A stretch of DNA of 64,000 nucleotides from an uncultured Gemmatimonadales bacterium (GTDB lineage Bacteria > Gemmatimonadota > Gemmatimonadetes > Gemmatimonadales > JACORV01), in NCBI GenBank assembly GCA_963806755.1, contig CAWDZR010000016.1, positions 247,249-311,248 on the forward strand, read 5' to 3'. Within the stretch, counting starts at the first letter, position 1. Each line of letters starts with the position of its first letter. Of this stretch, positions 1 through 64,000 are shown in pieces. The translations under genes and the position numbers were made by a program. The notes under the pieces are model-generated. The model worked only from the letters and a program-made list of their open reading frames with translations. It did no database searches and had not been told where the DNA came from.

Positions 1-489
1 GTCGTCGGCGTGGCCGCCGTCGCGGTACGGCTTGGCGAGGAACAGGTCCCAGACGGTGTTGAGGGCGTTGATCTCCAGCTCGACGTAGTTGAGCGCGTCG
101 CCGTCGGGATCGATGAACATCTCGAAGTCGTTGTCGTGGAAGATCACCGCGTCGCGCTGGGTGAGCGTGCCCCACACGTCCGGCTCCTGGAGCGCGGCGC
201 CCACGTACAGGTAGTGGTCGTCCCACAGCATCTTCATGCGCGTCTCGAAGCGCGGCGCCGGCTTCCGGTCGCCCTCGATGTCCACGAACGCCGGTGACCA
301 GGGCGCGGCGCGCCACGCCGCGTCGTCGAGGGAGCCGTCGAGCCGCGGCGCGCGGGGCGCGCGGTAGCACGTGTAGGACAGCGGCGCCTGCTGCGCGGCG
401 GCAGCGGCGGGTTCGAGCAGGGCGGCGGCGAGGAGGGCCGCCGCGAGCCGGGGCGAGGTGGGCCGATGACGTGGACGCGGGCTTCGCAT
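1..489 (-). CDS. Secreted CBM9/DOMON-like carbohydrate-binding domain protein (5' part; continues off the left edge)
   Basis: Absent from the ORF track because no stop lies in the window. My reverse translation from ATG 489..487 gives MRSPRPRHRPTSPRLAAALLAAALLEPAAAAAQQ (signal-like). It continues LDGSLDDAAWRAAPWSPAFVDIEGD..PRFETRMKMLWDDHYLYVGAALQEPDVW..RDAVIFHDNDFEMFIDPDGD..YVELEINALNTVWDLFL, a motif series I associate with family-9 CBM-like proteins. The + strand ORFs 10..297 and 294..563 are R-rich antisense shadows. Confidence 0.7.
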   Translation of the reverse strand, partial: MRSPRPRHRPTSPRLAAALLAAALLEPAAAAAQQAPLSYTCYRAPRAPRLDGSLDDAAWRAAPWSPAFVDIEGDRKPAPRFETRMKMLWDDHYLYVGAALQEPDVWGTLTQRDAVIFHDNDFEMFIDPDGDALNYVELEINALNTVWDLFLAKPYRDGGHADD

Positions 490-573
490 CGTCGCAGCTC
501 CGGGGAGAACGCCTGTCGCGGGCATGGTGCTGTAAGCTGGCGCCGTCACGGCGGCGCGGCTAGCGTACGTGCC

Positions 574-2304
574 ATGTCGAGAGCCTTCCGAGCGCTGCTG
601 GCGCTGCTCGTGGCCGCCTGCGGGACGTCCGGCGCCGCGTGGCAGCCCGCGTGGACCGGGACGTTCCCCGCCGGATGGCGTTTCGCGACGCCGCCGCAGC
701 CCGTGACGGGCCGCTACGCGATGGTGGTCTCCGACCACCCCGCCGCGAGCGCCGTCGGCGCCGAGGTGCTGCGGCGCGGCGGCAACGCGATCGACGCCGG
801 CGTGGCGGTGGCGTTCGCCCTCGCGGTGGTGCATCCGCAGGCCGGCAACATCGGCGGCGGCGGCTTCCTCGTCTATCGCGCCGCCGACGGCCGCGCCTAC
901 TCGCTCGACTTCCGCGAGACCGCGCCGGCGGCGGCGACGCGCAACATGTACCTCGACGCCGCCGGCCACCTCACTGACCGGAGCCTCACCGGGGGGCTGG
1001 CCGTGGGCGTGCCGGGGTCCGTGGCCGGGCTGTTCGAGATGCACCGCCGCTTCGGCCGCCTCCCGTGGCGCGACCTCGTCGCCCCGGCGATCGCGCTGGC
1101 GCAGAGCGGCGTGATCGTGGACTCGCCGCGGGCCGCGGTGTTCCGCGACTCGGTGAACCGCCGGCGGCTGGAGCGCTTCCCCGCGTCGGTCGCGGCGTTC
1201 TTCCACGACGGCGGCCCGCCCGCGGAGGGCGACACGCTGCGCCAGCCCGACCTGGCGCGCACCCTCGCGCTGATCGCCGACTCGGGCGCCGACGCCTTCT
1301 ACCGGGGCGGCATCGCCGACGCCATCGTCGCGGAGATGGGGCGCAGCGGCGGCATCATCACCCGCGCCGACCTGGCCGGCTACCAGGCGAAGTGGCGCGA
1401 CCCGCTCGAGTCCACCTATCGCGGCTGGCACGTGATCGGGATGCCGCCGCCGTCGAGCGGCGGCGTCACGGTCGCCGAGATCCTGAACATCCTCGAGGCC
1501 TCGGGCCCGCTGCCGCCGTTCGGCTCCGGGGCGCTGCTGCACCTGGAGATCGAGGCGATGCGGCGCGCGTTCACCGACCGCAACCGCTGGCTCGGCGACC
1601 CCGATTTCGTGCGCATGCCGATCGCCAGGCTCACCAGCAAGCGGTACGCGGCGCAGCTCGCCCGCGGCATCCGGTTCGACACGGCCACGCCCTCCGCCGA
1701 GATGCCGGCCATCGTCGAGGGGCGGCACACCACCCACTTCTCGATCGTGGATCCGGAAGGGAACGCGGTCGCGATCACCACGACCCTCAACGACGACTTC
1801 GGCTCGGCGGTGACGGTCACGGGCGCGGGATTCCTCCTCAACGACGAGATGGACGACTTCGCCTCGAAGCCCGGCGCCCCCAATCTCTACGGGCTGGTCC
1901 AGGGCGAGGCGAACGCGATTCAGCCGGGGAAGCGGATGCTGTCGGCGATGGCGCCCACGATCGTGCTCGACCCGGGGCGCCACCTGGTGCTGGTCACCGG
2001 CTCGCCCGGCGGCCCGCGCATCATCACCGCTGTCGAGCAGGTCATCTCCAACATCATCGACCAGCGGATGACGCTCGCGGAGGCCGTGAGCGCCCCGCGC
2101 ATCCACCACCAGGCCCTCCCCGACTCGGTGATGTGGGAGGCCGGCGGCCTGGCGCCCGGCGAGCGGCGGGTCCTCGCCGCGATGGGGCACGCCTTCCGCG
2201 ACCGGCCCCTCGTCATCGGGGACGTCAACTCCGTGCTCGTCACGCCGCAGGGCCTCGAGGGCCTCGCGGACCCGCGCCGCGGGGGCGGTGCGGCCGGATG
2301 GTGA
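574..2304 (+). CDS. ggt: Gamma-glutamyltranspeptidase, lipoprotein-type signal
   Basis: ORF 466..2304. The in-frame ATG 574 gives MSRAFRALLALLVAACG (lipobox-like). GGT hallmarks are present: GNIGGGGF, TTHFSIVDPEGNAVAITTTLNDDFGS (autoprocessing Thr region), GFLLNDEMDDF and SPGGPRIIT. Confidence 0.93.
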   Translation: MSRAFRALLALLVAACGTSGAAWQPAWTGTFPAGWRFATPPQPVTGRYAMVVSDHPAASAVGAEVLRRGGNAIDAGVAVAFALAVVHPQAGNIGGGGFLVYRAADGRAYSLDFRETAPAAATRNMYLDAAGHLTDRSLTGGLAVGVPGSVAGLFEMHRRFGRLPWRDLVAPAIALAQSGVIVDSPRAAVFRDSVNRRRLERFPASVAAFFHDGGPPAEGDTLRQPDLARTLALIADSGADAFYRGGIADAIVAEMGRSGGIITRADLAGYQAKWRDPLESTYRGWHVIGMPPPSSGGVTVAEILNILEASGPLPPFGSGALLHLEIEAMRRAFTDRNRWLGDPDFVRMPIARLTSKRYAAQLARGIRFDTATPSAEMPAIVEGRHTTHFSIVDPEGNAVAITTTLNDDFGSAVTVTGAGFLLNDEMDDFASKPGAPNLYGLVQGEANAIQPGKRMLSAMAPTIVLDPGRHLVLVTGSPGGPRIITAVEQVISNIIDQRMTLAEAVSAPRIHHQALPDSVMWEAGGLAPGERRVLAAMGHAFRDRPLVIGDVNSVLVTPQGLEGLADPRRGGGAAGW

Positions 2305-2339
2305 AGCAGCAGCTCCGCTCGAAACCACCGAGGCCCGCC

Positions 2340-4391
2340 ATGATGCACCGTCACGCCGTCGCCGTCGCCGCCGCCCTGGCCCTCGTTCCCGGCCCCGCCG
2401 CCGCGCAGGGGCGCCACGCCATCACCGTGCGCGAATTCCTGAGCCTGGCGCGGCCGGCCGAGCCCGCGATCTCGCCCGACGGGCGCTGGGTCGCCTACGA
2501 CGTCGCGGTCCCCGACCTCGCCGGCAACCGCCGGCGCACCGACCTGTGGATGGTGCCCGCCGCCGGCGGCGAGGCCCGGCGGATCTCCACCGACTCGCTG
2601 GGCGGCCGCAGCCCGCGCTGGTCGCCGGACGGCACCGCGCTCGCCTACGTCACGACCCGCGGCGGGACGCCCCAGGTGTGGATCTACCAGCCGGCCACGG
2701 GCGCGCAGCGGCAGCTGACAAGCCTGTCCACCGGGGCCGACGGCCCGCAGTGGGCGCCGGCGGGCGGGCTGATCGCCTTCACCTCCCAGGTCTATCCGGA
2801 GTGCGCCGACGACGCGTGCAACCAGCGGCGCGGCGACTCCCTCGCGCACCTGCCCAGCGACGCGCGGCTCTACGACCATCTCCTCTACCGTCACTGGACC
2901 ACGTGGGACGACGGCACGCGCAGCCACCTGTTCGTGGTGCCCGCCGCCGGCGGCGTCCCGCGCGACCTGCTCGCGGGCAGGGACTGGGACACGCCGGTAC
3001 CGCCCTTCGGCGGATCGTCCGACTACGCCTGGAGCCCCGACGGCACCACGCTCGCCTTCACCACCAAGTTCGGGCGCGACCAGGCCTGGACCACCAACAC
3101 CGACATCTACACCGTGGCCGCGGCGGGCGGCGAGCCGGTCTCCGTCACGGCCGCGATGCGCGGCGCGGAGTCGGCGCCCGCGTGGTCGCCGGACGGGCGG
3201 TACCTCGCCTTCCTGTCCCAGGCAACGCCGGGCTACGAGTCCGACCGCGTCCGCCTCATGGTGAAGGACCTCGCCGGCGGCGCGGTGCGCGAGGTGCCGC
3301 GCGCCTTCGACCGCTGGGTCAACGAGTACGCCTGGGAGCCGAACTCCCAGGGCTTCATCGTGATCGCCGAGGACCACCAGAGCGACCGCTTCTTCCATCT
3401 CCCCCTGACCGGGGGCGCGGTGCACGACGTGCATCCGGGCGGGGACGTCTCGCAGCTCGCCATCGCCGGCTCGCAGCCCGACGCGGTCGCGTACGTCGGC
3501 GACGCCATGAACGCACCGCCCCAGGTCTTCGTGTGGCGGATCAATCACGCCGACCCCACCCCGCCGCTGCAGCTCACCCATCTCAACGCCGACCTGCTGG
3601 CGACGCTCGACATGCCCGCCGGCGCGGAGATCCGCTGGATCGGCGCCGGCGGCGACAGCGTGTACGGCTGGCTCCTCAAGCCGCCGGGCTTCGATCCGGC
3701 GCGCCGCTACCCGCTGCTGGTGCTGGTGCACGGCGGGCCGCAGGGCGCGTGGCTCGACCAGTTCCACCCGCGCTGGAACCCGGAGCTGTTCGCCGCGCCT
3801 GGCTACGTCGTGTTCATGCCCAACCCGCGCGGCTCGACCGGCTTCGGCCAGCGGTTCATCGACCAGATCGCGCGCGACTGGGGCGGCAGGGTTTACGAGG
3901 ACATCATGCGGGGCGTGGAGGTCGCGGCCCGGCTCCCCTACGTGGACTCCACGCGCATGGGCGCGGCGGGCGGCTCGTTCGGCGGCCACATGGTCAACTG
4001 GATCAACGGCCACACCTCGCGCTTCAAGGCGCTGGTGGCGCACGACGGCGACTTCAACCTCTCGTCCCTCTACGGTTCCACGGAGGAGCTGTGGTTCCCG
4101 GAGCACGACCTGGGCGGGCCGCCGTGGGCCGATCGCACCGACTACGAGCGCTGGTCGCCCGACCGCTTCGCGCAGGCCATGCGCACGCCCGAACTGGTGG
4201 TCCAGGGCGGCCAGGACTTCCGGATCCCGGAGACGGAGGGAATGCAGGCGTTCACGGCGCTGCAGCGCCAGGGCGTGCCGTCGCAGTTCCTGTACTTCCC
4301 CGACGAAGGACACTGGGTCCTCAGGCTGCAGGACCAGCTGGTGTGGTGGACGACGGTCCAGGCGTGGCTCGGCCGGTACCTGCACCCCTGA
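2340..4391 (+). CDS. S9-family serine peptidase (prolyl oligopeptidase / dipeptidyl-aminopeptidase type) with N-terminal beta-propeller
   Basis: In-frame 3' part of ORF 1065..4391. ATG 2340 (alternative 2298) precedes the signal-like MMHRHAVAVAAALALVPGPAAAQ. Repeated SPDG/WSPDG propeller motifs, the nucleophile elbow GGSFGGHM, and C-terminal GGQDFRIP and DEGHW are present. Confidence 0.9.
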   Translation: MMHRHAVAVAAALALVPGPAAAQGRHAITVREFLSLARPAEPAISPDGRWVAYDVAVPDLAGNRRRTDLWMVPAAGGEARRISTDSLGGRSPRWSPDGTALAYVTTRGGTPQVWIYQPATGAQRQLTSLSTGADGPQWAPAGGLIAFTSQVYPECADDACNQRRGDSLAHLPSDARLYDHLLYRHWTTWDDGTRSHLFVVPAAGGVPRDLLAGRDWDTPVPPFGGSSDYAWSPDGTTLAFTTKFGRDQAWTTNTDIYTVAAAGGEPVSVTAAMRGAESAPAWSPDGRYLAFLSQATPGYESDRVRLMVKDLAGGAVREVPRAFDRWVNEYAWEPNSQGFIVIAEDHQSDRFFHLPLTGGAVHDVHPGGDVSQLAIAGSQPDAVAYVGDAMNAPPQVFVWRINHADPTPPLQLTHLNADLLATLDMPAGAEIRWIGAGGDSVYGWLLKPPGFDPARRYPLLVLVHGGPQGAWLDQFHPRWNPELFAAPGYVVFMPNPRGSTGFGQRFIDQIARDWGGRVYEDIMRGVEVAARLPYVDSTRMGAAGGSFGGHMVNWINGHTSRFKALVAHDGDFNLSSLYGSTEELWFPEHDLGGPPWADRTDYERWSPDRFAQAMRTPELVVQGGQDFRIPETEGMQAFTALQRQGVPSQFLYFPDEGHWVLRLQDQLVWWTTVQAWLGRYLHP

Positions 4392-4409
4392 GCGCGGGGG
4401 GCGGCGGAC

Positions 4410-6182
4410 GTGCGTAGCCTGCGCGCCCTGCTGCCCTACTACCGGCCCTATCTGGCGCGCATGGCGGTCGGGCTGCTGACGATCGCCGTCGCCAACGTGT
4501 TCACCATGGCCGCGCCCGCGTTCCTGCAGCGCGGCGTGGACGCGCTCGGCAAGCCGGGGGCGGCGCACGTGCTGGCCCTCATGGCCGGCGCCCTGGTGGG
4601 GGTCACCGTCCTGGCGGGCGCCGCCCGGTTCGGGATGCGCCAGCTCCTGAACGCGGTGAGCCGCTGGATGGAGTACGACCTCCGCAACGCGCTGTACCGG
4701 CACCTCGTGACCCTGCAGCCGTCCTTCTACCACCGCACGCCGACCGGCGACATCATGGCGCGCGCCACCAACGACCTGTCGGCCGTGCGGATGGCGGCGG
4801 GCCCCGCGGTGATGTACCTGACCGACACCGTCACCCGCGCGGTGTTCGCGATTCCGCTGATGGTGCGGATCGACTGGCGGCTCACGGTGCTCGGCCTCAT
4901 CCCGCTGCTGGGGATGCCGACGGTCATGGTCCTGCTCGGTCGCACGATCCACCACCGCTTCGAGGCGGTGCAGGAGCACTTCGGGACCCTCACCACGCAG
5001 GCGCACGAGAGCCTGAGCGGCGTGCGCGTGGTGCGCGCCTACCGCCAGGAGGCGAGCGAGACCCGGAAGTTCGCGGCCCTGAACCTCGAGTACCTGCGCC
5101 GCAACATGCGCCTCGCCCGCACCTACGGCGCGCTGTTTCCGCTGATCATGTTCTTCGGCGGCGCCGGGGGCGTGCTGACCCTGTGGTTCGGCTCCCTGCT
5201 GGTGGTGCGCGGCACCGTCACGCTGGGGGAGTACATCGCGTTCACCACCTACCTGGTCCTCCTGGTGTGGCCGATGATCGCGCTCGGCTGGGTCATCAAC
5301 CTGTTCGAGCGCGGCGGCGCGTCCATGGACCGCATCCAGCAGCTCCTGAACGAGCGGCCGGCCATCGCCGACCCGCCGGCGCCCGGCGCGCTGCCGCCGG
5401 CGTCCGGCGGGCGCGCGGTCGAGTTCCGGGACGTGTGGTTCCGCTACCCGGTGCCGCGGCGCACCGACGGCAAGGGCGGGGACCGCGGCTGGGCGCTGGA
5501 GGGCGTGTCGTTCGCCGCCTCCGCCGGCGCGTGGGTCGCGGTGGTCGGCGCCACCGGGTCCGGCAAGACCACGCTGGTCGAGCTGCTCGCCCGGCTCGCC
5601 GACCCCGACCGCGGCGAGATCCTGCTCGACGGCGTACCGCTCCGGGCGCTCGCGCTCGCCGATCTCCGGCGCGCGGTGGGCTTCGTGCCCCAGGAGACGT
5701 TCCTGTTCTCCCAGACGATCGGGGAGAACATCGCGCTCGGCGTGCTGGACCAGGCCGCCGCGGAAGGGGCGGCGCGGGTGGCGCAGCTCCACGAGACCAT
5801 CGCCGCGTTCCCCGCGGGCTACGAGACCATGCTGGGGGAGCGCGGCATCAACCTCTCGGGCGGCCAGCGCCAGCGCACGGCGCTGGCCCGCGCCCTGGCC
5901 CGCCGCCCCGACGTGGTCGTGCTCGACGACGCGCTCTCGGCCGTGGACACCGACACCGAAGCCCAGATCCTGCGCCAGCTCAAGCGGTCGCTGGTGGGCG
6001 TCACCACGCTGGTCGTCTCGCACCGCATCACCGCCGTCCGCGACGCCGACCTCATCGTGGTGCTCGACGGCGGGCGCATCGTGGAGACCGGCAGGCACGA
6101 CGAGCTGTTCGAGCGGCGGGGACGGTACTGGCAATTGCTGCGACGGCAACAGCTGGAGGAATCTCTCGAGGAAGCGAGTTGA
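4410..6182 (+). CDS. ABC exporter, fused permease-ATPase (MsbA/multidrug type)
   Basis: ORF 4410..6182 (GTG start). The N-terminal half is a six-TM-like domain. Motifs: Walker A GATGSGKTT, signature LSGGQRQRTALARAL, Walker B VVVLDDALSAVD and an H-loop SHR. Confidence 0.92.
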   Translation: MRSLRALLPYYRPYLARMAVGLLTIAVANVFTMAAPAFLQRGVDALGKPGAAHVLALMAGALVGVTVLAGAARFGMRQLLNAVSRWMEYDLRNALYRHLVTLQPSFYHRTPTGDIMARATNDLSAVRMAAGPAVMYLTDTVTRAVFAIPLMVRIDWRLTVLGLIPLLGMPTVMVLLGRTIHHRFEAVQEHFGTLTTQAHESLSGVRVVRAYRQEASETRKFAALNLEYLRRNMRLARTYGALFPLIMFFGGAGGVLTLWFGSLLVVRGTVTLGEYIAFTTYLVLLVWPMIALGWVINLFERGGASMDRIQQLLNERPAIADPPAPGALPPASGGRAVEFRDVWFRYPVPRRTDGKGGDRGWALEGVSFAASAGAWVAVVGATGSGKTTLVELLARLADPDRGEILLDGVPLRALALADLRRAVGFVPQETFLFSQTIGENIALGVLDQAAAEGAARVAQLHETIAAFPAGYETMLGERGINLSGGQRQRTALARALARRPDVVVLDDALSAVDTDTEAQILRQLKRSLVGVTTLVVSHRITAVRDADLIVVLDGGRIVETGRHDELFERRGRYWQLLRRQQLEESLEEAS

Positions 6183-6186
6183 CAGT

Positions 6187-6368
6187 CGGCGAGATTTCAG
6201 AACCGTTGCGAGACGCCGAGTTGCGAGAGGTTACGCGATGGGAGTGATCGGAGCGAGCACAGGCCCCGGGCGGCTCCGTAGCTGCCCGAGGCCTGTTCTG
6301 TTTCCGACCACTCGCATCTCACAACCACTCGCAACTCGGCGTCTCGCAACGGTTCTGCAATCTCGTTG
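6187..6368. repeat. About 182-nt near-perfect inverted repeat / giant hairpin filling the spacer between convergent genes
   Basis: Positions i and 12555-i are complementary from 6187/6368 down to 6274/6281. 6198-6227 (CAGAACCGTTGCGAGACGCCGAGTTGCGAG) is the perfect reverse complement of 6328-6357. The apical loop is TCCGTA at 6275-6280. Confidence 0.9.
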
Positions 6369-6383
6369 CCGCGTGCTGCGATC

Positions 6384-7091
6384 TCAGAGACGCGACTTGA
6401 GGAACCCGGGCGTCAGCCGCTGGAACCATCCCGACAGCAGCGTGAAGCTCCCCGTCAGCATCAGCACGCCGGCCACCAGCAGCAGCGCGCCCGCCACCCG
6501 CTCCACCCATCCGACGTAGCGCCGGAAGCGCTGGAACCAGCCGAGGAACCCCTCCAGCGCCCAGGCGGCCACCAGGAACGGCAGCGCCAGGCCGAGGGAG
6601 TACGCGAGCAGGAGGCCCAGTCCCTGCCCCAGGTCGGCGCGGGTGGAGGTGTAGAGCAGGATGGACCCGAGGATCGGGCCGATGCACGGGGTCCAGCCGG
6701 CGCCGAAGGCCATGCCGACCAGCACCGACCCCAGGAAGCCGAGCGGCTTGTCGGACAGCTGGACGCGGGCCTCGCGCGCGAGGAACGGAAGGCGCAGCGC
6801 GCCGAGCGCGACCAGGCCGAAGACAATGATCAGCGCCCCGCCCACGCGCTCGAGCCACAGCTGGTACGCGTGCAGGAGCCGGCCCACCTCGGTGGCAGTG
6901 GCGCCGAGGGCGATGAAGATGAGCGAGAAGCCGGCGACGAACAGGATGGCGTGCAGCAGTGCCAGGTGGCGCCGCGCGCCGATCTCGGCGACGCCGCTCA
7001 CCCCGGTGAGAAAGGAGAGATAGCTCGGGACGAGCGGGAGGACGCAGGGCGACAGGAACGACAGCAGCCCCGCGAGGAAGGCGACGAGCAA
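6384..7091 (-). CDS. ccdA: Cytochrome c biogenesis thiol-disulfide transporter CcdA (DsbD-beta family)
   Basis: ORF 6384..7091. LSFLSPCVLPLVPSYLSF and GAGWTPCIGPILGS carry the two conserved TM cysteines. The profile is multi-pass hydrophobic. Confidence 0.9.
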   Translation of the reverse strand: MLVAFLAGLLSFLSPCVLPLVPSYLSFLTGVSGVAEIGARRHLALLHAILFVAGFSLIFIALGATATEVGRLLHAYQLWLERVGGALIIVFGLVALGALRLPFLAREARVQLSDKPLGFLGSVLVGMAFGAGWTPCIGPILGSILLYTSTRADLGQGLGLLLAYSLGLALPFLVAAWALEGFLGWFQRFRRYVGWVERVAGALLLVAGVLMLTGSFTLLSGWFQRLTPGFLKSRL

Positions 7092-7102
7092 GGGCTAGGC
7101 GG

Positions 7103-7714
7103 TCACGGCGCCGGACGGGACGGCGGGGGCGCTGGCGTTTCGGTGACGTGGTTGAACTCCACGTACACGCACGCCGCGACCACCGTGGTCCACAGCCCGT
7201 CGGGGCCGCACTCCGCCGTCTGGGTCACGTTGCGCGTCTTGACGATGTCGCCGGACATCAGGTACACCGCGCGGCGCTCGTCCCAGGCCTGGTTGGGATC
7301 GAACGGCACGCCGAGCGTGGTGGCGAGCATCGAGGCCGCCAGGTCTTCGGCGTAGTCCCCCGCGATCTCCTCCTTCTGCCCGTACGTGTGGTGCTCGGAG
7401 ATGTACCCGTAGTGGTTGGGGTCGGCGGGAATGGCGAGGCCGATGGAGGCCGCGACCATCCGGCTCGGCTCGTTCGTGGCCATCTCCGCCAGCACCGTGA
7501 ACACCACCTGGCCGGGGTGCAGCAGCTGCACGCCCTCCTGGCGGGTCACGAGCTTGCCGTGGGGCGGGAAGATCGAGCTGACCCGCACGAGGTTGCACTT
7601 CTCGATGCCGGCGTCGCGCAGGGCCATTTCGAAGCTCGTCAGCTTCTCCTTGTGACGGCCCACACCCCGGGTCAGGAACCCCTTGGTCGGCACGAAATGC
7701 ATGGGATCGAACAC
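7103..7714 (-). CDS. pdaD: Pyruvoyl-dependent arginine decarboxylase (PvlArgDC)
   Basis: ORF 7103..7714. [47 protein letters not shown] matches the PvlArgDC N-terminus, including the V-S-S self-processing region. About 200 aa, as expected. Confidence 0.85.
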
Positions 7715-7718
7715 CGCA

Positions 7719-8189
7719 CTACCTCTGTTCGGACGGGGGAGAGGTTGGGGGAGCGGGCGCGGCGCCTTCCAGGAGCTGGCACTCGCGGCACACGCCGTAG
7801 ATCTCCAGCCGGTGGTGGTGGTGCTGGAATCCGTATTCCTCGGCCACCAGCGCCTTGAGACGTTCCAGCTTGTCGTTCGTGAACTCGATGACCTTGCCGC
7901 AGCGGACGCAGATGAGGTGTTCGTGGTGCGGGTGCCCGGGGACCCGTTCGTAGCGGCGGAATCCCTCGCCGAAGTCGCGCTCGGTGATCATCCCGCTGCG
8001 GGCCAGGATGTCGAGGGTGCGGTACACCGTCGCCTTGCCGATGTGCAGGTCGCGCACGCGCAGCTGCTGCTCGATGTCCTCCACCGAGAGATGGCCGACC
8101 GCCGCCAGGACGACTTCCGCCACCTGCTCGCGCTGCGTCGTCACCGGCAGGCTGTGCTCCCGCAGGTAGCGGCGGAACTCCTCCAGCAT
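7719..8189 (-). CDS. Fur-family metalloregulator (Fur/Zur/PerR not distinguishable)
   Basis: ORF 7719..8228. I prefer ATG 8189 ([21 protein letters not shown]), which lies 10 nt after the upstream stop. Features: winged-helix N-terminus, [18 protein letters not shown] and C-terminal CRECQ metal-site motifs. Confidence 0.88.
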
Positions 8190-8199
8190 CGGCGATCGC

Positions 8200-8565
8200 T
8201 CACTCGGGCGTGGGACGCTCACCCTCACCTGCTTTCCACGCGGACAGATCCACGGGCTCCGCGTCGCCCGCCTCGTCGGCCCGGCGCCGCACGCCCTCGA
8301 GCACTTCGGGGAGCAGCGCCGCCGGCGCCTCGGCCGTCTCCTCGACGGTCACCGTGATGCGGCCCCGCTCCGGGCCCTTGAGCGCGACGACATACCGGGC
8401 CCGGTACACCAGGCGCCGATCGCCGGCCAGCGCGCGGCTCACCACCGCCACGCCGTGCTCGCGGCCCTCGCGGCGCACCGGGGGGAAGGCGTAAACCGCC
8501 TCCACCTCCGCGCGCGGCATCCGCTCGGCCAGCAGCTCGAGCAGCCGCGCCAGCGCCTCCGTCAC
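8200..8565 (-). CDS. Hypothetical protein (start uncertain: GTG 8565, ATG 8520 or TTG 8706)
   Basis: ORF 8200..8706. The convincing protein-like part is (V)TEALARLLELLAERMPRAEVEAVYAFPPVRREGREHGVAVVSRALAGDRRLVYRARYVVALKGPERGRITVTVEE... I recognise no family. It is co-oriented with and adjacent to the Fur-family gene. Confidence 0.55.
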   Translation of the reverse strand: MTEALARLLELLAERMPRAEVEAVYAFPPVRREGREHGVAVVSRALAGDRRLVYRARYVVALKGPERGRITVTVEETAEAPAALLPEVLEGVRRRADEAGDAEPVDLSAWKAGEGERPTPE

Positions 8566-8730
8566 CGCGCCCCGCGCGCCGGGGCGCGCCCGGCCCCAAG
8601 AAGAAGCCGGCCGCCGGGGAGTTCCCCATCGGCCGGCACCTGCGCCCGGGAGGCCGGCGTCGCCTTCACCGAGCAGGGCCCGCCACGGCTGCGGTGCGCG
8701 GTGCAAGCGGACGGGCCATGTGCGGCGCGA

Positions 8731-8759
8731 ATAATACGAACGCCCGGAGGCGAGTTCAA
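8731..8759 (-). promoter_or_regulatory. Sigma70-like promoter for the hypothetical/Fur/pdaD/ccdA gene string
   Basis: The minus strand reads TTGAAC (8759..8754), a 17-nt spacer, then TATTAT (8736..8731). It sits in the only AT-richer patch between the priA stop (8768) and the downstream ORFs. Confidence 0.45.
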
Positions 8760-8767
8760 TAGCGTCT

Positions 8768-11215
8768 TCACAGCAGCGCCGCCGGGTCGCGATCCACGAT
8801 CAGCCGCACCCCGGCGCTGGCCGGCGCGCGCGCGGCGAGATACCGCGCCACGCGGGTCAGGGCCGCGGCGTCGCGGGCCTTGACCAGCAGGTGCCAGCGC
8901 CAGCGGTCGCGCACGCGCTCCAGCGGGCACGGGGCCGGCCCGAGCACCTCGGCGCCGGCGTCGGGGCGCGCCGCGACGAGGGCCCGCAGCCACACCCCGA
9001 GCCGCTCGGCCGCCTGGGCCACGCGGCGCTGGTCCGTCCCGCTCAACACCACGTTGGCGAGGGCGACGTGCGGCGGATAGGGCGGATCGCGCCGCTCCCG
9101 CAGCTCCTCGGCCGCGAAGCCCCGCACGTCGTGCGCCGCGGCGTGCACGATGGCGTGGTGGCCCGGCGCCCGGGTCTGCACGATGACCCGCCCTCCCAGC
9201 GGCCCCCGCCCCGCGCGGCCGGCCACCTGCGTCAGCAGGTCGAAGGTGCGCTCGGCCGCCCGGAAATCCGGCAGGTTCAGCGCCACGTCGGCGTCCACCA
9301 CGCCGACCACCGTCACCCGCGGGAAATCGAGCCCCTTGGCGATCATCTGCGTCCCGACCAGCACGTCCACCGCGCCGGAGCCCACCCGCTCGAGAATCCG
9401 GTGGTGCGACCACCGCTCCGCGGTGCTGTCCAGGTCCATGCGCGCGATGCGCGCAGCCGGAAAGCGCTCGCCGAGGTAGGCCTCCACCTGCTGGGTGCCC
9501 GCGCCGCGGTAGCGCTGCACCGGCGCGCCACAGTCGGGACAGGCGTCGGGCGGGGCCTCCGCGTGGCCGCAATGATGGCAGCGCAGCGCCGCGGGGACCC
9601 GGTGGTAGATGAGGGTGAGGCTGCAGTTGGGGCACTCCCACACCCGGCCGCAGCCGGGACACTGAACGAACACGCTGAAGCCCCGGCGGTTGAGCAGGAT
9701 CATGGCCTGCTCGCCGCGCTCCAGCGCCCCGCGCACCGCCGCGTCGAGCGCCTCGCTCCACGGCACCGCCCGCGCGCCCTCGACGCGCGGCGCCGCCCGC
9801 AGGTCCACGACCTCGACGGGCGGCAGGGGGCGCGCGCCCACGCGCTCGGGCAGCTCCAGCAGCCGGTAGGCGCCGGCTTCGGCCGCCGCCCAGCTCTCCA
9901 GCGCCGGCGTCGCGCTCCCCAGCACCACCGTGGCGCCGGCCAGCGCGGCCCGCCGGATCGCGACGTCCCGCGCGTGGTAGCGCGGCGCCTCGCCCTGCTT
10001 GTACGACGCGTCGTGCTCCTCGTCCACCACGATCGCCCCGAGCCGGGGCACCGGCGCGAACACGGCCGACCGCGCGCCGATCGCGACCCGCCGCCGGCCG
10101 TCCCGGAGCGCACGCCACGCGTCGTAGCGCTCGCCGTCCGACAACGCACTGTGCAGCACCGCGACGTCGTCGCCGAACACGCCCCGGAACCGCGCCACCG
10201 TCTGGGGCGTGAGGGCGATCTCCGGCACGAGCACGATGGCCCCGCGGCCCGACGCCAGCACGCCGCGCAGGTACTCCAGGTACACCAAGGTCTTGCCGCT
10301 GCCCGTGACGCCGAACAGCAGCGCGGTCCCGCCGGCGGGCAGCGCCTCGAGCGCCGCGACCGCCGCGCGCTGGGCGGCGGTGGGCTCCGCCGGGGGCGGC
10401 GTGGCCGGGAGGAGGGCGAAGGGATCGCGGGGCCGCGGTTCCGCCACGCTCCGCAGCTCTCCCCGCTCCACCAGCGCGGCCACGGCGGCGCGCGAAACGC
10501 CGCGCGCGTCCAGCGTCGCCGCGCTGGCCCGCCCACCCAGCGCGGCCAGGGTCTCGTAGGCCAGGCGCTGCTTCGGGGCGCGCGCGAACCGGCGCTCCAG
10601 GTCGAGCAGGTGCTCGTAGCGCGTCACCATCTCCAGCACCTTCTCGCGCCGCTCCGGGACGGTGGTGCGCGGCGACGGCGTGACCACCTGCGCGAGCCCC
10701 TCGGCCGCGAGCCGCTGCACCAGGCGCAGCCCCGCGCCGCCGCCGGCGCGGCGCACGGCGGCCAGCGACACGGTCCGGCGGCTCCGGAACAGCGCGGCCA
10801 GCGCCGCCGCGGCGCCGTGGCGCGAGCGCCGCAGCGCTTCCAGCCCGTCCGCCCCGTCCGCGTCGCCGGCCAGCCGCACCACCGGGCGCCCCACCGAGAA
10901 CAGCGGCGCCGGCAGCATCGCGCGCAGCACCAGCCCCGGGGGCGCGACGTAGTGGCGCCCGACGTGACGCGCCAGCGCGAGGAGCTGCGCGTCGAGCACC
11001 GGCGCAGGATCCGGCGCCGCGACGATCGCGCGGGCAGGGGCGGCGGGCGCGGGCCGGCCCAGGGCGGTGACGATGCCGATCATCTCGCTCTGGTGCACCG
11101 GCACCACGGCCCGGCAGCCGGGCGCCAGCGCCGGCGCCAGGTCGGCCGGCACCGCGTAGGTCAGGGGCTGAGGAAGCGGAAGGGGAAGCGCGACGTCGGC
11201 GAACGCGTCGCTCAT
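8768..11215 (-). CDS. priA: Primosomal protein N' (replication restart helicase PriA)
   Basis: In-frame 3' part of ORF 8768..11887. ATG 11215 (MSDAFADVALPLPLPQPLTY) overlaps the upstream stop as ATGA. Motifs: Walker A GVTGSGKT, VVDEEHD, and the Cys-rich zinc region CPGCGRVWECPNCSLTLIYH..CHHCGH..CPDCG. Confidence 0.93.
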   Translation of the reverse strand: MSDAFADVALPLPLPQPLTYAVPADLAPALAPGCRAVVPVHQSEMIGIVTALGRPAPAAPARAIVAAPDPAPVLDAQLLALARHVGRHYVAPPGLVLRAMLPAPLFSVGRPVVRLAGDADGADGLEALRRSRHGAAAALAALFRSRRTVSLAAVRRAGGGAGLRLVQRLAAEGLAQVVTPSPRTTVPERREKVLEMVTRYEHLLDLERRFARAPKQRLAYETLAALGGRASAATLDARGVSRAAVAALVERGELRSVAEPRPRDPFALLPATPPPAEPTAAQRAAVAALEALPAGGTALLFGVTGSGKTLVYLEYLRGVLASGRGAIVLVPEIALTPQTVARFRGVFGDDVAVLHSALSDGERYDAWRALRDGRRRVAIGARSAVFAPVPRLGAIVVDEEHDASYKQGEAPRYHARDVAIRRAALAGATVVLGSATPALESWAAAEAGAYRLLELPERVGARPLPPVEVVDLRAAPRVEGARAVPWSEALDAAVRGALERGEQAMILLNRRGFSVFVQCPGCGRVWECPNCSLTLIYHRVPAALRCHHCGHAEAPPDACPDCGAPVQRYRGAGTQQVEAYLGERFPAARIARMDLDSTAERWSHHRILERVGSGAVDVLVGTQMIAKGLDFPRVTVVGVVDADVALNLPDFRAAERTFDLLTQVAGRAGRGPLGGRVIVQTRAPGHHAIVHAAAHDVRGFAAEELRERRDPPYPPHVALANVVLSGTDQRRVAQAAERLGVWLRALVAARPDAGAEVLGPAPCPLERVRDRWRWHLLVKARDAAALTRVARYLAARAPASAGVRLIVDRDPAALL

Positions 11216-12246
11216 CGCTTCGTGACGCCGAGTCCCGGGCTGGTGGGCAGGGTCACCCGGCCGGCGGCGATGGACGCGCCCACGAACGGGTCGTGCGCCA
11301 GCAGCAGCGCCCCGTCCAGATCGAGGTAGTCGAGCAGCGGGGCGAGGTGCGCGGCGGCGGTGATGCCGAGCGAAGTCTCGATCATGCAGCCCGCCATCAC
11401 CGCGAGGTGGTGCGCCCGCGCGACCGCCACCATGCGCAGCGCTTCGCGCAGCGAGCCGCACTTGGCGAGCTTGATGTTGATGCCGTCCACCACGCCGGCC
11501 AGCCGCGGGATGTCGGCCGCCGTGCGGCAACTCTCGTCGGCGATGACCGGCATCCGCGCGGCCCGCCGCACCGTCGCCAGCCCCTCGAGGTCGTCCGGCG
11601 CCACCGGCTGCTCGATCAGCTCCACGCCGAGCTCGTCCAGGAGCGGCAACCGGGCCAGCGCCTGCTTGGCCGTCCACCCCGCGTTCGCGTCCACCCTGAG
11701 CGGCCGGTCGGTCGTCTCGCGCACGGCGCGCAGGATCGCGGCGTCGTCGGGCGTGCCGACCTTGACCTTGAGGATGGGATAGGCGGCGGCCTCGCGCACC
11801 TTCGCCCGGACCTTCTCCGGGGTGTCGAGCCCGATGGTAAACGACGACCGGGGAGCGCGCTCCGGGTCGAGACCCCACCATTTCCACAGCGGCACGCCCA
11901 GGCGCTTGCCCGCCAGGTCGTGGAGCGCCGCCGAGACGGCCAGGCGCGCCGCCGCGTTCCCGTGCAGCGCCCGCAGCATGGCCGCGTCGGCTTCCTCGAG
12001 GCGGAACGGATCGTCCGGCAGGGCCGCCGCGTACGAGCCGAGCGCCGCGACCACGGAGTCCGCGGTCTCGCCGTAGTACTCGGACGGGTCCGCCTCGCCC
12101 CAGCCCTCGAGCCCGTCGCCGTCCTGCACGCGCACCCAGACCACCCGGTACTCCGACCGGGTGCCGCGAGCGATGGAGAACGGATGCGCCGTCCGGAGGG
12201 TCAGGACTTCGTGCGTGAGGCGGAGCGCGCTCATCGCGCCCAACAT
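11212..12246 (-). CDS. Enolase-superfamily dipeptide epimerase (L-Ala-D/L-Glu epimerase type)
   Basis: ORF 11212..12246 (the start may be ATG 12234, MSALRL). Motifs: GWGEA, LKVKVG, RVDANAGW, IEQP, ADES and KLAKCGS, which are the metal and acid-base residues of the MLE subgroup. Confidence 0.82.
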   Translation of the reverse strand: MLGAMSALRLTHEVLTLRTAHPFSIARGTRSEYRVVWVRVQDGDGLEGWGEADPSEYYGETADSVVAALGSYAAALPDDPFRLEEADAAMLRALHGNAAARLAVSAALHDLAGKRLGVPLWKWWGLDPERAPRSSFTIGLDTPEKVRAKVREAAAYPILKVKVGTPDDAAILRAVRETTDRPLRVDANAGWTAKQALARLPLLDELGVELIEQPVAPDDLEGLATVRRAARMPVIADESCRTAADIPRLAGVVDGINIKLAKCGSLREALRMVAVARAHHLAVMAGCMIETSLGITAAAHLAPLLDYLDLDGALLLAHDPFVGASIAAGRVTLPTSPGLGVTKR

Positions 12247-12249
12247 ATC

Positions 12250-13188
12250 TCAGTCACGGACCGTCGCAAGCGCTTCGGCGTGGCGCAGCGCGGCCTCGGC
12301 CACGCGCGCCGGGTCGTACCCGCCTTCGAGCACCGAGACGAGGGCCGCGTGGGGCGCCCGAGCGCGGATGGCGAGCGTCAGCGCGCCGAAGTCGTCGGGC
12401 TCGAGGGTGAACCCGCCCAGCGGGTCGCCGGCGAGCGCGTCGAAGCCCGCCGAGAAGACCACGAGCGACGGCGCGAAGCGGTCCAGCGCCCGGTCCACCG
12501 CGGCGAGGAGATCGGCGACGTACGCCTCGCGCGGCAGTCCGGGGCCGCGCGGCACGTGAAACAGGTTGCCGACGCCGACGTCGTCCTCGGCACCCGTCCC
12601 GGGATAGTGCGGCCACTGGTGGAGCGAGACGTAGTGCACCCGCGGCTCCGCGCGGAAGGCGTCGGCCGTCCCGTTGCCGTGGTGCACGTCGAAATCCACG
12701 ATCAGCACCCGCTCCGCGCCCAGCCGCGCCAGCGCCGCCTGCGCGGCGATGGCGGCGTTGTTGAGGAGGCAGAAGCCCATCGCGCGCGTCGGCGTCGCGT
12801 GGTGGCCGGGAGGGCGCACGAGGCAGAACCCCGGCCCCTGGCCCGCCAGCGCGCGCTCGGCGCCCAGCACCGCCGCGCCCGCGGCGCGCAGCGCCGCCTC
12901 CAGCGAGCCGGGGCCCATGGTCGTGTCGGGATCGAGCAGGCCGCCGCCCGCGCGGTCGAGGTCCTCGAGCCGCCGCAGGTGTGCGCTGGCGTGCACCCGC
13001 AGCACGTCCTCGCGCGCGACCAGGGGCGCCTCCACCCAGCGGGCGGCACCGTTCGCCACCAGCGCACCCTCGAGCCGCGCCGTGACGGCCGAGAGCCGCC
13101 CCGGCGTCTCCGAGTGCCACGCGGGGTTGCGGTGCGCCAGGCAGGCGGGATGGGTGATCAGGCTCAGCACGGGCCCGCGGTGCGCCAT
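12250..13188 (-). CDS. Histone-deacetylase-family zinc hydrolase (AcuC / acetylpolyamine amidohydrolase-like)
   Basis: In-frame part of ORF 12250..13401. ATG 13188 (MAHRGPVLSLITHPACLAH) overlaps the upstream stop by 1 nt (TGATG). Motifs: RPPGHHA, DFDVHHGNGT and LEGGY. Confidence 0.88.
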   Translation of the reverse strand: MAHRGPVLSLITHPACLAHRNPAWHSETPGRLSAVTARLEGALVANGAARWVEAPLVAREDVLRVHASAHLRRLEDLDRAGGGLLDPDTTMGPGSLEAALRAAGAAVLGAERALAGQGPGFCLVRPPGHHATPTRAMGFCLLNNAAIAAQAALARLGAERVLIVDFDVHHGNGTADAFRAEPRVHYVSLHQWPHYPGTGAEDDVGVGNLFHVPRGPGLPREAYVADLLAAVDRALDRFAPSLVVFSAGFDALAGDPLGGFTLEPDDFGALTLAIRARAPHAALVSVLEGGYDPARVAEAALRHAEALATVRD

Positions 13189-13463
13189 CAGCGCGCGGCG
13201 CGGCGCCGCGCCGACAACACGACCAGGGCGCCGCCGTCGGGGACGTGCTCGTCCACCAGTGAGCGCCCCTCGTCGCGCACCAGCGCGCCCCCGAGCTTGA
13301 CCTGGTAGCGGTCGGCCCGGGTGGGATCGATGTGCGCCACCTCGAGCGCGCGCCGCTTGACCTCGCCCACGCTCTCGTTCTTGCGCGCCTCGAGCGAGCA
13401 CACTTCCCAGGTGTCGGCGACGGTCACCCGCAGCCGCAGCGTCGTCTTCACCGGCGCGGTCAC
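13188..13463 (-). CDS. Small (91 aa) protein with a ubiquitin-like/beta-grasp-looking sequence pattern
   Basis: In-frame 3' part of ORF 13188..13970. GTG 13463 overlaps the upstream stop as GTGA. Sequence: VTAPVKTTLRLRVTVADTWEVCSLEARKNESVGEVKRRALEVAHIDPTRADRYQVKLGGALVRDEGRSLVDEHVPDGGALVVL. The fold call rests on pattern only. Confidence 0.5.
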   Translation of the reverse strand: MTAPVKTTLRLRVTVADTWEVCSLEARKNESVGEVKRRALEVAHIDPTRADRYQVKLGGALVRDEGRSLVDEHVPDGGALVVLSARRRAAR

Positions 13464-13744
13464 GACGCCGCCCCGTCCGTGGTGGACACCGGCTCGGGCA
13501 GCGTGGAGAAGAACCGCCCCAGCTGTTGGTCGAAGAACAGCGTCGAGCCGCGCACCCCGGTCCGGCCGGGGGCGGCGACGACGGCGATGACCACCTCCTC
13601 GCCTCCCTGGCCCCGCAGCACGACGTGCCGCGCCGACTCCCGCTCCAGGAACGCCCCGCGCGCCGGCACGCGGGTGGCGAAGAAGTCCTTGGCCCGCCGG
13701 AGCACCTCCTCCGGAGGCAACGCCGTGGCCGTCTCGTAGGTCAT
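13460..13744 (-). CDS. Hypothetical protein (94 aa)
   Basis: In-frame part of ORF 13460..13903 from ATG 13744: MTYETATALPPEEVLRRAKDFFATRVPARGAFLERESARHVVLRGQGGEEVVIAVVAAPGRTGVRGSTLFFDQQLGRFFSTLPE. GC3 is high. It is the first gene of a minus-strand string. Confidence 0.55.
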   Translation of the reverse strand: MTYETATALPPEEVLRRAKDFFATRVPARGAFLERESARHVVLRGQGGEEVVIAVVAAPGRTGVRGSTLFFDQQLGRFFSTLPEPVSTTDGAAS

Positions 13745-13944
13745 GCCCGCTCCAGTCTTCGAGTTCCGTGGCACTCTGCCGCTCTGACCGCCGGCACCGC
13801 AGGATTGGCGCGCCCACTCCGCCGCCGTGGCCGATTCCGACCGGCCGGAACCGGCACGGCGCTTGCCTTCGAGCCCCGCGGAGGCCGGCCGTGGGGCCGG
13901 CACGACACCAGCATAAGGTAAGCGATGCGAAAGGAGGCTGCACC

Positions 13945-14421
13945 ATGTTCGCCATCACCCGTTCCACCAACCCGGCCTACGCCGACGTGTCCACGCTCCA
14001 GGGCCGCCTGAACCGCCTGTTCGACGAGGCGTTCCGCGGCTGGCCGCTGGCCACCCAGGAAGACGGCGGCTCGCTGGTCGGCCAGTGGGTGCCGCCCGTG
14101 GACGTTTTCGAGGACAAGGACGCCGTGCAGATCATGGCCGAGCTGCCGGGCGTGAAGCCGGAAGACGTCAGGATCTCGCTCGAGAACAGCGTCCTCACCG
14201 TCCGGGGCGAGAAGCGCCAGGTCGCCGAGGAGGACACCGACCGCGTGCACCGCTACGAGCGGTACTACGGCGTGTTCGAGCGCTCCTTCAGCGTCCCGTC
14301 CAGCGTGGACGCCGAGCACATCAAGGCGAGCTACGACCTCGGCGTGCTGACGGTCCGGCTGCCCAAGATCGAGCGGGCCAAGCCGCGGCAGATCGAGGTC
14401 AAGGTCGAAGCGGCGAGGTAA
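13945..14421 (+). CDS. Hsp20/alpha-crystallin small heat-shock protein
   Basis: In-frame part of ORF 13768..14421. ATG 13945 is preceded by AAGGAGG (13931-13937). The alpha-crystallin domain reads PPVDVFEDKDAVQIMAELPGVKPEDVRISLENSVLTVRGEK..FERSFSVPSSVDAEHIKASYDLGVLTVRLPK. Confidence 0.93.
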   Translation: MFAITRSTNPAYADVSTLQGRLNRLFDEAFRGWPLATQEDGGSLVGQWVPPVDVFEDKDAVQIMAELPGVKPEDVRISLENSVLTVRGEKRQVAEEDTDRVHRYERYYGVFERSFSVPSSVDAEHIKASYDLGVLTVRLPKIERAKPRQIEVKVEAAR

Positions 14422-14422
14422 T

Positions 14423-14484
14423 GGAGGAGGTTGGTGGGTTGTAGGTGGTGGGGGGTGGGGACGACAACCCACAACCCACCACCC
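14423..14484. repeat. Heptamer-repeat hairpin between convergent genes (G-rich arm facing ACAACCC-ACAACCC-ACCACCC)
   Basis: GGTTGGT GGGTTGT AGGTGGT GGGGGGT GGGG (14429-14460) is followed by ACAACCC ACAACCC ACCACCC (14464-14484). GGTGGGTTGT (14433-14442) is perfectly complementary to ACAACCCACC (14471-14480). This is probably a bidirectional terminator. Confidence 0.75.
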
Positions 14485-14485
14485 G

Positions 14486-15202
14486 CTAGCCACTCACCGT
14501 TGCCCTCAGCTCCACCTGCCCCACCTGCGGCCTGCGGAACAGATCCCGCCATCCGTCTTTCCGCCGCACCACCAGCACCACGTCGCCCACCGGCTCCGGC
14601 TCGAGTCCAAGCAGGGTCACGAACAGCACGTCCGGAACGCGCGGCGGCAGGCTCACCCGCCAGGCGTGCCCGTGCCACTCGACCGGCATGGCGCCTCCGC
14701 CGGCACGGCGCCAGGCGCCGCGCCGCAGCGGACGGTCCACGAAGACGTCGTCCTCCACCTTGGTCACGTCGGGCGCGAGCCGCTCCCCGTCCCGGAAGAA
14801 CAGCGGGTCGAAGGGCTCGCCTTCCTGGCGGGCGTAGTTGGCCTCGACCGCGTCGTCGAAGTCCTCGAGCGCGGCGGCGTCGGCGCGCCACTCGAGGTGG
14901 TGCCGGATCTCGTGCGTGAGCGTCTCCCACGCCTCCTGCCGCCAGTCGAATCCCGGCGCTGCGGCGGCGAGCGCCGCGAACGACCCGTAGTGCAGGAGCA
15001 CGGAGGAACGCAGCTCGGCCCCGCCCTCGCCGGGCGCGCCGAAGCTGTGGGGGACGCACTCGCCCAGCGTGTACACGCCGGCCCTGAGCGGGTGCGGTAC
15101 GGTCTTGGGGGTCACCTCGACGCCGGCGATGCCGGCCTGGAATTCGGCCGGCAGCTCGCGCGTCATCTCGCGGATCATGGCCTCGAAGTCGCGGCGCCGC
15201 AT
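14486..15202 (-). CDS. Zincin-like metallopeptidase-domain protein (HExxH) with uncharacterised C-terminal half
   Basis: ORF 14486..15202. The sequence contains ETLTHEIRHHLEW. The N-terminal roughly 130 aa resemble the small 'metallopeptidase family protein' class. Confidence 0.65.
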   Translation of the reverse strand: MRRRDFEAMIREMTRELPAEFQAGIAGVEVTPKTVPHPLRAGVYTLGECVPHSFGAPGEGGAELRSSVLLHYGSFAALAAAAPGFDWRQEAWETLTHEIRHHLEWRADAAALEDFDDAVEANYARQEGEPFDPLFFRDGERLAPDVTKVEDDVFVDRPLRRGAWRRAGGGAMPVEWHGHAWRVSLPPRVPDVLFVTLLGLEPEPVGDVVLVVRRKDGWRDLFRRPQVGQVELRATVSG

Positions 15203-15229
15203 CGCCCTTTCGTGCCGGCGGGCCGGCCG

Positions 15230-16685
15230 TCAGGCCAGCGCCGCCGCCACCCGCTCGACGAGCGGGGCGAAGGCCAGGTCGCGGCCGAGCACCGTCGTCG
15301 CCAGGCGGGCGGCGTCGTCGCGCTGGCCGCGCGCGAACAGCTCCCGCAGCCACCCGCCGGAGCGGCGGTCCAGGAACCAGTCCTCGCCGAAGCGGTCGCG
15401 CAGGGAGGCGGCGAGCAGCGCCTCGAGCTGCCAGGCCCGCAGGTAGCGCGCGGCGTAGAAGGCGTCGTCGAGGTCCAGCAGCGCGTCTTCGGGCGGGTAG
15501 CGGAAGCCCGTCGCCTCGCTGAGGATGGGCGCGTAGCGGCGGGCGCCCTCCTCGAGCGTGGGCGCCGCGTGCAGCTCCACCTCGTAGCGCAGCTTGGCCG
15601 CGTACCGGCGCAGGATCGCCAGCAGGGCGAACGCCTGTGATCGCGCGAACGCCCGCTCGCGCGCGCCGGAGAGGCCCACGTACCGCCGCAGCCACGAGGG
15701 CTCCGCCACCATGTGCTCGAACAGCATCGCGAAGGCCTCGGTCACCGAGTTGTCGCCCAGCCAGCGATGCTCGAAGGGAAGGCCGGGCGCGGTGTTGGCG
15801 AAGTGCTGCGCGTGCCCCAGCTCGTGCCAGAAGGCACGGTAGTCGGCCTGCCCGCCGAACGGCCGGATCACCAGGTACACCTCGTCCGGCACCCGGGCGG
15901 GCGAGCAGAACGCGCGGGAGCGCTTGCGCTCGCGGTCGTCGGTGTCGTAGCGGATGCGGCCGTCCGCCTCGGCGTCGAGCCCCATGGCGGAGAGCTGCTT
16001 GCGCGCGATGGCCAGGATCTCGCCGCCGGGGAAGAACTCGTCGTAGCCCGCGCCGCGGAACAGATACGCGGCGTCGGCGCGTTCGGCCTCGCCGGGCGCG
16101 ATCCCGAGCTCGCGTGCCAGCTCCTCCCGGAGCGCACCGTCGTACAGGGCGGCGGTGGCGGCGAGAAAGTCCCCACAGCTCGCGGCCAGCGCCGCGAGGT
16201 CCACGCCCGACAGCCGCGAGCGCGCGGCCACCGTGTCGCCGAGCCCGAGGCCGGCGAGCAGGCGGCGCTCGAGGGTCAGCCGCTCCCGGCGCAGGGCCGA
16301 GGGCTCCGCCAGCACCGCGCGGCGCGCGGCGTCGATCGCCAGGCGGCGCTGGCGGTCCGGCTCGTTCGCCGTCACGATGGCCGCGCGCTGGTAGGGCAGC
16401 GTCTCACCGCCGGGCAGCGTGATCCGGGCCTCCGCCTCCCACGCGTGCAGCCGGTCGTCGAGCGCCGCCGCGGCGCGGCCCACGCGGTTATCCACCACCC
16501 ACTCGAGCAGCGCGCGGTGGCCGCGCGCCGTCTCGACCGCCCGTCGTCGGCCAGGTCGGGATAGCGGCCGAAGATCTCCGCGAAATGCGACTCGGCCGCG
16601 AGGCCGGCGCCGGTGCGGTAGCTCTCGCGCCCCAGCTCCGCGGCACATGCGCCTCCCCGCGCCGGCGCAGCTCCTCGACTGTCAT
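15230..16685 (-). pseudogene. M3/oligoendopeptidase-F-like zinc metallopeptidase; reading frame broken twice near the 5' end (sequence error or pseudogene)
   Basis: The main body is ORF 15230..16648, with FWHELGHAQH. The N-terminus is split over three frames: [14 protein letters not shown] (from ATG 16685), then [36 protein letters not shown], then [18 protein letters not shown]. Frame changes lie near 16644 and 16540. Confidence 0.75.
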
Positions 16686-18020
16686 CCCTCGAGGCGCTCG
16701 GCGAGGTAGGCGGCCAGGCCGCGCGGCGTCCACCCGCTCCTGCGCCAGCGTGTCGCGGTGCCGCACCGTGACCGTCCCGTCCTGCGTGGTCTGGCCGTCC
16801 ACGGTGATCGCGAACGGCGTGCCCGCCTCGTCCTGGCGGCGGTAGCGGCGCCCGATCGAGCCGCCGTCGTCGTAGAAGGCCGTGAACCGACCGCGCAGGT
16901 CGTCGTAGATCTTCTGGGCGATCTCCGGCATCCCGTCCTTCTTCACCAGCGGCAGCACCGCCGCCTTGATCGGCGCCAGCGCCGGCTTGAGGCGCAGCAC
17001 CACCCGCGTCTCGCCCTCCACCTGCCTCCTCGTCGTACGCGTCGCACAGCAGCGCCAGCGCCGTGCGGTCCGCGCCCACCGACGTCTCCACGATGTACGG
17101 GAGGTAGCGCTCGTTCCGCTCCTGGTCGAAGTACTCGAGCTTCTTGCCCGACGCCTGCTGGTGCCGCGACAGGTCGAAGTCCGTGCGGTTGTGGATCCCC
17201 TCGAACTCGTTCCACCCGAACGGGAACTCGTACTCGATGTCGTACGCCGCCTTGGCGTAGTGCGCCAGCTCGTTCGCCTCGTGCTGGTGGAAGCGCAGCC
17301 GCTCCGGCTCGCAGCCCGAGCCCCACGTGCCACTGCATCCGCTCGTTCCGCCAGAACTCGAACCACTCCTCGTCCGTGCCCGGCCGCACGAAGAACTGCA
17401 TCTCCATCTGCTCGAACTCGCGGGTGCGGAAGATGAAGTTCCCCGGCGTGATCTCGTTGCGGAACGCCTTGCCGATCTGCGCGATGCCGAACGGGATCTT
17501 CTGCCGCGAGCCCTGCAGCACGTTGAGGTAGTTGACGTAGATCCCCTGCGCCGTCTCCGGCCGCAGGTAGACCACCGCCGCGTCCTCCTCGACCGGGCCC
17601 ATGAACGTCTTGAACATCAGGTTGAACATCCGCGGCGCGGTGAGCGAGCCGCGCGTCCCGCACGCCGGGCACTGCCCGTCGGGCTGCCCCGGCGTCCCCT
17701 TGATCCGCGGGTCGTCGGCCCGGAAGCGCTGCTTGCAGTGCTTGCAGTCCACCAGCGGATCGGTGAAGCCCGCCACGTGGCCCGACGCCTCCCACACCTT
17801 CGGCGACATCAGGATGCCCGCGTCGAGCCCCTCGATGTCGTCGCGCGCGTGGACCATCGCGCTTCCACCACCGGTCCTTGATGTTGCGCTTCAGCTCGAC
17901 GCCCAGCGGGCCGTAGTCCCAGACCGAGCCGAGCCCGCCGTAGATCTCCGAGGACTGAAAGACGAAGCCGCGCCGCTTCGCCAGCGACACCAGCTTCTCC
18001 ATGCGATCGTTGTCCGCCAT
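16682..18020 (-). pseudogene. glyQS: Glycine--tRNA ligase (homodimeric GlyQS type), frame broken about 4 times (probably sequence errors)
   Basis: The conserved GlyRS sequence is spread over three frames. [52 protein letters not shown] is in ORF 16488..18158. [37 protein letters not shown] is in ORF 16943..17857. [47 protein letters not shown] is in the frame of ORF 16372..17091. [30 protein letters not shown] returns to the first frame, and the tail [11 protein letters not shown] lies in another frame. Shifts are near 17858, 17315, 17027 and 16716. Confidence 0.85.
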
Positions 18021-18192
18021 GAGCCCTGCTGCATGAGAGCACGAGAATGAACAGCCGGAGGGGGAAGAAACTAGCCCCGGCCCGAGGGGGGAGCAAGCGC
18101 GCGCGGAGGTCGCCGCCCGCGCAGGCACCGCCGGGCGCCCGGACCCCGGCCGCCCCACCGGGAGCCATCGTAACCGATTTCAAGCCAGAGAC

Positions 18193-18221
18193 TTGCGCAT
18201 TTCGCAACAGCTGCCTATCTT
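18193..18221 (+). promoter_or_regulatory. Sigma70-like promoter of the PqqD/kinase/Cys-rich cassette; the transcript would be nearly leaderless
   Basis: TTGCGC (18193-18198), an exactly 17-nt spacer, then TATCTT (18216-18221). ATG 18230 lies only 8 nt after the -10. The -35 sits inside the palindrome TTGCG-n5-CGCAA (18193-18207). Confidence 0.45.
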
Positions 18222-18229
18222 CGCGATCC

Positions 18230-18508
18230 ATGGCGATACAGGGCGCTCAGCGCACGCCCACGGCGCGCCCCGATGTAGTCCTCAGGCGAGTGGGATCCGA
18301 GTGGGTCCTGTACGACGCCGCCAGGGAACGCGCCCACGTCTTGAACCTCACCGCCGCCGTCATCTGGACTTACTGCGACGGCACGTTCCTGCCGTCGGAC
18401 ATCGCGGACGCGATCGCCCGGGAAGTGCCCGGTCTCGACGTGGCGCGCATCGGCACCGACATCCACGACGTGCTGCGCCGGTTCGCCGACGAGGGGCTGC
18501 TGCAATAG
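18230..18508 (+). CDS. PqqD-family peptide chaperone (RiPP-recognition-element-like), 92 aa
   Basis: In-frame part of ORF 18047..18508 from ATG 18230. PDVVLRRVGSEWVLYDAARERAHVLNLTAAVIWTYCDGTFLPSDIADAIAREVPGLDVARIGTDIHDVLRRFADEGLL follows the PqqD pattern (x-vl-d..sg..h.LN.tA..iW..cDG..t..ei...l...). Confidence 0.85.
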   Translation: MAIQGAQRTPTARPDVVLRRVGSEWVLYDAARERAHVLNLTAAVIWTYCDGTFLPSDIADAIAREVPGLDVARIGTDIHDVLRRFADEGLLQ

Positions 18509-19368
18509 CGCTCCGGCGGCGGATCGCCGTCGCGCCCCTGGTCCTGGAGTTCGCGAGCGACGACGGGATCGCCGCCCGGGCGCTGGAGGCCCTGTACCAC
18601 GCGGCGCCGGCCAGCACCGCTCCACCGACCCTGCGCTACGAGCTCCGGCGCGCCGGGCCGCGGCCGGGGGACGGATACGAGGCGGCGAGTCCCGCGCAGC
18701 CGGTGTTCGGGCCCACGACCCTCGCGGAGGCCTGGGCCTTCCTCGAATGGCGCGCGACCGAGGACGTGCTCAACGCCGCGACGCCGGACTGCGTGTTCAT
18801 GCATGCGGCGGCGGCGGTGCTGGGCGGGCGCATGGTGCTGCTGGTGGGCGACGCCGGGGCGGGCAAGTCCACGCTCCTCGCTCACCTGCTGTTGCGGGGA
18901 CATGGAGTACTCGGCGACGACGTGGTGCGATTCGCAACGCGCGACGGGTTGTTCTCGGCCGTCGGGCGCTCGGTCAAGCTGGATGATAAGGCGTTGCGCG
19001 GCATGCCGTTGATTGCGGCGCTGTGTGCCGCGGGGACCATCGGAACGCTTCTTGCCGCAGGATGCTACTACGTGAGCCCTGCAGCGGTGCGGAGAGACTG
19101 GCAAGCCGAGGCGGCGCGGCCTTGGGGGGTCGTGCTGCTCGAGGCCTCGTCGCGTGACGGGGCCAGCGGCGTGCGGCGGGCGAGCGCGGGCGAGGCCGCG
19201 GTCCGGTTCGCGCAGCGGCTGCTCGGGGGCGCCGGCCTGCCGGCGCCGGCGCGGGCCGAGGCGACGGTGCGCCTGCTGGAGAGCCTGGCGGACGTGGCGG
19301 CGTATCGCGCCGTCGGCCGCGATCCGGCGCGCGTCGCGGAGGCGCTGGAACGGGAGGCGATGACATGA
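18505..19368 (+). CDS. HPr-kinase-related P-loop kinase (HprK C-terminal-domain-like); start codon unresolved
   Basis: Frame of ORF 18193..19368. The sequence FMHAAAAVLGGRMVLLVGDAGAGKSTLLAHLLLRGHGVLGDDVVRF parallels HprK (GxSGxGKS..L..rGH.LvaDD). Walker A is at 18847-18873. There is no ATG, GTG or TTG between 18193 and 18800. ATA 18505 overlaps the PqqD stop (ATAG). About 287 aa if it starts there. Confidence 0.75.
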   Translation: MALRRRIAVAPLVLEFASDDGIAARALEALYHAAPASTAPPTLRYELRRAGPRPGDGYEAASPAQPVFGPTTLAEAWAFLEWRATEDVLNAATPDCVFMHAAAAVLGGRMVLLVGDAGAGKSTLLAHLLLRGHGVLGDDVVRFATRDGLFSAVGRSVKLDDKALRGMPLIAALCAAGTIGTLLAAGCYYVSPAAVRRDWQAEAARPWGVVLLEASSRDGASGVRRASAGEAAVRFAQRLLGGAGLPAPARAEATVRLLESLADVAAYRAVGRDPARVAEALEREAMT

Positions 19369-19892
19369 GCCTGCGCACCCTGGGCCTGCTGTCGGGCGGC
19401 GTCAGCCGCCGCGAGATGCTCGCGGCGCTGGCGCGCTGGAGCGTCCCGACGGTATTGACCATGACGCTGATCACGCGCGAGGCGCGGGCCGCGGCCTCCT
19501 GCCCGCCGTGCACCAAGAAGACCGGCGGCGTGTGCCGCGCGTGCACGATGAACCAGATCCTCAACTGCCAGTGCGAGCCGTGCCTCGGGGCGCCGTACTG
19601 TGCCAACGGCGCACGCGCGTCCGTGTCGCGGCCGGGGGCGATGACGGCGCCGTCGAGCGGGCTCGTCCCCGGCGGGACGCCGTCGCCGCTGTCGCCGTCC
19701 AACCCGGACCTGCTGAGCCCGTACTTCCGCACGCTGCGCAACCAGCCCGCGTTCTCGGGGCAGAACCCATTCGACCGCAGGCCCGGTGCCTTCGGCGGAT
19801 CCGGACTCCTCGGGGTGCCAGCCGATACGGGGCTGCGCTCGCGGGGTGGCCTGTACGATCGGCTGCGCCCTGATGCCCGGAGGCCGTTCTGA
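19365..19892 (+). CDS. Orphan cysteine-rich protein with twin-arginine-type leader and P/G/S-rich tail (175 aa)
   Basis: ORF 19365..19892. The ATG overlaps the kinase stop (ATGA). GC3 is very high. The leader is MSLRTLGLLSGGVSRREMLAALARWSVPTVLTMTLITREARA/AAS. The core is C-x2-C-x7-C-x2-C-x7-C-x-C-x2-C-x5-C (nt 19500-19601). The tail is low-complexity and rich in proline. Confidence 0.75.
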   Translation: MSLRTLGLLSGGVSRREMLAALARWSVPTVLTMTLITREARAAASCPPCTKKTGGVCRACTMNQILNCQCEPCLGAPYCANGARASVSRPGAMTAPSSGLVPGGTPSPLSPSNPDLLSPYFRTLRNQPAFSGQNPFDRRPGAFGGSGLLGVPADTGLRSRGGLYDRLRPDARRPF

Positions 19893-19963
19893 GCCTGCTC
19901 CCGTCCGCCCCTGATGCCCGGCGCGCCACGCTGCCGGGCACGCACCAGCTGCACCTGCGCGAC

Positions 19964-22270
19964 GTGCTGCGCGTCCTGCTGCTCCATTGGAAGATCGTCG
20001 GCCTGGTCACGCTCCTGGTCGCGGTGGGGGCCTTCTCCTCGGCCCGGCGGGCCGTCCCGCGCTACCGCTCGGACGCCTCCTTCCAGGTGGGCTCGAAGAA
20101 GTACGCCGCGCCGCGCCTCGACGAGCCGCAGGTCAACGAGCTCGACATCAAGACCGATCCGGTCCTGTCCGAAGCCCTGATCCTCAAGACGCAGAACCTG
20201 GCGCTGGCGGTGGCGGACTCGCTCGGCCTGCAGCTCCGGCTGCTCGAGGACCGGGTGCCCCGCGGCAGCGTGCTCGACGACGCGCACGTGGCCCTGGCGG
20301 CGCCCAACGACACGTTCCTGCTCTACCTCAAGGGCCCGGCCGGGTGGGAAGTGCGGGACGCGCACGGGCGGGTGCTGGACGCGGGGACGTACGACACGCC
20401 GGTGCGGGACTCGGCGCGGGGGTTCGCCTTCACGGTCCACCCCTCCGCCGTGCCGCGGGTGCTCCGCTTCGCGATCATCTCGCCGGTGGCGGCCGCCAAC
20501 GAGGTGCGCGGCGGGCTGGGGTTCGACATCCAGGAGGGGACGACGGTCGTGGGGGCGTACTACGACGGCGCCGACCCCTCCCTCGCCCCCGACATCCTGA
20601 ACGAGGCGCTCGCCGTCCTGCGGTGGACCGGCGTGGCGCGCCTGCAGGAGATGTCGGTGCAGCGCGAGGCGTTCCTCAAGAGCTCGCTCGACGAGGCGGG
20701 GCATCAGTACCGGCAGGCGCTGGCGGCGCTCCAGCAGTACAAGGAGGCGGAGCACACCACCGACCTCACGGCCGAAGAGCAGGCCCTGCTCAACTCGGTG
20801 CAGATGTTCGACCGCGAGAAGCAGCAGGAACGGGAGGACCTCGCCCTGCTGCAAAGCATCCTCGACCAGTCGAGCGAGGGGAACATCACGCTCGAGATGC
20901 TCAACCGGCTGGCGGCGATGCCGAACATCGACAAGAACACGGCCATCGCCTTCCAGATGCAGAACCTGCTGAAGCTGTACGACGACCGCCGCAGCCTCAC
21001 CGCGGGCACGCTCGGCCTGCGGGAGGACAACCCGCAGGTCCAGGCGCTCGACCAGCGGATCGTGCAGGCCGGGCGGGCGCTGCGGCAGGCCGCGCAGGCC
21101 AGCGTCCAGAGCATGCAGGCGGACATCGCGGCCCTCGACCAGCGCATCGGCACGCTCCGTACCCAGCTCGCGACCTATCCGGGCAAGGAGACGCAGATCG
21201 GGCAGCTGGAGCTGGACGCGGCCCTGTACAACGACACCTACCGCTATCTGCTGACCCAGCTCCAGGCCGCGCAGATCAGCTCGGCCACGATCGCGCCCTA
21301 TGTGGACGTGGTCGAATCGGCGACGGTGGCCGCGCCGATCGGCGTGAGCACGCGCCAGAAGGTGACGATCGGGCTGCTGGTGGGCCTGCTGCTGGGGGTG
21401 GTGGCGGCGTTCTTCCTCGAGTACCTCGACCAGACGATCAAGTCGGCGGTGGACGTGGAGCGGGCGCTGGAGACCCCGGTGCTCGGCCTCATCCCGATCG
21501 ATCCGCGCAGCGAGCGCGACGGGCGGCGCGGCGGCCGCCGCCGGGCGGTCATTCCGCTCATCACCAGCGCCGCCCCCGACGACCCGACGAGCGAGGCGTA
21601 CCGGGCCCTGCGCACCAACGTCACGTTCGTGAGCGCCGAGGAGCGGGCGCTGCAGCTTGTGTGCATCACGAGCCCGGGGCCCGGCGAGGGGAAGAGCACG
21701 ACCGCGGCCAACCTGGCCATCACGCTGGCGCAGCAGGGGACGCACACCCTGCTGGTGGACGCGGACCTGCGGCGGCCCATCGTGCACAAGGCCTTCAACC
21801 TCGTGCAGGAGCCAGGGCTCACCGACATTCTCGTGGGCACGGCCACCCTGCGCGAGGCCGTGCGGCCCAACGTGATCCCCAACCTCGACGTGCTCCCGGG
21901 AGGCGCGCTGCCGCCCAACCCCTCCGAGCTGCTGGGCTCCGAGGCGATGCGCCGCCTGACCGCGGAGCTGCGGACGCAGTACCAGAGCGTCATCTTCGAC
22001 ACGCCGCCGGCGCTGGCCGTGACCGATGCCACGGTGCTCGGGGCGGGCGCGGACGGCGTCATCCTCGTGCTCCGCGCCGGCGAGACCGACGAGCTCGCGG
22101 CCCAGCGCGCGGTCGAGGTGTTCCGCCGCGTGCAGGTGCGCATCGCGGGCACGGTCCTGAACGCCGTCGAGAAGCAGCGGGTGCGCTACTACCAGTACTA
22201 CAACTACAGCCGGGAGTCGCCGCAGGGGCGGCTGGCGGGGTGGCGGCACAAGATCGCGAGCTGGCTGTAG
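19964..22270 (+). CDS. Polysaccharide co-polymerase fused to BY-kinase (GumC/Wzc-type tyrosine autokinase)
   Basis: ORF 19964..22270 (GTG). Features: N-terminal TM plus a Wzz-like coiled-coil region, a second TM, Walker A SPGPGEGKSTTAANLA, Walker A' LLVDADLRRP, VIFDTPP, and a C-terminal tyrosine cluster RYYQYYNYS. Confidence 0.9.
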   Translation: MLRVLLLHWKIVGLVTLLVAVGAFSSARRAVPRYRSDASFQVGSKKYAAPRLDEPQVNELDIKTDPVLSEALILKTQNLALAVADSLGLQLRLLEDRVPRGSVLDDAHVALAAPNDTFLLYLKGPAGWEVRDAHGRVLDAGTYDTPVRDSARGFAFTVHPSAVPRVLRFAIISPVAAANEVRGGLGFDIQEGTTVVGAYYDGADPSLAPDILNEALAVLRWTGVARLQEMSVQREAFLKSSLDEAGHQYRQALAALQQYKEAEHTTDLTAEEQALLNSVQMFDREKQQEREDLALLQSILDQSSEGNITLEMLNRLAAMPNIDKNTAIAFQMQNLLKLYDDRRSLTAGTLGLREDNPQVQALDQRIVQAGRALRQAAQASVQSMQADIAALDQRIGTLRTQLATYPGKETQIGQLELDAALYNDTYRYLLTQLQAAQISSATIAPYVDVVESATVAAPIGVSTRQKVTIGLLVGLLLGVVAAFFLEYLDQTIKSAVDVERALETPVLGLIPIDPRSERDGRRGGRRRAVIPLITSAAPDDPTSEAYRALRTNVTFVSAEERALQLVCITSPGPGEGKSTTAANLAITLAQQGTHTLLVDADLRRPIVHKAFNLVQEPGLTDILVGTATLREAVRPNVIPNLDVLPGGALPPNPSELLGSEAMRRLTAELRTQYQSVIFDTPPALAVTDATVLGAGADGVILVLRAGETDELAAQRAVEVFRRVQVRIAGTVLNAVEKQRVRYYQYYNYSRESPQGRLAGWRHKIASWL

Positions 22271-22302
22271 CGGGAGCCGCGACGCCGGCGGCGGCGAAGC
22301 AC

Positions 22303-22335
22303 CAAGGGGTCGGCCTCGGCGAGGCTGACCCCTTG
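22303..22335. terminator. GC-rich hairpin between convergent wzc-like gene and purA
   Basis: CAAGGGGTCGGCCTC-GGC-GAGGCTGACCCCTTG forms a 15-bp stem with one G:T pair. The palindrome CCGCGGCGCCGCGG follows at about 22353-22368. Confidence 0.6.
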
Positions 22336-22370
22336 TCGCGTTCCGTCCCCATCCGCCGCGGCGCCGCGGG

Positions 22371-23651
22371 CTAGACCTCGATCAGCTGCTCCCGCTTCGT
22401 GCCCACGCCCACGTACCGGATCGGGGCGCCCGACAGCTCCTCGAGCCGGTCGAGGTAGCGTCGCGCCTCGGTCGGCAGGTCCTCCAGCCGCCGCGCGTCG
22501 CCGGTGCGCCGGCGCCATCCCGGCAGCCGTTCGTACACCGGCTGCACGCACTCGAGCGCCGCGACGTTGTCCGGCAGGTCGTCGAGCCGCGCCCCGTCCA
22601 ACCGGTAGTGGGTGCACACCGGGACCGTGTCGAAGGTGTCGAGGACGTCGAGCTTGGTCACCGCCAACCCGGTGAGGCCGTTCACGCGCACGGCGAACCG
22701 GACCACCACCGCGTCGAACCAGCCGCAGCGCCGCGGCCGTCCCGTCGTGGCGCCGAATTCGCCGCCCAGGGTGCGGAGCCGCTCGCCCTCCTCGGGGCTC
22801 GCCTCGGTGGGCAGCGGGCCGTTGCCGACGCGGGTGGTGTAGGCCTTCACCACGCCGAGCACCGCGTCGATCGCCGTCGGGCCGATGCCGGCGCCGACGG
22901 ACGCGCCGCCCGCGGTGGTGTGCGACGACGTGACGAACGGGTAGGTGCCGTGATCCACGTCGAGCAGCGCGCCCTGCGCGCCCTCGAGCAGCACGTTCCC
23001 GCCGGCGGCCAGCGACTCCCACACCAGCTTCCCCGCGTCCGCCACGAACGGGAGCAGCCGCGGGGCCACCGCGCCGAGCGCCCGCTCCACGTCGCCGGCG
23101 GCGCAGCGCTTGGTCGAGCCGGCCAGCTCCAGCATGCGGTTGGCGTGCTCGCAGCCGGACCGTACCAGCTTGGCGAGGTTGGCCGGGTGCCGGAGGTCGC
23201 CCACGCGCACGCCGCGCCGGCCGACCTTGTCCTCGTACGCGGGCCCGATGCCCCGGCTCGTGGTGCCGATCGTCTTGCTCCGCGCGCTCTCGGTGTCGAG
23301 CAGCTTGTGATAGGCCAGGACGAAATGGGCGCGATCGCTGACGATGAGCCGCCCGTCGATCGCGATCCCGCGCTCGAGCAGGGCGTCGATCTCGTGGAAC
23401 AGGGTCTCCGGGTCGAGCACGACCCCGTTGCCGATGACGCACCGCGTGCCCGGATGCAGGATGCCCGCCGGGATCTGGTGCAGCACGAATTCCCCGCCGG
23501 GCGCGTCCACGGTGTGGCCCGCGTTCGCGCCGCCCTGGTAGCGGACGACCAGGTCGGCCCGCTCGGCGAGGGCATCCACGACCTTCCCCTTCCCTTCGTC
23601 GCCCCACTGGGCGCCGACGACGACGAGGCAGTGGACCTCAGGAGAGAACAT
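22371..23651 (-). CDS. purA: Adenylosuccinate synthetase
   Basis: ORF 22371..23651. VVVGAQWGDEGKGKVVD (P-loop), GGANAGHTV, TTSRGIGPAYEDK and GTKRE are present. Confidence 0.96.
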   Translation of the reverse strand: MFSPEVHCLVVVGAQWGDEGKGKVVDALAERADLVVRYQGGANAGHTVDAPGGEFVLHQIPAGILHPGTRCVIGNGVVLDPETLFHEIDALLERGIAIDGRLIVSDRAHFVLAYHKLLDTESARSKTIGTTSRGIGPAYEDKVGRRGVRVGDLRHPANLAKLVRSGCEHANRMLELAGSTKRCAAGDVERALGAVAPRLLPFVADAGKLVWESLAAGGNVLLEGAQGALLDVDHGTYPFVTSSHTTAGGASVGAGIGPTAIDAVLGVVKAYTTRVGNGPLPTEASPEEGERLRTLGGEFGATTGRPRRCGWFDAVVVRFAVRVNGLTGLAVTKLDVLDTFDTVPVCTHYRLDGARLDDLPDNVAALECVQPVYERLPGWRRRTGDARRLEDLPTEARRYLDRLEELSGAPIRYVGVGTKREQLIEV

Positions 23652-23688
23652 CGGGGCGGGGGCGAGAGGGTGCAGGGTGCAGGGTGTG
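23652..23688. repeat. G-tract / heptamer array (xAGGGTG x3) immediately upstream of purA
   Basis: CGGGGCGGGGGC, then GAGGGTG CAGGGTG CAGGGTG (23666-23686). On the purA sense strand this reads CACCCTG CACCCTG CACCCTC ..CCCCCGCCCCG-ATG. Confidence 0.8.
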
Positions 23689-23696
23689 AAAACGGC

Positions 23697-24602
23697 CTAG
23701 GCCGCGGCCCGGAGGCCGGCGCTCGCGAGCAGCTCCGCGACGCGCCGCCGCTGGCGCTCGTCGAGCGGCACGAGCGGCGGCCGCACCGGACCGCCGGCGA
23801 GGCCGACCGCGTCCATCGCCGCCTTCACGCCGGGCACGCCCAGCTCGCCCACGATCTCGCGCGCCAGGGGATTGAGCTGTTCCTGGAGCGCGCCGGCCGC
23901 GCGCCGGTCGTCGGCGCGGAACGCCCGGAACAGCGCAACGCAGCGCTCGGCGGCGAAGCAGGCGACGGCCAGCACTCCGCCGTCGGCCCCGAGCTCGAGG
24001 GCCGGATAGAACTGCGTGCCGGCACCCACCAGGGCCTTGAGCCGCGGCGCCGCCGCGCGGTAGTTCGCCATGACCTTCAGGTCGCCCGACGACTCCTTGA
24101 AGCCCATCACCCGCTCGTGGTCCGCCAGCGCGCGGATCACACCCTCGTGCAGCATGACGTGCGTGTACTTGGGCATGTTGTAGATCAGCACCGGCACGGG
24201 GCTGGCGTCGGCGACCCGCAGGTAGTGGTCGGTCAGCGCCGCGGGCGTCAGCGTCGGACCGAAGTAGGCCGGCGGGCGCACCAGGACCGCGTCCGCGCCC
24301 GCCGCGGCCGCGTCCTCGGTGGCGCGCACCGTCGCCCGCGTCGATTCGGCGCCGGTGCCCGAGATCAGCCACCGGTCCTCCGGCACCACCTCCCGTAGCC
24401 ATTCCACCAGGCGCGCGCGCTCGCCGTCGTCGAGCAGCGGCCCCTCCCCTGTGGTGCCCGACACCACGATCCCCTGCGCCCCCGCCCGGAGGAGGTCCCG
24501 CACCACGGCGCGCAGCGCCACCGGCGCGACGTTGCCGGTCTCGCCGTCGAAGGGCGTCGTCACCGGCACCAGCACGCCCTGCAGCGTCTCCGGAGGCTTC
24601 AT
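23697..24602 (-). CDS. dapA: 4-hydroxy-tetrahydrodipicolinate synthase family (DapA/DHDPS-like aldolase)
   Basis: ORF 23697..24602. VPVTTPF, VSGTTGEGPLL, YNMP and FKESSGD (Schiff-base Lys region) are present. Confidence 0.85.
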   Translation of the reverse strand: MKPPETLQGVLVPVTTPFDGETGNVAPVALRAVVRDLLRAGAQGIVVSGTTGEGPLLDDGERARLVEWLREVVPEDRWLISGTGAESTRATVRATEDAAAAGADAVLVRPPAYFGPTLTPAALTDHYLRVADASPVPVLIYNMPKYTHVMLHEGVIRALADHERVMGFKESSGDLKVMANYRAAAPRLKALVGAGTQFYPALELGADGGVLAVACFAAERCVALFRAFRADDRRAAGALQEQLNPLAREIVGELGVPGVKAAMDAVGLAGGPVRPPLVPLDERQRRRVAELLASAGLRAAA

Positions 24603-25795
24603 GAGGGCAGCATGCTCGACAGGTCGTCCGTGAATCCCTCGGGCCGCTCGGGCTCCGGCGCCTCCGGCGGCGGCGCGGCGCCCTCGGGGACCTCGGCCGG
24701 ACCCTTCACCCGCGCCGTCATCCGCGACTTCCGCCGGAAGGTCCTCGCCTGCAGCTCGAAATCCGACGGGTTCGAGGAGTTGGCCAGCGCGGTGTCATAC
24801 TCGACGATGTCGTTGGTCACCAGCTCCATGAGGTGCTGGTCGAACGTCTGCATCCCGTACTGCTCCCGCCCCTCGGCGATGAACTCGCGGATCTCGGAGG
24901 TGCGGTTCTGGTCCAGGATCAGGTCCCGGATCGTCGCCGTGACGATCATGATCTCCAGGGCCGCCACCCGCCCGTGCCCGTCCTTGCGCCGCAGCAGCCG
25001 CTGCGACACCACCGCGTGCAGCGCATCGGCCAGCCGCACCCGCACGATGTCCTGCTCCTCGGGCGGGAACATGGCGATGATGCGGCCGATGGTGGTCGTG
25101 GCGTCGGGCGTGTGGAGCGTGGACACCAGCAGGTGCCCGGTCTCCGACGCCTTCATCGCCGTGTCGATCGTCTCCGCGTCGCGCATCTCCCCGATCAGGA
25201 TCACGTCGGGGTCCTGCCGCAGCGCCGCGCGCAGCCCGCTGCGGAACCCCTCGGTGTCGGTGCCGATCTCGCGCTGGGTGAGGGAGCAGTTGATGTCGCG
25301 GTGCAGGAACTCGATCGGGTTCTCCAGCGTGATGATGTGCTTCTGCTGCGACCGGTTGATGCAGTCGATCATCGCGGCCATCGTGGAGCTCTTGCCGCTG
25401 CCGGTGACCCCGGTGACCAGGATCATCCCGCGCTCGGCGGCCGCCACCGTGGACAGCACCGGCGGCAGGTGCAGCGACTCGAACGTCGGCACCTCGAAGG
25501 GAATGACCCGCATCACGATCATGAAGGAGGAGCGCTGCCGGAGGATGTTGACGCGGAACCGCCCGATCCCGGGCGCGCCCCACGAGCAGTCGTAGTCCTG
25601 GATCTTGTCGATCCGCGCCTTGTCCTCGACGCCGGGGATGAACTGCAGCGCGATCGCCTTGGTCTGCTCGGGCGTGAGGCGCTGCTTCGTCAGCGGGACC
25701 AGCTTGCCGTCGATGCGGGCACGGAAGACGTCGCCCGCCTTGATGTGCAGGTCGGACGCGCCGCGGTCCACCGCCGCCTTGATGATCTTCTCCAT
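24599..25795 (-). CDS. pilT: Type IV pilus retraction ATPase PilT (with acidic/proline-rich C-terminal tail)
   Basis: ORF 24599..25795. ASDLHIKAG, Walker A GVTGSGKSST, ITLENPIEF, ALRQDPDVILIGEMRD and TGHLLVSTLHT are present. The stop overlaps the dapA start (ATGA). Confidence 0.92.
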   Translation of the reverse strand: MEKIIKAAVDRGASDLHIKAGDVFRARIDGKLVPLTKQRLTPEQTKAIALQFIPGVEDKARIDKIQDYDCSWGAPGIGRFRVNILRQRSSFMIVMRVIPFEVPTFESLHLPPVLSTVAAAERGMILVTGVTGSGKSSTMAAMIDCINRSQQKHIITLENPIEFLHRDINCSLTQREIGTDTEGFRSGLRAALRQDPDVILIGEMRDAETIDTAMKASETGHLLVSTLHTPDATTTIGRIIAMFPPEEQDIVRVRLADALHAVVSQRLLRRKDGHGRVAALEIMIVTATIRDLILDQNRTSEIREFIAEGREQYGMQTFDQHLMELVTNDIVEYDTALANSSNPSDFELQARTFRRKSRMTARVKGPAEVPEGAAPPPEAPEPERPEGFTDDLSSMLPS

Positions 25796-26830
25796 TCAGT
25801 ACCCCGCCGCCAGGTCCACGGTGTTGAGCAGCTCCCGTCCCTCCCGGTACCTCGTCCAGTTCTCCACCACCAGCGCCTCCTGGCGCTCCCAGTACCGCGG
25901 CGTGACCGCCGCCGAGTGGGGGTGCACCAGCACCCGCTCGTGCGCCCAGAACGGATGGTCGGGCGGGAGCGGCTCGCGCTCGAACACGTCCAGCGCCGCG
26001 CCGCGCACCCGGCCCGACGCCAGCGCCGCCAGGAGCGCGTCGTCGTCCACGATCGCGCCGCGCGACACGTTCACCACGACCGCACCGTCGGCCAGGCACG
26101 CGAGCTGCTCCGCGCCGATGGCCTGCCGCGTGCCCGCCGTGAGCGGTGCCGTGACCACGAGGATCGCCGCGCCCTCGAGCGCCCAGTCCGCCTGGCCGGG
26201 CCCCACCGCCGAGACGCCAGGCAGCCCGCCGAGCGCCGGGCGACGCCGCACGGCCCGCACGTCGGCGCCGAGCGCCGCCAGCCGCGCCGCCACCGCCCGT
26301 CCGATGCCCCCGAGCCCGTACACGGCCGCGCGGCTGCCCGCGATCTCCCGCAGCGGGCACGGCAGGCCGGTCAGGTCGTCCTTCGCCCACCGGCGCTCGC
26401 GCTGGGCGCGCGCCGCGACGTCCATTCCGCGGAAGAAGTGCACCACCGCACCCACGACCCACTCGGCGATGGGATCGGCATGCACGCCCGCGGAATTGGT
26501 GAGGATCACGCCGCTGGCCCGGAGCAGCGGCGCGACGCTCGCGCTCACCCCCGCTGCGGCCGAGTGCGCCCAGCGCAGGGTTCCTTTCCCCGCCTCCAGC
26601 ACCGCTTCAGGAATTCCCCATCCAATGTATATCTCGGCCCCGGCGGCAACAGCCACCGCCTCGCGCGAGCCCCCGGATCCGTCCCCGTCGCTGTTGGTCG
26701 GCGCCCCGACGACGACCACCCGCCAGGCGCCGCCGCCGGCCGCGACCAGGTCGTCCACGAACGCCGCGGGCGGCCGCCAGACCGGCCGCTGCGAGGCGAG
26801 GTCCAGCACGAGGCGCCGCGGCTCGCTCAT
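25796..26830 (-). CDS. D-isomer-specific 2-hydroxyacid dehydrogenase family protein
   Basis: In-frame part of ORF 25796..27073 from ATG 26830 (ATGA overlap with the trpS stop). The NAD fold VYGLGGIGRAVAARLAALGADV, VNVSRG and HPHSAA are present. Confidence 0.85.
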   Translation of the reverse strand: MSEPRRLVLDLASQRPVWRPPAAFVDDLVAAGGGAWRVVVVGAPTNSDGDGSGGSREAVAVAAGAEIYIGWGIPEAVLEAGKGTLRWAHSAAAGVSASVAPLLRASGVILTNSAGVHADPIAEWVVGAVVHFFRGMDVAARAQRERRWAKDDLTGLPCPLREIAGSRAAVYGLGGIGRAVAARLAALGADVRAVRRRPALGGLPGVSAVGPGQADWALEGAAILVVTAPLTAGTRQAIGAEQLACLADGAVVVNVSRGAIVDDDALLAALASGRVRGAALDVFEREPLPPDHPFWAHERVLVHPHSAAVTPRYWERQEALVVENWTRYREGRELLNTVDLAAGY

Positions 26831-27837
26831 GCCCTGGGCGCAGGCGCGGGCACGGCGGCCCCGGGCGCGAATCCCATGATGTCGCGCACCCGGGCCATCG
26901 TCTCCGACGCGATCCGCCGGCAGTGGGCGGCCCCCTTCGCCAGCGCCTCGTGCACGCGCGCCGGATGCGCCTTCAACTCCTCGGCGCGCTCCCGGATCGG
27001 GGCCAGCGCCGCTATCATATTGTCCGCCAGCAGGCGCTTGCACTCCAGGCATCCCCACCCCGCCGTGCGGCACTGGACGGCGACATGCTCGATCTGGTCC
27101 GGCGAGGACAACTGCTGATGCAGGGCGTAGATGTTGCAGATCTCCGGCGTGCCCGGATCTTTCCTCGTCTTGCGCGCCGGGTCGGTCATCGCCGGACGCA
27201 GCTTCTCCCAGATCACCTCGGGCGGGTCCAGGACGCCGATCGTGTTGCCAATGCTCTTGGACATCTTCGCCTTGCCGTCGAGCCCGACGATGCGCTTGGC
27301 CTTGGACAGGATCGGCTGCGGCTCCGGGAAGAGCTCCGAGCCGAAGCGGCTGTTCCAGCGCCGCGCGATCTCGCGCGCCAGCTCCAGGTGCTGCAGCTGG
27401 TCTTCGCCCACCGGCACCCGGTCGGCCCGGTAGAGCAGGATGTCGGCCGCCTGGAGAATGGGATAGTTGAGGAGCCCGGCGGCGATGGTCTCCTCGCGCG
27501 CGGACTTGTCCTTGAACTGGGTCATGCGCTCGAGCTCGCCCAGCGGCGTCACCGAGCCGAGGGCCCAGGCCAGCTCGGTATGCTCGGGGACGTGCGACTG
27601 GACGAACAAGGCGGCGCGTTCCGGGTCGATGCCGGCCGCGAGGAGGCCGACGGCCATCTCGAACGTGCGCTGCGCCAGCTCCCGCGGCTCGTAGGACTGC
27701 GTGATCGCGTGGAGGTCCACGATGCTGAAGATGCAGTCGTGATCGGCCTGGAGGGCCACCCAGTTCCTGACGGCCCCGAGGTAGTTCCCGATGTGCAACT
27801 CGCCCGAGGGCTGGATGCCGCTGAAGACCCTGTGCAT
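26827..27837 (-). CDS. trpS: Tryptophan--tRNA ligase
   Basis: In-frame part of ORF 26827..27909 from ATG 27837. MHRVFSGIQPSGELHIGNYLGA carries the HIGH motif and KMSKS is present. Confidence 0.95.
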   Translation of the reverse strand: MHRVFSGIQPSGELHIGNYLGAVRNWVALQADHDCIFSIVDLHAITQSYEPRELAQRTFEMAVGLLAAGIDPERAALFVQSHVPEHTELAWALGSVTPLGELERMTQFKDKSAREETIAAGLLNYPILQAADILLYRADRVPVGEDQLQHLELAREIARRWNSRFGSELFPEPQPILSKAKRIVGLDGKAKMSKSIGNTIGVLDPPEVIWEKLRPAMTDPARKTRKDPGTPEICNIYALHQQLSSPDQIEHVAVQCRTAGWGCLECKRLLADNMIAALAPIRERAEELKAHPARVHEALAKGAAHCRRIASETMARVRDIMGFAPGAAVPAPAPRA

Positions 27838-27863
27838 CTGCGCAAGGTAAGGAGCGGCAGGGG

Positions 27864-28688
27864 GTGTCGCAAGTGAACGTGGACGCGGGTCAACTGCTGG
27901 CGGCGGCACAACTTGCGGCCGATCGCGCGGCTGCGTTCCTGCGCCGCGAGGAGGGCCGCCTCGGCCCGGAACACTGGACCGAGAAAGGGCGGGCGGATTT
28001 CGTCACCGACGTGGACAGGGAGTCGGAGCGGCTGATCACGGCGACCCTCTCCGAGACCGCGCCCGGCGGCACCGTGCTCGGCGAGGAGCTGACGCCGGAA
28101 ACCGCCGCGGCCGCCCTGTCGTCGCCCGGCCTCACCTGGGTGGTGGATCCCCTGGACGGCACGACGAATTTCCTGCATCGCTTCCCCTGCTACGCGGTCT
28201 CGATCGGCGCGCTGGTGGACGGGGAGCCGGTCGCCGCCGTGGTGCATCACGTGCCGGCCGGCATCCGCTATCACGCCCTGAAGGGCGGCGGCGCGTGGCA
28301 GGACGGAGTGCCGGTCGCGGTCTCGCGGGTGAAGGAGCCGCGCCAGGCGCTGATCGGCACGGGCTTCCCCTTCCGGCACGTGGAGGAGCTGCCGCGCTAC
28401 CAGCGCCAGTTCGCGGCCGTGGCGGCGAACGCCGGCGGGCTGCGGCGGCCGGGTTCGGCGGCCCTGGACCTCTGCGACGTGGCGGCCGGGCGCTTCGACG
28501 GCTTCTGGGAGCTGACGCTGGCGCCCTGGGACGTGGCCGCCGGCGTGCTCATCATTCGCGAAGCGGGCGGCGTGGTCACCGGCCTGGACGGAGAGGGCGA
28601 CGTGATCCGCCACGGCCCGATCGTTGCTGGGAATCCGGTCATCCACGCGTGGCTGCTGAAGCTGTTGACGGCCGCGCCGCCTTCGTAG
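27864..28688 (+). CDS. Inositol monophosphatase family protein (SuhB-like)
   Basis: ORF 27864..28688 (GTG). DFVTDVDRESE, WVVDPLDGTTNF and WDVAAG are present. Confidence 0.9.
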   Translation: MSQVNVDAGQLLAAAQLAADRAAAFLRREEGRLGPEHWTEKGRADFVTDVDRESERLITATLSETAPGGTVLGEELTPETAAAALSSPGLTWVVDPLDGTTNFLHRFPCYAVSIGALVDGEPVAAVVHHVPAGIRYHALKGGGAWQDGVPVAVSRVKEPRQALIGTGFPFRHVEELPRYQRQFAAVAANAGGLRRPGSAALDLCDVAAGRFDGFWELTLAPWDVAAGVLIIREAGGVVTGLDGEGDVIRHGPIVAGNPVIHAWLLKLLTAAPPS

Positions 28689-28689
28689 T

Positions 28690-28725
28690 CACACAACCTG
28701 CAACCCACCACCTACAAACCGGTTT
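28690..28725. repeat. C/A-rich heptamer array plus AAACCGGTTT palindrome directly upstream of ftcD
   Basis: CACACAA CCTGCAA CCCACCA CCTACAA (28690-28717), followed by the perfect 10-bp palindrome AAACCGGTTT (28716-28725). ATG is at 28729. No purine-rich SD is present. Confidence 0.7.
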
Positions 28726-28728
28726 CCT

Positions 28729-30234
28729 ATGCCCCTCATCGAATGCGTTCCCAACTTCAGCGAAGGCCGCAACGCCGCCGTGCTCGAGGCGCTGCGCGCC
28801 GCGCTGACGTCCGTGCCCGGCGTGCGGCTCCTGGACGCGCAGGCGGACCCGAGCCACAACCGCTCCGTCTTCACGCTGGTGGCCCCGCCGGAGGCGGCGC
28901 TGGAGGCCGCGTTCCGCGGCATCAAGCTGGCCGCCGAGCGGATCGACCTGCGGACGCACCGCGGCGAGCACCCGCGCATGGGCGCCGCGGACGTGGTGCC
29001 GTTCATCCCGCTCGAGGGCGCGACGATGGACGACTGCGTGGCGCTGGCGAAGCGGCTCGGCGAGCGTGTCGGCATGGAGCTGGCCATTCCGGTGTTCCTG
29101 TACGAGCGGGCGGCCACGCGACCCGAGCGGGCCAACCTGGCGGACGTGAGGAAGGGCGAGTTCGAGGGGCTGCGCGAGCTGATCGGCACGGATCCCGCGC
29201 ACGCGCCGGACTTCGGGCCGGCGAAGATCCACGCGACGGCCGGCGCGGTCGCGATCGGCGCCCGCCCGTTCCTCGTGGCCTACAACGTCTATCTCAAGAC
29301 CGGCGACCAGGCGATCGCGAAGGCCATCGCGAAGAAGGTCCGCACCGCGACGGGCGGGCTGCCGGCGGTGAAGGCGCTGGGGCTGCTGGTGGGCGGCGAG
29401 GCGCAGGTCTCGATGAACCTCGTGGACATCGACGTCACGCCGCCGCACGTCGCGTTCGAGGCCGTGGCGGCCGCCGCGCGCGAGCTGGGCACCGAGGCGA
29501 CGTGGAGCGAGATCGTGGGAATGGTGCCCGAGCGATGCGCGCACCAGGCGGCGGCGCGGCACCTGCTGCTCCGGGAGCCGGTGGCGGCGCACGTCCTCGA
29601 GGCCAAGGTCCGGGCGACGGCGGGTCCGACGCTCGGCGACTGGATGGACGCAGTGGCTTCGTCGAGTCCCGCGCCGGGCGGCGGCACCGTCTCGGCCATC
29701 GCGGGCGCGATGGCGGCCGGCCTGGCTGCGATGGTCGGCCGCCTCACCGTGGGCCGGAAGAAGTACGCGGCGGTGGACGGCGAGTTCCGGGCGCTGGTGG
29801 ACCGGGCCGAGGAGCTGCGCGTGCGCCTGATGCGTCTGGGGGACGAGGACGCGGCGGCCTTCAACGCGGTGAGTGCGGCGTACGCGCTGCCCAAGGAGCC
29901 GGAGGCCCCGCGGAAGGACGCGATCCAGAAGGCGTTGATGGAAGCGGCGAAGGTGCCGCTCGAGACGCTGCGCGCGGCGCGCGACGTGGCGGCGCTGGCG
30001 GCGCGGGCGGCGGAGGCCGGGAACAAGAACGCGGTGAGCGACGCGGGCGTGGGCGCGCTGCTCGCGGGCGCCGCGGCGCGCGGCGCCGCCTACAACGTGC
30101 GGATCAACGTGGCGGGGATGCCGAACCCGGCCGAGGCGGCGGCGCTGGCAGAGGAAGCCAAGCGCCTGGTCGCGGAGGCGGAGGCCGATGTCACCCGCGC
30201 GACGGGGTTCGTCGAGGCGGCCATCGGGGGCTGA
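28729..30234 (+). CDS. ftcD: Bifunctional glutamate formimidoyltransferase / formimidoyltetrahydrofolate cyclodeaminase
   Basis: ORF 28729..30234. MPLIECVPNFSEGRN..RSVFTL..HPRMGAADVVPF is the transferase domain. The C-terminal roughly 190 aa (SSSPAPGGGTVSAIAGAMAAGLAAMV..) is the cyclodeaminase domain. Confidence 0.9.
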   Translation: MPLIECVPNFSEGRNAAVLEALRAALTSVPGVRLLDAQADPSHNRSVFTLVAPPEAALEAAFRGIKLAAERIDLRTHRGEHPRMGAADVVPFIPLEGATMDDCVALAKRLGERVGMELAIPVFLYERAATRPERANLADVRKGEFEGLRELIGTDPAHAPDFGPAKIHATAGAVAIGARPFLVAYNVYLKTGDQAIAKAIAKKVRTATGGLPAVKALGLLVGGEAQVSMNLVDIDVTPPHVAFEAVAAAARELGTEATWSEIVGMVPERCAHQAAARHLLLREPVAAHVLEAKVRATAGPTLGDWMDAVASSSPAPGGGTVSAIAGAMAAGLAAMVGRLTVGRKKYAAVDGEFRALVDRAEELRVRLMRLGDEDAAAFNAVSAAYALPKEPEAPRKDAIQKALMEAAKVPLETLRAARDVAALAARAAEAGNKNAVSDAGVGALLAGAAARGAAYNVRINVAGMPNPAEAAALAEEAKRLVAEAEADVTRATGFVEAAIGG

Positions 30235-30241
30235 GGCGCCG

Positions 30242-31027
30242 CTAAACGGCCGACGGCTGCGCCGCGGGCGCCGCCGTCGGCACCGTCAGGATGCGCGCCC
30301 CATTCTCCGTGATCAGCACCGTGTGCTCGAAGTGCGCCGAGAGCGACCCGTCGGCCGTCACCACGGTCCACTTGTCCGGCAGCGTGCGCACCTGGGCACC
30401 GCCCACGTTGACCATCGGCTCGATGGCCACGGTCATCCCCGCCATCAACCGGGCGCCGCGGTGCGGCGTGCCGTAGTTCGGGATCTGCGGCTCCTCGTGG
30501 AACTGCGTCCCGATCCCGTGCCCGACCAGCTCCCGCACCACCCCGTAGCCCTCCCCCTCCGCGACCTGCTGCACGGCACTCCCGATGTCGCCGACGTGCC
30601 CGCCCGCCCGCGCCGCCGCGATCCCGGCCGCCAGCGCGCGCTCGGTCGTCGCCAGGAGCTTGCGGGCGTCCGCCGACACCTCGCCCACCATCGCGGTCAC
30701 GGCGCCGTCCCCGTGCAGGCCGCCGACGCACGCCCCCACGTCCACGCTGAGGATGTCCCCCTCGGCCAGCACCCGCTTCTTGGACGGGATGCCGTGCACC
30801 ACTTCGGCGTTGATCGAGGTGCACAGTGTCGCGGGGAAGCCGTACAGCCCCTTGAAGCTGGGGGTCGCGCCGTCGTGCGAGCGGATGAACTCCTCCGCCA
30901 GCTGGTCCAGCTCCCAGGTGGTCTGCCCCGGCGCCACCCGCGAGCGCACCAGCGCCAGCACGTCGGCCACGATGCGGCCGGCGCGCGACATCAGCTCGAT
31001 TTCCCTCGGCGACTTGATCGTGATCAC
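30242..31027 (-). CDS. map: Methionine aminopeptidase, type I
   Basis: In-frame 3' part of ORF 30242..31711. GTG 31027 (VITIKSPREIELMSRAG) overlaps the adk stop as GTGA. VVHGIP, DVGA, GHGIG and FEHTV metal ligands are present. Confidence 0.93.
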   Translation of the reverse strand: MITIKSPREIELMSRAGRIVADVLALVRSRVAPGQTTWELDQLAEEFIRSHDGATPSFKGLYGFPATLCTSINAEVVHGIPSKKRVLAEGDILSVDVGACVGGLHGDGAVTAMVGEVSADARKLLATTERALAAGIAAARAGGHVGDIGSAVQQVAEGEGYGVVRELVGHGIGTQFHEEPQIPNYGTPHRGARLMAGMTVAIEPMVNVGGAQVRTLPDKWTVVTADGSLSAHFEHTVLITENGARILTVPTAAPAAQPSAV

Positions 31028-31593
31028 GCCGCTTTGCCCACCGCCTTCCTCACCCGCGCCTGGATCTCGTCCACCGTCCCCGCGCCGGGGACGCACCGGA
31101 CGACGCCCTGGCGCTCGTAGTACGCCACCAGCGGCGCCGTCTGGGTCTGATACACCTGAAGCCGCTGTTTGATGGACTCGAGGTTGTCGTCGCTGCGGCC
31201 CTCCTTGGCCGCCCGCGCCAGGAGCCGCTTCACCAGCTCGTCCTCGGGAACCTCGAGCACCAGCACCTGGTCCACCCGCTCCTTGCGACCGGCCAGGAAC
31301 GCGTCCACCGCCTCCGCCTGCGGCACGGTGCGCGGGAACCCGTCCATCAGCATGCCGCGCCGGCCCGCCGGCGAGTCGAGGATCTCGCGGATCAGCGAGA
31401 GAATCACCTGGTCCGGCACCAGCAGCCCCTTGTCCATGTACGTCTTGGCCTCGAGGCCGAGGGGCGTCCCCTGTTTCGCCGCGGCCCGCAGCAGCTCGCC
31501 GGTCGAGATCTCCGCGATGCCCAGGTGCTGCGCGATGAGCTGGCCCTGCGTGCCCTTGCCGGAGCCGGGGGCTCCGAGGATCATGAGATGCAC
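31024..31593 (-). CDS. adk: Adenylate kinase (short form, no zinc lid)
   Basis: ORF 31024..31593. ILGAPGSGKGTQ, ISTGELLR, GFPRTVPQAE and RSDDN are present. Confidence 0.95.
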   Translation of the reverse strand: MHLMILGAPGSGKGTQGQLIAQHLGIAEISTGELLRAAAKQGTPLGLEAKTYMDKGLLVPDQVILSLIREILDSPAGRRGMLMDGFPRTVPQAEAVDAFLAGRKERVDQVLVLEVPEDELVKRLLARAAKEGRSDDNLESIKQRLQVYQTQTAPLVAYYERQGVVRCVPGAGTVDEIQARVRKAVGKAA

Positions 31594-31620
31594 GGCGATA
31601 CCTCGAAGATCGGTCCCGTG

Positions 31621-31762
31621 AGAAGAGAGAGGTGAGAGGTGAGAAGGTCAAGTGAGGGGTGAGCGGACGAAAAACGTGAGAGGTGCGGGTGGACTTCTCA
31701 CGCTGTCCCACCCCTCACCTCTCACTTGAACGTCTCACCTCTCACTGCTCACCTCTCACCTT
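31621..31762. repeat. Nested inverted repeat made of GAGAGGT/GGTGAGA heptamers and their complements in the secY-adk spacer
   Basis: The left arm is GAGAGGTGAGAGGTGAGAAGGTCAAGTGAGGGGTGAG (about 31626-31663). The right arm is CACCCCTCACCTCTCACTTGAACGTCTCACCTCTCACTGCTCACCTCTCACC (31709-31760). GTGAGGGGTG (31652-31661) perfectly complements CACCCCTCAC (31709-31718). A separate hairpin sits at the centre. Confidence 0.85.
31670..31702 (-). terminator. Intrinsic terminator between secY and adk
   Basis: On the minus strand, CGTGAGAAGT (31702..31693) pairs with ACCTCTCACG (31684..31675). This is a 10-bp stem with one G:U and an 8-nt loop, followed directly by TTTTT (31674..31670). Confidence 0.7.
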
Positions 31763-31766
31763 GCCG

Positions 31767-33077
31767 TCACATATACCGCTGCCGGCCCCGGAACCGGACC
31801 CGCCCTTCCTTCATGAACCCGTCGTACTGCCGCAGGATCATGTGCTGCTGCATCTGCTGCACCGTATCGAGCGCCACGCCGACCACGATCAGCAGTGCCG
31901 TCCCGCCGAACTTGAAGGGCACGTTGAAGGCGTCGAAGATGATGATCGGCAGGACCGCGATGGCCGTGAGGAAAATCGCCCCCGGCAGCGTCACCCGCGA
32001 CAGCACTTCGTCGATGTACTCCGCGGTGCGCGTGCCCGGCTTCACGCCGGGGATGAACCCGCCCTGCTTCTTGAGGTTCTCGGCCAGGTCCACCGGGTTG
32101 AAGATGATCGCGGTGTAGAAGTAGGTGAAGAAGATGATCAGCACCGAGTACAGGACGTAGTAGACCCACGAGCCCGGCTGGAAGTACTCGGCGAAGTCGT
32201 GCAGCACCGTGACGTTGGAGAACTGCGCCAGGGTGCCCGGCACGATGATGATGGACTGCGCGAACACGATCGGCATCACGCCCGCGGAGTTGATCCGGAG
32301 CGGGATGAAGGACTTCTGGCCTTCGCGGATCCGGCCCCGGCCCATCACCTTGCGCGGGATCTGGATCGGGATGCGCCGCGCCGCCACGGTGATGGCCACG
32401 GTGACCCACACCACCACCAGCATGATGATGGCCAGCACGATCAGCCGCGGGACGTCCACCGCGCCGGTGCGGATGTACTCGAGCGTCTTGCCGATGGCGG
32501 GCCAGCCGCCCTGCACGATCGAGAAGAAGATCAGCAGGCTCATCCCGTTGCCGAGGCCGCGCTCCGTGATCTGCTCGCCGAGCCACATCACGAAGATGCC
32601 GCCGACGGTGAGCACGAAGGTGGTGGTCATCCGGAACCCCCACCCGGGGGTCGCCACGGCACCCTGGAGCTGCTCGATGAAGATGGCGATGCCCCAGGCC
32701 TGCCCCGCGGCGAGGCCCACGGTGAGGTAGCGGGTCCACTGGGTGATCCGCTTCCGCCCCTCTTCCTCGCGGTTCAGCTTCTCGACGTACGGGAACACGG
32801 CGCCCATCAGCTGCCAGAAGATGCTGGCCGAGATGTAGGGCATGATGCCGAGCGCGAGCACGGTCGCGCGCGACAGCCCGCCCCCGACGAACATGTCGTA
32901 GATCCCGAACAGCGTGCCGCTCTGGCGGCTGAAGAACTGGGTGAGGGCGGTGACGTCCACGCCCGGGACGGTGATGTGGGAGCCGACCCGGTACAGCAGC
33001 AGGCACAGGAGCGTGAAGAGGATCTTCTCTTTGAGCTCGGGGATCTTGAACAGGTTCGGGATCCGCGGCGCGGTCAC
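31767..33077 (-). CDS. secY: Preprotein translocase subunit SecY
   Basis: ORF 31767..33077. ELKEKILFTLLCLLLYRVGSHITVPGVD, GIMPYISASI and the 10-TM profile are present. Position in the spc operon fits. Confidence 0.97.
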   Translation of the reverse strand: MTAPRIPNLFKIPELKEKILFTLLCLLLYRVGSHITVPGVDVTALTQFFSRQSGTLFGIYDMFVGGGLSRATVLALGIMPYISASIFWQLMGAVFPYVEKLNREEEGRKRITQWTRYLTVGLAAGQAWGIAIFIEQLQGAVATPGWGFRMTTTFVLTVGGIFVMWLGEQITERGLGNGMSLLIFFSIVQGGWPAIGKTLEYIRTGAVDVPRLIVLAIIMLVVVWVTVAITVAARRIPIQIPRKVMGRGRIREGQKSFIPLRINSAGVMPIVFAQSIIIVPGTLAQFSNVTVLHDFAEYFQPGSWVYYVLYSVLIIFFTYFYTAIIFNPVDLAENLKKQGGFIPGVKPGTRTAEYIDEVLSRVTLPGAIFLTAIAVLPIIIFDAFNVPFKFGGTALLIVVGVALDTVQQMQQHMILRQYDGFMKEGRVRFRGRQRYM

Positions 33078-33080
33078 CGG

Positions 33081-33554
33081 CTACTCCTCGACTCTCCCGC
33101 CGGCGCCCTCGACCTTGGCGCGCGCGGATGCGGAGACGGCGAGCCCCTTCAGCACCAGGCCCTGCGGGGCCTCGCCTTCGCCGAGCACCTTCACGGCGCG
33201 GTCGGCGTGGGCGACGAGCCCGCGCTCGGCCAGGACCGCCGCGGTGACCTCGCCGCCGGCGAACGGCGCCAGCGACCTGAGGTTCACCACCTGCGCCCGC
33301 TCCTTGAACGGGTTCGTGAACCCGCGCTTGGGGACGCGCCGGATCAGCGGCATCTGCCCGCCCTCGAAGCCGGGGCGCACGTGCCCGCCGGACCGCGCCT
33401 TCTGGCCCTTGTGGCCGTGGCCGGACGTCTTGCCGTGGCCCGAGCCGGGGCCGCGGCCCTTGCGCTTGGGAGCGTGCGTGGAGCCCCGCGGCGGCCGCAG
33501 CGACTCCAGCCCGATCCGACCGCTCCCGTGCCCCGTGCCTGTCTCGGCCATCAC
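33081..33554 (-). CDS. rplO: 50S ribosomal protein L15
   Basis: ORF 33081..33554. KRKGRGPGSGHGKTSGHGHKGQKARSGG is present and the operon position fits. Confidence 0.93.
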   Translation of the reverse strand: MMAETGTGHGSGRIGLESLRPPRGSTHAPKRKGRGPGSGHGKTSGHGHKGQKARSGGHVRPGFEGGQMPLIRRVPKRGFTNPFKERAQVVNLRSLAPFAGGEVTAAVLAERGLVAHADRAVKVLGEGEAPQGLVLKGLAVSASARAKVEGAGGRVEE

Positions 33555-33763
33555 CCCTCCTCGACCGGCGACACCTCGATGAGGTGCCGCACCAGATTCA
33601 GCATGCCGCGCATGGACGGCGTGTCGGTGACGACCACGACGTCCTGATGATGCTTGAGCCCGATGGACCGCAGCGTGGCGCGGTGCGGCGCCGGATGCCC
33701 GATGCCGCTCCTGACCTGCTTGACCCGGAGCCGGCCCCCGGCCGTGCCAGCCTTAGGCGCCAT
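33551..33763 (-). CDS. rpmD: 50S ribosomal protein L30
   Basis: ORF 33551..33763. [30 protein letters not shown] is present and the operon position fits. Confidence 0.9.
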
Positions 33764-34400
33764 GGCCCACCTCGCCCTGCCGCGCCCGGTACCCGAGCGA
33801 CGCCGCGTCCACGCCCCGCTCCTTCGCCACCCGCTGCACCGTGGTGAGGTGCTGCAGCCCGTCGAGCGTGGCCCGCACCATGTTGTGGGGATTGGTGCTG
33901 CCCAGGCTCTTGGTGAGGATGTCCTGGACCCCGGCGCACTCGAGCACCGCGCGCACGGCCCCGCCGGCGATGACCCCGGTGCCCGAGGCCGCCGGCTTGA
34001 GGAGCACGCGCCCCGCGCCGTGCCGCCCGATGATTTCGTGCGGGATGGTCGCGCCGGTGCGCGGCACGCCGATCAGCGTGCGGCGCGCCGCCTCGACCGC
34101 CTTGCGCACCGCCTCGCTCACCTCGTTCGCCTTGCCGGTCGCGACCCCGACGTGGCCCGCGCCGTCGCCCACCGCCACCAAGGCGTTGAAGCTGAACCGC
34201 CGGCCGCCCTTCACCACCTTGGCGACGCGGTTGATGCTGATCACGTTCTCGATCAGCTCGCTCTCGCGATCCCGCTCCCGGTCGCGCCGGTCCCGGCGCG
34301 GCGCATCGCGGTGCGGCTGCTGCCCCTGCGGCCCGCGCTGCTGCTGCCCCTGCGGCCCCTGTCCCTGCGGCCCGCGCTGCTGCTGGTCCCTGTCCGCCAT
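33753..34400 (-). CDS. rpsE: 30S ribosomal protein S5 with Q/G/R-rich N-terminal extension
   Basis: ORF 33753..34400. [36 protein letters not shown] is present. The roughly 45-aa N-terminus reads [23 protein letters not shown]. Confidence 0.93.
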
Positions 34401-34403
34401 CCG

Positions 34404-34775
34404 CTAGAACTCCAGTCCGCCCTTGCGCGCGCCTTCGGCCACCGCCTTGACGCGCCCGTGATAGGCGTAGCCCGCCCGGTCAAAAACCGCCTTCGTGATC
34501 CCGCGCTCCTTCGCCCGCCCGGCCAGCGCCAGGCCCACCGCGAACCCGCGGGCGACCTTGCCGCTCTTGTCCGCCTTCACCTGCTCGGAGTTGTCGGCGA
34601 CGCCCAGCAGCACCGTGCCGCGGTCGTCGTCCACGAGGTGGGCGTAGATGTGCTTCAGCGAGCGGTAGACGACCAGCCGCGGTCGCTCCGCCGTCCCGCG
34701 CACCTTCTGCCGCACCCGCAGGTGCCGCCGGCGGCGGTGCTCGTCCGCGTTCCTGGGCTTCCGTACCGGTCTCAT
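34404..34775 (-). CDS. rplR: 50S ribosomal protein L18
   Basis: ORF 34404..34796. I prefer ATG 34775, 1 nt after the rplF stop. RLVVYRSLKHIYAHLVDD..FDRAGYAYHGRVKAVAEGAR is present. Confidence 0.9.
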   Translation of the reverse strand: MRPVRKPRNADEHRRRRHLRVRQKVRGTAERPRLVVYRSLKHIYAHLVDDDRGTVLLGVADNSEQVKADKSGKVARGFAVGLALAGRAKERGITKAVFDRAGYAYHGRVKAVAEGARKGGLEF

Positions 34776-34776
34776 G

Positions 34777-35325
34777 CTACTTGGTCGCTCCCGCACCCGT
34801 CTTGCCGGCCTTGCGCCGGACGTGCTCGCCGGTGTAGCGGATCCCCTTGCCCTTGTAGGGCTCGGGGGGGCGCACCGCGCGGATCTCCGCGGCCACCCGG
34901 CCCACCAGCTCCTTGTCGCTGCCCGCCACCTTCACCACCGTCGGCTGGTCGGCCGTGATCTTGATTCCGGCCGGCGCCTTGAACTCCACGTTGTGGGAGT
35001 ACCCCACGATCAGGTTCACGCCGTACGGCTTCGTTTCGGCGCGGTAGCCGACGCCCACGATGTCCAGCGTCTTCTCGTACCCCTTGGTCACGCCCTCGAC
35101 CATGTTCGCGACCAAGGTCCGCGACAGGCCGTGGAGCGCCTTGTGCTTGGTCTCGTCGGACGGCCGCGTCACCAGCAGCGTGGCCCCGTCGAGCTGGATC
35201 CCCAGGTCGGCGGGGAGCGTGTGGTGCAGCTCGCCCTTGGGCCCCTTGATCGAGACGACCTGCCCGGCCACCGAGGCGGTCACGCCCTTGGGGATCGGGA
35301 TCGGCCGCTTGCCGATGCGGGACAT
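34777..35325 (-). CDS. rplF: 50S ribosomal protein L6
   Basis: ORF 34777..35325. MSRIGKRPIPIPKGV is present and the two-domain L6 pattern fits. Confidence 0.95.
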   Translation of the reverse strand: MSRIGKRPIPIPKGVTASVAGQVVSIKGPKGELHHTLPADLGIQLDGATLLVTRPSDETKHKALHGLSRTLVANMVEGVTKGYEKTLDIVGVGYRAETKPYGVNLIVGYSHNVEFKAPAGIKITADQPTVVKVAGSDKELVGRVAAEIRAVRPPEPYKGKGIRYTGEHVRRKAGKTGAGATK

Positions 35326-35335
35326 GCGCGCCTCC

Positions 35336-35734
35336 CTACCAGACGACGGCGAGCAGCTCGCCGCCGAGGTGCGCCGTCCGGGCGTCGCGGTCGCTCATCA
35401 ACCCGCGCGGGGTCGAGAGGATCGCCATGCCCAGGCCGTTGCGGACGCGCGGGATCTGCCGCACCCCGACGTAGCGCCGCAGCCCGGGCGCCGACACGCG
35501 CTTGAGCTCGCGGATCACCGGCTCGTCGCCGTCGTGGTACTTCAGGTACAGCCGCAGCACGCCGTGCCGGCCGTCGTCCAGGAGGTTGAAGTCCTGGATG
35601 TAGTGATTGTCGCGGAGCAGCCGCGCGATCTCCACCTTCAGCTTGGAGACCGGCACGTCCACCCGGCGATGCCTGGCCAGGCACGCGTTGCGGATGCGCG
35701 TCAGCATGTCGGCCACGGGATCGGTCATGCTCAT
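35336..35734 (-). CDS. rpsH: 30S ribosomal protein S8
   Basis: ORF 35336..35734. [24 protein letters not shown] is present. Confidence 0.95.
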
Positions 35735-35776
35735 AGGTTCGCTCGACTCCTCTTCACCGGTCGGTCCGATCCAGGC

Positions 35777-35962
35777 TCACCAGCTGCTCTTGCGAACGCC
35801 CGGGATCTCGCCCCGCAGGGCCAGGTCCCGGAAGCAGATGCGGCACAGGCCGAACTTGCGCAGGGTCGCCCGCGAGCGCCCGCACCGCTGACAGCGGTGG
35901 TAGGCGCGGGTCTTGAACTTCGGCACCCGCTTGACCTTCTCGGTCCAGCACTTCTTCGCCAT
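35777..35962 (-). CDS. rpsN: 30S ribosomal protein S14, short zinc-binding type (type Z)
   Basis: ORF 35777..35962, 61 aa. [20 protein letters not shown] carries the CxxC..CxxC motif. Confidence 0.93.
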
Positions 35963-35980
35963 CGGCTCCCTCGCCTCGGA

Positions 35981-36700
35981 TCAGGCCACGTCCACCGGCT
36001 GCTCGCCCTGGAACGGCACGCCCAGCTCCTTCAGGAGCGCCATCGCCACGTCGTCGCGTCCGGCGTCGGTCACGATCGTGATGTCCATCCCGTGGATCCG
36101 CTCGACCTTGTCGAAGTCGATCTCCGGGAAGATCATCTGTTCCTTGATGCCGAGGGTGTAGTTCCCCCGGCCGTCGAAGCTCTTGCTCGGCAGCCCGCGG
36201 AAGTCGCGGATCCGCGGCACCGCGATGGTGATGAAGCGGTCGAGGAACTCCCACATCCGCGCGCCGCGCAGCGTCACGCTGGCGCCGATGGGCATCCCCG
36301 CCCGGAGCCCGAAGTTCGAGATCGCCTTCTTGGCCCGCGTCACCATCGCCTTCTGGCCGGTGATCGCCCCCATCTCCGCCACGATGGCCTCGAGCGCCTT
36401 GGGGGCCTTCGGCGCCTCCCCGAGGCCGACGTTGAGGACCACCTTCACCACCCGCGGGATCTGGTGCGGGTTGGTGAAGCCGAAGGCGCGCGCCAAGGCC
36501 GGCCGCACGCGCTCGGTGTACACGATCCCCAGCCGCGCCGGCGGCGCCGGCTCGTACACGACGGGCGGGCCCTTCGGCTCGGCCGGGTGCTCCGCGTCCT
36601 TGCCCTTGCCGCCCCCCTTGCCGCCCTTCTGCTCCTTCGGGGGCCTGGGAGGCTTCGCGGCCCTGGGCTCCGCCGTCTCCTGCTTGGTCTCGTCCGCCAT
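35981..36700 (-). CDS. rplE: 50S ribosomal protein L5 with about 55-aa K/P/G-rich N-terminal extension
   Basis: ORF 35981..36700. The core is [43 protein letters not shown] 36700 lies 5 nt after the rplX stop, so the extension is probably translated. Confidence 0.88.
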
Positions 36701-36705
36701 GGTCC

Positions 36706-37095
36706 TTACCGGTTCCGCGGGATCGGTTGACCGGAGCGCACGGCCACGCGCTCCACCGTCCCGTCCTGGTCCACCCGCCGCCGCACGCGGGTGGGACGGT
36801 CGTCCTTGGGATCGATGAGCATCACTTTGGACGCGGCGATGGGGCCGGGGAACTCCACGATCTGGCTCTCCTCCCCCTCCTGCCGCGCGCGGCGGTGGCG
36901 CTTGAGGATGTTGATCCCCTCCACCACCACCCGCCCCTTGGCGGGCAGGGCGCGCAGCACCTTGCCGCGCTTGCCCTTGTCCTCGCCCGAGATCACCACC
37001 ACCAGGTCGCCCTTGGTGATGTGCATCCGGACCCGCGCCCGCGGCGTGCCCTTGCCCTTGGCGCGCTCCCGCTTCCGATAGACCAGCCGCCGCAT
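36706..37095 (-). CDS. rplX: 50S ribosomal protein L24 (start 37095, or ATG 37026 giving the canonical MHITKGD N-terminus)
   Basis: ORF 36706..37095. [24 protein letters not shown] (KOW motif) is present. Confidence 0.88.
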
Positions 37096-37096
37096 G

Positions 37097-37465
37097 CTAC
37101 AAGACCTCCGGCGCGAGGCTCACGATCTTCATGAACCGCTTCTCGCGCAGCTCGCGGCCCACCGGCCCGAAGATGCGGGTCGCGCGGGGCTCGCCCTGCT
37201 CGTCGATGATGACGGCGGCGTTCTCGTCGAAGCGGATGTAGCTCCCGTCCTTGCGCCGCGTCTCCTTGGCGGTGCGCACCACCACGGCGCGCGCCACCTC
37301 CCCCTTCTTGACCGTGCCCGTGGGCAGGGCGTCCTTGATGGCGACGATCACGACGTCGCCCAGCCCCGCGTAGCGGCGCTTCGAGCCGCCGAGCACGCGG
37401 ATCACCAGCGCCCGCTTCGCGCCCGAGTTGTCAGCGATCCTGACGATCGTTTCCTGCTGAACCAC
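37097..37465 (-). CDS. rplN: 50S ribosomal protein L14
   Basis: ORF 37097..37465. [25 protein letters not shown] is present. Confidence 0.96.
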
Positions 37466-37476
37466 GGCCGCCTCCC

Positions 37477-37758
37477 CTACTTCGCCCGCTCGACGATCGC
37501 GATCACCCGCCAGCGCTTGGTCTTCGACAGCGGCCGCGTCTCGGTGATCCGCACCACGTCCCCGACGTGCGCCTCGTTGCGCTCGTCATGCGCCACCACG
37601 CGGCTCGTGCGCGTCGCCTGCTTGCCGTACAGCCCGTGGGTCACCCGGCGCGTCAGCGTCACGACGACCGACTTGTGCATCTTGTCGCTCACCACCGTGC
37701 CCGTCCGCGTCTTGCGCTGCCCGCGCTGCACCGGCGCCTGCTGCTGCTCGCTCGTCAT
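37477..37758 (-). CDS. rpsQ: 30S ribosomal protein S17
   Basis: ORF 37477..37758. [43 protein letters not shown] is present. Confidence 0.94.
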
Positions 37759-37970
37759 GGCTTCACCTTGGCCGCGCGCTCCGCCAGCACCGTCTTCAGC
37801 CGGGCCACCGTGCGCCGCGCCGTCCTGAGGTCCATCGGGTTGTTCAGCACTTCGGTCGCCGCCTTGAACCGCAGGCCGAACGATTCCTTCTCGTACTCGG
37901 CCAGCTTCGCCTTGAGCTCCGCGTCGGTCAGCTCGCGGATCCGCACGGACGTCAGGTTCTCGAGCGCCAC
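37755..37970 (-). CDS. rpmC: 50S ribosomal protein L29
   Basis: ORF 37755..37970. [25 protein letters not shown] is present. Confidence 0.92.
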
Positions 37971-37974
37971 CGGG

Positions 37975-38385
37975 CTACTCCTCCCGCAGCACGAAGCGGG
38001 ACTTGATCGGCAGCTTGGCCGAAGCCAGCGCCAGGCTCTGGCGCGCCATGTCCTCCGGCACGCCTTCGATCTCGAACATCATCCGCCCGATCTTCACCGG
38101 GCACACCCAGCCTTCGGGGTTCCCCTTGCCCTTCCCCATCCGCGTCTCGGCCGGCTTCTTGGTGATCGGCTTGTCCGGGAACAGCCGGATCCACAGCTTC
38201 CCGCCGCGCTTCATGTGGCGCGTCATCGCCACGCGCGCCGCCTCGATCTGCCGGTTGGTGACCCACCCGGCCTCGAGGGCCTGCAGCCCGAAGTGGCCGA
38301 ACGCCACCGTCTGGCCGCGCGTGGCCACGCCGCGCATGCGGCCTTTCATCTGCTTGCGGAACTTGACCCGCTTGGGCGCCAGCAT
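37975..38385 (-). CDS. rplP: 50S ribosomal protein L16
   Basis: ORF 37975..38385. [26 protein letters not shown] is present. Confidence 0.96.
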
Positions 38386-38387
38386 GC

Positions 38388-39047
38388 TCAGGCCCCCGTG
38401 CTGTAGGTGCGGCCGCGGGCGTCCTCGACGACCTCACCCTTGAAGATCCACGTCTTGACGCCGATGGTGCCGAAGGTGGTCTTGGCCGTCGCGGTGGCGT
38501 AGTCCACGTCGGCCCGCAGCGTGTGCAGCGGCACCCGTCCCTCGTGGTAGCCCTCCACCCGCGCGATCTCCGCGCCGCCCAGCCGCCCGCCGCACTTGAT
38601 CTTGATCCCCTGCGCCCCCATCCGCATCGCGGACTGCACCGCCCGCTTCATCGCCCGCCGGAACGAAATGCGCTGCGCCAGCTGGTGCGCCACGTTGTCG
38701 GCCACCAGCTGCGCGTCCAGCTCGGGGCGCTTGATCTCCTCGACGTTGATCCCCACTTCCTTCGAGGTCAGCTGCGCCAGCTCGTCGCGGAGCTTGTCCA
38801 CCTCCGCGCCGCGCTTGCCGATCACCACGCCCGGCCGGCCCGTGTGCACCGTCACCAGCACCTTGCCCGGCTTGCGCTCGATGTGCACGTCGCTGATCGC
38901 GGCGTGCTGCAGCCGCGTCTTCAGGTAGGTGCGGATCAGCTCGTCTTCCTTGAGCAGGGCCGGAAAGTCGCGGTTCGCGAACCACCGCGAGCGCCACGGC
39001 TTGACGATGCCGAGCCGGAACCCATGGGGATGTACTTTCTGTCCCAC
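38388..39047 (-). CDS. rpsC: 30S ribosomal protein S3
   Basis: ORF 38388..39047. [24 protein letters not shown] is present. Confidence 0.96.
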
Positions 39048-39049
39048 CG

Positions 39050-39406
39050 CTAACGCTCCTTGGTCGCCACGAGAATGGTGACGTGGCTGGTGCGCTTGTG
39101 CAGGGGCGTCGCCCGCCCCATCGCCGCCGGCTGGAACCGCTTCAGGGTCGGCCCCTCGTCCACCGTGGCCGTCTTGACGAACAGCTCGTCCTCGTCGAGC
39201 CGCTCCGCGGCCCGCTCCGCCTTGACGCGCGCGTTCGCCACCGCCGACAGCAGCACCTTCCGGACCGGCACCGCCGCGCCCTTCTTGCTGAACTTGAGCA
39301 GCGAGAACGCCTCGCCCACCGGCCGCCCGCGGATCATGTCCACCACCAGCCGGACCTTGCGCGCCGACTGCCGCAGCGTCCGCTGCACCGCCCGGGCCTC
39401 GGTCAC
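39050..39406 (-). CDS. rplV: 50S ribosomal protein L22
   Basis: In-frame 3' part of ORF 39050..40642. GTG 39406 overlaps the rpsS stop (GTGA). [47 protein letters not shown] is present. Confidence 0.92.
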
Positions 39407-39738
39407 GGCTTGGCCGCCGGGGCCGGCGCCGGCGCGGCGCCGCCTTCCGCCTCCAGCTTGGCCTTCTTGTCGGCCGACATCTTGCCGCTGTGCCCGCGGA
39501 ACAGCCGGGTCGGCGCGAACTCGCCGAGCTTGTGGCCGACCATGTTCTCGCTCACGTACACCGGCACGAACTTGTTGCCGTTGTGCACGGCCAGCGTGTG
39601 CCCCACGAAGTCGGGCGTCACCGTGGACGCGCGCGACCAGGTCTTGAGCACCCGCTTCTCGTTCTTGGTGTTCAGGTCGTGGATCCGCATGAGCAGCCGC
39701 GCGTCCACGAACGGGCCCTTCTTGACGCTCCGGGACAT
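39403..39738 (-). CDS. rpsS: 30S ribosomal protein S19 (A/P/K-rich C-terminal tail)
   Basis: ORF 39403..39738. [40 protein letters not shown] is present. Confidence 0.95.
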
Positions 39739-40578
39739 TTATCGCGTCGCCTTCCCGCGCTTGTGGCCGCGGATGATGAGTTTGGTGCTCGCCTTCTTCT
39801 TGTGCCGCGTCTTCACGCCTTCCGGCTTGCCCCACGGGCTCACCGGCGGCCGGCCGCCGCTCGACTTGCCCTCGCCGCCGCCCAGCGGGTGGTCCACGGG
39901 GTTCTTCGCCACGCCGCGCACCTTGGAGCGCCGGCCCAGCCACCGGGACTTCCCCGCCTTGCCGATGCTCTCCAGCTCGTGCTCGACGTTGCCGACCTGG
40001 CCGATGGTGGCGAGGCAGGTGCCGCGCACCAGCCGCACCTCGCCGCTCATCATCTTGAGGGTGACCATGTCGCCCTCCTTGGCCACCACCTGGACGCCGG
40101 CGCCGGCCGACCGCGCCATCTGGCCGCCGCGGCCCGGCTTCAGCTCGACGTTGTGCACCGTGGTGCCCAGCGGGATCTCCGCCAGCGGCACCGCGTTGCC
40201 CAGCCGGATGTCGGCGCCCGGTCCCGAGGTGACCGCGTCGCCCACCGCCAGCCCGCGCGGGTGCAGGATGTAGCGCTTCTCCCCGTCCACGTACTGGATC
40301 AGCGCCAGCCGCGCCGAGCGGTTCGGGTCGTACTCGATCGCCGCCACCTTCCCCGCGATCCCGAACTTGTTGCGGCGGAAGTCCACGCGCCGGTACATCT
40401 GCTTGTGCCCGCCGCCCTTGTAGCGGGTGGTGACGTGGCCCTGGTTGTTGCGGCCGCCCTGCGAGCGCAGCGGCTCCAGCAGCGATTCCTCCGGCGCCTT
40501 CTTCGTGATCTCCGCGAAATCGGAGATGATCCGGAAGCGCGTCCCCGGCGTGACGGGCTTGAACTGGCGGATGCCCAT
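39739..40578 (-). CDS. rplB: 50S ribosomal protein L2
   Basis: ORF 39739..40578. [31 protein letters not shown] is present. Confidence 0.97.
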
Positions 40579-40581
40579 GCC

Positions 40582-40881
40582 TCAGCCCTCGAAGATCGGA
40601 ATGGCGTCGCCCTCTTTCAGGACGACGACCGCCTTCTTCCACTTGGCTCGGCGACCCTGCCGGCCCCGGCCCAGCCCGCCCGCCCGCCGCTCCTTGGCGC
40701 GCATCTGCATGGTGCGCACGTCCTTCACGGTGACGGCGAACAGGTGCTCGATGGCGTCGCGGATCTCCGGCTTGGTGGCGTGCACGTCCACCCGGAAGGT
40801 GTAGATCTTCCGGCTCTCGTACATCGCGGACGACTTCTCCGTCACCAGCGGCTTGAGCACCGCGCGGTACAGTCCCGGCAT
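40582..40881 (-). CDS. rplW: 50S ribosomal protein L23
   Basis: ORF 40582..40881. LKPLVTEKSS..YTFRVDVHATKPEIRDAIE is present. Confidence 0.93.
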   Translation of the reverse strand: MPGLYRAVLKPLVTEKSSAMYESRKIYTFRVDVHATKPEIRDAIEHLFAVTVKDVRTMQMRAKERRAGGLGRGRQGRRAKWKKAVVVLKEGDAIPIFEG

Positions 40882-40884
40882 CGC

Positions 40885-41883
40885 CTACTCCTTCTTCCCC
40901 GGCTTCTTGCCGGACTTGCCCTTCTTCGCCCCCTTGGCCGGCTCCTTCGCCGCGTCCTTCTTCGCGGCCGGCGCGGCGGGCGCACCGTGCGCCCCGGGCT
41001 TCTTGGCCGCGGGCTTCTTCGCGGCCTCGTGCCTGGCCGGCGCCTCGTGCTTCGCCGGCTTCGCCGCGGCCTCGTGCCTGGCGGGCGCGGCGCTCCGGGC
41101 CGGCGGCGCCTTCTTCTCCGCCGCGGGCTTCTTCGCCGGCGCGGCCTTCTTCGCGGCCTTGGGCGCCGGGGCCTTAACCGGCTCGCGCGGCGGCCTGGGC
41201 GCGCGCGGCGCCTTCGCGGCCGGCGGCGGCGGCGCGATGGTGCTCGCCTCGACGCCCGGCTCCAGCGTGCCCAGCGCCGGCTCCTCGATCACCAGCGCGT
41301 CGGCGCGCAGGATGTCGTAGGCCGACGCGTCGGCGTAACGCATCACCGACACGTCCTGGAGGTTGCGCGCCGAGAGGAGCAGGTTCTGGTTGACGGCCTC
41401 CGTCAGCACCAGCACCCGGCGGTTCTCGATCCCCAGCCGGCCGAGCAGCTCGGCGACCCGGCGGGTCTTGGGCTCCTCGAACGTCAGGGGTGCGATGACG
41501 CTGATGGCGCGCTCGCGGGCCCGCGCGTTGAGCGCGGAGCGGCGGGCGAGCCGCCGCACCTTGCGGGGGATGCCGCGGCGGTAGTCGCGCGGCAGCGGCC
41601 CGAACATCGTGCCGCCGCCCGGCCACAGCGGCGAGCGGGTCGAGCCCTGCCGGGCGCGGCCGGTGCCCTTCTGCCGCCACGGCTTCTGGTTGCCGCCGGT
41701 GACGAAGCTGCGGGTCTTGGTCTGCGCCGTGCCCTGCCGCTGGTTGGCGAGGTAGGTGGTCACCGCCTGATGCAGCACCGCCTCGTGCACGGTCCCGTCG
41801 AACGGATCGGCGGGGAGGCGGACCGCCCGCGGCCGCCGCGTGCCGTCGGCCGCGTACGCGAGGACTTCGAGGGCTTCGCTCAC
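40885..41883 (-). CDS. rplD: 50S ribosomal protein L4 with about 124-aa A/K/P-rich C-terminal extension
   Basis: In-frame part of ORF 40885..42411. GTG 41883 overlaps the rplC stop (GTGA). The core is [36 protein letters not shown]. The tail is ..[49 protein letters not shown]. Confidence 0.9.
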
Positions 41884-42503
41884 GCGCCCGCCTTCGACAC
41901 GGTCACCAGGCCGCGCATCGGGCCCGGCACCGCGCCCCGCACGTACAGCAGGTTCTTGTCGCCGTCCACCTTGGCCACCAGCAGGTTGATCACCGTGCTC
42001 CGCTCGGCCCCCATGTGCCCCGGCATCCGCTTCCCCTTGATGACGCGCGAGGGATCCGTCCCCGGGCCGACCGAGCCGGGCTTGCGGAACCGCGTGTTGC
42101 CGTGGCTGGCCGGCCCGCCGCCGAAGTGGTGGCGGTGGACCACGCCCTGGAAGCCGCGCCCCTTGGAGATGCCGGTCACCTTGACCCGCTCGCCGGCGGC
42201 GAACGCGGCCACCGTGACGATGGCGCCCCGCTCCGGCGTCTCCCCGCGCGCGGCGAACTCGCGCAGCACCTGCGGCGCCGCCTCGAGTCCGGCCTTGGCG
42301 GCGTGGCCGCGCTCGGCCTTGGTCGAGCGCTTCGCCTTCGCGACGCCGAAGCCGAGCTGCACCCGCGCCGGCAACCCCTCGCCCCCCGATCGCACCTGCA
42401 CGACCGGGCACGGGCCCGCCTCGATCACCGTCACCGGCGTCGCGGTCCCGTCCTCGCCGAACAACTGCGTCATGCCCAGTTTACGCCCGATGATCGCGTC
42501 CAT
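41880..42503 (-). CDS. rplC: 50S ribosomal protein L3
   Basis: ORF 41880..42503. [28 protein letters not shown] is present. Confidence 0.96.
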
Positions 42504-42505
42504 CG

Positions 42506-42820
42506 CTACTCCACCTTGATCTCCACGTCCACGCCGGCCGGCAGATCGAGCTTGGTGAGAGCGTCCACCGTCTGCGGCCGCGAGTCGAGGATGTCTATCA
42601 GCCGCTTGTGCGTCTTCAGCTCGAACTGCTCGCGGCTCTTCTTGTCCACGTGCGGGCTCCGGAGCACGGTCCAGCGCTGCGTCTTGGTCGGCAGCGGGAT
42701 CGGCCCCGAGACCTGGGCGCCCGTCTTTTCGGCGGTGCGCACGATGTCCGCCGAGGCCTGGTCGATCACGGCGTGATCGAAGGCTTTGAGGCGGATGCGG
42801 ATGCGGCCGGCCTTCGCCAT
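42506..42820 (-). CDS. rpsJ: 30S ribosomal protein S10
   Basis: ORF 42506..42820. [30 protein letters not shown] is present. Confidence 0.97.
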
Positions 42821-42822
42821 GC

Positions 42823-44031
<1,209 letters not shown>

Positions 44032-44036
44032 GGCAG

Positions 44037-46133
44037 TTAACCCTTCATCTTGGTGATGATTTCGTCCGCCTTCGACTTGGGGACTTCCTCGTAATGCGAG
44101 AACTGCATCGAGTACACGGCCCGCCCCTGGCTCATCGAGCGCAGGGTGGTCGAGTAGCCGAACATCTCCGCCAGCGGCACCGAGGCGCCGATGACGTGCG
44201 CGTCGGCGCGCTGCGTCATCCCCCCGATCCGGCCGCGGCGGCTGGAGAGGTCGCCCATCACGTCGCCCAGGTACTCCGCGGGCACCACGACCTCGACGTC
44301 CATCACCGGCTCGAGGAGCACGGGCTTGGCCTGGCGCGCGGCCTCCTTGAACGCCATCGAGCCCGCGATCTTGAACGCCATTTCGCTCGAGTCCACGTCG
44401 TGATAGGAGCCGTCCACCAGCTCCACCTTCACGTCCACCACCGGGTAGCCGGCCAGCACGCCGTTCTCGAGCGCCTCGGCGATGCCCTGCTCCACGGGCC
44501 GGATGAACTCCCGCGGGATCACGCCGCCCACGATCTTGTCCTCGAACACGAACCCGGCGCCCTTCTCGGAGGGCTCGAGGTTGATCACCACGTGCCCGTA
44601 CTGGCCGTGGCCACCCGTCTGCCGCACGAACCGCCCCTCGACGTCCGTGACGCGGTGGCGGATCGTCTCGCGGTAGGCCACCTGTGGCCGGCCGACGTTG
44701 GCGTCCACCTTGAACTCCCGCTTCATCCGGTCCACGATGATCTCGAGGTGCAGCTCGCCCATCCCCGAGATGATGGTCTGGGCCGTGTCGTGGTCCACGT
44801 GGACCCGGAACGTCGGGTCCTCCTCGGCCAGCTTCTGCAGCGCGGTGCCGAGCTTGTCCTGGTCCGCCTTGGTCTTGGGCTCGATGGCGACGTCGATCAC
44901 CGGCTCGGGGAAGCGCATCGCCTCGAGGATGATCGGCTCGTCCTCGATGCACAGCGTGTCGCCGGTCTTGGTGTCGCGGAGCCCGATCACCGCGGCGATG
45001 TCGCCGGCGCGGACTTCCTCGATCTCCTCGCGCTTGTTGGCGTGCATCTGCAGCAGCCGCCCCACCCGCTCCTTCCGGTCCCGCACCGGGTTGTAGACGT
45101 ACGACCCGGACTCCAGGACGCCGGAGTAGACGCGGATGAAGGTCAGCTTCCCGACGAACGGGTCGGTCATGATCTTGAACGCCAGCGACGCGAACGGCGC
45201 GTCGTCCTTCGCGTCGCGGCAGGCGTGCGTCTCGCTGTGGTGCTGGAGGTGCCCCTGCACCGGCGGGATGTCCACCGGGCTGGGGAGGTAGTCCACCATG
45301 CCGTCCAGGAGCGGCTGGACGCCCTTGTTCTTGGCGGCCGCGCCGCAGAAGATCGGCACCAGGCCGTGGCCGATCGTCGCCTTGCGGATCGCCCGGCGCA
45401 CCTCGGCCTCGGTCAGGTCGTGCTGCCCCAGGTACTTCTCGAGCAGCTCGTCGTCCGACTCGACGGCGGCCTCGATCAGCTCGTGGCGCAGCTGCTCCAC
45501 CCGCTCCTTCATCGAGGCCGGCACCGGGCCCTCGACGTACTGCTGGCCCAGCGACGCCTCGTCGTACACGATCTCGACGCGCCGCACCACGTCCACGAGG
45601 CCCGTGTACAGGTCGCCGGAGCCGAGCGGGATCTGCACCGGGTGGGCCTTGGCCCCGAGCCGCTGGCGGATCTCCGCCACGACGTTGTCGAAGTCGGCGC
45701 CGGTGCGGTCCATCTTGTTCACGAAGGCGATGCGCGGCACGCGGTACTTGTCCGCCTGGCGCCACACCGTCTCCGACTGCGGCTCGACGCCGCCCACGGC
45801 GCAGAACACCGCGATCGCGCCGTCCAGCACGCGCAGCGACCGCTCCACCTCGACGGTGAAGTCCACGTGGCCCGGCGTGTCGATGATGTTGACCTGGTAG
45901 AGCTCGCCGTCGCGCTTCCACTCGGTGGTGGTGGCCGCCGAGGTGATGGTGATGCCCCGCTCCTGCTCCTGCTCCATCCAGTCCATCGTGGCCGTACCTT
46001 CGTCCACCTCACCCAGCTTGTAGGTGCGGCCCGTGTAATAGAGGATGCGCTCGGTCGTGGTCGTCTTCCCGGCATCGATGTGCGCCATGATGCCGATGTT
46101 CCGCACGCGGTCGAGTGGTGTGTTGCGCGCCAT
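44037..46133 (-). CDS. fusA: Elongation factor G
   Basis: In-frame part of ORF 44037..46181 from ATG 46133. [39 protein letters not shown] and NKMDR are present. Confidence 0.98.
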
Positions 46134-46269
46134 ACGCTCCCGATGCTGGTCAAGAAAAACGCGGGGCGACCGTCCGCGCACGCGTGCGCAGGTCTCGCTC
46201 CGCCGTCGTCCGAACGTTCCGGACGGAGGCCGCTTGCGGCAGCGGCCCTATCTTGTTCGCGCTAAGGGT

Positions 46270-46740
46270 TTACCACCGGTAATGGGCGAACGCCTTGTTG
46301 GCTTCGGCCATCCGGTGGGTGTCTTCCTTCTTCTTGATCGTGTTGCCTTCGCCCTTCGACGCCGACACCAGCTCGTTGGCGAGCCGGTCGGACATCGTTT
46401 TCTCGCCGCGCGCGCGGGTGTAGTCGATCAGCCACCGCATCGCCAGCGCCGTGCGGCGCTCCGGCCGCACCTCCACGGGCACCTGGTACGTCGCGCCGCC
46501 CACCCGCCGGCTCTTCACCTCGACCACCGGCTTGGCGTTGCTCAGCGCCTGCTTGAACACGTTGACGCCCGGCTGCCCGGTGCGCTGCTCGATCAGGTCC
46601 ATGGCGTCGTAGAAGATCGACTCCGCAATGGACTTCTTGCCGCGCCGCATCAGGTTGCAGATGAACTTCGACACCGTCTGGCTGTCGTAGCGCGGGTCCG
46701 CCGGGACCGGGCGCCGTACCATCCGCGGCCGGCGACTCAC
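46270..46740 (-). CDS. rpsG: 30S ribosomal protein S7
   Basis: ORF 46270..46740. [15 protein letters not shown]-like N-terminus, [19 protein letters not shown] and AFAHYRW are present. Confidence 0.96.
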
Positions 46741-47117
46741 TTGGCCGCCTTGGGCGCCTTCGCCCCGTACTTGGACCGGCTCTTCTTGCGCTCGCCCACG
46801 CCCGCCGCGTCCAGCGTCCCGCGGATGATGTGGTAGCGCACGCCCGGCAGGTCCTTCACGCGGCCGCCCCGGATCAGGACGATCGAGTGCTCCTGGAGGT
46901 TGTGGCCTTCGCCGGGGATGTAGGCGGTGACTTCGAAGCCGTTGGTGAGGCGGACCCTGGCGACCTTCCGCAGCGCGGAGTTCGGCTTCTTGGGCGTGGT
47001 CGTGTAGACCCGCGTGCAGACCCCACGCTTCTGCGGGTTGCCCCTGAGCGCAGGCGCCTTCTCCTTCGCTTCCACCGAACGCCGGCCCGCTCGGACCAGC
47101 TGATTGATCGTCGGCAT
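46737..47117 (-). CDS. rpsL: 30S ribosomal protein S12
   Basis: In-frame part of ORF 46737..47156 from ATG 47117. [42 protein letters not shown] is present. Confidence 0.97.
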
Positions 47118-47174
47118 AGCCCCCAGCACACGCACAAGAATAAACGCGCGGCCCACTTCGGCCGCAGACGGGGA

Positions 47175-47203
47175 AACTTAGCCGCGGCTTGAGAATGGGT
47201 CAA
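47175..47203 (-). promoter_or_regulatory. Sigma70-like promoter of the str operon
   Basis: The minus strand reads TTGACC (47203..47198), a 17-nt spacer, then TAAGTT (47180..47175). It lies about 55 nt upstream of the rpsL ATG. Confidence 0.5.
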
Positions 47204-47299
47204 GGGAGCCGGTTCGGCCGTTTTTCGCCCCGGGCCGCCATCTCCGGGCTGGGCCTGGTCCCGGGCCGGCGGCGGCACGCCGGGCCCGGAACGCGCGAA

Positions 47300-47325
47300 C
47301 CCCCTCCCGGTCGCCCGGGAGGGGG
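47300..47325 (-). terminator. GC hairpin terminating the OmpA-like gene
   Basis: CCCCCTCCCGG (47300-47310), loop TCGC, then CCGGGAGGGGG (47315-47325). This is a perfect 11-bp stem 29 nt after the stop. The U-tract is weak. Confidence 0.55.
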
Positions 47326-47353
47326 CTCGTGCCAGGTCGGTCCGGCCCGGCGG

Positions 47354-49120
47354 CTACCGCAGCCGCTTGATCTCGACCCTCATGTTCTGGCGCCGGCCCG
47401 CGACCGTCTCGTTGGTGGCGATCGGGTTCGCCGAGCCATAGCCCACGGCCCGCAGGCGGCTCCCCGGCACGCCATGGCGCACCAGGTACAGGCGCACCGC
47501 CAGGGCCCGCAGCCGGGACAGCCGCTGGTTCTTCGCGGCGGCTCCCATGCTGCTCGTGTACCCGCCGATTTCCCACCGCGCGGTCGGCATGCTCTGCATC
47601 GCCGCGGCAATCGTGTCCAGCACGGGCTGCGCCTCGGCGGGCAGCCGGTAGCTGTTGGGGCGGAAGGTGACGTTGTGGAGCACCACGGTGGCGTTGACCG
47701 CCGTGGGCAGCGGTGCCGCCGCCGCTACCGGCGCCGGCGGCGCGCGCCGGGCGGGCAGCGACACCGTCACCGTGGCGGCGCCGGCCTTGCCGCCGGCGGC
47801 CGCGCTGATCTGGGCCGTCCCGCTGGCGAGCGCGGTGACCACGCCGGCCGGACTCACCGTCGCCACCGCCGGCGCACCGCTCGTCCAGGTGAAGACCTGG
47901 CCGGCGACGGGGCGGCCGCCCGCATCCACGGCCTGCGCCTGGAGCTGCACCGTGGCGCCGCTCGAGCTGAGCGTGGCCGTCGCGGGCGTCACCGCCACGG
48001 AGGCGAGCGTCTGGGTCACGGTGATCGACGCGGTGGCCGCGTGCCCGTTCGAGGAGGCGGTGACGGTGGCCGTGCCGCTCTTGAGAGCCGTGACCAGGCC
48101 CGAGGCCGTCACCGACGCCGTCGCGGGATCGCTGGAGCTCCACCGGAGGGAGGGGCTCGCGATCGCGTTGCCGTTGGCGTCCTGCGCGGTCACCGCGAGC
48201 TGCTGCGTCTGCCCGAGGGCGGTGAGGGCCGCGCTGCCCGGAGCCAGCGCCAGGGTCGTCACCGCCTGCGCGACGGTGACGCTCGCGGAGCCCGTCGCCG
48301 CCTCGCTGCTGGCGGTGATCGTCGCCGTGCCCGGCCCCTGCGCGGTCACCAACCCGCCGGCCGATACCGCCGCGACCGACGCATCACTGCTGCTCCACGA
48401 CACGGCCCGGCCCGCGAGCGGACGCCGGCGGTTGTCCAGCGGCGAGGCCGACAGTTGCCGCGTAGCTCCCAGCGCTTCCAGGGTGGCGCTCGCCGGCGTC
48501 ACCGCGACGATCGCGACCGGCGTCCGCCGCCCGCCAACGAACCAGGAGAGGCCGACGCTGGCGATGCCGTTGTTGACGAGCTTCTTCGCCGCGGAGTCCG
48601 AGTACGACTCGACCTGCACCAGCCCCTCGATCCGGAGCGCGAGCCGATCGGTGAGACTGTGCCGCAGACCGATCCCCACGTGCCCGCCGTACTTGGCCGT
48701 CGCCCGATAGCCCTTCCAGCTGACGTTGGTCACGCCCGCACCCAGCGTCACGAAGGGGCTGGTGCGCGCGTCGATGCTGGGCGTCCACGAGACGGCGCCG
48801 AACGGCTCCAGGATCAACGCGGAAGAGCCGTACGCGATGCCGGAACCGAGGCCGACGCTGAACTGCCGGTTGAAGTGGTAGGCCGCCTGCACCACGCCGC
48901 CGGGGAAGATCTTGCCGACGGTCGTATCGCCCCCGGCGATCACCAGCCCCTTCTGGATGAGCAGTCCGAGCTGGTGATCGAGGTACAGGCCCCCCGCGCC
49001 GATGCTGAACTCGAAGCTCCCCTCGCGCTGCGGCGGCGCCGCGGGCGGCCGCTGGGCCAGCGCGAGCGAAGGCAGGCACGTGGCAAGCACCAGCGCACAC
49101 TTGACGATGCGGTCGCGCAT
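47354..49120 (-). CDS. Outer-membrane protein: N-terminal beta-barrel + three Big_2 Ig-like repeats + C-terminal OmpA/MotB peptidoglycan-binding domain
   Basis: In-frame 3' part of ORF 47354..50398 from ATG 49120. The signal is MRDRIVKCALVLATCLPSLALAQ. An alternating beta-strand region ends ..GIASVGLSWFVG. Three repeats follow of the type VTPxxATL..G.t.QL.a...D..g....g..v.W.SS....A.V...G.VTA...GTA.ItA. The C-terminus FRPNSYRL..GGYTSSMG..KNQRLSRLRALAVRLYL..GYGSANP..NMRVEI is OmpA-like. Confidence 0.85.
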   Translation of the reverse strand: MRDRIVKCALVLATCLPSLALAQRPPAAPPQREGSFEFSIGAGGLYLDHQLGLLIQKGLVIAGGDTTVGKIFPGGVVQAAYHFNRQFSVGLGSGIAYGSSALILEPFGAVSWTPSIDARTSPFVTLGAGVTNVSWKGYRATAKYGGHVGIGLRHSLTDRLALRIEGLVQVESYSDSAAKKLVNNGIASVGLSWFVGGRRTPVAIVAVTPASATLEALGATRQLSASPLDNRRRPLAGRAVSWSSSDASVAAVSAGGLVTAQGPGTATITASSEAATGSASVTVAQAVTTLALAPGSAALTALGQTQQLAVTAQDANGNAIASPSLRWSSSDPATASVTASGLVTALKSGTATVTASSNGHAATASITVTQTLASVAVTPATATLSSSGATVQLQAQAVDAGGRPVAGQVFTWTSGAPAVATVSPAGVVTALASGTAQISAAAGGKAGAATVTVSLPARRAPPAPVAAAAPLPTAVNATVVLHNVTFRPNSYRLPAEAQPVLDTIAAAMQSMPTARWEIGGYTSSMGAAAKNQRLSRLRALAVRLYLVRHGVPGSRLRAVGYGSANPIATNETVAGRRQNMRVEIKRLR

Positions 49121-49219
49121 GTGATCTCCCGAACGAGGGCAGGCTCCCCGGATCCAGGCTGCGTGAGAATGCCATAAAGCAATACAGAACCGGGCAGGAA
49201 TCCGCCAGAGACGGCCGCC

Positions 49220-50473
49220 GTGCTCCGACCGACTATCTTGTCCGGACCTGTGGATACCACCGTCCTCGTCGTCTTCGCGGCCGTCTACCTCGGCATGCTG
49301 CTCGGCGAGATCCCGGGCCTGGCCCTCGACCGCGCCGGCGTCGCGCTGCTCGGCGCCATCGCGCTCGTGGCGGCCGGGCGCCTGAGCGTCGGCGGCGCGT
49401 GGAACGCGGTGGACGTTCCGACCCTGGCCCTGCTCCTGGGACTGATGGTGGTCTCGGCGCAGTTCCGTCTCGGCGGCTTCTACGCCCGGGTGAGCGGATG
49501 GCTCGCCGGCCAGGAGGGACGCCCGGAGGCGATCCTGGCGCTGCTGGTGGCGACGGCGGGCCTCCTGTCCGCGCTGCTCGCCAACGACATCGTGTGCCTC
49601 GCCATGGCCCCGATCCTCGCCGCCGGATGCGCGCGGCGCGGCCTCGACCCGGTCCCGTTCCTGCTCGCCCTCGCGGCCGCGGCCAACGTGGGCTCGGCGG
49701 CGACCCTGATCGGCAATCCCCAGAACATGCTGATCGGCCAGACCCTGCATCTCTCCTTCCACGGCTACCTGCTGGACGCGCTCGTGCCGTCGCTGCTCGG
49801 CCTCGGCGTCGTGTGGGCGGTGATCGCGTGGGGATTTCGCGGCCGCTGGCAGCGGGCCGTGACGCTGACCCGCACGGAGCAGCGCGACCTCGCCTTCGAC
49901 CGCTGGCAGACCGCCAAGGGGACCGCCGTGCTGGCGGCGCTGGTCGGCGTCTTCCTCTTCGCCCCCGTGCCGCGCGAGGCCGCCGCGCTCGCCGCGGCCG
50001 GCGTGCTGCTGCTCAGCCGGCGGACCGCGTCGCGGGACATCCTCGGCCTGGTGGACTGGAACCTGCTGGTCCTGTTCGTGGGGCTGTTCGTCGTCAACCA
50101 CGCGTTGCTCGCCTCGGGCATGATGGGCGCCGCGGTCTCCGGCCTGCGCGGGGCCGGGGTGAACCTGGGGCGCGCCCCGTGGCTGTTCGGCGTCACGGCC
50201 GGCCTGTCCAACCTGGTGTCGAACGTGCCCGCGGTGATGCTGCTGCTGCCGGCAGCGCAGGGCCATCCGCAGGCCGGGCCGATCCTCGCCCTGGCCAGCA
50301 CGCTCGCGGGCAACCTGGTGGTCGTGGGGAGCATCGCGAACATCATCGTCATCGAGCAGGCCCGCCGCCTCGGCATCGCGATCGGCTGGCGCGCGCACGC
50401 GCGCATCGGGGTGCCCATCACGCTGCTGACCCTGGCCATCGCCGCGCTCTGGCTCTGGCTGCGAGCGGGATGA
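49220..50473 (+). CDS. ArsB/NhaD-superfamily anion permease (SLC13/citrate-transporter-like)
   Basis: ORF 49220..50473 (GTG). There are about 11-12 hydrophobic segments. ANDIVCLAMAPIL, GSAATLIGNPQNMLI and NLVSNVPAVMLLLP are typical of this superfamily. Confidence 0.8.
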   Translation: MLRPTILSGPVDTTVLVVFAAVYLGMLLGEIPGLALDRAGVALLGAIALVAAGRLSVGGAWNAVDVPTLALLLGLMVVSAQFRLGGFYARVSGWLAGQEGRPEAILALLVATAGLLSALLANDIVCLAMAPILAAGCARRGLDPVPFLLALAAAANVGSAATLIGNPQNMLIGQTLHLSFHGYLLDALVPSLLGLGVVWAVIAWGFRGRWQRAVTLTRTEQRDLAFDRWQTAKGTAVLAALVGVFLFAPVPREAAALAAAGVLLLSRRTASRDILGLVDWNLLVLFVGLFVVNHALLASGMMGAAVSGLRGAGVNLGRAPWLFGVTAGLSNLVSNVPAVMLLLPAAQGHPQAGPILALASTLAGNLVVVGSIANIIVIEQARRLGIAIGWRAHARIGVPITLLTLAIAALWLWLRAG

Positions 50474-50568
50474 CGATCGGAGGATCCGCCGGGGTCCTCT
50501 ACGCCCTGGTGGCCTGCATCTGGCTCGTGCCGGACCGGCGCATCGAACGGGCCCTGGCGCGCCGGTGA
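50470..50568 (+). CDS. Possible 32-aa single-TM micro-protein translationally coupled to the permease
   Basis: ATG 50470 overlaps the permease stop (ATGA). The sequence is MTIGGSAGVLYALVACIWLVPDRRIERALARR. GC3 is high. It is the tail of ORF 49399..50568. I recognise no family. Confidence 0.35.
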   Translation: MTIGGSAGVLYALVACIWLVPDRRIERALARR

Positions 50569-50626
50569 GCGATCCGGCCCTCGGCGCCTACGCCCCGGAG
50601 CGCCGCCTGCGTAGCTTCCCGCTACC

Positions 50627-52084
50627 ATGACGAACTCCACGGCCCCAGCCCCCTTCGACCCGCGACACGACGACATCCAGGCGCTCGGCCGCGCGACCGG
50701 CGACTGGATCGCGCGGCACTTCGACGCGCTGCGAGACCTGCCCGTCGTGCCCGACACCACGCCTGCCGCGGTGTTCGCGCACTTCGCCCAGCCGCTGCCC
50801 GACGAGCCGACGCCGTGGCCCGCGCTGCTCCAGCGGTTCGAGCGCGAGATCGTGCCCAACAGCTTTCACCTGCCCAGCCCCCGCTATTTCGGGCTGATGA
50901 ACCCGACGCCGCTGCCGATCGCGGTGTTCGCGGAGGCCCTGGCGGCGGCGCTCAACCAGAACGTCGGCGCGTGGCACCACAGCCCGGCGGCCACGGCCGT
51001 CGAGCAGGTGGTGATCCGGTGGCTGTGCGACCTGGCCGGCTACCCGGCGGGCGCGTTCGGCAGCCTGACGCCCGGCGGGTCGCTGGCGAACACCACGGGC
51101 CTCAAGATCGCGCTCGCCGCGCGGGTGCCGCGCAGCACCGCGCACGGTGTGTGGGGCCTCGAGCGGCGGCCCGTGCTGTACGCCTCCGCCGAGGCGCACT
51201 TCTCGATCCGGAAGAGCGCCAACATCCTCGGCCTCGGCGGCACGGACGGCCTGCGGACGGTGCCGGTGGACGCGCACTCCCGCCTCGACGTCGCGGCGTT
51301 GCGCCGCATGGTCGCGCAGGACCGCGCCGCGGGCCTGGACCCGTTCTGCGTCGTGGGCATCGCCGGAGTCACGAGCAACGGCGTGATCGATCCGCTCGAC
51401 GCGATCGCCGACGCCGCCCGCGACCTCGGCCTGTGGTTCCACGTGGACGCCGCGTACGCCGCCGGCGGCCTGATGAGCGACGCGCTGCGGCCGCGGTTCC
51501 GCGGCATCGAGCGCGCCGACTCCATCACGATGGACCCGCACAAGTGGTGGTTCATGCCGTATCCGTGCGGGGCCACCCTGACGCGCGACGGCGACGCCGG
51601 CCGCCGGGCGTTCTGGTCGGACGCGGTCTACATCCCGCAGACCGACGACGCGATCGAGTACCGGGACCACGGCCTGGCGGGCTCGCGCCCCTTCAGCGCG
51701 CTCAAGCTGTGGATGGCGATGCAGATGGTGGGGCGCCGCGCCTACGGCCGCATGGCCGAGGCGCAGGTCGCGCTGACCGAGCGGTTCGTCGCGGAGCTGA
51801 CCTCCGACGGCACGTGGGAGTCGGTGACGCCGGTGGACACGGCGATCGCGGCGGTCCGGTTCACGGGGGCGTCGGCGGGCGGCGAGGGGCGCGGCGATGC
51901 CCGGACCGACGGACGGCAGGACGAGATCGTCCGTCGCGTGCTCGCGTCACGTCGCCACTGGATATCGCCCACCACGACCGTGGGGAAGCGGGCGATCCGG
52001 GTGATGGTGATCAGCTACCTGACCCGCTGGGAGCACCTCGAGGAGCTGATCGCGGAGCTCAGAAAGGCGGCGAAGGACCTATGA
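50627..52084 (+). CDS. Group II pyridoxal-phosphate-dependent amino-acid decarboxylase
   Basis: ORF 50627..52084. HLPSPRYFGLMNPTP, GGSLAN, HVDAAYAGG and DPHKWWFMPYPCG (PLP lysine) are present. Confidence 0.88.
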   Translation: MTNSTAPAPFDPRHDDIQALGRATGDWIARHFDALRDLPVVPDTTPAAVFAHFAQPLPDEPTPWPALLQRFEREIVPNSFHLPSPRYFGLMNPTPLPIAVFAEALAAALNQNVGAWHHSPAATAVEQVVIRWLCDLAGYPAGAFGSLTPGGSLANTTGLKIALAARVPRSTAHGVWGLERRPVLYASAEAHFSIRKSANILGLGGTDGLRTVPVDAHSRLDVAALRRMVAQDRAAGLDPFCVVGIAGVTSNGVIDPLDAIADAARDLGLWFHVDAAYAAGGLMSDALRPRFRGIERADSITMDPHKWWFMPYPCGATLTRDGDAGRRAFWSDAVYIPQTDDAIEYRDHGLAGSRPFSALKLWMAMQMVGRRAYGRMAEAQVALTERFVAELTSDGTWESVTPVDTAIAAVRFTGASAGGEGRGDARTDGRQDEIVRRVLASRRHWISPTTTVGKRAIRVMVISYLTRWEHLEELIAELRKAAKDL

Positions 52085-53439
52085 AGAAGGTGATCGGCAC
52101 CGGGCTCGCGCTCCTGCTGGGCGCGGGGTCGGCCGCGCGGGCCCAGGGCCCCCGGATCCCCGACGACGTGACGGCGAACGTCCGCGCCCGGGTGGACGAC
52201 GGGTGGAGCGTCGGGATCGTAGTGGGCGTCGTGGACGGCACGGGCGCGCGCTTCTTCAGCTACGGCCGGACCGCCAGGACCGGCGGTCAGCCCGTGAACG
52301 AGCGCACCGTCTACGAGATCGGCTCGATCACGAAGGTCTTCACGGCGGTCACCCTCGCGGACATGGCCATCCGGCGCGAGGTCGGCCTGGACGACCCGGT
52401 GCAGCGCTACCTGCCCGACTCGGTCCGCGTGCCGAGCCGGAACGGGAAGGCGATCACGCTCCGCCTCCTCTCGGCGCAGCGCTCGGGCCTGCCCCGCATG
52501 CCGACCAATTTCGCGCCCGCCGACCCCGCCAACCCCTTCGCAGACTACGGCGCCGCGAAGCTGTACGCCTTCCTCGACGGCTACGCGCTCCCCCGGGACC
52601 CGGGCGCGAGCTACGAGTACTCGAACCTGGGCGTGGGGCTGCTGGGCTTTGCCCTGGCACGCGGCGCCGGCACGAGCTACGAAGGCATGATCCTCCGGCA
52701 CGTCATCGATCCGCTCCATCTGGCGGACACCCGCGTCACGTTGACCCCCGATCTCCGCGCCCGGCTCGCCCACGGCTACGCCGGGGGGCAGGAAGTGGGC
52801 AATTGGGACCTCGACGCCCTCGCCGCGGCCGGCGCCATCCGCTCGACCGCCGCGGACATGGCGACGTTCCTCTCCGCGGCCATGGGCCTCGTGCACACGC
52901 CGCTCGACTCGGCGTTCCGACTGACCGAGGCGATCGAGTTCGACGCAGGGCCCGGGATGCGGATCGGGCTGGGGTGGCACGTCATCGGGCCCGACAGCTC
53001 CGCGGTGATCTGGCACAACGGCGGCACCGGCGGCTACCACGCGTTCATCGGCTTCGACCCGCGGCGGAGGGTCGGCGTCGTGGTGCTCTCGAACTCGACG
53101 CTGAGCATCGACGACATCGGCTTCCACATCCTGAATCCGGCGTTGCCGCTGCAAACCGTGCGCGCCGCCATCGCCATGCCGGCGGAGTCGCTCGACGCAT
53201 ACGTGGGCACGTACCAGCTCGCGCCGACATTCGCGATCGCCGTCCGCAGGGAGGGCGCCAGCCTCGTGGCGCAGGCCACCGGCCAGGGCGCGAACCCGAT
53301 CTTCCCGTCCGCCAGGGACGAGTTCTTCTTCAAGGTGGTGGACGCGCAGATCAGCTTCGTGCGGGATTCCACCGGGAAGGTGACGTCGTTGATCCTGCAC
53401 CAGGCCGGGCGCGACCTGCCCGCCCCCCGCTCCCCGTGA
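52081..53439 (+). CDS. Secreted serine hydrolase of the beta-lactamase/PBP4-like (class C fold) family
   Basis: In-frame 3' part of ORF 50815..53439. ATG 52081 overlaps the decarboxylase stop (ATGA). The signal is MKKVIGTGLALLLGAGSAARAQ. The S-x-x-K motif is in YEIGSITKVFT, the Y-x-N motif in YEYSNLG, and HNGGTGGY is present. Confidence 0.88.
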   Translation: MKKVIGTGLALLLGAGSAARAQGPRIPDDVTANVRARVDDGWSVGIVVGVVDGTGARFFSYGRTARTGGQPVNERTVYEIGSITKVFTAVTLADMAIRREVGLDDPVQRYLPDSVRVPSRNGKAITLRLLSAQRSGLPRMPTNFAPADPANPFADYGAAKLYAFLDGYALPRDPGASYEYSNLGVGLLGFALARGAGTSYEGMILRHVIDPLHLADTRVTLTPDLRARLAHGYAGGQEVGNWDLDALAAAGAIRSTAADMATFLSAAMGLVHTPLDSAFRLTEAIEFDAGPGMRIGLGWHVIGPDSSAVIWHNGGTGGYHAFIGFDPRRRVGVVVLSNSTLSIDDIGFHILNPALPLQTVRAAIAMPAESLDAYVGTYQLAPTFAIAVRREGASLVAQATGQGANPIFPSARDEFFFKVVDAQISFVRDSTGKVTSLILHQAGRDLPAPRSP

Positions 53440-53446
53440 GCCAAGG

Positions 53447-54940
53447 CTAGACCAGGCCCCTCAGGCGCTCCAGCAGCTTCACCATCGCCCACGTGTCGAG
53501 CTTGCAGTACGCCAGCAGGTCGGCACGCAGCGGCGACGGCGCGCGCTCGAACAGGTCCAGCTGGCCCGGCCCCGCGGCCTCGCCTTCTCCCAGCAGCAGG
53601 CGCTCCAGATGGATGCTCGCCGTGTCCCCGTCCGCGATCGCGAGGCCCGCGTAGGTCAGCCCGGGCACCAGCGCCGGCAGCACCGACTTCAGGCTGAACG
53701 AGCCGTGGAACGCCGGGTGGTACACGTGGTTCCGCACCACGGGCAGCAGGTCCACCAGCTTCGCTTCCAGCTCGAGCAACGGCTCGGCCAGCCCCGGGAC
53801 CGCCTGGGCGAGGCCGCGGATGCAGTGCCGCTCGAACGACGCGTTGTACGCGACCACCGCGGTCGCGCCGGACGTCGCCGCGACGAGGCGCCCGGCCAGG
53901 GCCGGCCGCGGGTCGCCGGGGCCGTCGGCCAGCCACTCGTCGTGCGACGGCGCGCCGTCGCCGCGATCCAGGAAGAAGCTGAACTGCACCGGCACCGCGT
54001 CGAACGGCCGGCAGCCGGTCCAGACGGGGATCGCGGGCCCCACGCTCTCGAAGTCCAGGAAGCCGAGCGGACTCCGCGCGAACGGCGCCAGCGCGTCGGC
54101 CAACCCCGGCGCCACGATCAGGCGGCCCGACTGCACGGCGCGCCGCTGCCGCTCGGCGATCTCGCCGAGGTCGAGGTCGCCGGGCAGGTCCGCGATCGTC
54201 GCGTAGCCCTGCGCCTCCAGCGCCGCCGCCCGCTTGCCCCAGCGATACAGCGTGCCCACGTGGTGCTCGGGAAGCGCGGGCCAGCAACGCTCGAGGAACG
54301 GGCACTCGTGGGGTGTCGTGCAGTGATCGCCGACCGGTACCTCGGGCCGCGGCCCGTCCAGCACCGCGACCTGCTCCGCGATCCGGTCCGGGACCTCCGG
54401 CAGCAGCCGCTCCACCCGCTCGGTCACGTCGTCCCGGGCGAACAGGTTGGAGAGGTCCGGATAGCGGCACTCCCGGCTGAGGTGCATCAGCTCGACCCGC
54501 GGCACGTCCACTCCGGCGTGGCGGAGCACGTAGGCCTGGATCGCCGCGTCGGGGATGTGCTCTTCCTTGACCGAGGTCGTGGACTTGACCTCGACCAGGG
54601 TGAAGCCGCGACCTCCCGCCTGCCGCTCCAGGATGTCCACCGCGACGAAGACGTCGTCGGCCACGAACGAGGCCTCGTAGACGGCGGCAGCACCCTTCGC
54701 CAGGAGGTCCGCCGTGCGCGACACGCGCTCGTCGGCGGCGCCGTGCGGCAGGCTCACCAGGACGCCGCCGGGCACGTAGCCGCGCGCCGCGGCGCCGACG
54801 CGATGGCCGCGGTCGAAGGTGGCCCGCAGCAGGAAGCCGGGCACCAGCTCGGGCGCTCCCGGCTCGTGCACGCGCCACCACAGCTGCTTCAGGCACTGCA
54901 GGCCGGCGGTGAAGCGGGACTTGGAGAGGCGGTGCGGCAC
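53447..54940 (-). CDS. DUF2779-like protein: N-terminal PD-(D/E)xK (Cas4/RecB-like) module + C-terminal DnaQ-like exonuclease-looking module
   Basis: ORF 53447..54940 (GTG). The N-terminus LSKSRFTAGLQCLKQLWW is the type I associate with DUF2779. D..LVEVKSTTSVKEEH is a D-EVK nuclease-type motif. Further motifs are LDFESV..IP and AYNASFERHCI (ExoI/ExoII-like). Confidence 0.65.
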   Translation of the reverse strand: MPHRLSKSRFTAGLQCLKQLWWRVHEPGAPELVPGFLLRATFDRGHRVGAAARGYVPGGVLVSLPHGAADERVSRTADLLAKGAAAVYEASFVADDVFVAVDILERQAGGRGFTLVEVKSTTSVKEEHIPDAAIQAYVLRHAGVDVPRVELMHLSRECRYPDLSNLFARDDVTERVERLLPEVPDRIAEQVAVLDGPRPEVPVGDHCTTPHECPFLERCWPALPEHHVGTLYRWGKRAAALEAQGYATIADLPGDLDLGEIAERQRRAVQSGRLIVAPGLADALAPFARSPLGFLDFESVGPAIPVWTGCRPFDAVPVQFSFFLDRGDGAPSHDEWLADGPGDPRPALAGRLVAATSGATAVVAYNASFERHCIRGLAQAVPGLAEPLLELEAKLVDLLPVVRNHVYHPAFHGSFSLKSVLPALVPGLTYAGLAIADGDTASIHLERLLLGEGEAAGPGQLDLFERAPSPLRADLLAYCKLDTWAMVKLLERLRGLV

Positions 54941-54961
54941 GGTGGAAAACTCTAAGGGCCC

Positions 54962-55074
54962 GGGGTTAGGGGCTAGGGGCTAGGGGTTAGGGGCTAGGGA
55001 AGGACAAAGGCGCCACGAGGCTCGCGGCGCCCTTGTTCGTCTGACCCCTGATCCCTCTAGACCCTGACCCCTTG
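54962..55074. repeat. GGGG(T/C)TA x5 heptamer array, central hairpin, then C-rich TGACCCC/TGATCCC units
   Basis: GGGGTTA GGGGCTA GGGGCTA GGGGTTA GGGGCTA GGGA occupies 54962-55000. A hairpin lies at 55005-55035. TGACCCC TGATCCC TCTAGACCC TGACCCC occupies 55042-55071. It sits between the DUF2779-gene start (54940) and the rpoC stop (55077). Confidence 0.9.
55005..55035 (-). terminator. Hairpin downstream of rpoC (probable terminator)
   Basis: 55005-55018 (CAAAGGCGCCACGA) pairs with 55022-55035 (TCGCGGCGCCCTTG). That is 12 of 14 positions with a 3-nt loop. There is only a weak T-tract on either strand. Confidence 0.5.
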
Positions 55075-55076
55075 CG

Positions 55077-63871
<8,795 letters not shown>

Positions 63872-63952
63872 GATCCGTCCTTCGGGCAGCGCAAAAGGCC
63901 CCGGTGCGGTGGGGCATCAACCTGCGATAGCGAACGTCGTGCGTAGCCAGAC

Positions 63953-64000
63953 CTACTTCAACTCGACCGTGGCGCCTTGCTCTTCCAGCTTCGCCTTCAT
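63953..64000 (-). CDS. rplL: 50S ribosomal protein L7/L12, last 15 codons (5' part off the right edge)
   Basis: Reverse translation gives ..MKAKLEEQGATVELK*, the typical L7/L12 C-terminus. The stop TAG is at 63955..63953. Its position upstream of rpoB fits. Confidence 0.8.
   Translation of the reverse strand: MKAKLEEQGATVELK

Follow-up and report, generated by a model that had tools for sequence, protein, structure and literature searches.

A long intergenic hairpin beside ccdA as a probable copy of a dispersed palindromic repeat family in uncultured Gemmatimonadales

The spacer between the ABC exporter gene and ccdA

The window, a stretch of 64,000 nucleotides from an uncultured Gemmatimonadales bacterium, carries an ABC exporter gene and ccdA as convergent neighbours. 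A single hairpin covers about 91% of the 201-nt spacer at 6183-6383 between them, starting 5 nt from one stop codon and ending 16 nt before the other. The features of the locus are as follows.

4410-6182, plus strand: ABC exporter gene (ABC_membrane and ABC_tran), convergent with ccdA
6183-6383: spacer between the convergent stop codons (ABC exporter TGA at 6180-6182; ccdA stop at 6384-6386, minus strand), 201 nt, essentially all element
6187-6368: full hairpin of the window copy, from the inverted-repeat search and minimum free energy (MFE) folding
6187-6197, pairing with 6358-6368: 11-nt outer extension, complementary in the window copy and not in most family copies
6198-6240, plus strand: conserved module of the 5' arm, CAGAACCGTTGCGAGACGCCGAGTTGCGAGAGGTTACGCGATG, GAG-type, from information content, variant typing and nhmmer (E = 1.6e-13); it holds the conserved CAG at 6198-6200, tandem GTTGCGAG at 6205 and 6220, and then GGTT
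6204-6351: family core unit, (C/A)GTTGC...GCAAC(G/T), 148 nt in the window, delimited by the homology common to non-orthologous copies and by a core-sized indel
6241-6259, plus strand: inner heptad-periodic stretch of the 5' arm, GGAGTGATCGGAGCGAGCA, pairing imperfectly with 6296-6314, from folding and periodicity
6250-6259, minus strand: tail reading TGCTCGCTCC, less T-rich
6260-6295: type A apex, a GC-rich, terminator-like stem-loop, CAGGCCCCGGGCGGCT-CCGT-AGCTGCCCGAGGCCTG, loop 6276-6279, from folding
6296-6305, plus strand: T-rich tail TTCTGTTTCC, directly 3' of the apex stem for the ABC-exporter transcript, from sequence and T counts
6315-6357, minus strand: conserved module of the 3' arm, reading CAGAACCGTTGCGAGACGCCGAGTTGCGAGTGGTTGTGAGATG, from nhmmer (E = 6.7e-16) and the outer 30-mer match
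6384-7091, minus strand: CcdA / DsbD_TM cytochrome c biogenesis protein gene, convergent with the ABC exporter gene

The initial annotation had described a near-perfect hairpin filling this spacer, a description borne out by both the inverted-repeat search and RNA folding. The inverted-repeat arms, 6190-6275 and 6280-6365, are 86 nt long, 85% complementary and 4 nt apart, with 13 non-Watson-Crick positions among the 86, close to the roughly 11 mismatches and few G:U pairs counted earlier by hand. In the MFE structure, 6187 pairs with 6368 as had been proposed, and pairing continues through arms of about 88 bp to a 4-nt loop at 6276-6279; the proposed 6-nt loop at 6275-6280 closes further, 6275 and 6280 forming a U:A pair. 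The folding energies of 6187-6368, a calculation the annotation had recommended, are -143.3 kcal/mol on the plus strand and -146.7 kcal/mol on the minus strand, against a mean of -71 +/- 4.6 for shuffled sequences (z = -15.0 and -17.0), and none of 200 shuffles folds as well.

The outer 30 nt of the arms, 6198-6227 on the plus strand and 6328-6357 on the minus strand, had been called perfectly complementary, and they are: the 30-mer occurs exactly twice in the window with 0 mismatches, where 0 occurrences are expected by chance. A 9-mer direct repeat claimed for each arm holds for the left one, in which GTTGCGAGA stands at 6205 and 6220; the right arm carries a single GTTGCGAGA (6342-6350) plus GTTGCGAGt, so that its repeat is exact only as the 8-mer GTTGCGAG.

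Copy number, anatomy and variation of the family

Copies elsewhere were sought with a degenerate core, TTGCSAGACGSCRAGTTGCSAG, designed from orthologous ccdA-ABC spacers and expected by chance about once in 596 Gb. Among the matches listed from genome contigs were at least 100 stretches from 13 MAGs of Gemmatimonadales or Gemmatimonadota, each genome contributing many, and metagenome contigs from soil or peat yielded at least 120 more. One match in Azospirillum came without flanks, consistent with the roughly one expected by chance. An nhmmer arm profile recovered 190 arms in 842 kb and about 20 independent extra elements, and gave a density of roughly 20-25 elements per Mb; copies per genome are of the order of 100, a figure extrapolated from sampled 8-kb blocks rather than a whole-genome count. 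The exact outer 30-mer, recommended earlier as the probe for copy number, returned only both arms of the window and no match in JGI metagenomes. It is private to the window's lineage, and a search with it alone would wrongly have suggested a single-copy element. A single-copy sequence had been named as the sign against a mobile origin; the opposite was found, the core motif being multi-copy and dispersed. Many contigs were also seen to terminate within family repeats.

The Rfam scan of the window gave 0 matches at the gathering score, and the plant miRNA-precursor models returned by a permissive Rfam search were discarded as generic long-hairpin matches scoring below half their thresholds. No description of a dispersed repeat family in Gemmatimonadota was found. 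The family is apparently undescribed, although its kind, the dispersed intergenic palindromic repeat, is already known.

The arm unit consists of a conserved module of about 40 nt, CAG-nnn-AGTTGCSAG-ACGSCRAG-TTGCSAG-TGGTT, set within heptad-periodic 'nnnnSAG' repeats, and two inverted arm units make an element of roughly 150-180 nt in total. A partner was found for 79 of 125 motif instances, mostly at an inner distance of about 85-102 nt (100 in the window); motif-to-motif spans form clusters near 132 nt and near 142-145 nt. The G-rich arm stands on the 5' side in 70 cases and on the 3' side in 9. Homology between copies ends some 67-79 nt either side of the axis, and 25 measured cores range from 113 to 153 nt. 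Information content peaks inside the element and fades gradually outward, and beyond the conserved CAG arm-to-arm identity is near random (48 copies). The perfect terminal inverted repeats around a degenerate interior reported for the window copy are thus real there but do not describe the family, in most copies of which complementarity ends at the conserved module.

Two coordinated variants, GAG-type and CAG-type, dominate in different genomes. CAWETG holds 16 GGG arms and no CAC arm, CAVQXV holds 11 CAC arms and 1 GGG arm, and both arms are of the same type in 17 of 18 elements. Sibling hairpin families built on the unrelated heptamers GGTGAGA and ATTGCGG occur in the same genomes, and true tandem heptamer arrays appear occasionally (L100, L094).

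Selection on pairing was considered as the cause of the hairpin and rejected. Within elements, the interior arm-to-arm complementarity is 0.64, no better than the similarity of 0.62 between elements, so pairing as such is not the conserved trait; the RNAalifold alignment registered only the module stems. The exceptional symmetry of the window copy may instead reflect recent arm-to-arm copying or a recent origin rather than selection on each base pair.

The same lack of excess complementarity is compatible with another explanation, by which the arms are primarily an array whose every heptad is bound by a sequence-specific trans-acting factor (a protein or an RNA) that co-evolves with the elements, the hairpin being a by-product of a two-strand array around a terminator. 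The heptad periodicity extends well beyond the conserved 22-mer, since with the 22-mer masked the AG autocorrelation is still 3.1x at lag 7, 1.9x at lag 14 and 1.6x at lag 21. Variant type reaches even the fast-diverging inner heptads, which in GGG-type arms are GAG in 58% and CAG in 27%, a ratio reversed in CAC-type arms (28% against 52%); solo arms lie sense to the upstream gene in 34 cases against 16, and a cold-shock protein bound once per heptamer supplies a precedent (PMC4679880). However, subfamily descent is enough to account for type-specific interiors, the lean of the solo arms is slight and their classification noisy, no candidate factor emerged, and the sibling families point to a general process of heptamer slippage or palindrome formation. 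An array of this kind is accordingly considered quite improbable.

Inheritance, movement and a terminator-like apex

All 109 elements examined are intergenic and favour convergent positions, occupying 56% of convergent, 40% of tandem and 22% of divergent spacers of at least 100 nt; a few of the divergent-spacer copies are doubtful, as the gene caller was a crude GC3-based one and L102 looks tandem when its sequence is read. The orthologous ccdA-ABC spacer measures 174-201 nt in 10 of 11 lineages, in each of which a family element fills it, its type differing between lineages and even between close relatives. The eleventh, L007, has an empty spacer of 23 nt, and in the ccdA tree it branches from within a group of relatives whose spacers are filled. 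Between L023 and L102 there is a core-sized presence/absence difference, the core being absent as a block from the short orthologous allele. The short alleles of L007 and L102, whose boundaries differ, can both be read as deletions, in L007 as the loss of the ccdA-ABC element, and no unambiguous new insertion was seen among the orthologous loci compared. Presence/absence and type polymorphism, for which the initial annotation had proposed looking, therefore exist at orthologous spacers: the family is inherited in place, yet some lineages have lost their element or carry another in its stead. Import of the window's spacer by recombination from a CAWETG-like lineage was rejected, the flanks adjoining the element being closer to L006 and L001 than to L094.

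These comparisons bear on whether the hairpin could have evolved in place as a bidirectional terminator or RNase III substrate of unusual length, specific to this locus and unrelated to any repeat. Its position between convergent genes, its strong apex hairpin and the element-sized spacer in 10 of 11 lineages would suit such an origin, but the same module and architecture recur at hundreds of unrelated loci, and at this locus one family type has taken the place of another among close relatives. As an exclusive explanation it is refuted by the multi-copy dispersal and retains next to no credibility, its terminator function being kept within the preferred explanation.

How the copies spread was approached through their target sites and through the enzymes encoded near them. 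No target-site duplication had been recognised at the window copy, correctly so: across 25 copies, the flanking k-mers (k = 2-8) show the same direct identity as in the permuted control, and perfect matches number at most 2, at k = 2. A classical MITE, that is, an insertion sequence with an internal deletion that depends for its movement on a DDE transposase recognising its terminal inverted repeats, would likewise be a small non-coding palindrome present in many copies, its inverted modules conserved, and would produce core-sized presence/absence differences such as that between L023 and L102. Beyond the lack of a target-site duplication at these 25 cores, however, the most conserved part does not lie at a sharp terminus, conservation decaying gradually outward; no longer element sharing the same ends and carrying a transposase was found in 1.58 Mb of sampled loci; and the degenerate core had 0 matches in viral contigs, which also led to the rejection of phage as a vector. 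A MITE origin is very unlikely.

The inverted conserved modules forming one long imperfect hairpin, the existence of singlet modules, the intergenic position at the order of 100 copies per genome, the mostly vertical inheritance at orthologous sites, the genome-specific sequence populations and the lack of a target-site duplication all recall REPINs, in which two inverted REPs move as single-stranded hairpins through the action of a RAYT whose single gene copy lies elsewhere in the genome. The module, however, is not a short palindrome, since folded alone it reaches only z = -0.7 (plus arm) and -2.7 (minus arm), and it has no unpaired GTAG head; read from the sequence, GTAG is absent and CGTC is internal only. 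With E. coli RayT as the probe, validated against PDB 4ER8, tblastn gave 0 matches at E <= 0.01, first across 0.84 Mb of element-bearing DNA and later across 1.58 Mb, a sample estimated to contain 250 elements and drawn from at least a dozen genomes; the search could have missed a RAYT that is highly divergent or lies outside the sample. An unvalidated IS200 TnpA probe also gave nothing at E <= 0.01 in the same 1.58 Mb. Genes bracketed by two elements in the sampled loci included no transposases, and Gemmatimonadetes are not mentioned in the REP/RAYT surveys compared. Membership among the REPINs is therefore judged unlikely.

Two further candidates were set aside. A four-helix-bundle gene bracketed by inverted modules in 8 loci was considered as an autonomous element, but all 8 represent one orthologous locus. 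Integron attC sites (R'' RYYYAAC ... R' GTTRRRY, in cassette arrays next to an integrase) have the opposite core order, the family carrying GTTGCGAG on the 5' arm and CTCGCAAC on the 3' arm; neither fits the consensus, and the copies are singletons between housekeeping genes. The four-helix-bundle locus displays a module-mediated inversion and deletion.

At the apex, the 46-nt segment 6255-6300 folds at -33.5 (plus) and -33.3 (minus) kcal/mol (z = -5.8 and -5.2), and the AGAAnAGGCCCCG-loop-CGGGGCCTnTTCT anatomy is common to at least 14 copies. In the window's element type, the GC-rich apex stem-loop is flanked by A-rich and T-rich runs and, between convergent genes, resembles a bidirectional intrinsic terminator, with free-standing terminators of similar style present in the same genomes (L053, L030); in L053, L030 and L029, moreover, a canonical terminator follows immediately after a solo module. 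It differs from such a terminator in the extra conserved, repeated stem of about 50 bp on each side and in its interrupted T tract, TTCTGTTT. The bidirectional terminator suggested earlier is a prediction from this anatomy: the apex stem is strong on both strands, but the tails contain 6 T of 12 on the plus strand and 3 of 12 on the minus strand, the latter only weakly T-rich, and a simple consensus terminator scan did not call the site. Terminator function cannot account for every member, as the CAG/apex-B subfamily has no GC-rich apex resembling a terminator. For the window's element type the apex anatomy allows the terminator and repeat readings to combine rather than compete, and the window element probably doubles as a two-way transcription stop signal.

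Taken together, the hairpin is likely to belong to a dispersed family of palindromic repeats, non-coding and confined to one clade of uncultured Gemmatimonadales, for which a mode of spread and a terminator role are proposed. At the apex of the window copy, intrinsic termination would stop the converging transcripts of the ABC exporter gene and ccdA from both sides, and upon read-through the long arms could add a duplex that protects 3' ends or is cleaved by RNase III. The family would have spread copy-and-paste as a whole unit by a mechanism leaving no target-site duplication, candidate movers being an unsampled single-strand, hairpin-dependent transposase or recombination and gene conversion between copies. 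A bolder proposal, speculative but conceivable, is that the family is a new class of terminator-carrying palindromic repeat, spread and homogenised with neither target-site duplication nor a RAYT/IS200-type enzyme, whose heptads are read singly by a co-evolving lineage-specific factor and which, with its siblings, reflects a general heptamer-palindrome-forming process in Gemmatimonadota.

Significance and relation to known repeat systems

Gemmatimonadota are abundant in soil and genetically almost unstudied. Within them, a family of about 100 copies per genome fills the spacers of housekeeping genes, carries terminator-like hairpins and differs in type between genomes, and its copies can drive inversions and deletions. 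The family bears on the assembly and binning of MAGs and on the annotation of 3' ends and terminators in this phylum, and could serve as a strain-typing marker. The window hairpin is to be understood as a copy of this family and not as a regulatory feature peculiar to ccdA or the ABC exporter gene.

Neisseria Correia elements and enterobacterial ERIC/IRU sequences are intergenic, 100-200 nt long and bounded by inverted ends, their RNA folding into a long hairpin. Such hairpins can terminate transcription or be cut by RNase III, and they show presence/absence polymorphism between relatives. By this general description the present family is alike, being intergenic, inverted, hairpin-forming and polymorphic. 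Correia elements, however, end in sharply bounded 26-bp repeats and duplicate a TA target, in contrast to the family, in which no target-site duplication was found and the conservation peak is internal rather than terminal.

Cyanobacterial STRR are heptamer tandem repeats of intergenic regions. Intergenic tandem repeats of TAACTGA (PMC4679880) and GGGNATC (PMC4692102) have been described as well. The family shares with these repeats a 7-nt periodicity, an intergenic position, rarity between divergent genes, the coexistence of several unrelated heptamer families per genome and, as in L100 and L094, the occasional true tandem array. The known ones are simple direct arrays of one heptamer, whereas the family has composite, non-identical heptads in a module of about 40 nt, arranged as an inverted pair and forming a hairpin of about 180 nt. 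The 7-nt periodicity is present, yet the link to STRR is one of resemblance rather than membership.

REPs and BIMEs, together with RAYT transposases, are known from Pseudomonas and E. coli (PMC3116915, PMC3337134, PMC2817692), and the properties of REPINs are given in the first two of these sources. REPINs and REP doublets (BIMEs) resemble the family in combining two inverted conserved units into one long imperfect hairpin while also occurring as singlets, in being extragenic, often downstream of genes, at tens to hundreds of copies, and in persisting at orthologous positions as genome-specific sequence populations with no target-site duplication. They differ in size, REPINs being about 70-110 nt against roughly 150-180 nt for the family. 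The family's unit of about 40 nt, moreover, is not palindromic and has no unpaired GTAG or CGTC head, its arms are heptad-periodic, its apex is a terminator-like hairpin, and no RAYT was found in the 1.58 Mb searched. The leading interpretation of the initial annotation, a MITE or REP-like palindromic element, is upheld by the multi-copy dispersal, but strict membership fails in either case, for want of the target-site duplication that defines a MITE and of the palindromic unit that, together with a RAYT, defines a REP or REPIN. The family resembles a REPIN or a MITE while lying outside both definitions.

A last comparison concerns the CGTC-tagged REP superfamily, palindromic repeats apparently without a dedicated transposase, whose stem-loops, 20-40 nt long with loops of 4-5 nt, bear CGTC at one end as an unpaired tag (PMC3733652). 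CGTC also occurs in the C-rich strand of the module (GGCGTCTCGCAAC), but the family is not a member of that superfamily, its CGTC being internal to a non-palindromic module. Beside the CGTC-tagged REPs, it adds another case in which palindromic repeats persist although no dedicated transposase is obvious.

The hairpin between the ABC exporter and ccdA

The 201-nt spacer between the convergent ABC exporter and ccdA genes is about 91% taken up by one long hairpin. Its placement at 6187-6368 in the initial annotation holds in both an inverted-repeat search and RNA folding. The features of this locus are as follows.

4410-6182, + strand: ABC exporter, convergent with CcdA/DsbD_TM
6190-6275: left hairpin arm, 86 nt
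6276-6279: folded loop, 4 nt
6280-6365: right hairpin arm, 86 nt, 85% complementary to the left arm with 4 nt between them (inverted-repeat search)
6384-7091, - strand: CcdA/DsbD_TM, convergent with the ABC exporter

A folding-energy calculation, which the annotation had proposed, gives minimum free energies of -143.3 kcal/mol (+ strand) and -146.7 kcal/mol (- strand), far stabler than dinucleotide shuffles with a mean of about -71 +/- 4.6 kcal/mol (z = -15.0 and -17.0; 0 of 200 shuffles as stable). The outer 30-mer CAGAACCGTTGCGAGACGCCGAGTTGCGAG, described as perfectly complementary, is found exactly at 6198-6227 (+) and 6328-6357 (-), with no third site in the window at up to 3 mismatches. 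Two details require correction: the folded loop has 4 nt rather than the 6 claimed, and the 9-mer GTTGCGAGA, said to be repeated on each arm, is doubled on the left arm only, the unit repeated on both arms being the 8-mer GTTGCGAG. The gene layout elsewhere in the window, with a long series of short minus-strand genes at 33000-47200 and then, at 55077-62779, a pair of very large ones on the same strand, looks like a ribosomal-protein/secY/adk cluster and rpoB-rpoC, suggesting core chromosome.

A dispersed palindromic family

The exact 30-mer CAGAACCGTTGCGAGACGCCGAGTTGCGAG, with which the annotation had suggested determining copy number, has no match in metagenomes, so this precise variant is private to the window's lineage. 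The family was found instead through a degenerate core, TTGCSAGACGSCRAGTTGCSAG, built from orthologous spacers and carrying about 40 bits, so that 596 Gb should yield about 1 match by chance. This core occurs in at least 100 8-kb stretches of one-genome-per-species contigs, many per genome, and, among the matches listed, nearly all come from 13 Gemmatimonadales or Gemmatimonadota MAGs; the sole Azospirillum match listed (L086) lacks any flanking family feature and agrees with the chance expectation. At least 120 further stretches were found in JGI metagenomes and none in viral contigs. The proposal of a dispersed MITE/REP-like element is thus supported as to its multi-copy distribution in MAGs of this group and in metagenomes. 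One contig labelled Deltaproteobacteria bacterium UBA9160 (L070, DOUU01000446.1) carries family arms and a GGTGAGA-type repeat, and is probably a mis-binned Gemmatimonadales contig, since its flanks are ~81-87% identical to the orthologous Gemmatimonadales locus L033.

Within 842 kb of retrieved loci, an nhmmer arm profile detects 190 arms at E <= 1e-3; the window has a single element of the family. About 20 independent elements in these 842 kb, beyond those that triggered retrieval, correspond to ~20-25 per Mb, extrapolating to on the order of 100 copies per genome. By a GC3-based gene caller, which reproduced Pfam-verified genes and covered 90% of the window, all 109 of 109 elements are intergenic. 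Where both neighbouring genes lie within 200 nt, 44 pairs are tandem, 20 convergent and 5 divergent, and elements occupy 56% of convergent, 40% of tandem and 22% of divergent spacers of at least 100 nt, part of the divergent calls being gene-caller errors (L102 appears tandem when its sequence is read). Many motif matches in the metagenome loci L115-L234 are no more than ~100 nt away from the end of their contig (e.g. L146, L156, L160, L167, L182, L193, L194), which suggests that the repeats break short-read assemblies of the host organisms.

Alignment of 116 arms on the motif defines a conserved module that starts with a CAG 8 nt before TTGC and extends ~38 nt downstream, with the consensus CAG-nnn-AGTTGCSAGACGSCRAGTTGCSAG-TGGTT-nCSAG-nnnnSAG. 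Weaker "AG" peaks continue on both sides at ~7-nt steps; with the 22-mer masked, AG-AG autocorrelation at lags 7, 14 and 21 is 3.1, 1.9 and 1.6 times expectation, while control DNA displays the codon period only. A complementary partner is present for 79 of 125 motif instances, mostly at an inner distance of ~85-102 nt (100 in the window), and the G-rich arm lies at the 5' side in 70 cases vs 9. Motif-to-motif spans fall into classes of ~132 nt, with a palindromic centre (apex B), and 141-145 nt, with a GC-rich centre (apex A; window 144). Among non-orthologous copies, homology stops ~67-79 nt from the axis on each side, equivalent to window ~6198-6357. Complementarity between arms stops at the module in most copies, the nnn bases and everything outside CAG matching at only 16-45%; the window copy is unusual in that its arms match in nnn and in 11 further bases.

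Three variable core positions are tightly correlated among the matches listed (G/G/G 43 times, C/A/C 40+14, few mixed), defining GAG-type (GGG) and CAG-type (CAC) variants in genome-specific proportions.

GGG and CAC arms at sampled loci per MAG
CAWETG: 16 GGG, 0 CAC
CAVQXV: 1 GGG, 11 CAC
JBGPOE: 0 GGG, 4 CAC
Window: 2 GGG, 0 CAC

In 17 of 18 apex-A elements the two arms agree in type, and the type positions are the only strongly covarying pairs in RNAalifold. The inner diverged heptads follow type more weakly, with GAG 58% vs CAG 27% in GGG-type arms and GAG 28% vs CAG 52% in CAC-type arms. Because median interior identity between arms of the same element (0.64) is close to that between best-matching arms of different elements (0.62; shuffled 0.50), the interior stem is not kept up by compensatory change, and an element consists of a single arm unit present twice in inverted orientation, each copy drifting independently. 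The window copy is more symmetric than typical (interior identity 0.76, overall complementarity 85%, outer 30-mers perfect), and its 5' and 3' modules share a derived C for the family's A just before GTTGC, from which we infer recent arm-to-arm copying or a recent origin.

Several kinds of heptamer repeat seem to characterize these intergenic regions generally. A second long hairpin at window 31618-31759, with 67-nt arms, 79% complementarity and GGTGAGA-type heptamers, lies between minus-strand genes at 31024-31626 and 31767-33059. Since hairpins of this type are also present in other MAGs at loci that are not orthologous (L023 644-790, L096 583-719, L018, L022, L029, L033, L059, L070), it represents a sibling dispersed family of unrelated sequence. 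A third hairpin at 14423-14498, whose 5' arm is strongly G-rich (GGTTGGTGGGTTGTAGGTGGTGGGGGGTGGG) and whose 3' arm is C-rich, fills the spacer of convergent genes at 13879-14421 (+) and 14486-15208 (-); its 13-mer has no other copy in the retrieved loci. At L060 ~6575-6630, L067 ~3420-3450, L085 ~1-40 and L095 ~1340-1390, solo family arms lead into C-rich heptamer arrays (CCCTAAC, CCCTACA, ACACCCT) instead of a complementary arm, and L042 7893-7972 is a hairpin built of ATTGCGG heptamers.

Turnover at orthologous loci and mode of spread

CcdA homologues with source names are from Gemmatimonadales (top match 91% identical). The ccdA-ABC spacer was taken from ten other lineages, L051 and L094 being spotted among core-motif matches, and most keep the order Fur, PvlArgDC, CcdA and convergent ABC exporter. 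Every filled spacer contains a related hairpin and most measure 174-201 nt, with L094 longer through tandem expansion; the L007 spacer has 23 nt only.

Elements in orthologous ccdA-ABC spacers
Window, L094: motif GTTGCGAG, GAG-type; apex A, GC-rich
L051: motif GTTGCCAG, CAG-type; apex A-like
L001, L006, L003, L108, L109, L111, L113: CAG-type; apex B, palindromic ...CCAGTACTGG...

A neighbour-joining tree of ccdA DNA groups the window with L001, L006 and L007 at ~87% identity, with L003 at ~82.5% and L094 and L051 at ~79-80%. As L007 is nested among filled relatives, its empty spacer most simply reflects loss. The window element is closer in kind to that of a distant relative than to those of its nearest relatives, and the differing types in orthologous spacers show that elements are replaced or converted in place faster than ~13% ccdA DNA divergence. 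Vertical inheritance in place also occurs, as shown by a derived quirk common to one arm of L109, L111 and L113, AAGGAGGA(A/C)GTGG.

The annotation's failure to identify a convincing target-site duplication extends to the family: in 25 cores bounded by (A)GTTGC...GCAAC(T), direct-repeat identity of the flanking k-mers does not exceed that of permuted pairs for k = 2-8, which disfavours a DDE-type MITE. In 1.58 Mb of element-bearing DNA, neither a RayT probe, confirmed on PDB 4ER8, nor an unvalidated IS200 TnpA query gave a match at E <= 0.01. The genes enclosed between two elements, judged by eye from translations, are ordinary (TPR-like, VIT-family, aspartase, four-helix-bundle). The recurring four-helix-bundle composite is one orthologous locus (L014 ~160-750, L195 ~200-750, L152 4486-5004, L055 1806-2324, L144, L161, L211, L223), where a ~130-aa gene resembling 23S rRNA intervening-sequence proteins is flanked by two inverted modules ~500 nt apart. 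Because L014 and L195 carry the ~500-bp segment between the modules in the opposite orientation with respect to its flanks, and the L026 gene is internally deleted (residues 4-24 and 102-126 left), the modules do mediate rearrangements, which could reflect repeat-to-repeat recombination or an invertible switch.

Compared with L023, L102 is missing precisely the ~138-nt core and keeps the outer CAGAnn/nnTCTG heptad flanks, with a junction ambiguity of 3-4 nt; this is compatible with the core having been inserted or excised, or with a deletion promoted by the hairpin. The L007 deletion boundaries are wider than, and different from, those of L102. Arm units are tandemly expanded in L094 and L100; at L094 ~4590-4650 a ~22-nt unit (GGCGTCTCGCAACTGTTCTGGTCGT) is present three times at the arm's outer end, and L100 4358-4450 contains at least 4 tandem 15-mers, AGTTGCCAGACGCCA. 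At L082 4194-4250, in a spacer whose L031 orthologue holds an element of full size and of the other type, a mini element pairs the module straight with its complement (AGTTGCGAGACGGCGAGTTGCGAGTCGGCGTCTCGCAACT), without interior or apex. Spread most likely occurred through a hairpin-dependent process that leaves no target-site duplication, or through recombination between copies.

Putative function and relation to known repeats

Apex-A elements have in common AGAAnAGGCCCCG, a variable loop region and CGGGGCCTnTTCT, a layout also seen in canonical terminators that stand alone in the host genomes (e.g. L053, GAAAGGCCCCGGGAAGCTCCGGGGCCTTTTCT). The window apex (6255-6300, 46 nt) folds at -33.5 and -33.3 kcal/mol on the two strands (z = -5.8 and -5.2), and is followed on the + strand by TTCTGTTTCC, the - strand tail being less T-rich. 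A simple terminator scan makes no call at the focal hairpin, which we attribute to extension of the stem into the long arms, with bases beyond it that are not T-rich. A terminator function is plausible for the window's element type, and the focal hairpin most likely acts as a putative bidirectional terminator at the ABC exporter-ccdA locus. Termination cannot be the rationale for the entire family, because apex B, in which the AGTTGCCAG unit forms a small inverted pair of its own, is not terminator-like.

No Rfam family matched, Gemmatimonadetes are unmentioned in the REP/RAYT surveys consulted, and a full-text literature search found no description of such a family. The focal hairpin is one member of an apparently undescribed Gemmatimonadales family of dispersed palindromic repeats that resemble REPINs and MITEs. 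MITE membership was rejected on target-site duplication, absent from the 25 cores. Among known repeats, the family comes nearest to REPINs, inverted REP doublets, which it resembles in architecture, copy number, extragenic location, retention at orthologous sites, genome-specific populations and absence of target-site duplication. It was not assigned to REPINs, from which it differs in that its conserved unit is not a small palindrome (module folded alone) and has no GTAG or CGTC head, and in that no RAYT was found in the 1.58 Mb around family copies.

The more interesting questions are how the family spreads and stays homogeneous without target-site duplication, a palindromic REP unit or a sampled transposase, and what its heptad periodicity means. 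Heptamer repeats are generally abundant in bacterial intergenic DNA (PMC4679880, PMC4692102), and this periodicity links the family to them, although the repeats described there are simple direct arrays, unlike the family.

Follow-up and report, generated by a model that had tools for sequence, protein, structure and literature searches.

The heptanucleotide arrays in five intergenic spacers of the window, a 64,000-nt stretch of a Gemmatimonadales genome, most likely belong to a class of heptamer simple-sequence repeats that occupies intergenic DNA across the Gemmatimonadota lineage. The GGGAATC arrays of Xanthomonas and the STRR and GGGGAYT arrays of cyanobacteria are objects of this same kind. 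With slightly better than even confidence, we consider that they were built by slippage and retained, as transcribed stem-loops, where genes end. The full element has a G-rich, nearly C-free arm a few bases past a stop codon, a variable centre, and a complementary C-rich arm that stops a short way ahead of the following gene (Table 1).

Table 1. Heptamer arrays and associated features of the window
Feature	Position	Strand	Remark
Array 1, G-rich arm (GGAGGAGGTTGGTGGGTTGTAGGTGGTGGGGGGTGGGG)	14423..14460	+	starts 2 nt past hsp20 stop (14419-14421)
Array 1, C-rich arm (ACAACCC x2, ACCACCC...)	14464..14498	+	TRF period 7, 3.0 copies
Array 2, unpaired, sense CACCCTG x3	23660..23690	-	TRF AGGGTGC x2.9, 100% match
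Array 3, degenerate C/A-rich (CACACAA CCTGCAA CCCACCA CCTACAA)	28689..28728	+	weak taken alone
adk SD, GAGGT	31600..31604	-	7 nt before GTG start (31593), outside repeat arms
Array 4, sense 3' arm, NNCTCAC units	31612..31684	-	homologous hairpin in relatives
Promoter-like pair in array 4 3' arm: TTGACC (31651-31646), 17 nt, TCTCTT (31628-31623)	31623..31651	-	
Array 4, sense 5' arm, ~8 GTGAGNN units	31693..31766	-	starts ~7 nt past secY stop (31767)
Array 5, sense 3' arm, TARCCCC x5 (plus strand GGGGYTA x5)	54952..54999	-	TRF period 7
Array 5, inner GC-rich hairpin (GGGCGCCGCGAG / CTCGTGGCGCC), then TTTGTCCTT on sense strand	54999..55041	-	
Array 5, sense 5' arm (GGGGTCA / GGGTCTA / GGGATCA)	55041..55076	-	starts 1-5 nt past rpoC stop (55077-55079)

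The initial annotation had reported tandem heptamers in five spacers, each with its own unit, and both observations hold throughout the window. Lag 7 or 14 was top-scoring in 8 of 8 arms (permutation p <= 0.009), and TRF period-7 calls start at 14464, 23667, 31618, 31709, 54962 and 55041. A uniform rule (3 copies, <= 2 mismatches) returned seven lag-7 segments, five of them within the 5,050 nt that lie outside our gene calls; the same rule found none at lags 8-12 in this noncoding DNA. In the window and 80 related Gemmatimonadota loci (1.24 Mb), period-7 arrays numbered 63 in noncoding versus 8 in coding DNA, and those of period 8, the next period that is not a multiple of 3, numbered 12 versus 14. 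Dinucleotide-shuffled noncoding DNA held a mean of 3.05 period-7 arrays (maximum 7) against 62 observed, an excess that the initial annotation had proposed as a check. Period 7 is thus the dominant noncoding tandem-repeat period in this sample.

The excess could be a neutral by-product of a replication or repair bias that expands 7-nt units in DNA free of coding constraint, the arrays being functionless, a reading we hold to be possible but unlikely. The units of the window vary from locus to locus, an element may be present or absent at one spacer among relatives, and unrelated metagenome contigs (L105-L160, GC 0.50) also favour period 7 among periods that are not multiples of 3, at a density of about 19 per Mb versus 56-103 per Mb here. 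Heptamers had already been recognised as overrepresented in many bacteria, for which Rehm et al. (PMC4692102) cite Mrazek's idea of polymerase slippage. Such a bias does not, however, account readily for the position and polarity rules or for the conservation of the secY-adk hairpin described below.

The heptamer arrays are real, but their original description needs amending: arrays 1, 4 and 5 (after hsp20, between secY and adk, and after rpoC) are inverted array pairs that form hairpins of 70-170 nt, with the G-rich arm beginning 5-8 nt past a stop codon and the C-rich arm lying toward the next gene. Their RNA minimum free energies are -47.5, -91 and -68 to -75 kcal/mol, respectively (z -4.2 to -8.5), and overall the z scores of window hairpins against shuffles range from -3.2 to -9.0. 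The remaining two of the five spacers, the purA and ftcD leaders, carry C-rich arrays without an inverted partner, and we propose that these are half-elements or decayed elements.

In array 1, the G-rich arm (lag-7 match 0.71, p 0.001) and the C-rich arm, which extends across the stop codon (14486-14488) of a convergent gene on the minus strand (14486-15202), form a 31-nt inverted repeat (I1, 14429-14459 / 14468-14498) that is 74% complementary. The hairpin sits exactly between two stop codons and is predicted to fold on both strands (-39.0 kcal/mol on the minus strand; z -4.4 and -3.2 for plus and minus); no T-run follows the stem on either strand. In array 5, the 3' arm (5.4 copies, 90% match by TRF; lag-7 match 0.78) ends 21 nt before the GTG start (54940) of the DUF2779 gene. 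The variable centre of this element is a GC-rich terminator-type hairpin (I1, 21-nt arms, 81% complementary, 1 nt apart), and with TTTGTCCTT behind it the sequence looks like a terminator whose U-tract is weak. Locus L161 shares this layout, with GCCGTCR x5 directly after the stop and then a strong GC hairpin.

The 45 nt that separate a DHDPS-family gene (23697-24602) from purA (22371-23651) contain array 2, for which an inverted-repeat search of the window found no partner. The purA leader is C-rich, with 5 G and 19 C in the 30 nt upstream of the gene. Array 3 occupies the whole 40-nt spacer between an inositol-monophosphatase gene (27864-28688) and ftcD (28729-30234), with a lag-7 match of 0.52 and a lag-14 match of 0.65 (permutation p 0.009). 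Its repeats (28690-28717) are too degenerate for TRF. Among close relatives, the orthologous ftcD leaders show C-rich heptamer arrays that are clear, with unit CACCCTA in L085/L091 and CTCTCAC in L094/L088/L001/L096.

The secY-adk element is the best conserved. Its arms (31618-31684 / 31693-31759) span 67 nt and are 79% complementary, and the 191 nt made up of the spacer and short flanks have a folding energy of -102.5 kcal/mol (z -9.0). Of 26 close relatives, whose Adk is 70-100% identical, 23 retain a homologous hairpin, always led by its G-rich half; it measures 139-191 nt and folds end to end in every case (z -2.9 to -9.1). The arms change together by clade, GTGAG accompanying CTCAC in one clade and GTGAT accompanying ATCAC in the other. 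Arrays are present in orthologous spacers, both here and in the ftcD leader, as had been asked of relatives, and the element looks vertically inherited. This joint switch of unit, together with the near-constant length of the hairpin across a clade with Adk down to 70% identity, argues against a neutral by-product. So do the nearly equal spacer lengths of paired relatives (163/163, 165/165, 173/173, 174/174) and the gaps of 1-3 nt, rather than 7-nt steps, between compared relatives. Many relatives have a secY-adk spacer of just 6-20 nt without the element, which is consequently dispensable.

The same comparison bears on phase variation, in which slippage would alter copy number and toggle neighbouring genes. 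Short tandem units are its classic substrate, and Xanthomonas typing schemes reportedly count GGGAATC among variable-number repeat loci. The neighbours here, however, are housekeeping genes (purA, adk, secY, rpoC), the arrays lie outside reading frames with a period not divisible by 3, and the length polymorphism suggested at the outset for slippage-prone spacers was not borne out, as the copy-number comparison of relatives revealed no 7-nt length changes. We regard contingency loci as barely credible.

Among 12 GTGAG-type secY-adk sequences, almost none of the 35 predicted pairs varies, and three only show compensatory change, so that covariation at this fine scale is neutral as to pairing. 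The excess of wobble mismatches on the sense strand is weak (83 vs 58, sequences not independent). The GTGAG and CTCAC cores are invariant across these diverged sequences and the 2-nt linkers vary. This has the appearance of conservation of sequence rather than of pairing, as would be expected if a 5-nt core such as GTGAG or GAGGTGA repeated every 7 nt bound a protein or the ribosome. GAGGTGA is the complement of UCACCUC, with which 16S rRNA usually ends at its 3' side. Binding of S1, Csp or CsrA was proposed for TAACTGA arrays (MacGregor 2015, PMC4679880). Homogenisation by slippage also explains invariant cores, however, and since cores vary from locus to locus and from genome to genome no single binding factor fits; we consider periodic binding sites quite improbable. 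A promoter-like pair lies within the 3' arm. Relatives keep TTGACC or TTGCCC, 16-17 nt, and then TCTCTT, TCACTT, TATCTT or CACACT, and the 5'-arm partner of TTGACC is variable (TTCAAG, TTCAGC, TTGGGG). The pair was not called by a consensus scan, and the second hexamer of the window lacks A at position 2.

Inverted pairs number 29 versus 25 unpaired arrays; 17 pairs are G-first, 9 neutral and 3 C-first, and the 5' arm mostly starts 3-14 nt past the preceding ORF. The strand rule for 5' leaders was examined over 105 related loci and holds there. In co-directional spacers, arrays with G on the sense strand lie near a stop in 25 cases versus near a start in 2, and those with C on the sense strand lie near a start in 21 versus near a stop in 7. 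Within 30 nt upstream of starts, the sense strand carries the C-rich version in 19 arrays and the G-rich version in none, which reproduces the strand bias first noted in the 5' leaders of the window; a neutral by-product would not be expected to follow rules this strong. Arrays are equally frequent in convergent (7.0%), divergent (8.1%) and co-directional (8.4%) spacers. Because such a hairpin reads G-arm-first on both strands, the sequence that follows the stop of each neighbouring gene is G-rich and the sequence that precedes the start of each is C-rich.

Of the 19 genes behind C-rich arrays, 4 have an SD, versus 49% of other genes. In the window, the reported lack of an SD at four array-adjoining starts stands for purA, ftcD and the DUF2779 gene and fails for adk, where GAGGT lies beyond array 4, which ends 24 nt from the start; relatives have GGAG, GAGG or GGGG at this position. 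The AAGGAGG of hsp20 was confirmed. We propose that selection favours G-first polarity because G-rich sequence, which is SD-like and prone to structure, then stays clear of start codons; genes directly behind a C-rich array, mostly without an SD, would probably begin translation on a leader that is poor in G and unstructured.

G-quadruplex or i-motif switches, in which the G-rich arm becomes four-stranded and the C-rich arm forms an i-motif controlling transcription or translation, would fit only array 5; no other array of the window reaches four G3+ runs (array 5 has six; array 1 has several). GGGAATC oligonucleotides form G-quadruplexes in vitro (PMC4692102), and locus L017 has exactly GGGAATC x5. 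The idea does not extend to the arrays in general: at least four G3+ runs occur in just 6 of 75, 33 of 75 lack even four GG runs, no three-tetrad structure is possible for GTGAGNN, the best-conserved element, and the families GGCTATC, GTCTGCC and CGTGCAG have no G/C skew. We consider such switches very improbable.

Some loci suggest selfish elements of the REPIN or MITE kind, with the hairpin copied whole and tolerated only right after stop codons. An 8-kb stretch of ribosomal-protein genes in L044 has seven spacers that bear elements of two families (AGGGAAT / ATTCCCT and GGCTATC / GATAGCY), with arms near-identical across copies, centres partly alignable, and a variant unit, AGGGAGT, shared by two copies at the same position. 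One unit is reused at at least two spacers in L080, L017 and L094/L088/L001, and in L073 a GxxExxY-family gene lies within the loop of an inverted array pair. The possibility that arrays are remnants of a repeat family, raised early on, is supported by the use of one unit, CTCTCAC, by relatives at both secY-adk and ftcD spacers. Against mobility, every window locus has a separate unit, no target-site duplications were seen, centres are mostly unrelated, the secY-adk element was apparently inherited vertically, the GxxExxY gene is single among 160 loci, and Rehm et al. (PMC4692102) found no mobile-element link in Xanthomonas. Copying of this kind is in our judgement unlikely. The elements resemble proteobacterial REP and REPIN sequences in being dispersed families of intergenic inverted doublets with long hairpins just 3' of genes (cf. 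L044); REP arms, however, are not tandem heptamers, and their sequence is conserved genome-wide with a partner RAYT transposase, neither of which was observed here. REP elements stabilise upstream mRNA.

Among the mechanisms listed at the outset, RNA structure is the best supported of the four. In the slippage and stem-loop reading, slipped-strand or template-switch replication would build the arrays and keep units uniform, and these would persist where a transcribed stem-loop at the end of a reading frame is useful or harmless, for instance as a 3'-end, attenuator or stabiliser hairpin punctuating operons after hsp20, rpoC and secY. Termination, stabilisation and processing are putative roles of the hairpins. 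All three paired window elements plausibly lie at transcription-unit ends: between a convergent gene pair, at the end of rpoC with the nested GC hairpin and TTTGTCCTT, and at the end of secY before the TTGACC-N17 pair. A stable hairpin right after the stop, GC-rich in the inner rpoC hairpin and followed by TTTGTCCTT, is like an intrinsic (Rho-independent) terminator; arrays 1 and 4, however, lack a U-tract, and the stems of 30-67 nt are far above canonical length. Canonical terminators with GC hairpin and U-tract do occur in the phylum (purA leaders of relatives, L162). The L044 elements count against a general role in termination: they separate ribosomal-protein genes within operons, a setting in which no termination would be expected.

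It had been supposed that heptamer arrays have no equivalent in high-GC non-cyanobacterial genomes; Xanthomonas GGGAATC arrays had in fact been described (Rehm et al. 2015, PLoS One, PMC4692102). There, GGGAATC / GGGNATC arrays are 89-93% intergenic, form 70-75 convergent inverted pairs per genome able to fold into stem-loops, place the G-rich strand <= 50 nt past the stop and the C-rich strand ahead of the next ORF, are transcribed, and adjoin housekeeping genes. The likeness extends to the high-GC host, intergenic bias, inverted pairs, stop/start geometry and the identical unit, GGGAATC x5 facing GATTCCC, in the Gemmatimonadaceae locus L017. Xanthomonas, however, uses one unit genome-wide and prefers four G3 tracts, whereas Gemmatimonadota units vary by locus and lineage and most arrays cannot form G-quadruplexes; divergent spacers are not visibly depleted here (small numbers), arm length and degeneracy are both greater, and conservation of one element extends across a wide clade.

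The term 'STRR-like' is fair for the form of the arrays. They share with STRR and the Nostoc PCC 7120 GGGGA(C/T)T arrays the tandem, intergenic, C4/G4-plus-3 style (GGGGYTA in array 5 versus GGGGAYT), differing in phylum and GC content. STRR families are said, in the 1990 work of Mazel et al., to comprise few units repeated at many loci, in contrast to the own unit of each window locus. Rehm et al. (PMC4692102) reported stop/start geometry in Nostoc like that of Xanthomonas. TAACTGA heptamers precede SD-less starts in Beggiatoaceae, cyanobacteria and Bacteroidetes, with an SD in ~10%, and occur within ribosomal-protein operons too (MacGregor 2015, PMC4679880). They resemble our arrays in lying directly upstream of mostly SD-less starts (~10% with an SD; here 4/19), but consist of one AT-rich unit, almost always in direct repeats (1 inverted in 170), with no G/C strand asymmetry. 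We found no earlier literature report of heptamer repeats in Gemmatimonadota; a known kind of bacterial heptamer repeat is now seen in this phylum.

The tandem heptamers that the initial annotation quoted for five spacers were found as quoted. TRF reported period 7 at six positions of the window, and lag 7 or 14 was the best lag in all eight arms analyzed (permutation p <= 0.009), with array 3 being the weakest (0.52 at lag 7 and 0.65 at lag 14). Arrays 1 to 5 designate the heptamer spacers after hsp20, in the purA leader, in the ftcD leader, between secY and adk, and after rpoC, respectively; the genes that flank them were named by Pfam. Under a uniform rule (three copies, at most two mismatches), the window contained seven lag-7 segments, five of which fell within the 5,050 noncoding nt (8% of the sequence) left by a GC3-based gene caller. 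The same rule returned no segment at lags 8 to 12 in this noncoding fraction. The window has a GC content of about 72%, its SecY matches best a Gemmatimonadales MAG (89% identity), and all of the best 80 genome matches were Gemmatimonadota. An exact look-up of its Adk found no contig on record with an identical protein. A tRNA scan found no tRNA and Rfam 15 gave no match at gathering score; at E <= 1, array 4 matched plant miRNA-precursor hairpin models only, at sub-threshold level (41.6 bits, the gathering score being 100).

Table. Positions in the window of the genes next to each heptamer array and of other features discussed in the text
Feature	Element	Position	Strand
Array 1, neighbor	hsp20	13945-14421	+
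Array 1, neighbor	convergent gene	14486-15202	-
Array 2, neighbor	DHDPS-family gene	23697-24602	-
Array 2, neighbor	purA	22371-23651	-
Array 3, neighbor	inositol monophosphatase gene	27864-28688	+
Array 3, neighbor	ftcD	28729-30234	+
Array 4, neighbor	secY	31767-33077	-
Array 4, neighbor	adk	31024-31593	-
Array 4, 3' arm	conserved hexamer pair	31623-31651	-
Array 5, neighbor	rpoC	55077-59222	-
Array 5, neighbor	DUF2779 gene	53447-54940	-
Array 5	inner GC-rich hairpin	54999-55041	
rpoC to rpsL	extra genes	47354-54940	
rpoB	split over three reading frames	59369-63871	-
rpoB, frame	Rpb2 domains 6 (end) to 7	59369-59740	-
rpoB, frame	Rpb2 domains 2 (end) to 6	59828-62620	-
rpoB, frame	Rpb2 domains 1-2	62780-63871	-

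Note that rpoB is an essential gene, so the breaks in its reading frame probably reflect assembly frameshifts; in that case other parts of the window, G-runs included, may also contain small indel errors. Its rpoC is a single ORF of 1381 aa, and in the compared loci L163 (511-4810) and L164 (1-4165) the gene forms two ORFs overlapping by about 30 nt, which could result from a frameshift or an assembly error. The extra genes between rpoC and rpsL encode the DUF2779 protein, a beta-lactamase-family protein, a PLP-dependent decarboxylase, a CitMHS transporter and a Big_2/OmpA protein. L163 and L164 have rpsL directly after rpoC, and the layout of locus L161 is intermediate.

The heptamer arrays are real, statistically strong and lineage-wide. 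Arrays of at least 2.8 copies were counted in a pooled set of 1.24 Mb, made up of the window and 80 loci around secY from Gemmatimonadota. Period 7 was concentrated in noncoding DNA (63 noncoding vs 8 coding), and the corresponding counts were 0 vs 4 for period 4, 1 vs 9 for period 5, 12 vs 14 for period 8 and 1 vs 5 for period 10. Shuffling the pooled noncoding DNA, a test proposed in the initial annotation, upheld the excess: 62 period-7 arrays were observed against a mean of 3.05 and a maximum of 7 in 20 dinucleotide shuffles. Their density was 56-103 per Mb in related loci and about 19 per Mb in unrelated metagenome contigs with a GC content of 0.50, where period 7 was likewise the top period that is not a multiple of 3. 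Array frequency did not differ among co-directional, convergent and divergent spacers, numbers being small for the last two types. Two relatives carry long, perfect and unpaired arrays with no G/C skew, GTCTGCC x11.7 in the secY-adk spacer of L033 (1459-1540) and CGTGCAG x13.3 in L078 (2829-2921); these look like recent expansions, in contrast to the degenerate arrays of the window.

At three of the five window loci (arrays 1, 4 and 5), inverted pairs of arrays form long imperfect hairpins, with a G-rich and a C-rich arm. Array 1 has arms of 31 nt and a minimum free energy of -47.5 kcal/mol (z -4.4). The arms of array 4 reach 67 nt and are 79% complementary, and for a 191-nt stretch comprising its spacer and short flanks the minimum free energy is -102.5 kcal/mol (z -9.0). 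In array 5, outer heptamer arms enclose the inner GC-rich hairpin. Arrays 2 and 3 lack an inverted partner. Overall, 81 sequences yielded 29 inverted pairs, and another 25 arrays were unpaired, some of these being truncated at a contig end. Among the pairs, 17 had a G-rich, 9 a neutral and 3 a C-rich 5' arm, and this arm usually started 3-14 nt past the preceding ORF. Inverted heptamer pairs were also present in two distant metagenome contigs outside Gemmatimonadota, GACGCGG / GCGTCTC in L152 (2705-2777) and GGACACG / GTCTCGC in L159 (10911-10978), and the paired form therefore occurs beyond this phylum.

A hairpin with the G-rich arm first reads identically on both strands, so that, for each flanking gene, the sequence behind the stop is G-rich and the sequence ahead of the start is C-rich. 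The strand rule of the initial annotation, that the C-rich strand lies in 5' leaders, follows from this layout, and the related loci bear it out. In co-directional spacers, arrays with G on the sense strand were near the stop in 25 cases and near the start in 2, and those with C on the sense strand were near the start in 21 and near the stop in 7. Arrays ending no more than 30 nt before a start were C-rich in 19 cases, many of them mutually orthologous, and G-rich in none. An SD-like motif preceded 4 of the 19 genes behind a C-rich array, compared with 49% of all other called genes. The claim that array-abutting starts lack an SD held for purA, ftcD and the DUF2779 gene and failed for adk, which has GAGGT 7 nt upstream of its GTG start; GGAG, GAGG or GGGG occupies this place in relatives. 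Most ribosomal-protein genes of the window have SDs, and the host therefore does use them.

One explanation would make these hairpins classical terminators. An intrinsic terminator is a GC-rich hairpin with an immediate U-tract, and the inner hairpin of array 5 is directly followed on the sense strand by TTTGTCCTT. However, arrays 1 and 4 have no U-tract or T-run, true U-tract terminators are found elsewhere in the phylum, and elements of locus L044 lie within operons. A consensus scan of 14000-33500 gave terminator-like sites at chance level (6 vs 4.1 expected), none of them at arrays. All three paired elements of the window lie at plausible transcription-unit ends. Wobble mismatches show a weak excess on the sense strand (83 vs 58), which is compatible with pairing at the RNA level and is no proof of it.

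The initial annotation had also offered G4 or i-motif formation as a basis, which we reject as a general one since just 6 of 75 arrays contained four or more G3+ runs. Because units vary between loci and between genomes, a single sequence-specific binder is unlikely. In the best-supported reading, the arrays would be made and homogenized by slippage or template switching and retained as transcribed stem-loops placed directly after stop codons, with a polarity that would keep G-rich sequence off start codons.

The secY-adk spacer provides the best comparative view of a paired element. In many relatives it is just 6-20 nt long. In the clade nearest the window (L001, L003 and 21 metagenome contigs; Adk identity 70-89%), it spans 139-191 nt, folds end to end (z -2.9 to -9.1) and has the G-rich half first in every case. 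The hairpin is thus present in 23 related contigs. In one subclade GTGAG units of the 5' half face CTCAC units of the 3' half, in the other GTGAT faces ATCAC, and therefore both arms change together. Members of the GTGAG group have invariant cores and vary only in the 2-nt linkers. RNAalifold applied to 12 homologous spacers predicted 35 pairs, with compensatory change in only 3; almost all pairs are invariant, and covariation is therefore uninformative. Between close pairs of relatives the spacers were equal or nearly equal in length, with gaps of 1-3 nt and no 7-nt steps in the pairs compared; L087 and L088 are identical. The slippage-type length polymorphism that had been envisaged was thus not seen. 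Phase-variable contingency repeats change unit number between close strains and so alter a neighboring gene; given that no such change appeared between the compared relatives and that the neighbors are housekeeping genes, phase variation is unlikely. Slower evolution of the spacer than of synonymous sites, gauged against third-codon-position identity, was considered and rejected because low complexity inflates identity: gapped identity was still 0.79-0.82 after the partner spacer had been shuffled in 7-nt blocks.

The 3' arm of the secY-adk element, in the window and in L081-L101, holds a conserved TTGACC or TTGCCC followed after 16-17 nt by a second hexamer (TCTCTT, TCACTT, TATCTT or CACACT), which in the window has no A at position 2. 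The 5'-arm counterpart varies, which argues that the hexamer pair is conserved for its own sake; this C-rich arm probably carries an internal promoter for adk. The consensus scan of 14000-33500 found no promoter-like sites. A TTGACC-N17-TAGATT arrangement lies upstream of rpsL in L163 (4811-4839). The predicted secY-adk fold of the window has the secY stop region paired with the adk GTG start codon at the stem base, and about 10 of 22 relatives have a similar predicted pairing, which suggests possible translational coupling. It is improbable, in our judgment, that the paired arrays form a distinct, self-maintaining class of 'operon-punctuating' hairpins whose stem base joins an upstream stop to a downstream start. 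If they did, a terminating ribosome would melt the stem base and be handed to the next gene across 140-190 nt, this tolerance would explain how REPIN-like copies colonize even ribosomal-protein operons (L044), and the mechanism would itself require G-first polarity and a 7-nt unit, which would then not be accidents of slippage. In locus L073 the secY-adk spacer is 694 nt long (2834-3528) and contains a reverse-strand 157-aa gene of the GxxExxY family (TIGR04256, E 6e-39) nested between inverted arrays of period 8/9 and CGCAGAGG type. L073 is the single case of such a gene among 160 loci, and the literature offered nothing useful on a link between arrays and GxxExxY nuclease genes.

Orthologous spacers were also compared at the ftcD leader, the purA leader and the region after rpoC, and none on the hsp20 side. 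The ftcD leader of close relatives has clear C-rich heptamer arrays, a second spacer at which the arrays recur in relatives, and more distant relatives have full inverted pairs there. In several relatives its unit, CTCTCAC, is that of their own secY-adk element. The purA leader of L096, the single close relative compared, has no array. After rpoC, L161 shows GCCGTCR x5 straight after the stop and then a strong GC hairpin, and L162 a canonical terminator with no heptamers. Upstream of purA, nine distant Gemmatimonadota loci (L014, L068, L015, L057, L058, L007, L024, L011 and L064) have a conserved motif that is absent from the window: a TAGATT -10-like box directly followed by AACGCCCCG...CGGGGCGTTTTTTG, a GC hairpin with a U-tract. 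In L068, TTGCTC lies 17 nt ahead of the box. The motif looks like a short attenuator-type leader.

No unit is common to different loci within the 64-kb window. When its units were searched for, GTGAGNNGTGAG occurred at the secY-adk spacer only and GGGGYTAGGGG at none of the 160 loci. In relatives, units are reused at two to seven spacers (L044, L080, L094/L088/L001). L044 has elements of about 120 nt in seven spacers between ribosomal-protein genes, with arms AGGGAAT / ATTCCCT or GGCTATC / GATAGCY. The arms of these copies are nearly identical and have one variant unit in common, and their centers are alignable only in part; this pattern shows that copies spread or become homogenized within one genome.

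Intergenic heptamer repeats of cyanobacteria (Calothrix) have been known since 1990, and Xanthomonas and Beggiatoaceae were added later. Like the STRRs of heterocystous cyanobacteria, the arrays described here are tandem heptanucleotides in intergenic DNA; the host, however, is a member of Gemmatimonadota and not a cyanobacterium. STRRs place few units at many loci of one genome; units are not shared between loci of the 64-kb window, and relatives do reuse theirs at two to seven spacers. REP and REPIN elements are marked by a conserved palindromic unit in many copies and an associated RAYT transposase; within the 64-kb window no unit is shared. The supposition of the initial annotation that no equivalent had been described in high-GC genomes other than those of cyanobacteria is wrong. 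Xanthomonas has GGGAATC arrays and Nostoc has GGGGAYT arrays (Rehm et al. 2015, PMC4692102); both are intergenic, occur as convergent inverted pairs and obey a G-after-stop, C-before-start rule. The authors point to earlier reports that heptamers are in excess in many bacteria, and to the idea of polymerase slippage. MacGregor 2015 (PMC4679880) described TAACTGA arrays upstream of SD-less starts, ribosomal-protein operons included. The arrays of Gemmatimonadota thus belong to an already known kind of repeat, the intergenic heptamers. A full-text literature search found no report of such repeats in this phylum. They resemble the Xanthomonas arrays in their tandem 7-nt units (at least two copies in the window arrays), strong noncoding bias, G-rich strand near the stop and C-rich strand before the next ORF, and frequent convergent inverted pairs. 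In contrast, Xanthomonas uses one G3 unit genome-wide with a preference for four units, which are capable of forming G4, and units vary by locus in the 64-kb window.

What is new here is the hairpin reading of three of five loci, the general polarity rule, its independence from G4 potential, and a conserved potential test case at secY-adk. The same geometry (G-rich after the stop, C-rich before the start, frequent inverted pairs) appears in a third, unrelated high-GC lineage, which argues that the rules are general and not quirks of one genus. Since most of the arrays are unable to form G4, these polarity rules are separated from G4 formation. Across 23 related contigs the secY-adk hairpin persists as its unit drifts. 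It offers a natural series for weighing structure against sequence, and a well-defined object for 3'-end mapping and reporter studies in Gemmatimonas species that can be cultivated.

Follow-up and report, generated by a model that had tools for sequence, protein, structure and literature searches.

A conserved PqqD and HprK-like kinase operon in Gemmatimonadota with a candidate substrate bearing a twin-arginine-type leader

In an uncultured Gemmatimonadales bacterium, genes for a PqqD-type peptide chaperone and an HprK-like kinase lie between a conserved promoter and a Cys-rich open reading frame (ORF3), which raises the question of what this pair acts on. All six features listed in an initial annotation of the window, the whole 64,000-nt stretch analysed here, are present where they had been placed (promoter, PqqD, kinase, ORF3, the overlap between kinase and ORF3, and Wzc). 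The genes form one operon of four, encoding PqqD, an HprK/PEPCK-fold P-loop kinase, the 175-aa ORF3 and a Wzc tyrosine kinase (Table 1). The comparisons reported below show a PqqD-type RiPP recognition element (RRE), a kinase whose catalytic motifs are intact and a predicted pre-protein that is invariably linked to them; from these sequences we infer that ORF3 is phosphorylated.

Table 1. Features of the operon, with positions in the window
Feature	Position	Strand	Evidence
Promoter: -35 TTGCGC (18193-18198), 17-nt spacer, -10 TATCTT (18216-18221)	18193..18221	+	14-locus alignment
PqqD-family RiPP recognition element (peptide chaperone), 92 aa	18230..18508	+	PF05402
HprK/PEPCK-fold P-loop kinase, ~283-287 aa	about 18505..19368	+	Fold match, Walker A, GDD
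ORF3 leader, aa 1-44: twin-arginine motif, WxxPxV, basic c-region, AxA-type site	19365..19496	+	Alignments
ORF3 Ser45 (19497-19499) and 8-Cys module	19497..19601	+	Alignment of 42 sequences
ORF3 tail: variable, Pro/Gly/Ser-rich, disordered	19602..19892	+	Alignments, low pLDDT
Wzc-type polysaccharide co-polymerase / BY tyrosine autokinase, 768 aa, last operon gene	19964..22270	+	TIGR01007

Organisation and expression of the operon

The four genes are bracketed by glyS and purA, as they are in all 15 other Gemmatimonadota loci examined. The promoter-like element first proposed upstream of pqqD was borne out despite a generic sigma-70 consensus scan that found nothing at this site: across 14 loci the two hexamers and the ATG show little or no variation, while the surrounding intergenic DNA is variable. 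The conserved distance from TATCTT to the pqqD ATG is 8 nt, which implies that the pqqD mRNA is leaderless or nearly so. An Rfam scan of the operon gave no match.

The two gene junctions, both initially described as 4-nt overlaps, turned out to differ. The overlap between the kinase gene and ORF3 is real: its sequence is ATGA in this operon and NTGA throughout the 16 loci compared. The ATAG between pqqD and the kinase gene uses ATA and so is no canonical start/stop overlap, although the ATA overlaps the PqqD stop codon in 12 of 16 loci. Between 18301 and 18703 the kinase frame contains none of the start codons ATG, GTG and TTG, and in 9 of 16 loci all three are missing from the conserved kinase N-terminus. 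Because no canonical start lies upstream, the public annotation carries a truncated 221-aa kinase beginning at GTG 18703 (P0003). Comparison of homologues shows that the kinase N-terminus (RRIAVAP..LEF), 3-5 codons past the PqqD stop, is conserved and coding, and GC3 is 0.88-0.94 in the kinase frame from 18508 onward. A sequence resembling a Shine-Dalgarno site (GAGGG/GAAGG) lies 8 nt upstream of the ATA, and the kinase frame is -1 relative to PqqD in 16/16 loci. A programmed -1 frameshift fusing PqqD and the kinase was considered and found unlikely; there is no slippery heptamer, and the P-site codon cannot re-pair. Near-cognate initiation or termination-reinitiation of the kinase is more plausible, given the ATA over the stop codon and the Shine-Dalgarno-like sequence, and coupled translation across this junction is likewise plausible from the sequence.

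The Wzc/GumC-type BY-kinase reported downstream on the same strand is also well founded. It scores 181.7 bits on TIGR01007 (cut-off 108), matches the Wzz, GNVR and AAA_31 domains and ends in a Tyr cluster (RYYQYYNY); its gene starts at a GTG 71 nt past the ORF3 stop. A Wzc gene lies 3' of ORF3 in all 13 loci with enough downstream DNA. Four relatives carry additional genes between wzc and purA; these were considered as exopolysaccharide (EPS) genes and rejected, being type IV minor pilins. The suggested link to EPS and tyrosine-kinase signalling is weakened, its support being vertical synteny of Wzc within one phylum. The same linkage in 13/13 loci could mean that the PqqD/kinase pair regulates Wzc, perhaps by phosphorylating a Ser in Wzc itself or in a regulator, with ORF3 as a periplasmic Wzc modulator; HprK/P itself is a regulatory protein kinase/phosphorylase. 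We consider this very unlikely. Wzc is missing from every one of the outgroup cassettes described below, RREs bind peptide leaders and Wzc has no such leader, and the housekeeping flanks are as syntenic as the cassette in Gemmatimonadota, so that the retained Wzc linkage is unspecific and no proof of functional coupling.

The operon contains, as initially noted, no lasso cyclase, B2 protease, radical-SAM enzyme or nucleotidyltransferase, and the syntenic loci contain none either. Searches by tblastn with five NTP_transf_5 (PF14907) proteins found no match in the window or the Gemmatimonadota loci. Among the four genes between glyS and purA there is no SpI-like peptidase or MsbA-like exporter, the closest ABC exporter being located 12 kb off (4392-6179). 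The cassette might be a decayed lasso cluster that kept its B1 RRE and tailoring kinase, lost its cyclase and protease and is now functionless; HprK kinases are lasso tailoring enzymes, and the top NCBIfam model for PqqD is lasso B1 (23.8 bits). Decay is nevertheless extremely improbable, given that the promoter is conserved and all three cassette ORFs are intact, with high GC3 and purifying selection over a phylum-level clade in which identity falls to 45-50%.

The recognition element, the kinase and ORF3

The first protein was correctly recognised as a PqqD-type recognition element. It matches PF05402 with 39.7 bits (gathering cut-off 23.4) over profile positions 1-67 of 67, and its identity across 13 loci is 57-77%. 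Its best NCBIfam matches are the lasso, Scm and PQQ PqqD models, none of which reaches its cut-off, and the closest PDB sequences (PqqD, TfuB1 and TbiB1) are all weak matches.

Similarly, the second protein is an HprK-like kinase, as had been proposed, with the fold, the Walker A motif (GDAGAGKST) and the acidic DD metal site of the HprK/P-PEPCK group. An AlphaFold (AF2) model of the kinase reached a pLDDT of 85.6, and Foldseek placed PEPCK folds at the top (E 1e-6), followed by HprK/P 1kkl (E 2e-5). Its score on the Pfam model Hpr_kinase_C is below the gathering threshold (26.7 vs 33.3), and weak matches to FomB and PhnN were also found. The H, GxGKS, GDD and RSxKLD motifs are invariant among 19 kinase homologues. 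The metal-binding GDD lies within GDDVV, and PsmK requires its equivalent DD residues (PMC6993621).

ORF3 (19365-19892), an orphan frame in the initial annotation, is a real gene with a GC3 of 0.92 and 230 homologues. Tat-like elements are recognisable in its leader by inspection (VSRREML, ..WSVPTVLTMTL.., TREAR, AAA): a twin-arginine motif SRREML with its RR at 19407-19412, the invariant W25-S-V-P28-T-V30 (19437-19454) in a weakly hydrophobic h-region, a basic c-region and AAA as the AxA-type site. No curated Tat-signal HMM matches it. Across 42 sequences R24, W25, P28 and S45 are invariant, and the leader is conserved far beyond an ordinary signal peptide. Furthermore, its WxxPxV fits [Y/W]xxPx[LVIAFY], the consensus to which discrete RREs of lasso and LPP systems bind (PMC13381572).

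Beyond the leader, Ser45 is the sole Ser or Thr of ORF3 that is invariant in the 42 sequences, and is the predicted phosphorylation site. It is followed by a module whose eight Cys are all invariant in the same alignment (C-P-P-C-x7-C-x2-C-x7-C-x-C-x2-C-x5-C). AF2 models this region with a beta-hairpin (50-59) and a short helix (62-66) at a pLDDT of about 70, within a whole-protein model of low confidence (42 sequences, pLDDT 53). At the C-terminus the sequence GLYDRLRPD..RRPF is conserved (about 19848-19889). With 175 aa and a folded-looking Cys module, ORF3 is more protein than peptide.

Leader-bearing neighbours at distant loci and a proposed pathway

Whether homologous kinase/PqqD pairs are accompanied by an ORF with an RR leader was a check suggested at the outset, and the answer is consistent: such an ORF lies next to the pair at every one of the 8 unrelated PqqD/HprK-like loci whose upstream DNA is intact. 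These outgroup loci comprise canonical HPr-rel-A systems (Sphingomonas, Vibrio), a small-peptide clade and an MNIO fusion. When the sampling of canonical HPr-rel-A loci was widened, two alignments proved too divergent for the pattern scan, and a metagenome scan yielded three short loci. The adjoining ORFs have an RR leader and an AxA site, followed by cores that are hypervariable, mutually unrelated and low-complexity or Cys-rich; some are peptides of 59-89 aa with Gly/Ser-, Pro/Ala- or Lys-rich cores. YxxPxV occurs in five of the eight leaders, as AYVxPVV, 17-18 residues before AxA and with a Ser at +1 to +4. The combined pattern RR...[YW]xxPxV...AxA has 20 matches in 5,275 open frames, all of them neighbours of PqqD-kinase pairs. 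Profile HMMs of the leaders were compared in both directions, with the ORF3 leaders searched against the outgroup ORFs, and those of the small peptides against ORFs from the window and from related loci (Gemmatimonadota loci with L016, L018 and L026). No significant homology between Gemmatimonadota and outgroup leaders emerged (E 0.08-4), so the connection is claimed through the short shared motif and gene position instead of leader homology. Together with the invariant WxxPxV of its leader, the RR-leader ORFs at the outgroup loci make ORF3 the best candidate substrate, as first supposed.

On balance we think it probable, though not by much, that the operon is a maturation system resembling that of linear phosphorylated peptides or proteins (LPP), adapted to a diderm cell. 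Cytoplasmic PqqD would bind WxxPxV of the ORF3 leader and offer the leader/core junction to the kinase, which would then phosphorylate, and perhaps polyphosphorylate, Ser45. The choice of Ser45 follows by analogy from LppK, which polyphosphorylates Ser3 of the LPP core (PMC13381572), and from PadeK and PsmK, which act on lasso precursors. The same leader would also serve as a twin-arginine-type signal peptide, so that the protein could be exported by the general Tat (or Sec) pathway and the leader removed by signal peptidase I; use of this general machinery would explain the absence of an LPP-type SpI peptidase and MsbA exporter. The mature product would be an envelope protein with a phospho-Ser tip, eight Cys (metal-binding or disulfide-knotted) and a disordered tail, probably working alongside Wzc-dependent polysaccharide assembly. 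Against this LPP-like reading stand the missing curated Tat match and the lack of NTP_transf_5 in the window and syntenic loci. The insignificant leader comparisons, the protein-like size of ORF3 and its low-confidence model, the equal synteny of the housekeeping flanks and the missing canonical kinase start also count against it.

Another explanation would be that ORF3 is a Cys-rich metalloprotein that leaves the cell by Tat in the usual way, or an envelope accessory of Wzc, and is merely co-transcribed with PqqD and the kinase, whose target would be a different one such as an unlinked peptide, sugar or lipid intermediate. The leader resembles a normal Tat signal in its RR motif, basic c-region and AxA site, two CxxC pairs on the predicted hairpin resemble a metal knuckle, and the HprK/PEPCK fold covers small-molecule kinases, in keeping with the FomB and PhnN matches and the PEPCK fold at the top of the Foldseek results. 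We regard this as unlikely, because it leaves unexplained an invariant WxxPxV within the h-region, the universal 4-nt coupling of ORF3 to the kinase and the presence of RR-leader ORFs with unrelated cores at all eight distant loci lacking Wzc.

PqqD might alternatively be a signal-peptide 'proofreading' chaperone (cf. TorD, DmsD, NapD) that holds the Tat leader until the Cys module is metallated, with the P-loop protein as a release ATPase or regulator instead of a modifying kinase. Dedicated leader-binding chaperones are common for cofactor-bearing Tat substrates, and the docking motif of PqqD does lie within a signal-like leader in an operon that lacks both a leader peptidase and an exporter gene. 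Proofreading is nonetheless improbable: the low-complexity cores of the 59-89-aa outgroup peptides cannot bind cofactors, the catalytic residues of the kinase are fully conserved, and its characterised homologues PadeK, PsmK and LppK are true Ser kinases.

Extending the LPP-like reading, Gram-negative PqqD/HprK-kinase cassettes, including HPr-rel-A, may make up a single, unrecognised class of ribosomal products spread over several phyla, a joint proposal that we put forward tentatively and with considerable doubt. In such a class the leader (RR...[Y/W]xxPxV...AxA-Ser) would have two roles, as twin-arginine export signal and as RRE ligand, and the junction Ser would be phosphorylated first, with general export and signal peptidase acting afterwards. 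In the Gemmatimonadota this scheme would have developed into an 8-Cys envelope protein that has a phospho-Ser tip and is connected to Wzc. Moreover, the phosphate may anchor a glycan (cf. PsmN-type phosphoglycosylation), leading to protein-anchored or protein-primed exopolysaccharide. If the LPP-like reading is correct, LPP chemistry, that is RRE-guided Ser polyphosphorylation, would extend from Bacillota to diderm phyla, and a candidate substrate class would be at hand for the HPr-rel-A cassettes, long orphans that are annotated across thousands of genomes. It would also be a second RiPP-like pathway, after the Sec-dependent bufferins, to reuse a general secretion signal as leader, here with the RRE docking motif inside the leader h-region, and would point to a recurrent tie of phosphopeptides to capsule/EPS tyrosine-kinase loci.

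Comparison with known systems

Several known systems share parts of this cassette. The SynChlorMet system pairs an HprK-like ScmC with a PqqD-like ScmD; PqqD has a weak ScmD match (22 bits) and relatives match PF27840 ScmC, but the SCM radical-SAM/SPASM enzymes are absent here. The lasso kinases PadeK, ThcoK and PsmK (paeninodin/pseudomycoidin type) are homologous to HprK and add phosphate to a Ser of a ribosomal precursor while its leader is still attached; their clusters include an RRE, and their DD metal site is essential. In contrast to these clusters, the operon and its conserved flanks are without an Asn-synthetase-like macrolactam cyclase and a transglutaminase-like B2 protease, the operon has no ABC exporter, and the Ser phosphorylated in lasso precursors is C-terminal, whereas ORF3 ends in RRPF.

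The bufferins (BufA/B/C; PNAS 2024, PMC11626156) likewise derive from Cys-rich, protein-sized RiPP precursors with an N-terminal general secretion signal in place of a classical leader and dedicated exporter, use a partner with an RRE-type domain, and yield a periplasmic metal-binding protein. Their signal is of the Sec type and not the RR type seen here, and their maturation is MNIO-catalysed thiooxazole formation without a kinase, not phosphorylation.

Membership of the curated HPr-rel-A families, which the initial annotation had named, was not upheld. TIGR04352 is the best-scoring kinase model, but the kinase reaches 53.3 bits (cut-off 200) and aligns over profile positions 63-165 only, compared with 228 bits for a Sphingomonas control; PqqD had no match to TIGR04353 (cut-off 35 bits) at E<=0.1, where the Sphingomonas control scored 60 bits. 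The order of PqqD then kinase is shared, and the annotated examples from Sphingomonas (L016) and Vibrio (L018) also have an adjacent RR-leader ORF. The canonical NTP_transf_5 partner is absent here, and the gene for the candidate substrate follows that of the kinase, whereas in HPr-rel-A loci it lies upstream of PqqD.

The system was initially called uncharacterised, and this needs qualification. No description of the cassette itself was found in the literature on HprK-related kinases, on NTP_transf_5 with PqqD or on twin-arginine RiPP leaders, but a functionally equivalent system, the LPP of Bacillota (LppA/B/K/N/S/D), was published in Nat Commun in May 2026 (PMC13381572). LPP precursors have 35-200 aa with a conserved leader and a variable core, and their clusters, located in capsular-polysaccharide loci, were reported to be restricted to Bacillota; a polysaccharide tyrosine autokinase gene from the strain used in that study served there as qPCR reference (PMC13381572). 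The present cassette differs in its Gemmatimonadota host and in having no LppN NTP-transferase, LppS SpI peptidase or LppD MsbA exporter. The other part of the LPP motif (VLxHQxIxFET) is missing from its ORF3 leader, which adds a twin-arginine signal architecture, and the core consists of a conserved 8-Cys module and a disordered tail. The likeness to LPP is as follows: one cluster combines a discrete RRE with an HprK-like kinase and is co-located with capsule/EPS genes, the 175-aa ORF3 is within the LPP precursor range and has a [Y/W]xxPxV leader and a Ser 1-3 residues from the leader/core junction, and removal of its leader by a type-I-signal-peptidase-type enzyme is predicted. By the described features of LppB and LppK, LPP is the closest characterised system to this cassette.

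Organisation and conservation of the operon

The window is G+C-rich (72%), its nearest relatives are without exception Gemmatimonadales or Gemmatimonadota MAGs, and three successive plus-strand ORFs carry the strong third-position G+C bias of genuine genes. The first belongs to the PqqD family (PF05402, 39.7 bits over a gathering score of 23.4), as the initial annotation had it; its placing of a BY-kinase gene 71 nt downstream of ORF3 on the same strand is likewise borne out by profile matches, and this Wzc gene is the fourth of the operon. The second ORF had been read as an HPr-kinase-related P-loop protein, which agrees with its motifs (GDAGAGKST...LGDDVV) and with an AlphaFold model (19 input homologues; pLDDT 85.6) that resembles ATP-dependent PEPCK (E 1e-6) and the HprK/P catalytic domain 1kkl (E 2e-5), so that the predicted fold is the known HprK/PEPCK P-loop fold, although the top family match, TIGR04352 'HprK-related kinase A', stays at 53 bits, below its cut-off of 200.

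The gene order glyS, then divergently PqqD, kinase, ORF3 and Wzc, followed on the opposite strand by purA, dapA and pilT, is found in 14/14 Gemmatimonadota genome loci and one metagenome locus, which makes the cassette ancient and fixed in this lineage. Since the housekeeping flanks are equally syntenic, order within the phylum is by itself no proof of functional coupling, particularly to Wzc. Type IV minor-pilin genes (N_methyl, GspH, PilX_N) lie between wzc and purA in several Gemmatimonadota relatives, and the pilT of the window sits just past dapA.

Upstream of pqqD, TTG[C/T]GC-N17-TATCTT with an ATG 8 nt on hardly varies across 14 loci with otherwise unalignable intergenic DNA. What was earlier called a promoter-like element is thus very probably the pqqD promoter, although a generic sigma-70 scan was negative, and from its spacing to the ATG the transcript would carry a very short 5' leader or none. 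Another conserved box, TAACCGA(A/T) with invariant TAA, lies ~15 nt 5' of the -35 hexamer. The divergent glyS gene is preceded on its own strand by a CTTGC-N17-TA(A/G)TTT element, which suggests that a promoter of the same type drives it.

GlyRS is essential, and the three frameshifts that break glyS relative to an intact orthologue are therefore most likely assembly indel errors. The rpoB and rpoC genes also look split into neighbouring ORFs (55080-63916, minus strand), consistent with further errors of this kind, and together these cases point to indel errors in the assembly. The three cassette ORFs align with homologues full-length and in frame. Run ERR12035932, which may be the same read set, has been assembled independently and yields an identical 1.6-kb contig.

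Features of the window and of related loci (window positions unless a locus is named; L002-L015, Gemmatimonadota genomes; L034, L024, L026, L031 and L032, metagenomes)
Feature	Position	Strand	Remarks
MsbA-like ABC exporter	4392-6179	+	ABC_membrane and ABC_tran
glyS, split over three frames	16722-18020	-	frameshifts near 17861, 17314 and 17024 against the 444-aa L003 orthologue
Element upstream of glyS	18060-18100	-	
Second conserved box	about 18170-18179		
Probable pqqD promoter	18193-18221		
PqqD ORF	18230-18508	+	GC3 0.88
Conserved kinase N-terminus	18490-18545	+	RR[IV]AVAP..LEF; equivalent junction in L002-L015, L034
Kinase frame	about 18508 to 19368	+	GC3 0.88-0.94
ORF3	19365-19892	+	GC3 0.92
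Wzc-type BY-kinase, full	19964-22270	+	TIGR01007, 181.7 bits; Wzz and GNVR domains; C-terminal Tyr cluster
pilT	24599-25795		
rpoC	55080-59375; separate 153-aa ORF 59369-59827	-	
rpoB	59831-62779; 62780-63916	-	
Minor-pilin block	L010 13888-18000; L012 5039-7298; L034 10978-15075		between wzc and purA
Loci with a long Gly/Ser-repeat ORF	L024 3-2916; L031 1-3488		upstream of PqqD; soil
RR-leader locus	L026 349-4726		two tandem RR-leader ORFs of ~70 aa; NTP_transf_5; MNIO-HprK fusion
Second leader ORF	L032 3002-3265	-	RR...AYVAPAV...AFA; cut by contig end

Gene junctions and the start of the kinase

Two 4-nt overlaps had been proposed. The one between kinase and ORF3 holds, reading NTGA in 16/16 loci, whereas the 'ATAG' between PqqD and kinase contains no canonical start and is no canonical start/stop overlap. 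The kinase frame of the window lacks ATG, GTG and TTG from 18301 to 18703, and the public annotation accordingly gives a shortened 221-aa protein (P0003); gene callers also shorten the kinase of the metagenome locus L034, to 231 aa. Kinase homologues open with M/V-RRIAVAP-x-VLEFASDD, and in the window the RRIAVAP segment is kept in frame from 3-5 codons past the PqqD stop. The kinase frame is -1 relative to PqqD in all 16 loci; seven have a canonical start at the correct position and nine have no ATG, GTG or TTG, 12 of the 16 have an ATA that overlaps this stop, and 8 nt upstream there is a Shine-Dalgarno-like GAGGG/GAAGG box. The absent start is a substitution pattern common to other loci and not an indel. 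Frameshifting is the less likely explanation, as no slippery site was found at this junction in the 16 loci; near-cognate initiation or termination-reinitiation is more likely, and the pattern may represent a conserved non-canonical mechanism of either type.

ORF3 and the leader ORFs of distant loci

ORF3 has 230 homologues, all metagenomic or from Gemmatimonadota and none with a Pfam domain. A strictly conserved N-terminus, M-x(10-12)-[ST]RRE[ML]L, leads through x3-A-R-W-[ST]-V-P-T-V-x-T and a basic c-region to A-x-A and Ser45, followed by an 8-Cys module (C-P-P-C-x7-C-x2-C-x7-C-x-C-x2-C-x5-C), a variable Pro/Gly/Gln tail and a C-terminal motif, GLYDRLRPD..RRP(F). None of the eight Cys varies among 42 sequences, nor does S45, which is the sole invariant hydroxyl residue. 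The N-terminus is laid out like a twin-arginine signal with a basic 'Sec-avoidance' c-region, and none of the curated Tat-signal models scores on ORF3. Given the invariance of R24, W25 and P28, the h-region is conserved well beyond what a mere signal peptide would require. In the AF2 model, of low confidence (pLDDT 53), residues 15-42 form a helix and residues 50-59 a hairpin.

When 1.8 billion representative proteins were searched with a profile, only 11 close representatives emerged; these constitute the cassette's own clade and stand above a diffuse tier at 60-80 bits, from which 40/40 sampled proteins match TIGR04352 to some degree. Genomic context was recovered for ten distant relatives, eight with intact DNA upstream of PqqD. 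The initial annotation had proposed to look for a small or Cys-rich RR-leader ORF after homologous kinases; in 8/8 of these loci a same-strand neighbour ORF has an RR-type leader and an AxA site. On a Sphingomonas plasmid (L016) it encodes 161 aa (TSRRMLMLGAVGASTVIAVRPALAQ) beside canonical TIGR04353 and TIGR04352 proteins and NTP_transf_5, and on a Vibrio plasmid (L018) 274 aa (SRRRFIRSAAISSPILLSIKSPSAWA followed by a Cys-rich stretch) beside HprK-related kinase A, NTP_transf_5 and an unannotated PqqD-like ORF with no family match. In the metagenome loci L019, L020, L021, L032 and L033 the ORFs are of 59-89 aa (e.g. SRRSLLRRGAKVAYVAPVVIAAMKVDSAFA followed by SASGG...), and some of these loci also encode a 2OG oxygenase and/or NTP_transf_5. 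The metagenome locus L026 encodes an 801-aa protein (P0373) whose MbnB/TglH-type MNIO domain (PF05114, 106 bits) is fused to an HprK-like region, joining MNIO chemistry and an HprK-type kinase in one polypeptide. In L024 and L031 the contig breaks off within the ORF upstream of PqqD, so that its N-terminus is missing; genes for a hexapeptide acyltransferase and, at a greater distance, a DegT-type aminotransferase come after the L024 kinase and hint at sugar chemistry in this branch. Beyond its kinase, L032 has a second leader ORF in the reverse orientation; several precursors per cluster are typical for RiPPs.

The cores of the distant ORFs are mutually unrelated (Cys-rich, Gly/Ser-, Pro/Ala- or Lys-rich), and RiPP precursor families are recognised by this combination of conserved leader and hypervariable core. 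Profile HMMs did not establish homology between the distant leaders and that of ORF3 (E 0.08-4). A composite pattern (RR-x-h-h, 2-12 residues, [YW]xxPx[LVIAFY], 6-25 residues, AxA) is highly specific: it matches 20 of the 5,275 open frames (765,000 residues) in all DNA gathered for comparison, and all 20 adjoin a PqqD-kinase pair.

Proposed mechanism and comparison with known systems

We infer that PqqD would dock on WxxPxV of the ORF3 leader and that the kinase would phosphorylate the junction Ser45, possibly several times. The same leader, Tat-type by its features, would direct export, with a housekeeping signal peptidase cutting at AxA, which would explain why SpI, MsbA and B2 genes are not needed. 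Mature ORF3, comprising the 8-Cys module, a disordered tail and the conserved C-terminal motif, would act in the envelope, plausibly linked to Wzc-dependent polysaccharide assembly. For this mechanism as a whole we put the chances slightly better than even: family and fold assignments, conservation, motifs and gene-neighbour counts are observed, while binding, the phosphorylation and its site, the route of export and a part played with Wzc are inferred. A tentative and rather doubtful extension is that HPr-rel-A-type cassettes of different phyla have their missing substrates in RR-leader ORFs; if true, it would be more interesting than a reading confined to the cassette.

The cassette had also been likened to the curated HPr-rel-A pair and lies outside these equivalogs, as neither model cut-off is reached. 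Lasso precursors are phosphorylated by PsmK and PadeK, and hexoses are attached to the phosphate by the NTP_transf-type protein PsmN (PMC6993621). Bufferins are Cys-rich, protein-sized RiPPs that use a general secretion signal instead of a dedicated exporter (PMC11626156).

Linear polyphosphorylated peptides (LPPs) of Bacillota were defined in May 2026; their clusters hold a discrete RRE (LppB), an HprK-like kinase (LppK), an SpI-type signal peptidase (LppS), an MsbA-like exporter and an uncharacterised NTP-transferase (LppN), and are located within capsular-polysaccharide loci (PMC13381572). The precursors (35-200 aa) have a conserved leader, YxxPxVLxHQxIxFETxxS, and a variable core, on whose Ser3 LppK puts several phosphates, and LppS cuts off the leader (PMC13381572). 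A same-strain polysaccharide tyrosine autokinase served as reference gene for LPP expression measurements, and LPPs and paeninodins are stated to be confined to Bacillota (PMC13381572). A gene for an MsbA-like exporter, of the kind that LPP clusters use, is located 12 kb ahead of the cassette, and nothing links the two.

The motif recognised by discrete lasso RREs, [Y/W]xxPx[L/V/I/A/F/Y] (PMC13381572), is fitted exactly by the invariant W-S-V-P-T-V of ORF3 and also by A-Y-V-x-P-V-V of the small peptides. W or Y stands 17-20 residues ahead of the predicted cleavage site, a spacing comparable to that of LPP, and a Ser follows at +1 to +4 in ORF3 and the small peptides. In contrast to LPP clusters, the cassette is without three of the five core genes; its leader would serve both as export signal and as RRE ligand, and its Cys-rich core is the size of a protein. 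The cassette would work like an LPP system, yet as a distinct diderm-adapted variant.

Follow-up and report, generated by a model that had tools for sequence, protein, structure and literature searches.

The window analysed here (the whole stretch of DNA, 64,000 nucleotides) encodes on its forward strand a PqqD-family protein, an HPr-kinase-like P-loop kinase, a small Cys-rich protein and a Wzc-type polysaccharide co-polymerase/tyrosine autokinase. The PqqD gene (18230..18508, +), starting with ATG at 18230 and ending with TAG at 18506-18508, corresponds to a 92-aa peptide-binding protein of the RRE type which is assigned to PF05402 at 6.3e-10, above the Pfam cut-off, and additionally shows weak matches to lasso PqqD and ScmD (1.2e-4). 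For the kinase (18505..19368, +; about 285 aa), matches to PF07475 (4.5e-6) and TIGR04352 (2.1e-14) were obtained, both below the respective cut-offs. Its start codon is uncertain, as a canonical start is absent upstream of the conserved N-terminus, while H100, the P-loop G115-x2-G-x-G-K121 (GxxGxGKS/T) and G137-D-D139 are invariant. The kinase stop codon TGA (19366-19368) and the start codon ATG of the Cys-rich gene (19365..19892, +) overlap in an ATGA junction (19365..19368, +) that is found identically in loci L001, L003 and L024. The Wzc-type protein (19964..22270, +; at least 768 aa) matches TIGR01007 at 1.2e-53 and possesses Wzz, GNVR and AAA_31 domains. The conserved N-terminal QLHLRDVL is encoded upstream of the GTG at 19964, and the true start of this gene is probably also located upstream, near 19940. 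Scanning the locus for promoters and terminators was uninformative in this DNA of 72% GC. The GlyRS gene of the window is split over three frames.

From the sequence and its translation, the open reading frame at 19365-19892 (+) indeed encodes the 175 aa given in the preliminary description, comprising a leader, an 8-Cys module, a disordered tail and a C-terminal motif. Likewise, the earlier view that high GC3 marks it as a real coding frame holds true, with GC3 = 0.92 versus GC2 = 0.65 over the gene and GC3 = 0.95 in those sliding windows that begin at positions 19350 and 19500. Searching with the protein revealed 202 homologues at E ≤ 0.01, the top non-identical one at 2.7e-83 with 100% coverage, and eight pairwise comparisons of the codons for leader and Cys module gave 136 synonymous versus 156 amino-acid-changing differences. 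Judged by this conservation, the frame is a real gene, far beyond chance. A shadow ORF or an artefact of an indel-prone assembly might be suspected from the nearby assembly problems, including the disrupted GlyRS gene, and from the two adjacent genes lacking canonical start codons. However, the 202 homologues have collinear ends, codons are turned over synonymously while amino acids are retained at the high GC3 already mentioned, and the gene is called at the same position in independent assemblies. These conservation data effectively refute the assumption that no gene is present, the probability of which we regard as virtually nil. The more specific possibility, considered from the beginning, of an indel-made fragment of a larger gene was rejected as well, since the gene starts and stops collinearly with its homologues and has a matching length (about 150-190 aa), despite frameshifts close by in the assembly.

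The gene product had been introduced as an orphan without recognizable family. The latter is correct, as searches of Pfam, NCBIfam, PDB and folds all ended without a match, whereas the term orphan is wrong for a conserved single-copy family present in 16 GTDB species of Gemmatimonadales. With more than 200 full-length homologues, every one from this order, the term only applies insofar as the family is not annotated and has no relatives outside the Gemmatimonadales. In a profile search of 1.84 billion representative proteins, 18 representatives of the family and no relatives beyond it were retrieved. Scanning Pfam, NCBIfam and PADLOC with the complete protein and with its leader and Cys fragments did not assign a family, the sole match, to TIGR04117, lacking significance. 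Profile searching of the PDB yielded as its best result a spurious antibody match at E = 1, and Foldseek comparison of the modelled protein with the PDB nothing below E = 7. Accordingly, the profile and structure searches suggested in the preliminary description recovered no described family or fold. P0016 and P0066, each listed for a contig of 44,258 bp, were suspected to be paralogues but turned out to stem from different samples with one copy each. Overall, the gene is single-copy and strictly syntenic and shows a housekeeping-like distribution, with precursor duplications being absent.

The 8-Cys module (C46-C79; 19500..19601, +) can be described by the pattern CPPC-x7-CxxC-x7-CxCEPC-LGxPY-C, and the translation of residues 46-79 agrees with the CPPC-x7-CRAC-x7-CQCEPC-x5-C noted at first. 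Conservation of the frame and its Cys spacing in relatives, defined beforehand as decisive, is present. All eight Cys are invariant in 113 sequences, together with P47, P48, E71, P72, L74, G75 and P77. In the AF2 model, this putative metal- or cofactor-binding module comprises only a hairpin (strands 50-53 and 56-59) and a short helix (62-66), at moderate confidence (pLDDT about 72-79). The isolated module did not retrieve anything from Pfam and NCBIfam even at E ≤ 10, and similarity to zinc ribbon, DnaJ CR, HiPIP, ferredoxin or metallothionein was not found by Pfam, NCBIfam, PDB profile or Foldseek searches. The module is followed by a variable P/G/A/S/R-rich linker (19602..19847, +), which extends over 57-103 aa across the family and harbours the conserved islands NPF and F-G, and by the motif G-L-Y-D-R-L-R-P-D-x-R-R-P (19848..19886, +), conserved across the family, after which the protein terminates as RRPF. 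Hence, characterizing this tail as low-complexity is only partially appropriate. It is compositionally biased and P/G/S-rich (fractions of P.15, G.13, A.12, S.11 and R.105) and modelled at pLDDT values below 50, but it is not featureless, as N134-P135-F136, F143-G144 and G162-L-Y-D-R-L-R-P-D...R-R-P174 are conserved within it. In the C-terminal motif, L163 and R166 do not vary among 113 sequences, and conservation is 90% or higher at L167, R168 and R172.

Within the leader (residues 1-45; 19365..19499, +), per-column counts over 113 sequences highlight S14-R15-R16-E-M-L, a core L-A-R24-W25-x-V-P28-T29-V30 and A42-x-A44-S45. The codons AGC CGC CGC at 19404-19412 specify S14-R15-R16, as initially read. 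The S/T-R-R-x-hydrophobic-hydrophobic motif of Tat substrates is thus present near the N-terminus, in the form [ST]14-R15-R16-E17-[ML]18-[LV]19 in 112 of the 113 sequences, and the leader as a whole is nearly invariant (SRRE-ML-x2-LARW-S/T-VPTV), with R24, W25, P28, T29, V30 and L35 being identical in all 113. The invariant R24 splits the hydrophobic stretch, and the remaining uncharged segment W25-T37, exactly 13 residues before R38 with a Kyte-Doolittle mean of 1.25, is borderline for Tat by simple rules. Values for the h-region of 1.25-1.33 are within the range calculated for the signals of TorA and SufI from E. coli. Further downstream, the conserved A42-x-A44 precedes S45-C46. In the AF2 model, residues 15-44 form a single long helix. 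None of the curated Tat-signal models, including TIGR01409, was listed at E up to 10 for the protein and its N-terminal fragments. Consequently, resemblance to a Tat signal applies to the layout of RR, hydrophobic stretch and AxA, seen in 112/113 sequences, but does not extend to a match with a curated model. A lipoprotein was also considered, with a lipobox [LVI][ASTVI][GAS]-C ahead of C46. At position -3, 64 sequences have Ala and 33 have Lys, and due to the latter this reading was dropped. For the element R-W-x-x-P-x-V of the leader, a resemblance to the N-terminus of PqqA peptides was considered; the PqqA family was not matched at E ≤ 10, and this candidate was rejected. The leader shows 62% identity, compared to 28% for the N-terminus (signal or anchor) of the neighbouring penicillin amidase in the same four genomes. 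Being far more conserved than a generic signal, it argues for a sequence-specific binding partner.

A clue to this partner comes from Proteobacteria, where a protein combining an HprK-like and a PqqD domain is widespread; its NCBI annotation is just 'PqqD family protein'. The Gemmatimonadales kinase aligns with the kinase half of this fusion (hhalign 97.6%, E 3.4e-12, 215 columns) and the PqqD protein with its C-terminal domain (hhalign 97.3%, E 1.9e-11). This Rosetta-stone evidence shows that PqqD and kinase, as judged by homology, represent a split form of the proteobacterial fusion, with the modules in opposite order. In all of five loci checked by hand, the fusion gene has upstream of it a small ORF whose leader follows [ST]RRxxL...YxAP...AxA and whose tail is made of Ser-rich repeats, and about 70 of 73 metagenome loci show the fusion paired with a small adjacent ORF having a twin-arginine leader and Ser-rich repeat tail. 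The proteobacterial cassette consists of an ECF sigma factor, an anti-sigma factor, an S8 peptidase, the small protein with Tat leader and Ser repeats, and the HprK-like::PqqD fusion. Its S8 peptidase bears the same leader as the small protein and is related to the leader peptidase QhpE at 3e-21, while the proteobacterial leaders match the curated Tat-target family TIGR02811 at 2.6e-6. Like the Gemmatimonadales operon, the cassette places homologous kinase and PqqD modules beside a small protein with an RR leader, and its clients share with the Cys-rich protein an AxA site, a tail biased towards S/G/P/R and, at the C-terminus, a short motif that is conserved. On the other hand, the proteobacterial clients lack a Cys module and their cassettes Wzc, and genes for S8 peptidase and ECF sigma/anti-sigma factors are absent from the Gemmatimonadales operon and the syntenic loci. 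Homology between the proteobacterial leader consensus [ST]RRxxLxRLGLAxGxxYxAP and LARW-x-VPTV of the Gemmatimonadales was undetectable. When the ORFs of the window were compared with a profile of eight proteobacterial leaders, the Cys-rich protein was not ranked, and in the reverse direction the Gemmatimonadales leader profile reached only 3.9 bits with the proteobacterial leaders. As profile tests failed both ways, leader homology was discarded and only a shared layout is claimed, both leader sets having only a loose pattern, formulated afterwards, in common. Still, with the homologous kinase::PqqD fusion almost always encoded beside a small twin-arginine-leader protein, the earlier suggestion that the leader is recognized by the adjacent PqqD protein gains indirect support. 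Of the two alternatives originally offered, a Tat signal or a leader read by PqqD, each is thus partly supported, and the evidence points to a combination of both.

A quite different location would follow if the protein were a cytoplasmic zinc-binding one, e.g., a regulator or adaptor of both kinases having an amphipathic or protein-binding helix at its N-terminus. Two CxxC pairs flanking a predicted beta-hairpin followed by a helix would fit a zinc-knuckle or treble-clef-like arrangement, R24 and R38 interrupt the hydrophobic stretch, and Tat models are not matched. However, this is difficult to reconcile with the RR-hydrophobic-AxA layout in 112/113 sequences, with the canonical Tat signals of the analogous proteobacterial clients matching a Tat-target family and with the Foldseek result, which does not include any zinc finger. 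Hence, we consider a cytoplasmic zinc protein improbable.

The order PqqD, HprK-like kinase, Cys-rich gene and Wzc is kept at every fetched locus where the contig covers it, with Wzc directly 3' of the Cys-rich gene wherever the contig extends far enough (about 20 of the fetched loci). In some loci, the calls for both genes even overlap (10471 versus 10486 in L001 and 10495 versus 10498 in L023). The wider surroundings are likewise similar, with GlyRS upstream in all loci and PurA downstream, in some after extra inserted genes. As all Cys-rich loci belong to one order and share this wider synteny, adjacency could partly reflect vertical inheritance. Taken at face value, it would suggest an ordinary exported or signal-anchored periplasmic partner of Wzc, stabilized by four disulfides, whose N-terminal helix packs on the Wzc transmembrane helices or is simply a lineage-fixed signal, with PqqD and kinase acting elsewhere. 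The single long helix predicted for residues 15-44 and the RR ahead of the hydrophobic stretch, in accordance with the positive-inside rule, are compatible with this role, and TIGR04352, the curated family closest to the kinase, is associated with exopolysaccharide loci and not with any known peptide. On the other hand, a mere Wzc partner would explain neither the pairing of fusion and twin-arginine proteins in about 70/73 loci, all without Wzc, nor the ATGA coupling to the kinase gene, and the conserved A42-x-A44-S45 resembles a cleavage site more than an anchor. On the whole, this role appears rather unlikely.

Similar combinations of kinase and PqqD proteins are encountered in the biosynthesis of peptide natural products. 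In lasso clusters with a PqqD-type RRE, HPr-kinase homologues phosphorylate a Ser side chain of ribosomal precursor peptides (PMC8498205). Such paeninodin-type clusters resemble the Gemmatimonadales operon in having an HPr-kinase-type kinase and a PqqD/RRE protein (the PqqD-like B1) beside a ribosomal substrate with N-terminal leader. In contrast, the lasso cyclase (the Asn-synthetase-like C protein) and the B2 protease are absent from the Gemmatimonadales operon and the syntenic loci, and the C-terminal Ser modified in paeninodin is lacking in the Cys-rich protein with its terminal RRPF. The latter also differs from a lasso precursor by its 175 aa, twin-arginine-type leader and 8-Cys domain, and its gene is syntenic and single-copy across the order, whereas lasso biosynthetic clusters occur sporadically. 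The best curated match of the kinase, TIGR04352 ('HprK-related kinase A'), reaches 53.3 bits (2.1e-14) versus a cut-off of 200 and covers model positions 63-165 only; TIGR04353 is the PqqD-family partner model of TIGR04352. As in this pair and in ScmC/ScmD, an HprK-like and a PqqD-like protein thus occur together in the Gemmatimonadales. The PqqD protein matches ScmD with 22 bits versus a cut-off of 100 (E 1.2e-4), and ScmC was matched in kinase homologues only, graded as weak in the one context table grading this match. Unlike in the SynChlorMet cassette, the radical SAM proteins ScmE and ScmF are absent near the Gemmatimonadales operon and from syntenic loci.

Accordingly, a classical RiPP precursor has to be considered, from whose PqqD-bound leader a tailored Cys-rich peptide would later be cleaved and freed as a natural product. 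Pertinent to this are the RRE-type PqqD protein and tailoring-type kinase encoded immediately upstream, the matches of close kinase homologues to PF27840 (ScmC) and of PqqD to ScmD, the relationship of the proteobacterial S8 peptidase to QhpE, and a weak match of the leader to TIGR04117, 'Cys-Xaa-Xaa-Xaa repeat radical SAM target' (E 0.045-0.15). This last match is non-significant, however, and judging from the Pfam context of orthologous loci, neither the operon nor its conserved surroundings encode a cyclase, radical SAM enzyme, leader peptidase or exporter. Moreover, at 175 aa the protein is not short, the core would amount to 130 aa, about 80 of which belong to a variable linker, and the neighbours are GlyRS, Wzc and PurA. 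Together with the strict synteny and the housekeeping-like, single-copy distribution without precursor duplications, this gives the natural-product scenario only a slight chance.

Instead, we propose that the 175-aa protein may be a dedicated client of a leader-guided PqqD/kinase module, modified in the cytoplasm and then exported, a proposal that we consider evenly poised between right and wrong. Its N-terminal 45 residues would be a twin-arginine-type signal doubling as sequence-specific docking site for PqqD, which in turn would present the client to the HPr-kinase-like enzyme. With ATP as substrate, the latter would modify the client in the cytoplasm, most likely by Ser/Thr phosphorylation in the P/G/S/R-rich tail. 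As this modification would have to be finished before translocation, export would probably proceed via Tat, and the leader would be cut after A42-x-A44. The mature product would then be a compact 8-Cys knot, held by metal or disulfides, with a disordered tail ending in GLYDRLRPD-RRP. It would be made together with the Wzc-type co-polymerase/tyrosine kinase and may act on the periplasmic part of the latter. TorD, DmsD and NapD are 'proofreading' chaperones binding Tat signal peptides, and the predicted role of PqqD would be comparable to theirs, with a cytoplasmic protein binding a specific twin-arginine signal and holding the substrate until maturation. PqqD is, however, unrelated to these chaperones in fold and family, and maturation would be a kinase reaction instead of cofactor insertion. 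In a wider and more doubtful generalization, which we put forward only tentatively, the twin-arginine signal would serve as RRE dock and PqqD as a Tat 'holding' chaperone recruiting the kinase, and (poly)phosphorylated clients would be exported as secreted or periplasmic phosphoproteins. This would constitute a widespread undescribed pathway, with the modules fused in Alpha- and Betaproteobacteria and separate in Gemmatimonadales, where the client would add a unique 8-Cys domain and the link to a Wzc-type polysaccharide machinery. A literature search on the cassette, TIGR04352, ScmC or the combination of Tat with PqqD found nothing relevant.

If correct, the proposal would imply that RRE/PqqD domains and HPr-kinase homologues reach beyond peptide natural products into the maturation of exported proteins, with a Tat-type signal as the recognition element. 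Secreted phosphoproteins of bacteria would then arise by a new route, involving a chaperone for Tat substrates of a new kind. In addition, functions could be assigned to hundreds of genes labelled only 'PqqD family protein' and to an operon conserved order-wide beside a tyrosine autokinase in Gemmatimonadales, belonging to a phylum in which, to our knowledge, very few systems have been characterized. Should the model fail, a well-defined Cys-rich family of restricted taxonomic range would still be left, whose signal-like leader is unusually constrained. What speaks against the tail as the predicted site of phosphorylation is its Ser and Thr content of only 16%, compared to about 20-35% in most proteobacterial clients, and its lack of both Ser repeats and an invariant Ser. 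S-P dipeptides, finally, occur 239 times in the linkers versus 146 expected.

The Cys-rich protein of 175 aa is encoded on the plus strand at 19365-19892, and the features listed for it in the preliminary description are reproduced in detail: S14-R15-R16 is encoded by AGC-CGC-CGC at 19404-19412, residues 46-79 read exactly CPPC-x7-CRAC-x7-CQCEPC-x5-C, and the frame has a high GC3 (0.92 versus 0.65 for GC2). However, the protein can no longer be called an orphan, as 202 homologues were retrieved at E <= 0.01 from 5.8 billion proteins, the majority spanning 90-100% of the query (top non-identical match 2.7e-83), and when one genome per GTDB species was scanned by pattern, the gene turned up in 16 species, exclusively Gemmatimonadales or Gemmatimonadota MAGs. 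Among 1.84 billion cluster representatives, searched exhaustively by profile, there are only 18 members and nothing beyond the family. In agreement with the earlier failure to recognise a known family, neither a Pfam/NCBIfam model nor a solved or predicted structural relative was found, and the Cys-rich proteins are a compact, unnamed family restricted to one order. Within leader and Cys module, 136 synonymous versus 156 residue-changing codon differences in eight pairwise comparisons indicate conservation at the protein level. As the homologues are collinear from Met1 to stop, the ORF is not an indel fragment, and the probability of an artefact is practically negligible.

Upstream lie genes for a PqqD-family protein of 92 aa (18230-18508, plus strand; PF05402, 6.3e-10) and an HPr-kinase-like P-loop protein (about 18505-19368, plus strand), the latter matching PF07475 (4.5e-6) and TIGR04352, 'HprK-related kinase A' (2.1e-14), with neither score reaching its cut-off. 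The kinase family retains an invariant His, a GxxGxGK[ST] P-loop and a G-D-D motif, which we take to correspond to the nucleotide-binding and catalytic signature of HPrK/P. The stop codon of the kinase gene and the start codon of the Cys-rich gene overlap in an ATGA, and downstream follows a Wzc-type co-polymerase/tyrosine autokinase (TIGR01007, 1.2e-53). This order of PqqD, kinase, Cys-rich gene and Wzc is identical in all fetched loci wherever the contig reaches, with GlyRS upstream at every locus and PurA downstream, either directly or after inserted genes. By itself, adjacency supports a functional link only weakly, since the genomes represent one order with wider shared synteny. With a PqqD gene close by, a classical RiPP precursor might be considered, but cyclase, radical SAM enzyme, peptidase and exporter are all absent near the four-gene set in the fetched loci, and this reading appears improbable. 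The GlyRS gene of the window (minus strand, about 16722-18020) is spread over three frames with at least three frameshifts, compared with the intact 444-aa orthologue of a relative (L001), which points to assembly indel errors, a pseudogene of an essential gene being less likely. Canonical starts are likewise absent upstream of the conserved N-termini 'VLEFASDD' of the kinase and 'QLHLRDVL' of Wzc: at 18505-18545 and 19874-19964, respectively, neither ATG nor GTG nor TTG lies in frame shortly before them and only ATA, ATC or CTG are on offer, while the orthologues begin with GTG. In the NCBI annotation, the kinase is shortened to 221 aa.

The kinase's sole match in the plasmid database is a Shinella gene labelled 'PqqD family protein', which is a fusion of HprK-like and PqqD domains. 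In profile-profile comparisons, the Gemmatimonadales kinase matches the N-terminal half of the fusion (97.6%, E 3.4e-12, 215 columns) and the Gemmatimonadales PqqD its C-terminal domain (97.3%, E 1.9e-11). As each thus matches one half, the window genes are the split form of one fused protein, which argues for PqqD and kinase working together. The fusion family is large, with 554 members at E <= 0.001, among them proteins of Paracoccus, Rhodovulum, Yoonia, Falsiroseomonas and Limnobacter. In all five hand-inspected loci, a small protein is encoded immediately upstream of the fusion, and its canonical twin-arginine leader ([ST]RRxxLxRLGLAxGxxYxAPx[LM]...AxA) precedes Ser-rich repeats, for example, SRPSRP, SGGSGG and SRYSR. 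The fusion profile retrieved 80 loci from metagenomes, of which 73 had enough upstream sequence; in a screen by script with manual follow-up, a leader-bearing client adjoins the fusion in about 70 of these 73. The proteobacterial leaders match the curated Tat-target family TIGR02811 (2.6e-6). The complete cassette, with an ECF sigma/anti-sigma pair upstream, runs from these two genes via an S8 peptidase and the small Tat-leader Ser-repeat (SRP, SGG or SRYSR) protein to the fusion (L026, Shinella plasmid, NZ_OZ000533.1 5648-10011; L027, Paracoccus plasmid, NZ_CP034811.1 3583-7939; L028-L110). It is widespread in Proteobacteria and uncharacterised; a literature search found no paper on the cassette, TIGR04352 or ScmC/ScmD. 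The S8 peptidase, a distant relative of the leader peptidase QhpE (3e-21), has the clients' specialised twin-arginine leader, …RRxLLxR[LMI]G[LI]A…AY[AT][AT]P[AT]L…A[RH]AS, plus an S/G-rich linker (L026 6998-8335; L027 4990-6258; L030 4157-5548), so that the leader marks a set of proteins and not a single one.

As a class, therefore, the PqqD/kinase module regularly pairs with small proteins whose N-terminus is of the twin-arginine type, whose tail is biased and whose C-terminus bears a short conserved motif, and the Cys-rich protein is the same in architecture and equivalent in position. A profile of the Gemmatimonadales leaders scores only 3.9 bits against the Shinella client, by which homology of the leaders is not shown, and a profile of eight proteobacterial leaders left the Cys-rich protein unranked among the window ORFs. 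The loose pattern [ST]RR-x-hydrophobic-hydrophobic-x(2-14)-[WY]-x-[AVT]-P-x-hydrophobic fits both leader groups and, in the six-frame translation of the window, matches the Cys-rich ORF only, but is a mere lead because it was composed after both groups were seen. Divergent clients of the fusion (L087-L092, L095-L097, L105, L108, L109; several of these loci are human gut metagenome by title) end in '...GDRLRDTFNDALGGFRPDR(Y)', which loosely resembles the GLYDRLRPD-RRP end of the window protein, perhaps by chance.

In an alignment of 113 sequences, the N-terminus (residues 1-13) is variable, the leader (14-45) almost frozen ([ST]-R-R-E-[ML]-[LV]-x-x-L-A-R24-W25-[TS]-V-P28-T29-V30-[LV]-T-x-x-L35-x-x-R38-x-A-x-A42-x-A44-S45), and in the Cys module (46-79) the eight Cys, P47, P48, E71, P72, L74, G75 and P77 are invariant. 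A P/G/A/S/R-rich linker (80-161; length 57-103 aa) with the conserved islets N-P-F and F-G leads to the conserved end motif G-L-Y-D-R-L-R-P-D-x-R-R-P (162-174). The tail is non-repetitive and, at 16% S+T, less Ser-rich than the proteobacterial clients; S-P dipeptides are enriched (239 versus 146 expected), though in sequences that are not independent of one another. The AF2 model of the full protein is confident in no part (pLDDT 54.6); it has a helix spanning 15-44, strands 50-53 and 56-59 paired as a hairpin, and a second, short helix (62-66), the tail being disordered; modelled alone, the Cys module keeps this topology (pLDDT 64). In this predicted secondary structure, the order CxxC, hairpin, CxxC, helix resembles a zinc knuckle or treble clef, and the eight Cys may either bind a metal or form disulfides. 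A cytoplasmic zinc protein, set against an N-terminus of signal-like layout, has little probability.

This N-terminus, with its RR motif, 13 uncharged residues (Kyte-Doolittle mean 1.25) and a basic residue ahead of an AxA site, would fit a Tat signal, its hydrophobicity being near the values calculated for the signals of TorA and SufI from E. coli. Conservation of this degree would not be expected of a generic signal: in four genomes, the first 35 alignment columns of the neighbouring penicillin amidase are 28% identical versus 64% over the remainder, while in the same genomes the Cys-rich protein shows 62% in the leader, 72% in the Cys module and 28% in the tail. Such sequence-specific constraint is expected if a dedicated protein reads the leader, and the gene two positions upstream codes for a PqqD, which binds peptides. 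The Tat signal and the PqqD-read leader, previously proposed as alternatives, each hold in part and probably do not exclude one another. That the protein is simply a periplasmic or anchored Wzc partner, with PqqD and kinase acting elsewhere, would agree with the signal-like layout and the constant Wzc neighbour but, in view of the fused counterpart with its leader-bearing clients and of the ATGA overlap with the kinase gene, seems rather unlikely. The reading with the best support, at chances that we consider about even, is that the Cys-rich protein is the client of a leader-guided PqqD/kinase module. PqqD would read the leader and present the client to the kinase, the client would undergo a cytoplasmic modification, probably phosphorylation of its tail, before export and cleavage after A44, and the mature protein may act together with Wzc. 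As the kinase requires cytoplasmic ATP and both kinase and PqqD are without signal, any modification must precede export. Post-translational export, for example by Tat, would suit this order of events, and PqqD would have a 'hold until finished' function, analogous in logic to that of the signal-peptide chaperones TorD, DmsD and NapD.

The closest characterised precedent for the module is found in paeninodin-type lasso clusters, where an HPr-kinase homologue phosphorylates a Ser of the ribosomal precursor and a PqqD-type RRE is additionally encoded (PMC8498205). RRE, HPr-kinase homologue and Tat-type signal are each already known in kind; undescribed in the sources searched is their combination, in which a protein-sized client with a signal-like leader is conserved order-wide beside a tyrosine autokinase and has a fused counterpart widespread in Proteobacteria. 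The leader (19365-19502) also shows a weak, non-significant match (E 0.045-0.15) to NCBIfam TIGR04117, 'Cys-Xaa-Xaa-Xaa repeat radical SAM target protein', which together with the ScmC/ScmD matches of the neighbours is a hint that PqqD-associated systems may repeatedly involve Cys-rich peptides with signal-like leaders.

The surroundings of the four genes vary among the relatives. Between Wzc and PurA, four type-IV-pilin-like (N_methyl/PilX_N) genes plus a penicillin amidase are inserted in L003 (13013-19622) and L023 (13071-19601), and the amidase alone in L021 (3556-5949) and L024 (11781-14198); in the window, PurA directly follows Wzc, and pilin-like genes and amidase are absent there. Next to GlyRS, the window encodes a conserved 484-aa protein without Pfam match and a Zincin_1-like protein (14486-16648, minus strand). 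Both adjoin GlyRS in all relatives, and in L001, L003, L023 and L025 two or three tandem genes of ~90 aa lie beyond this pair.
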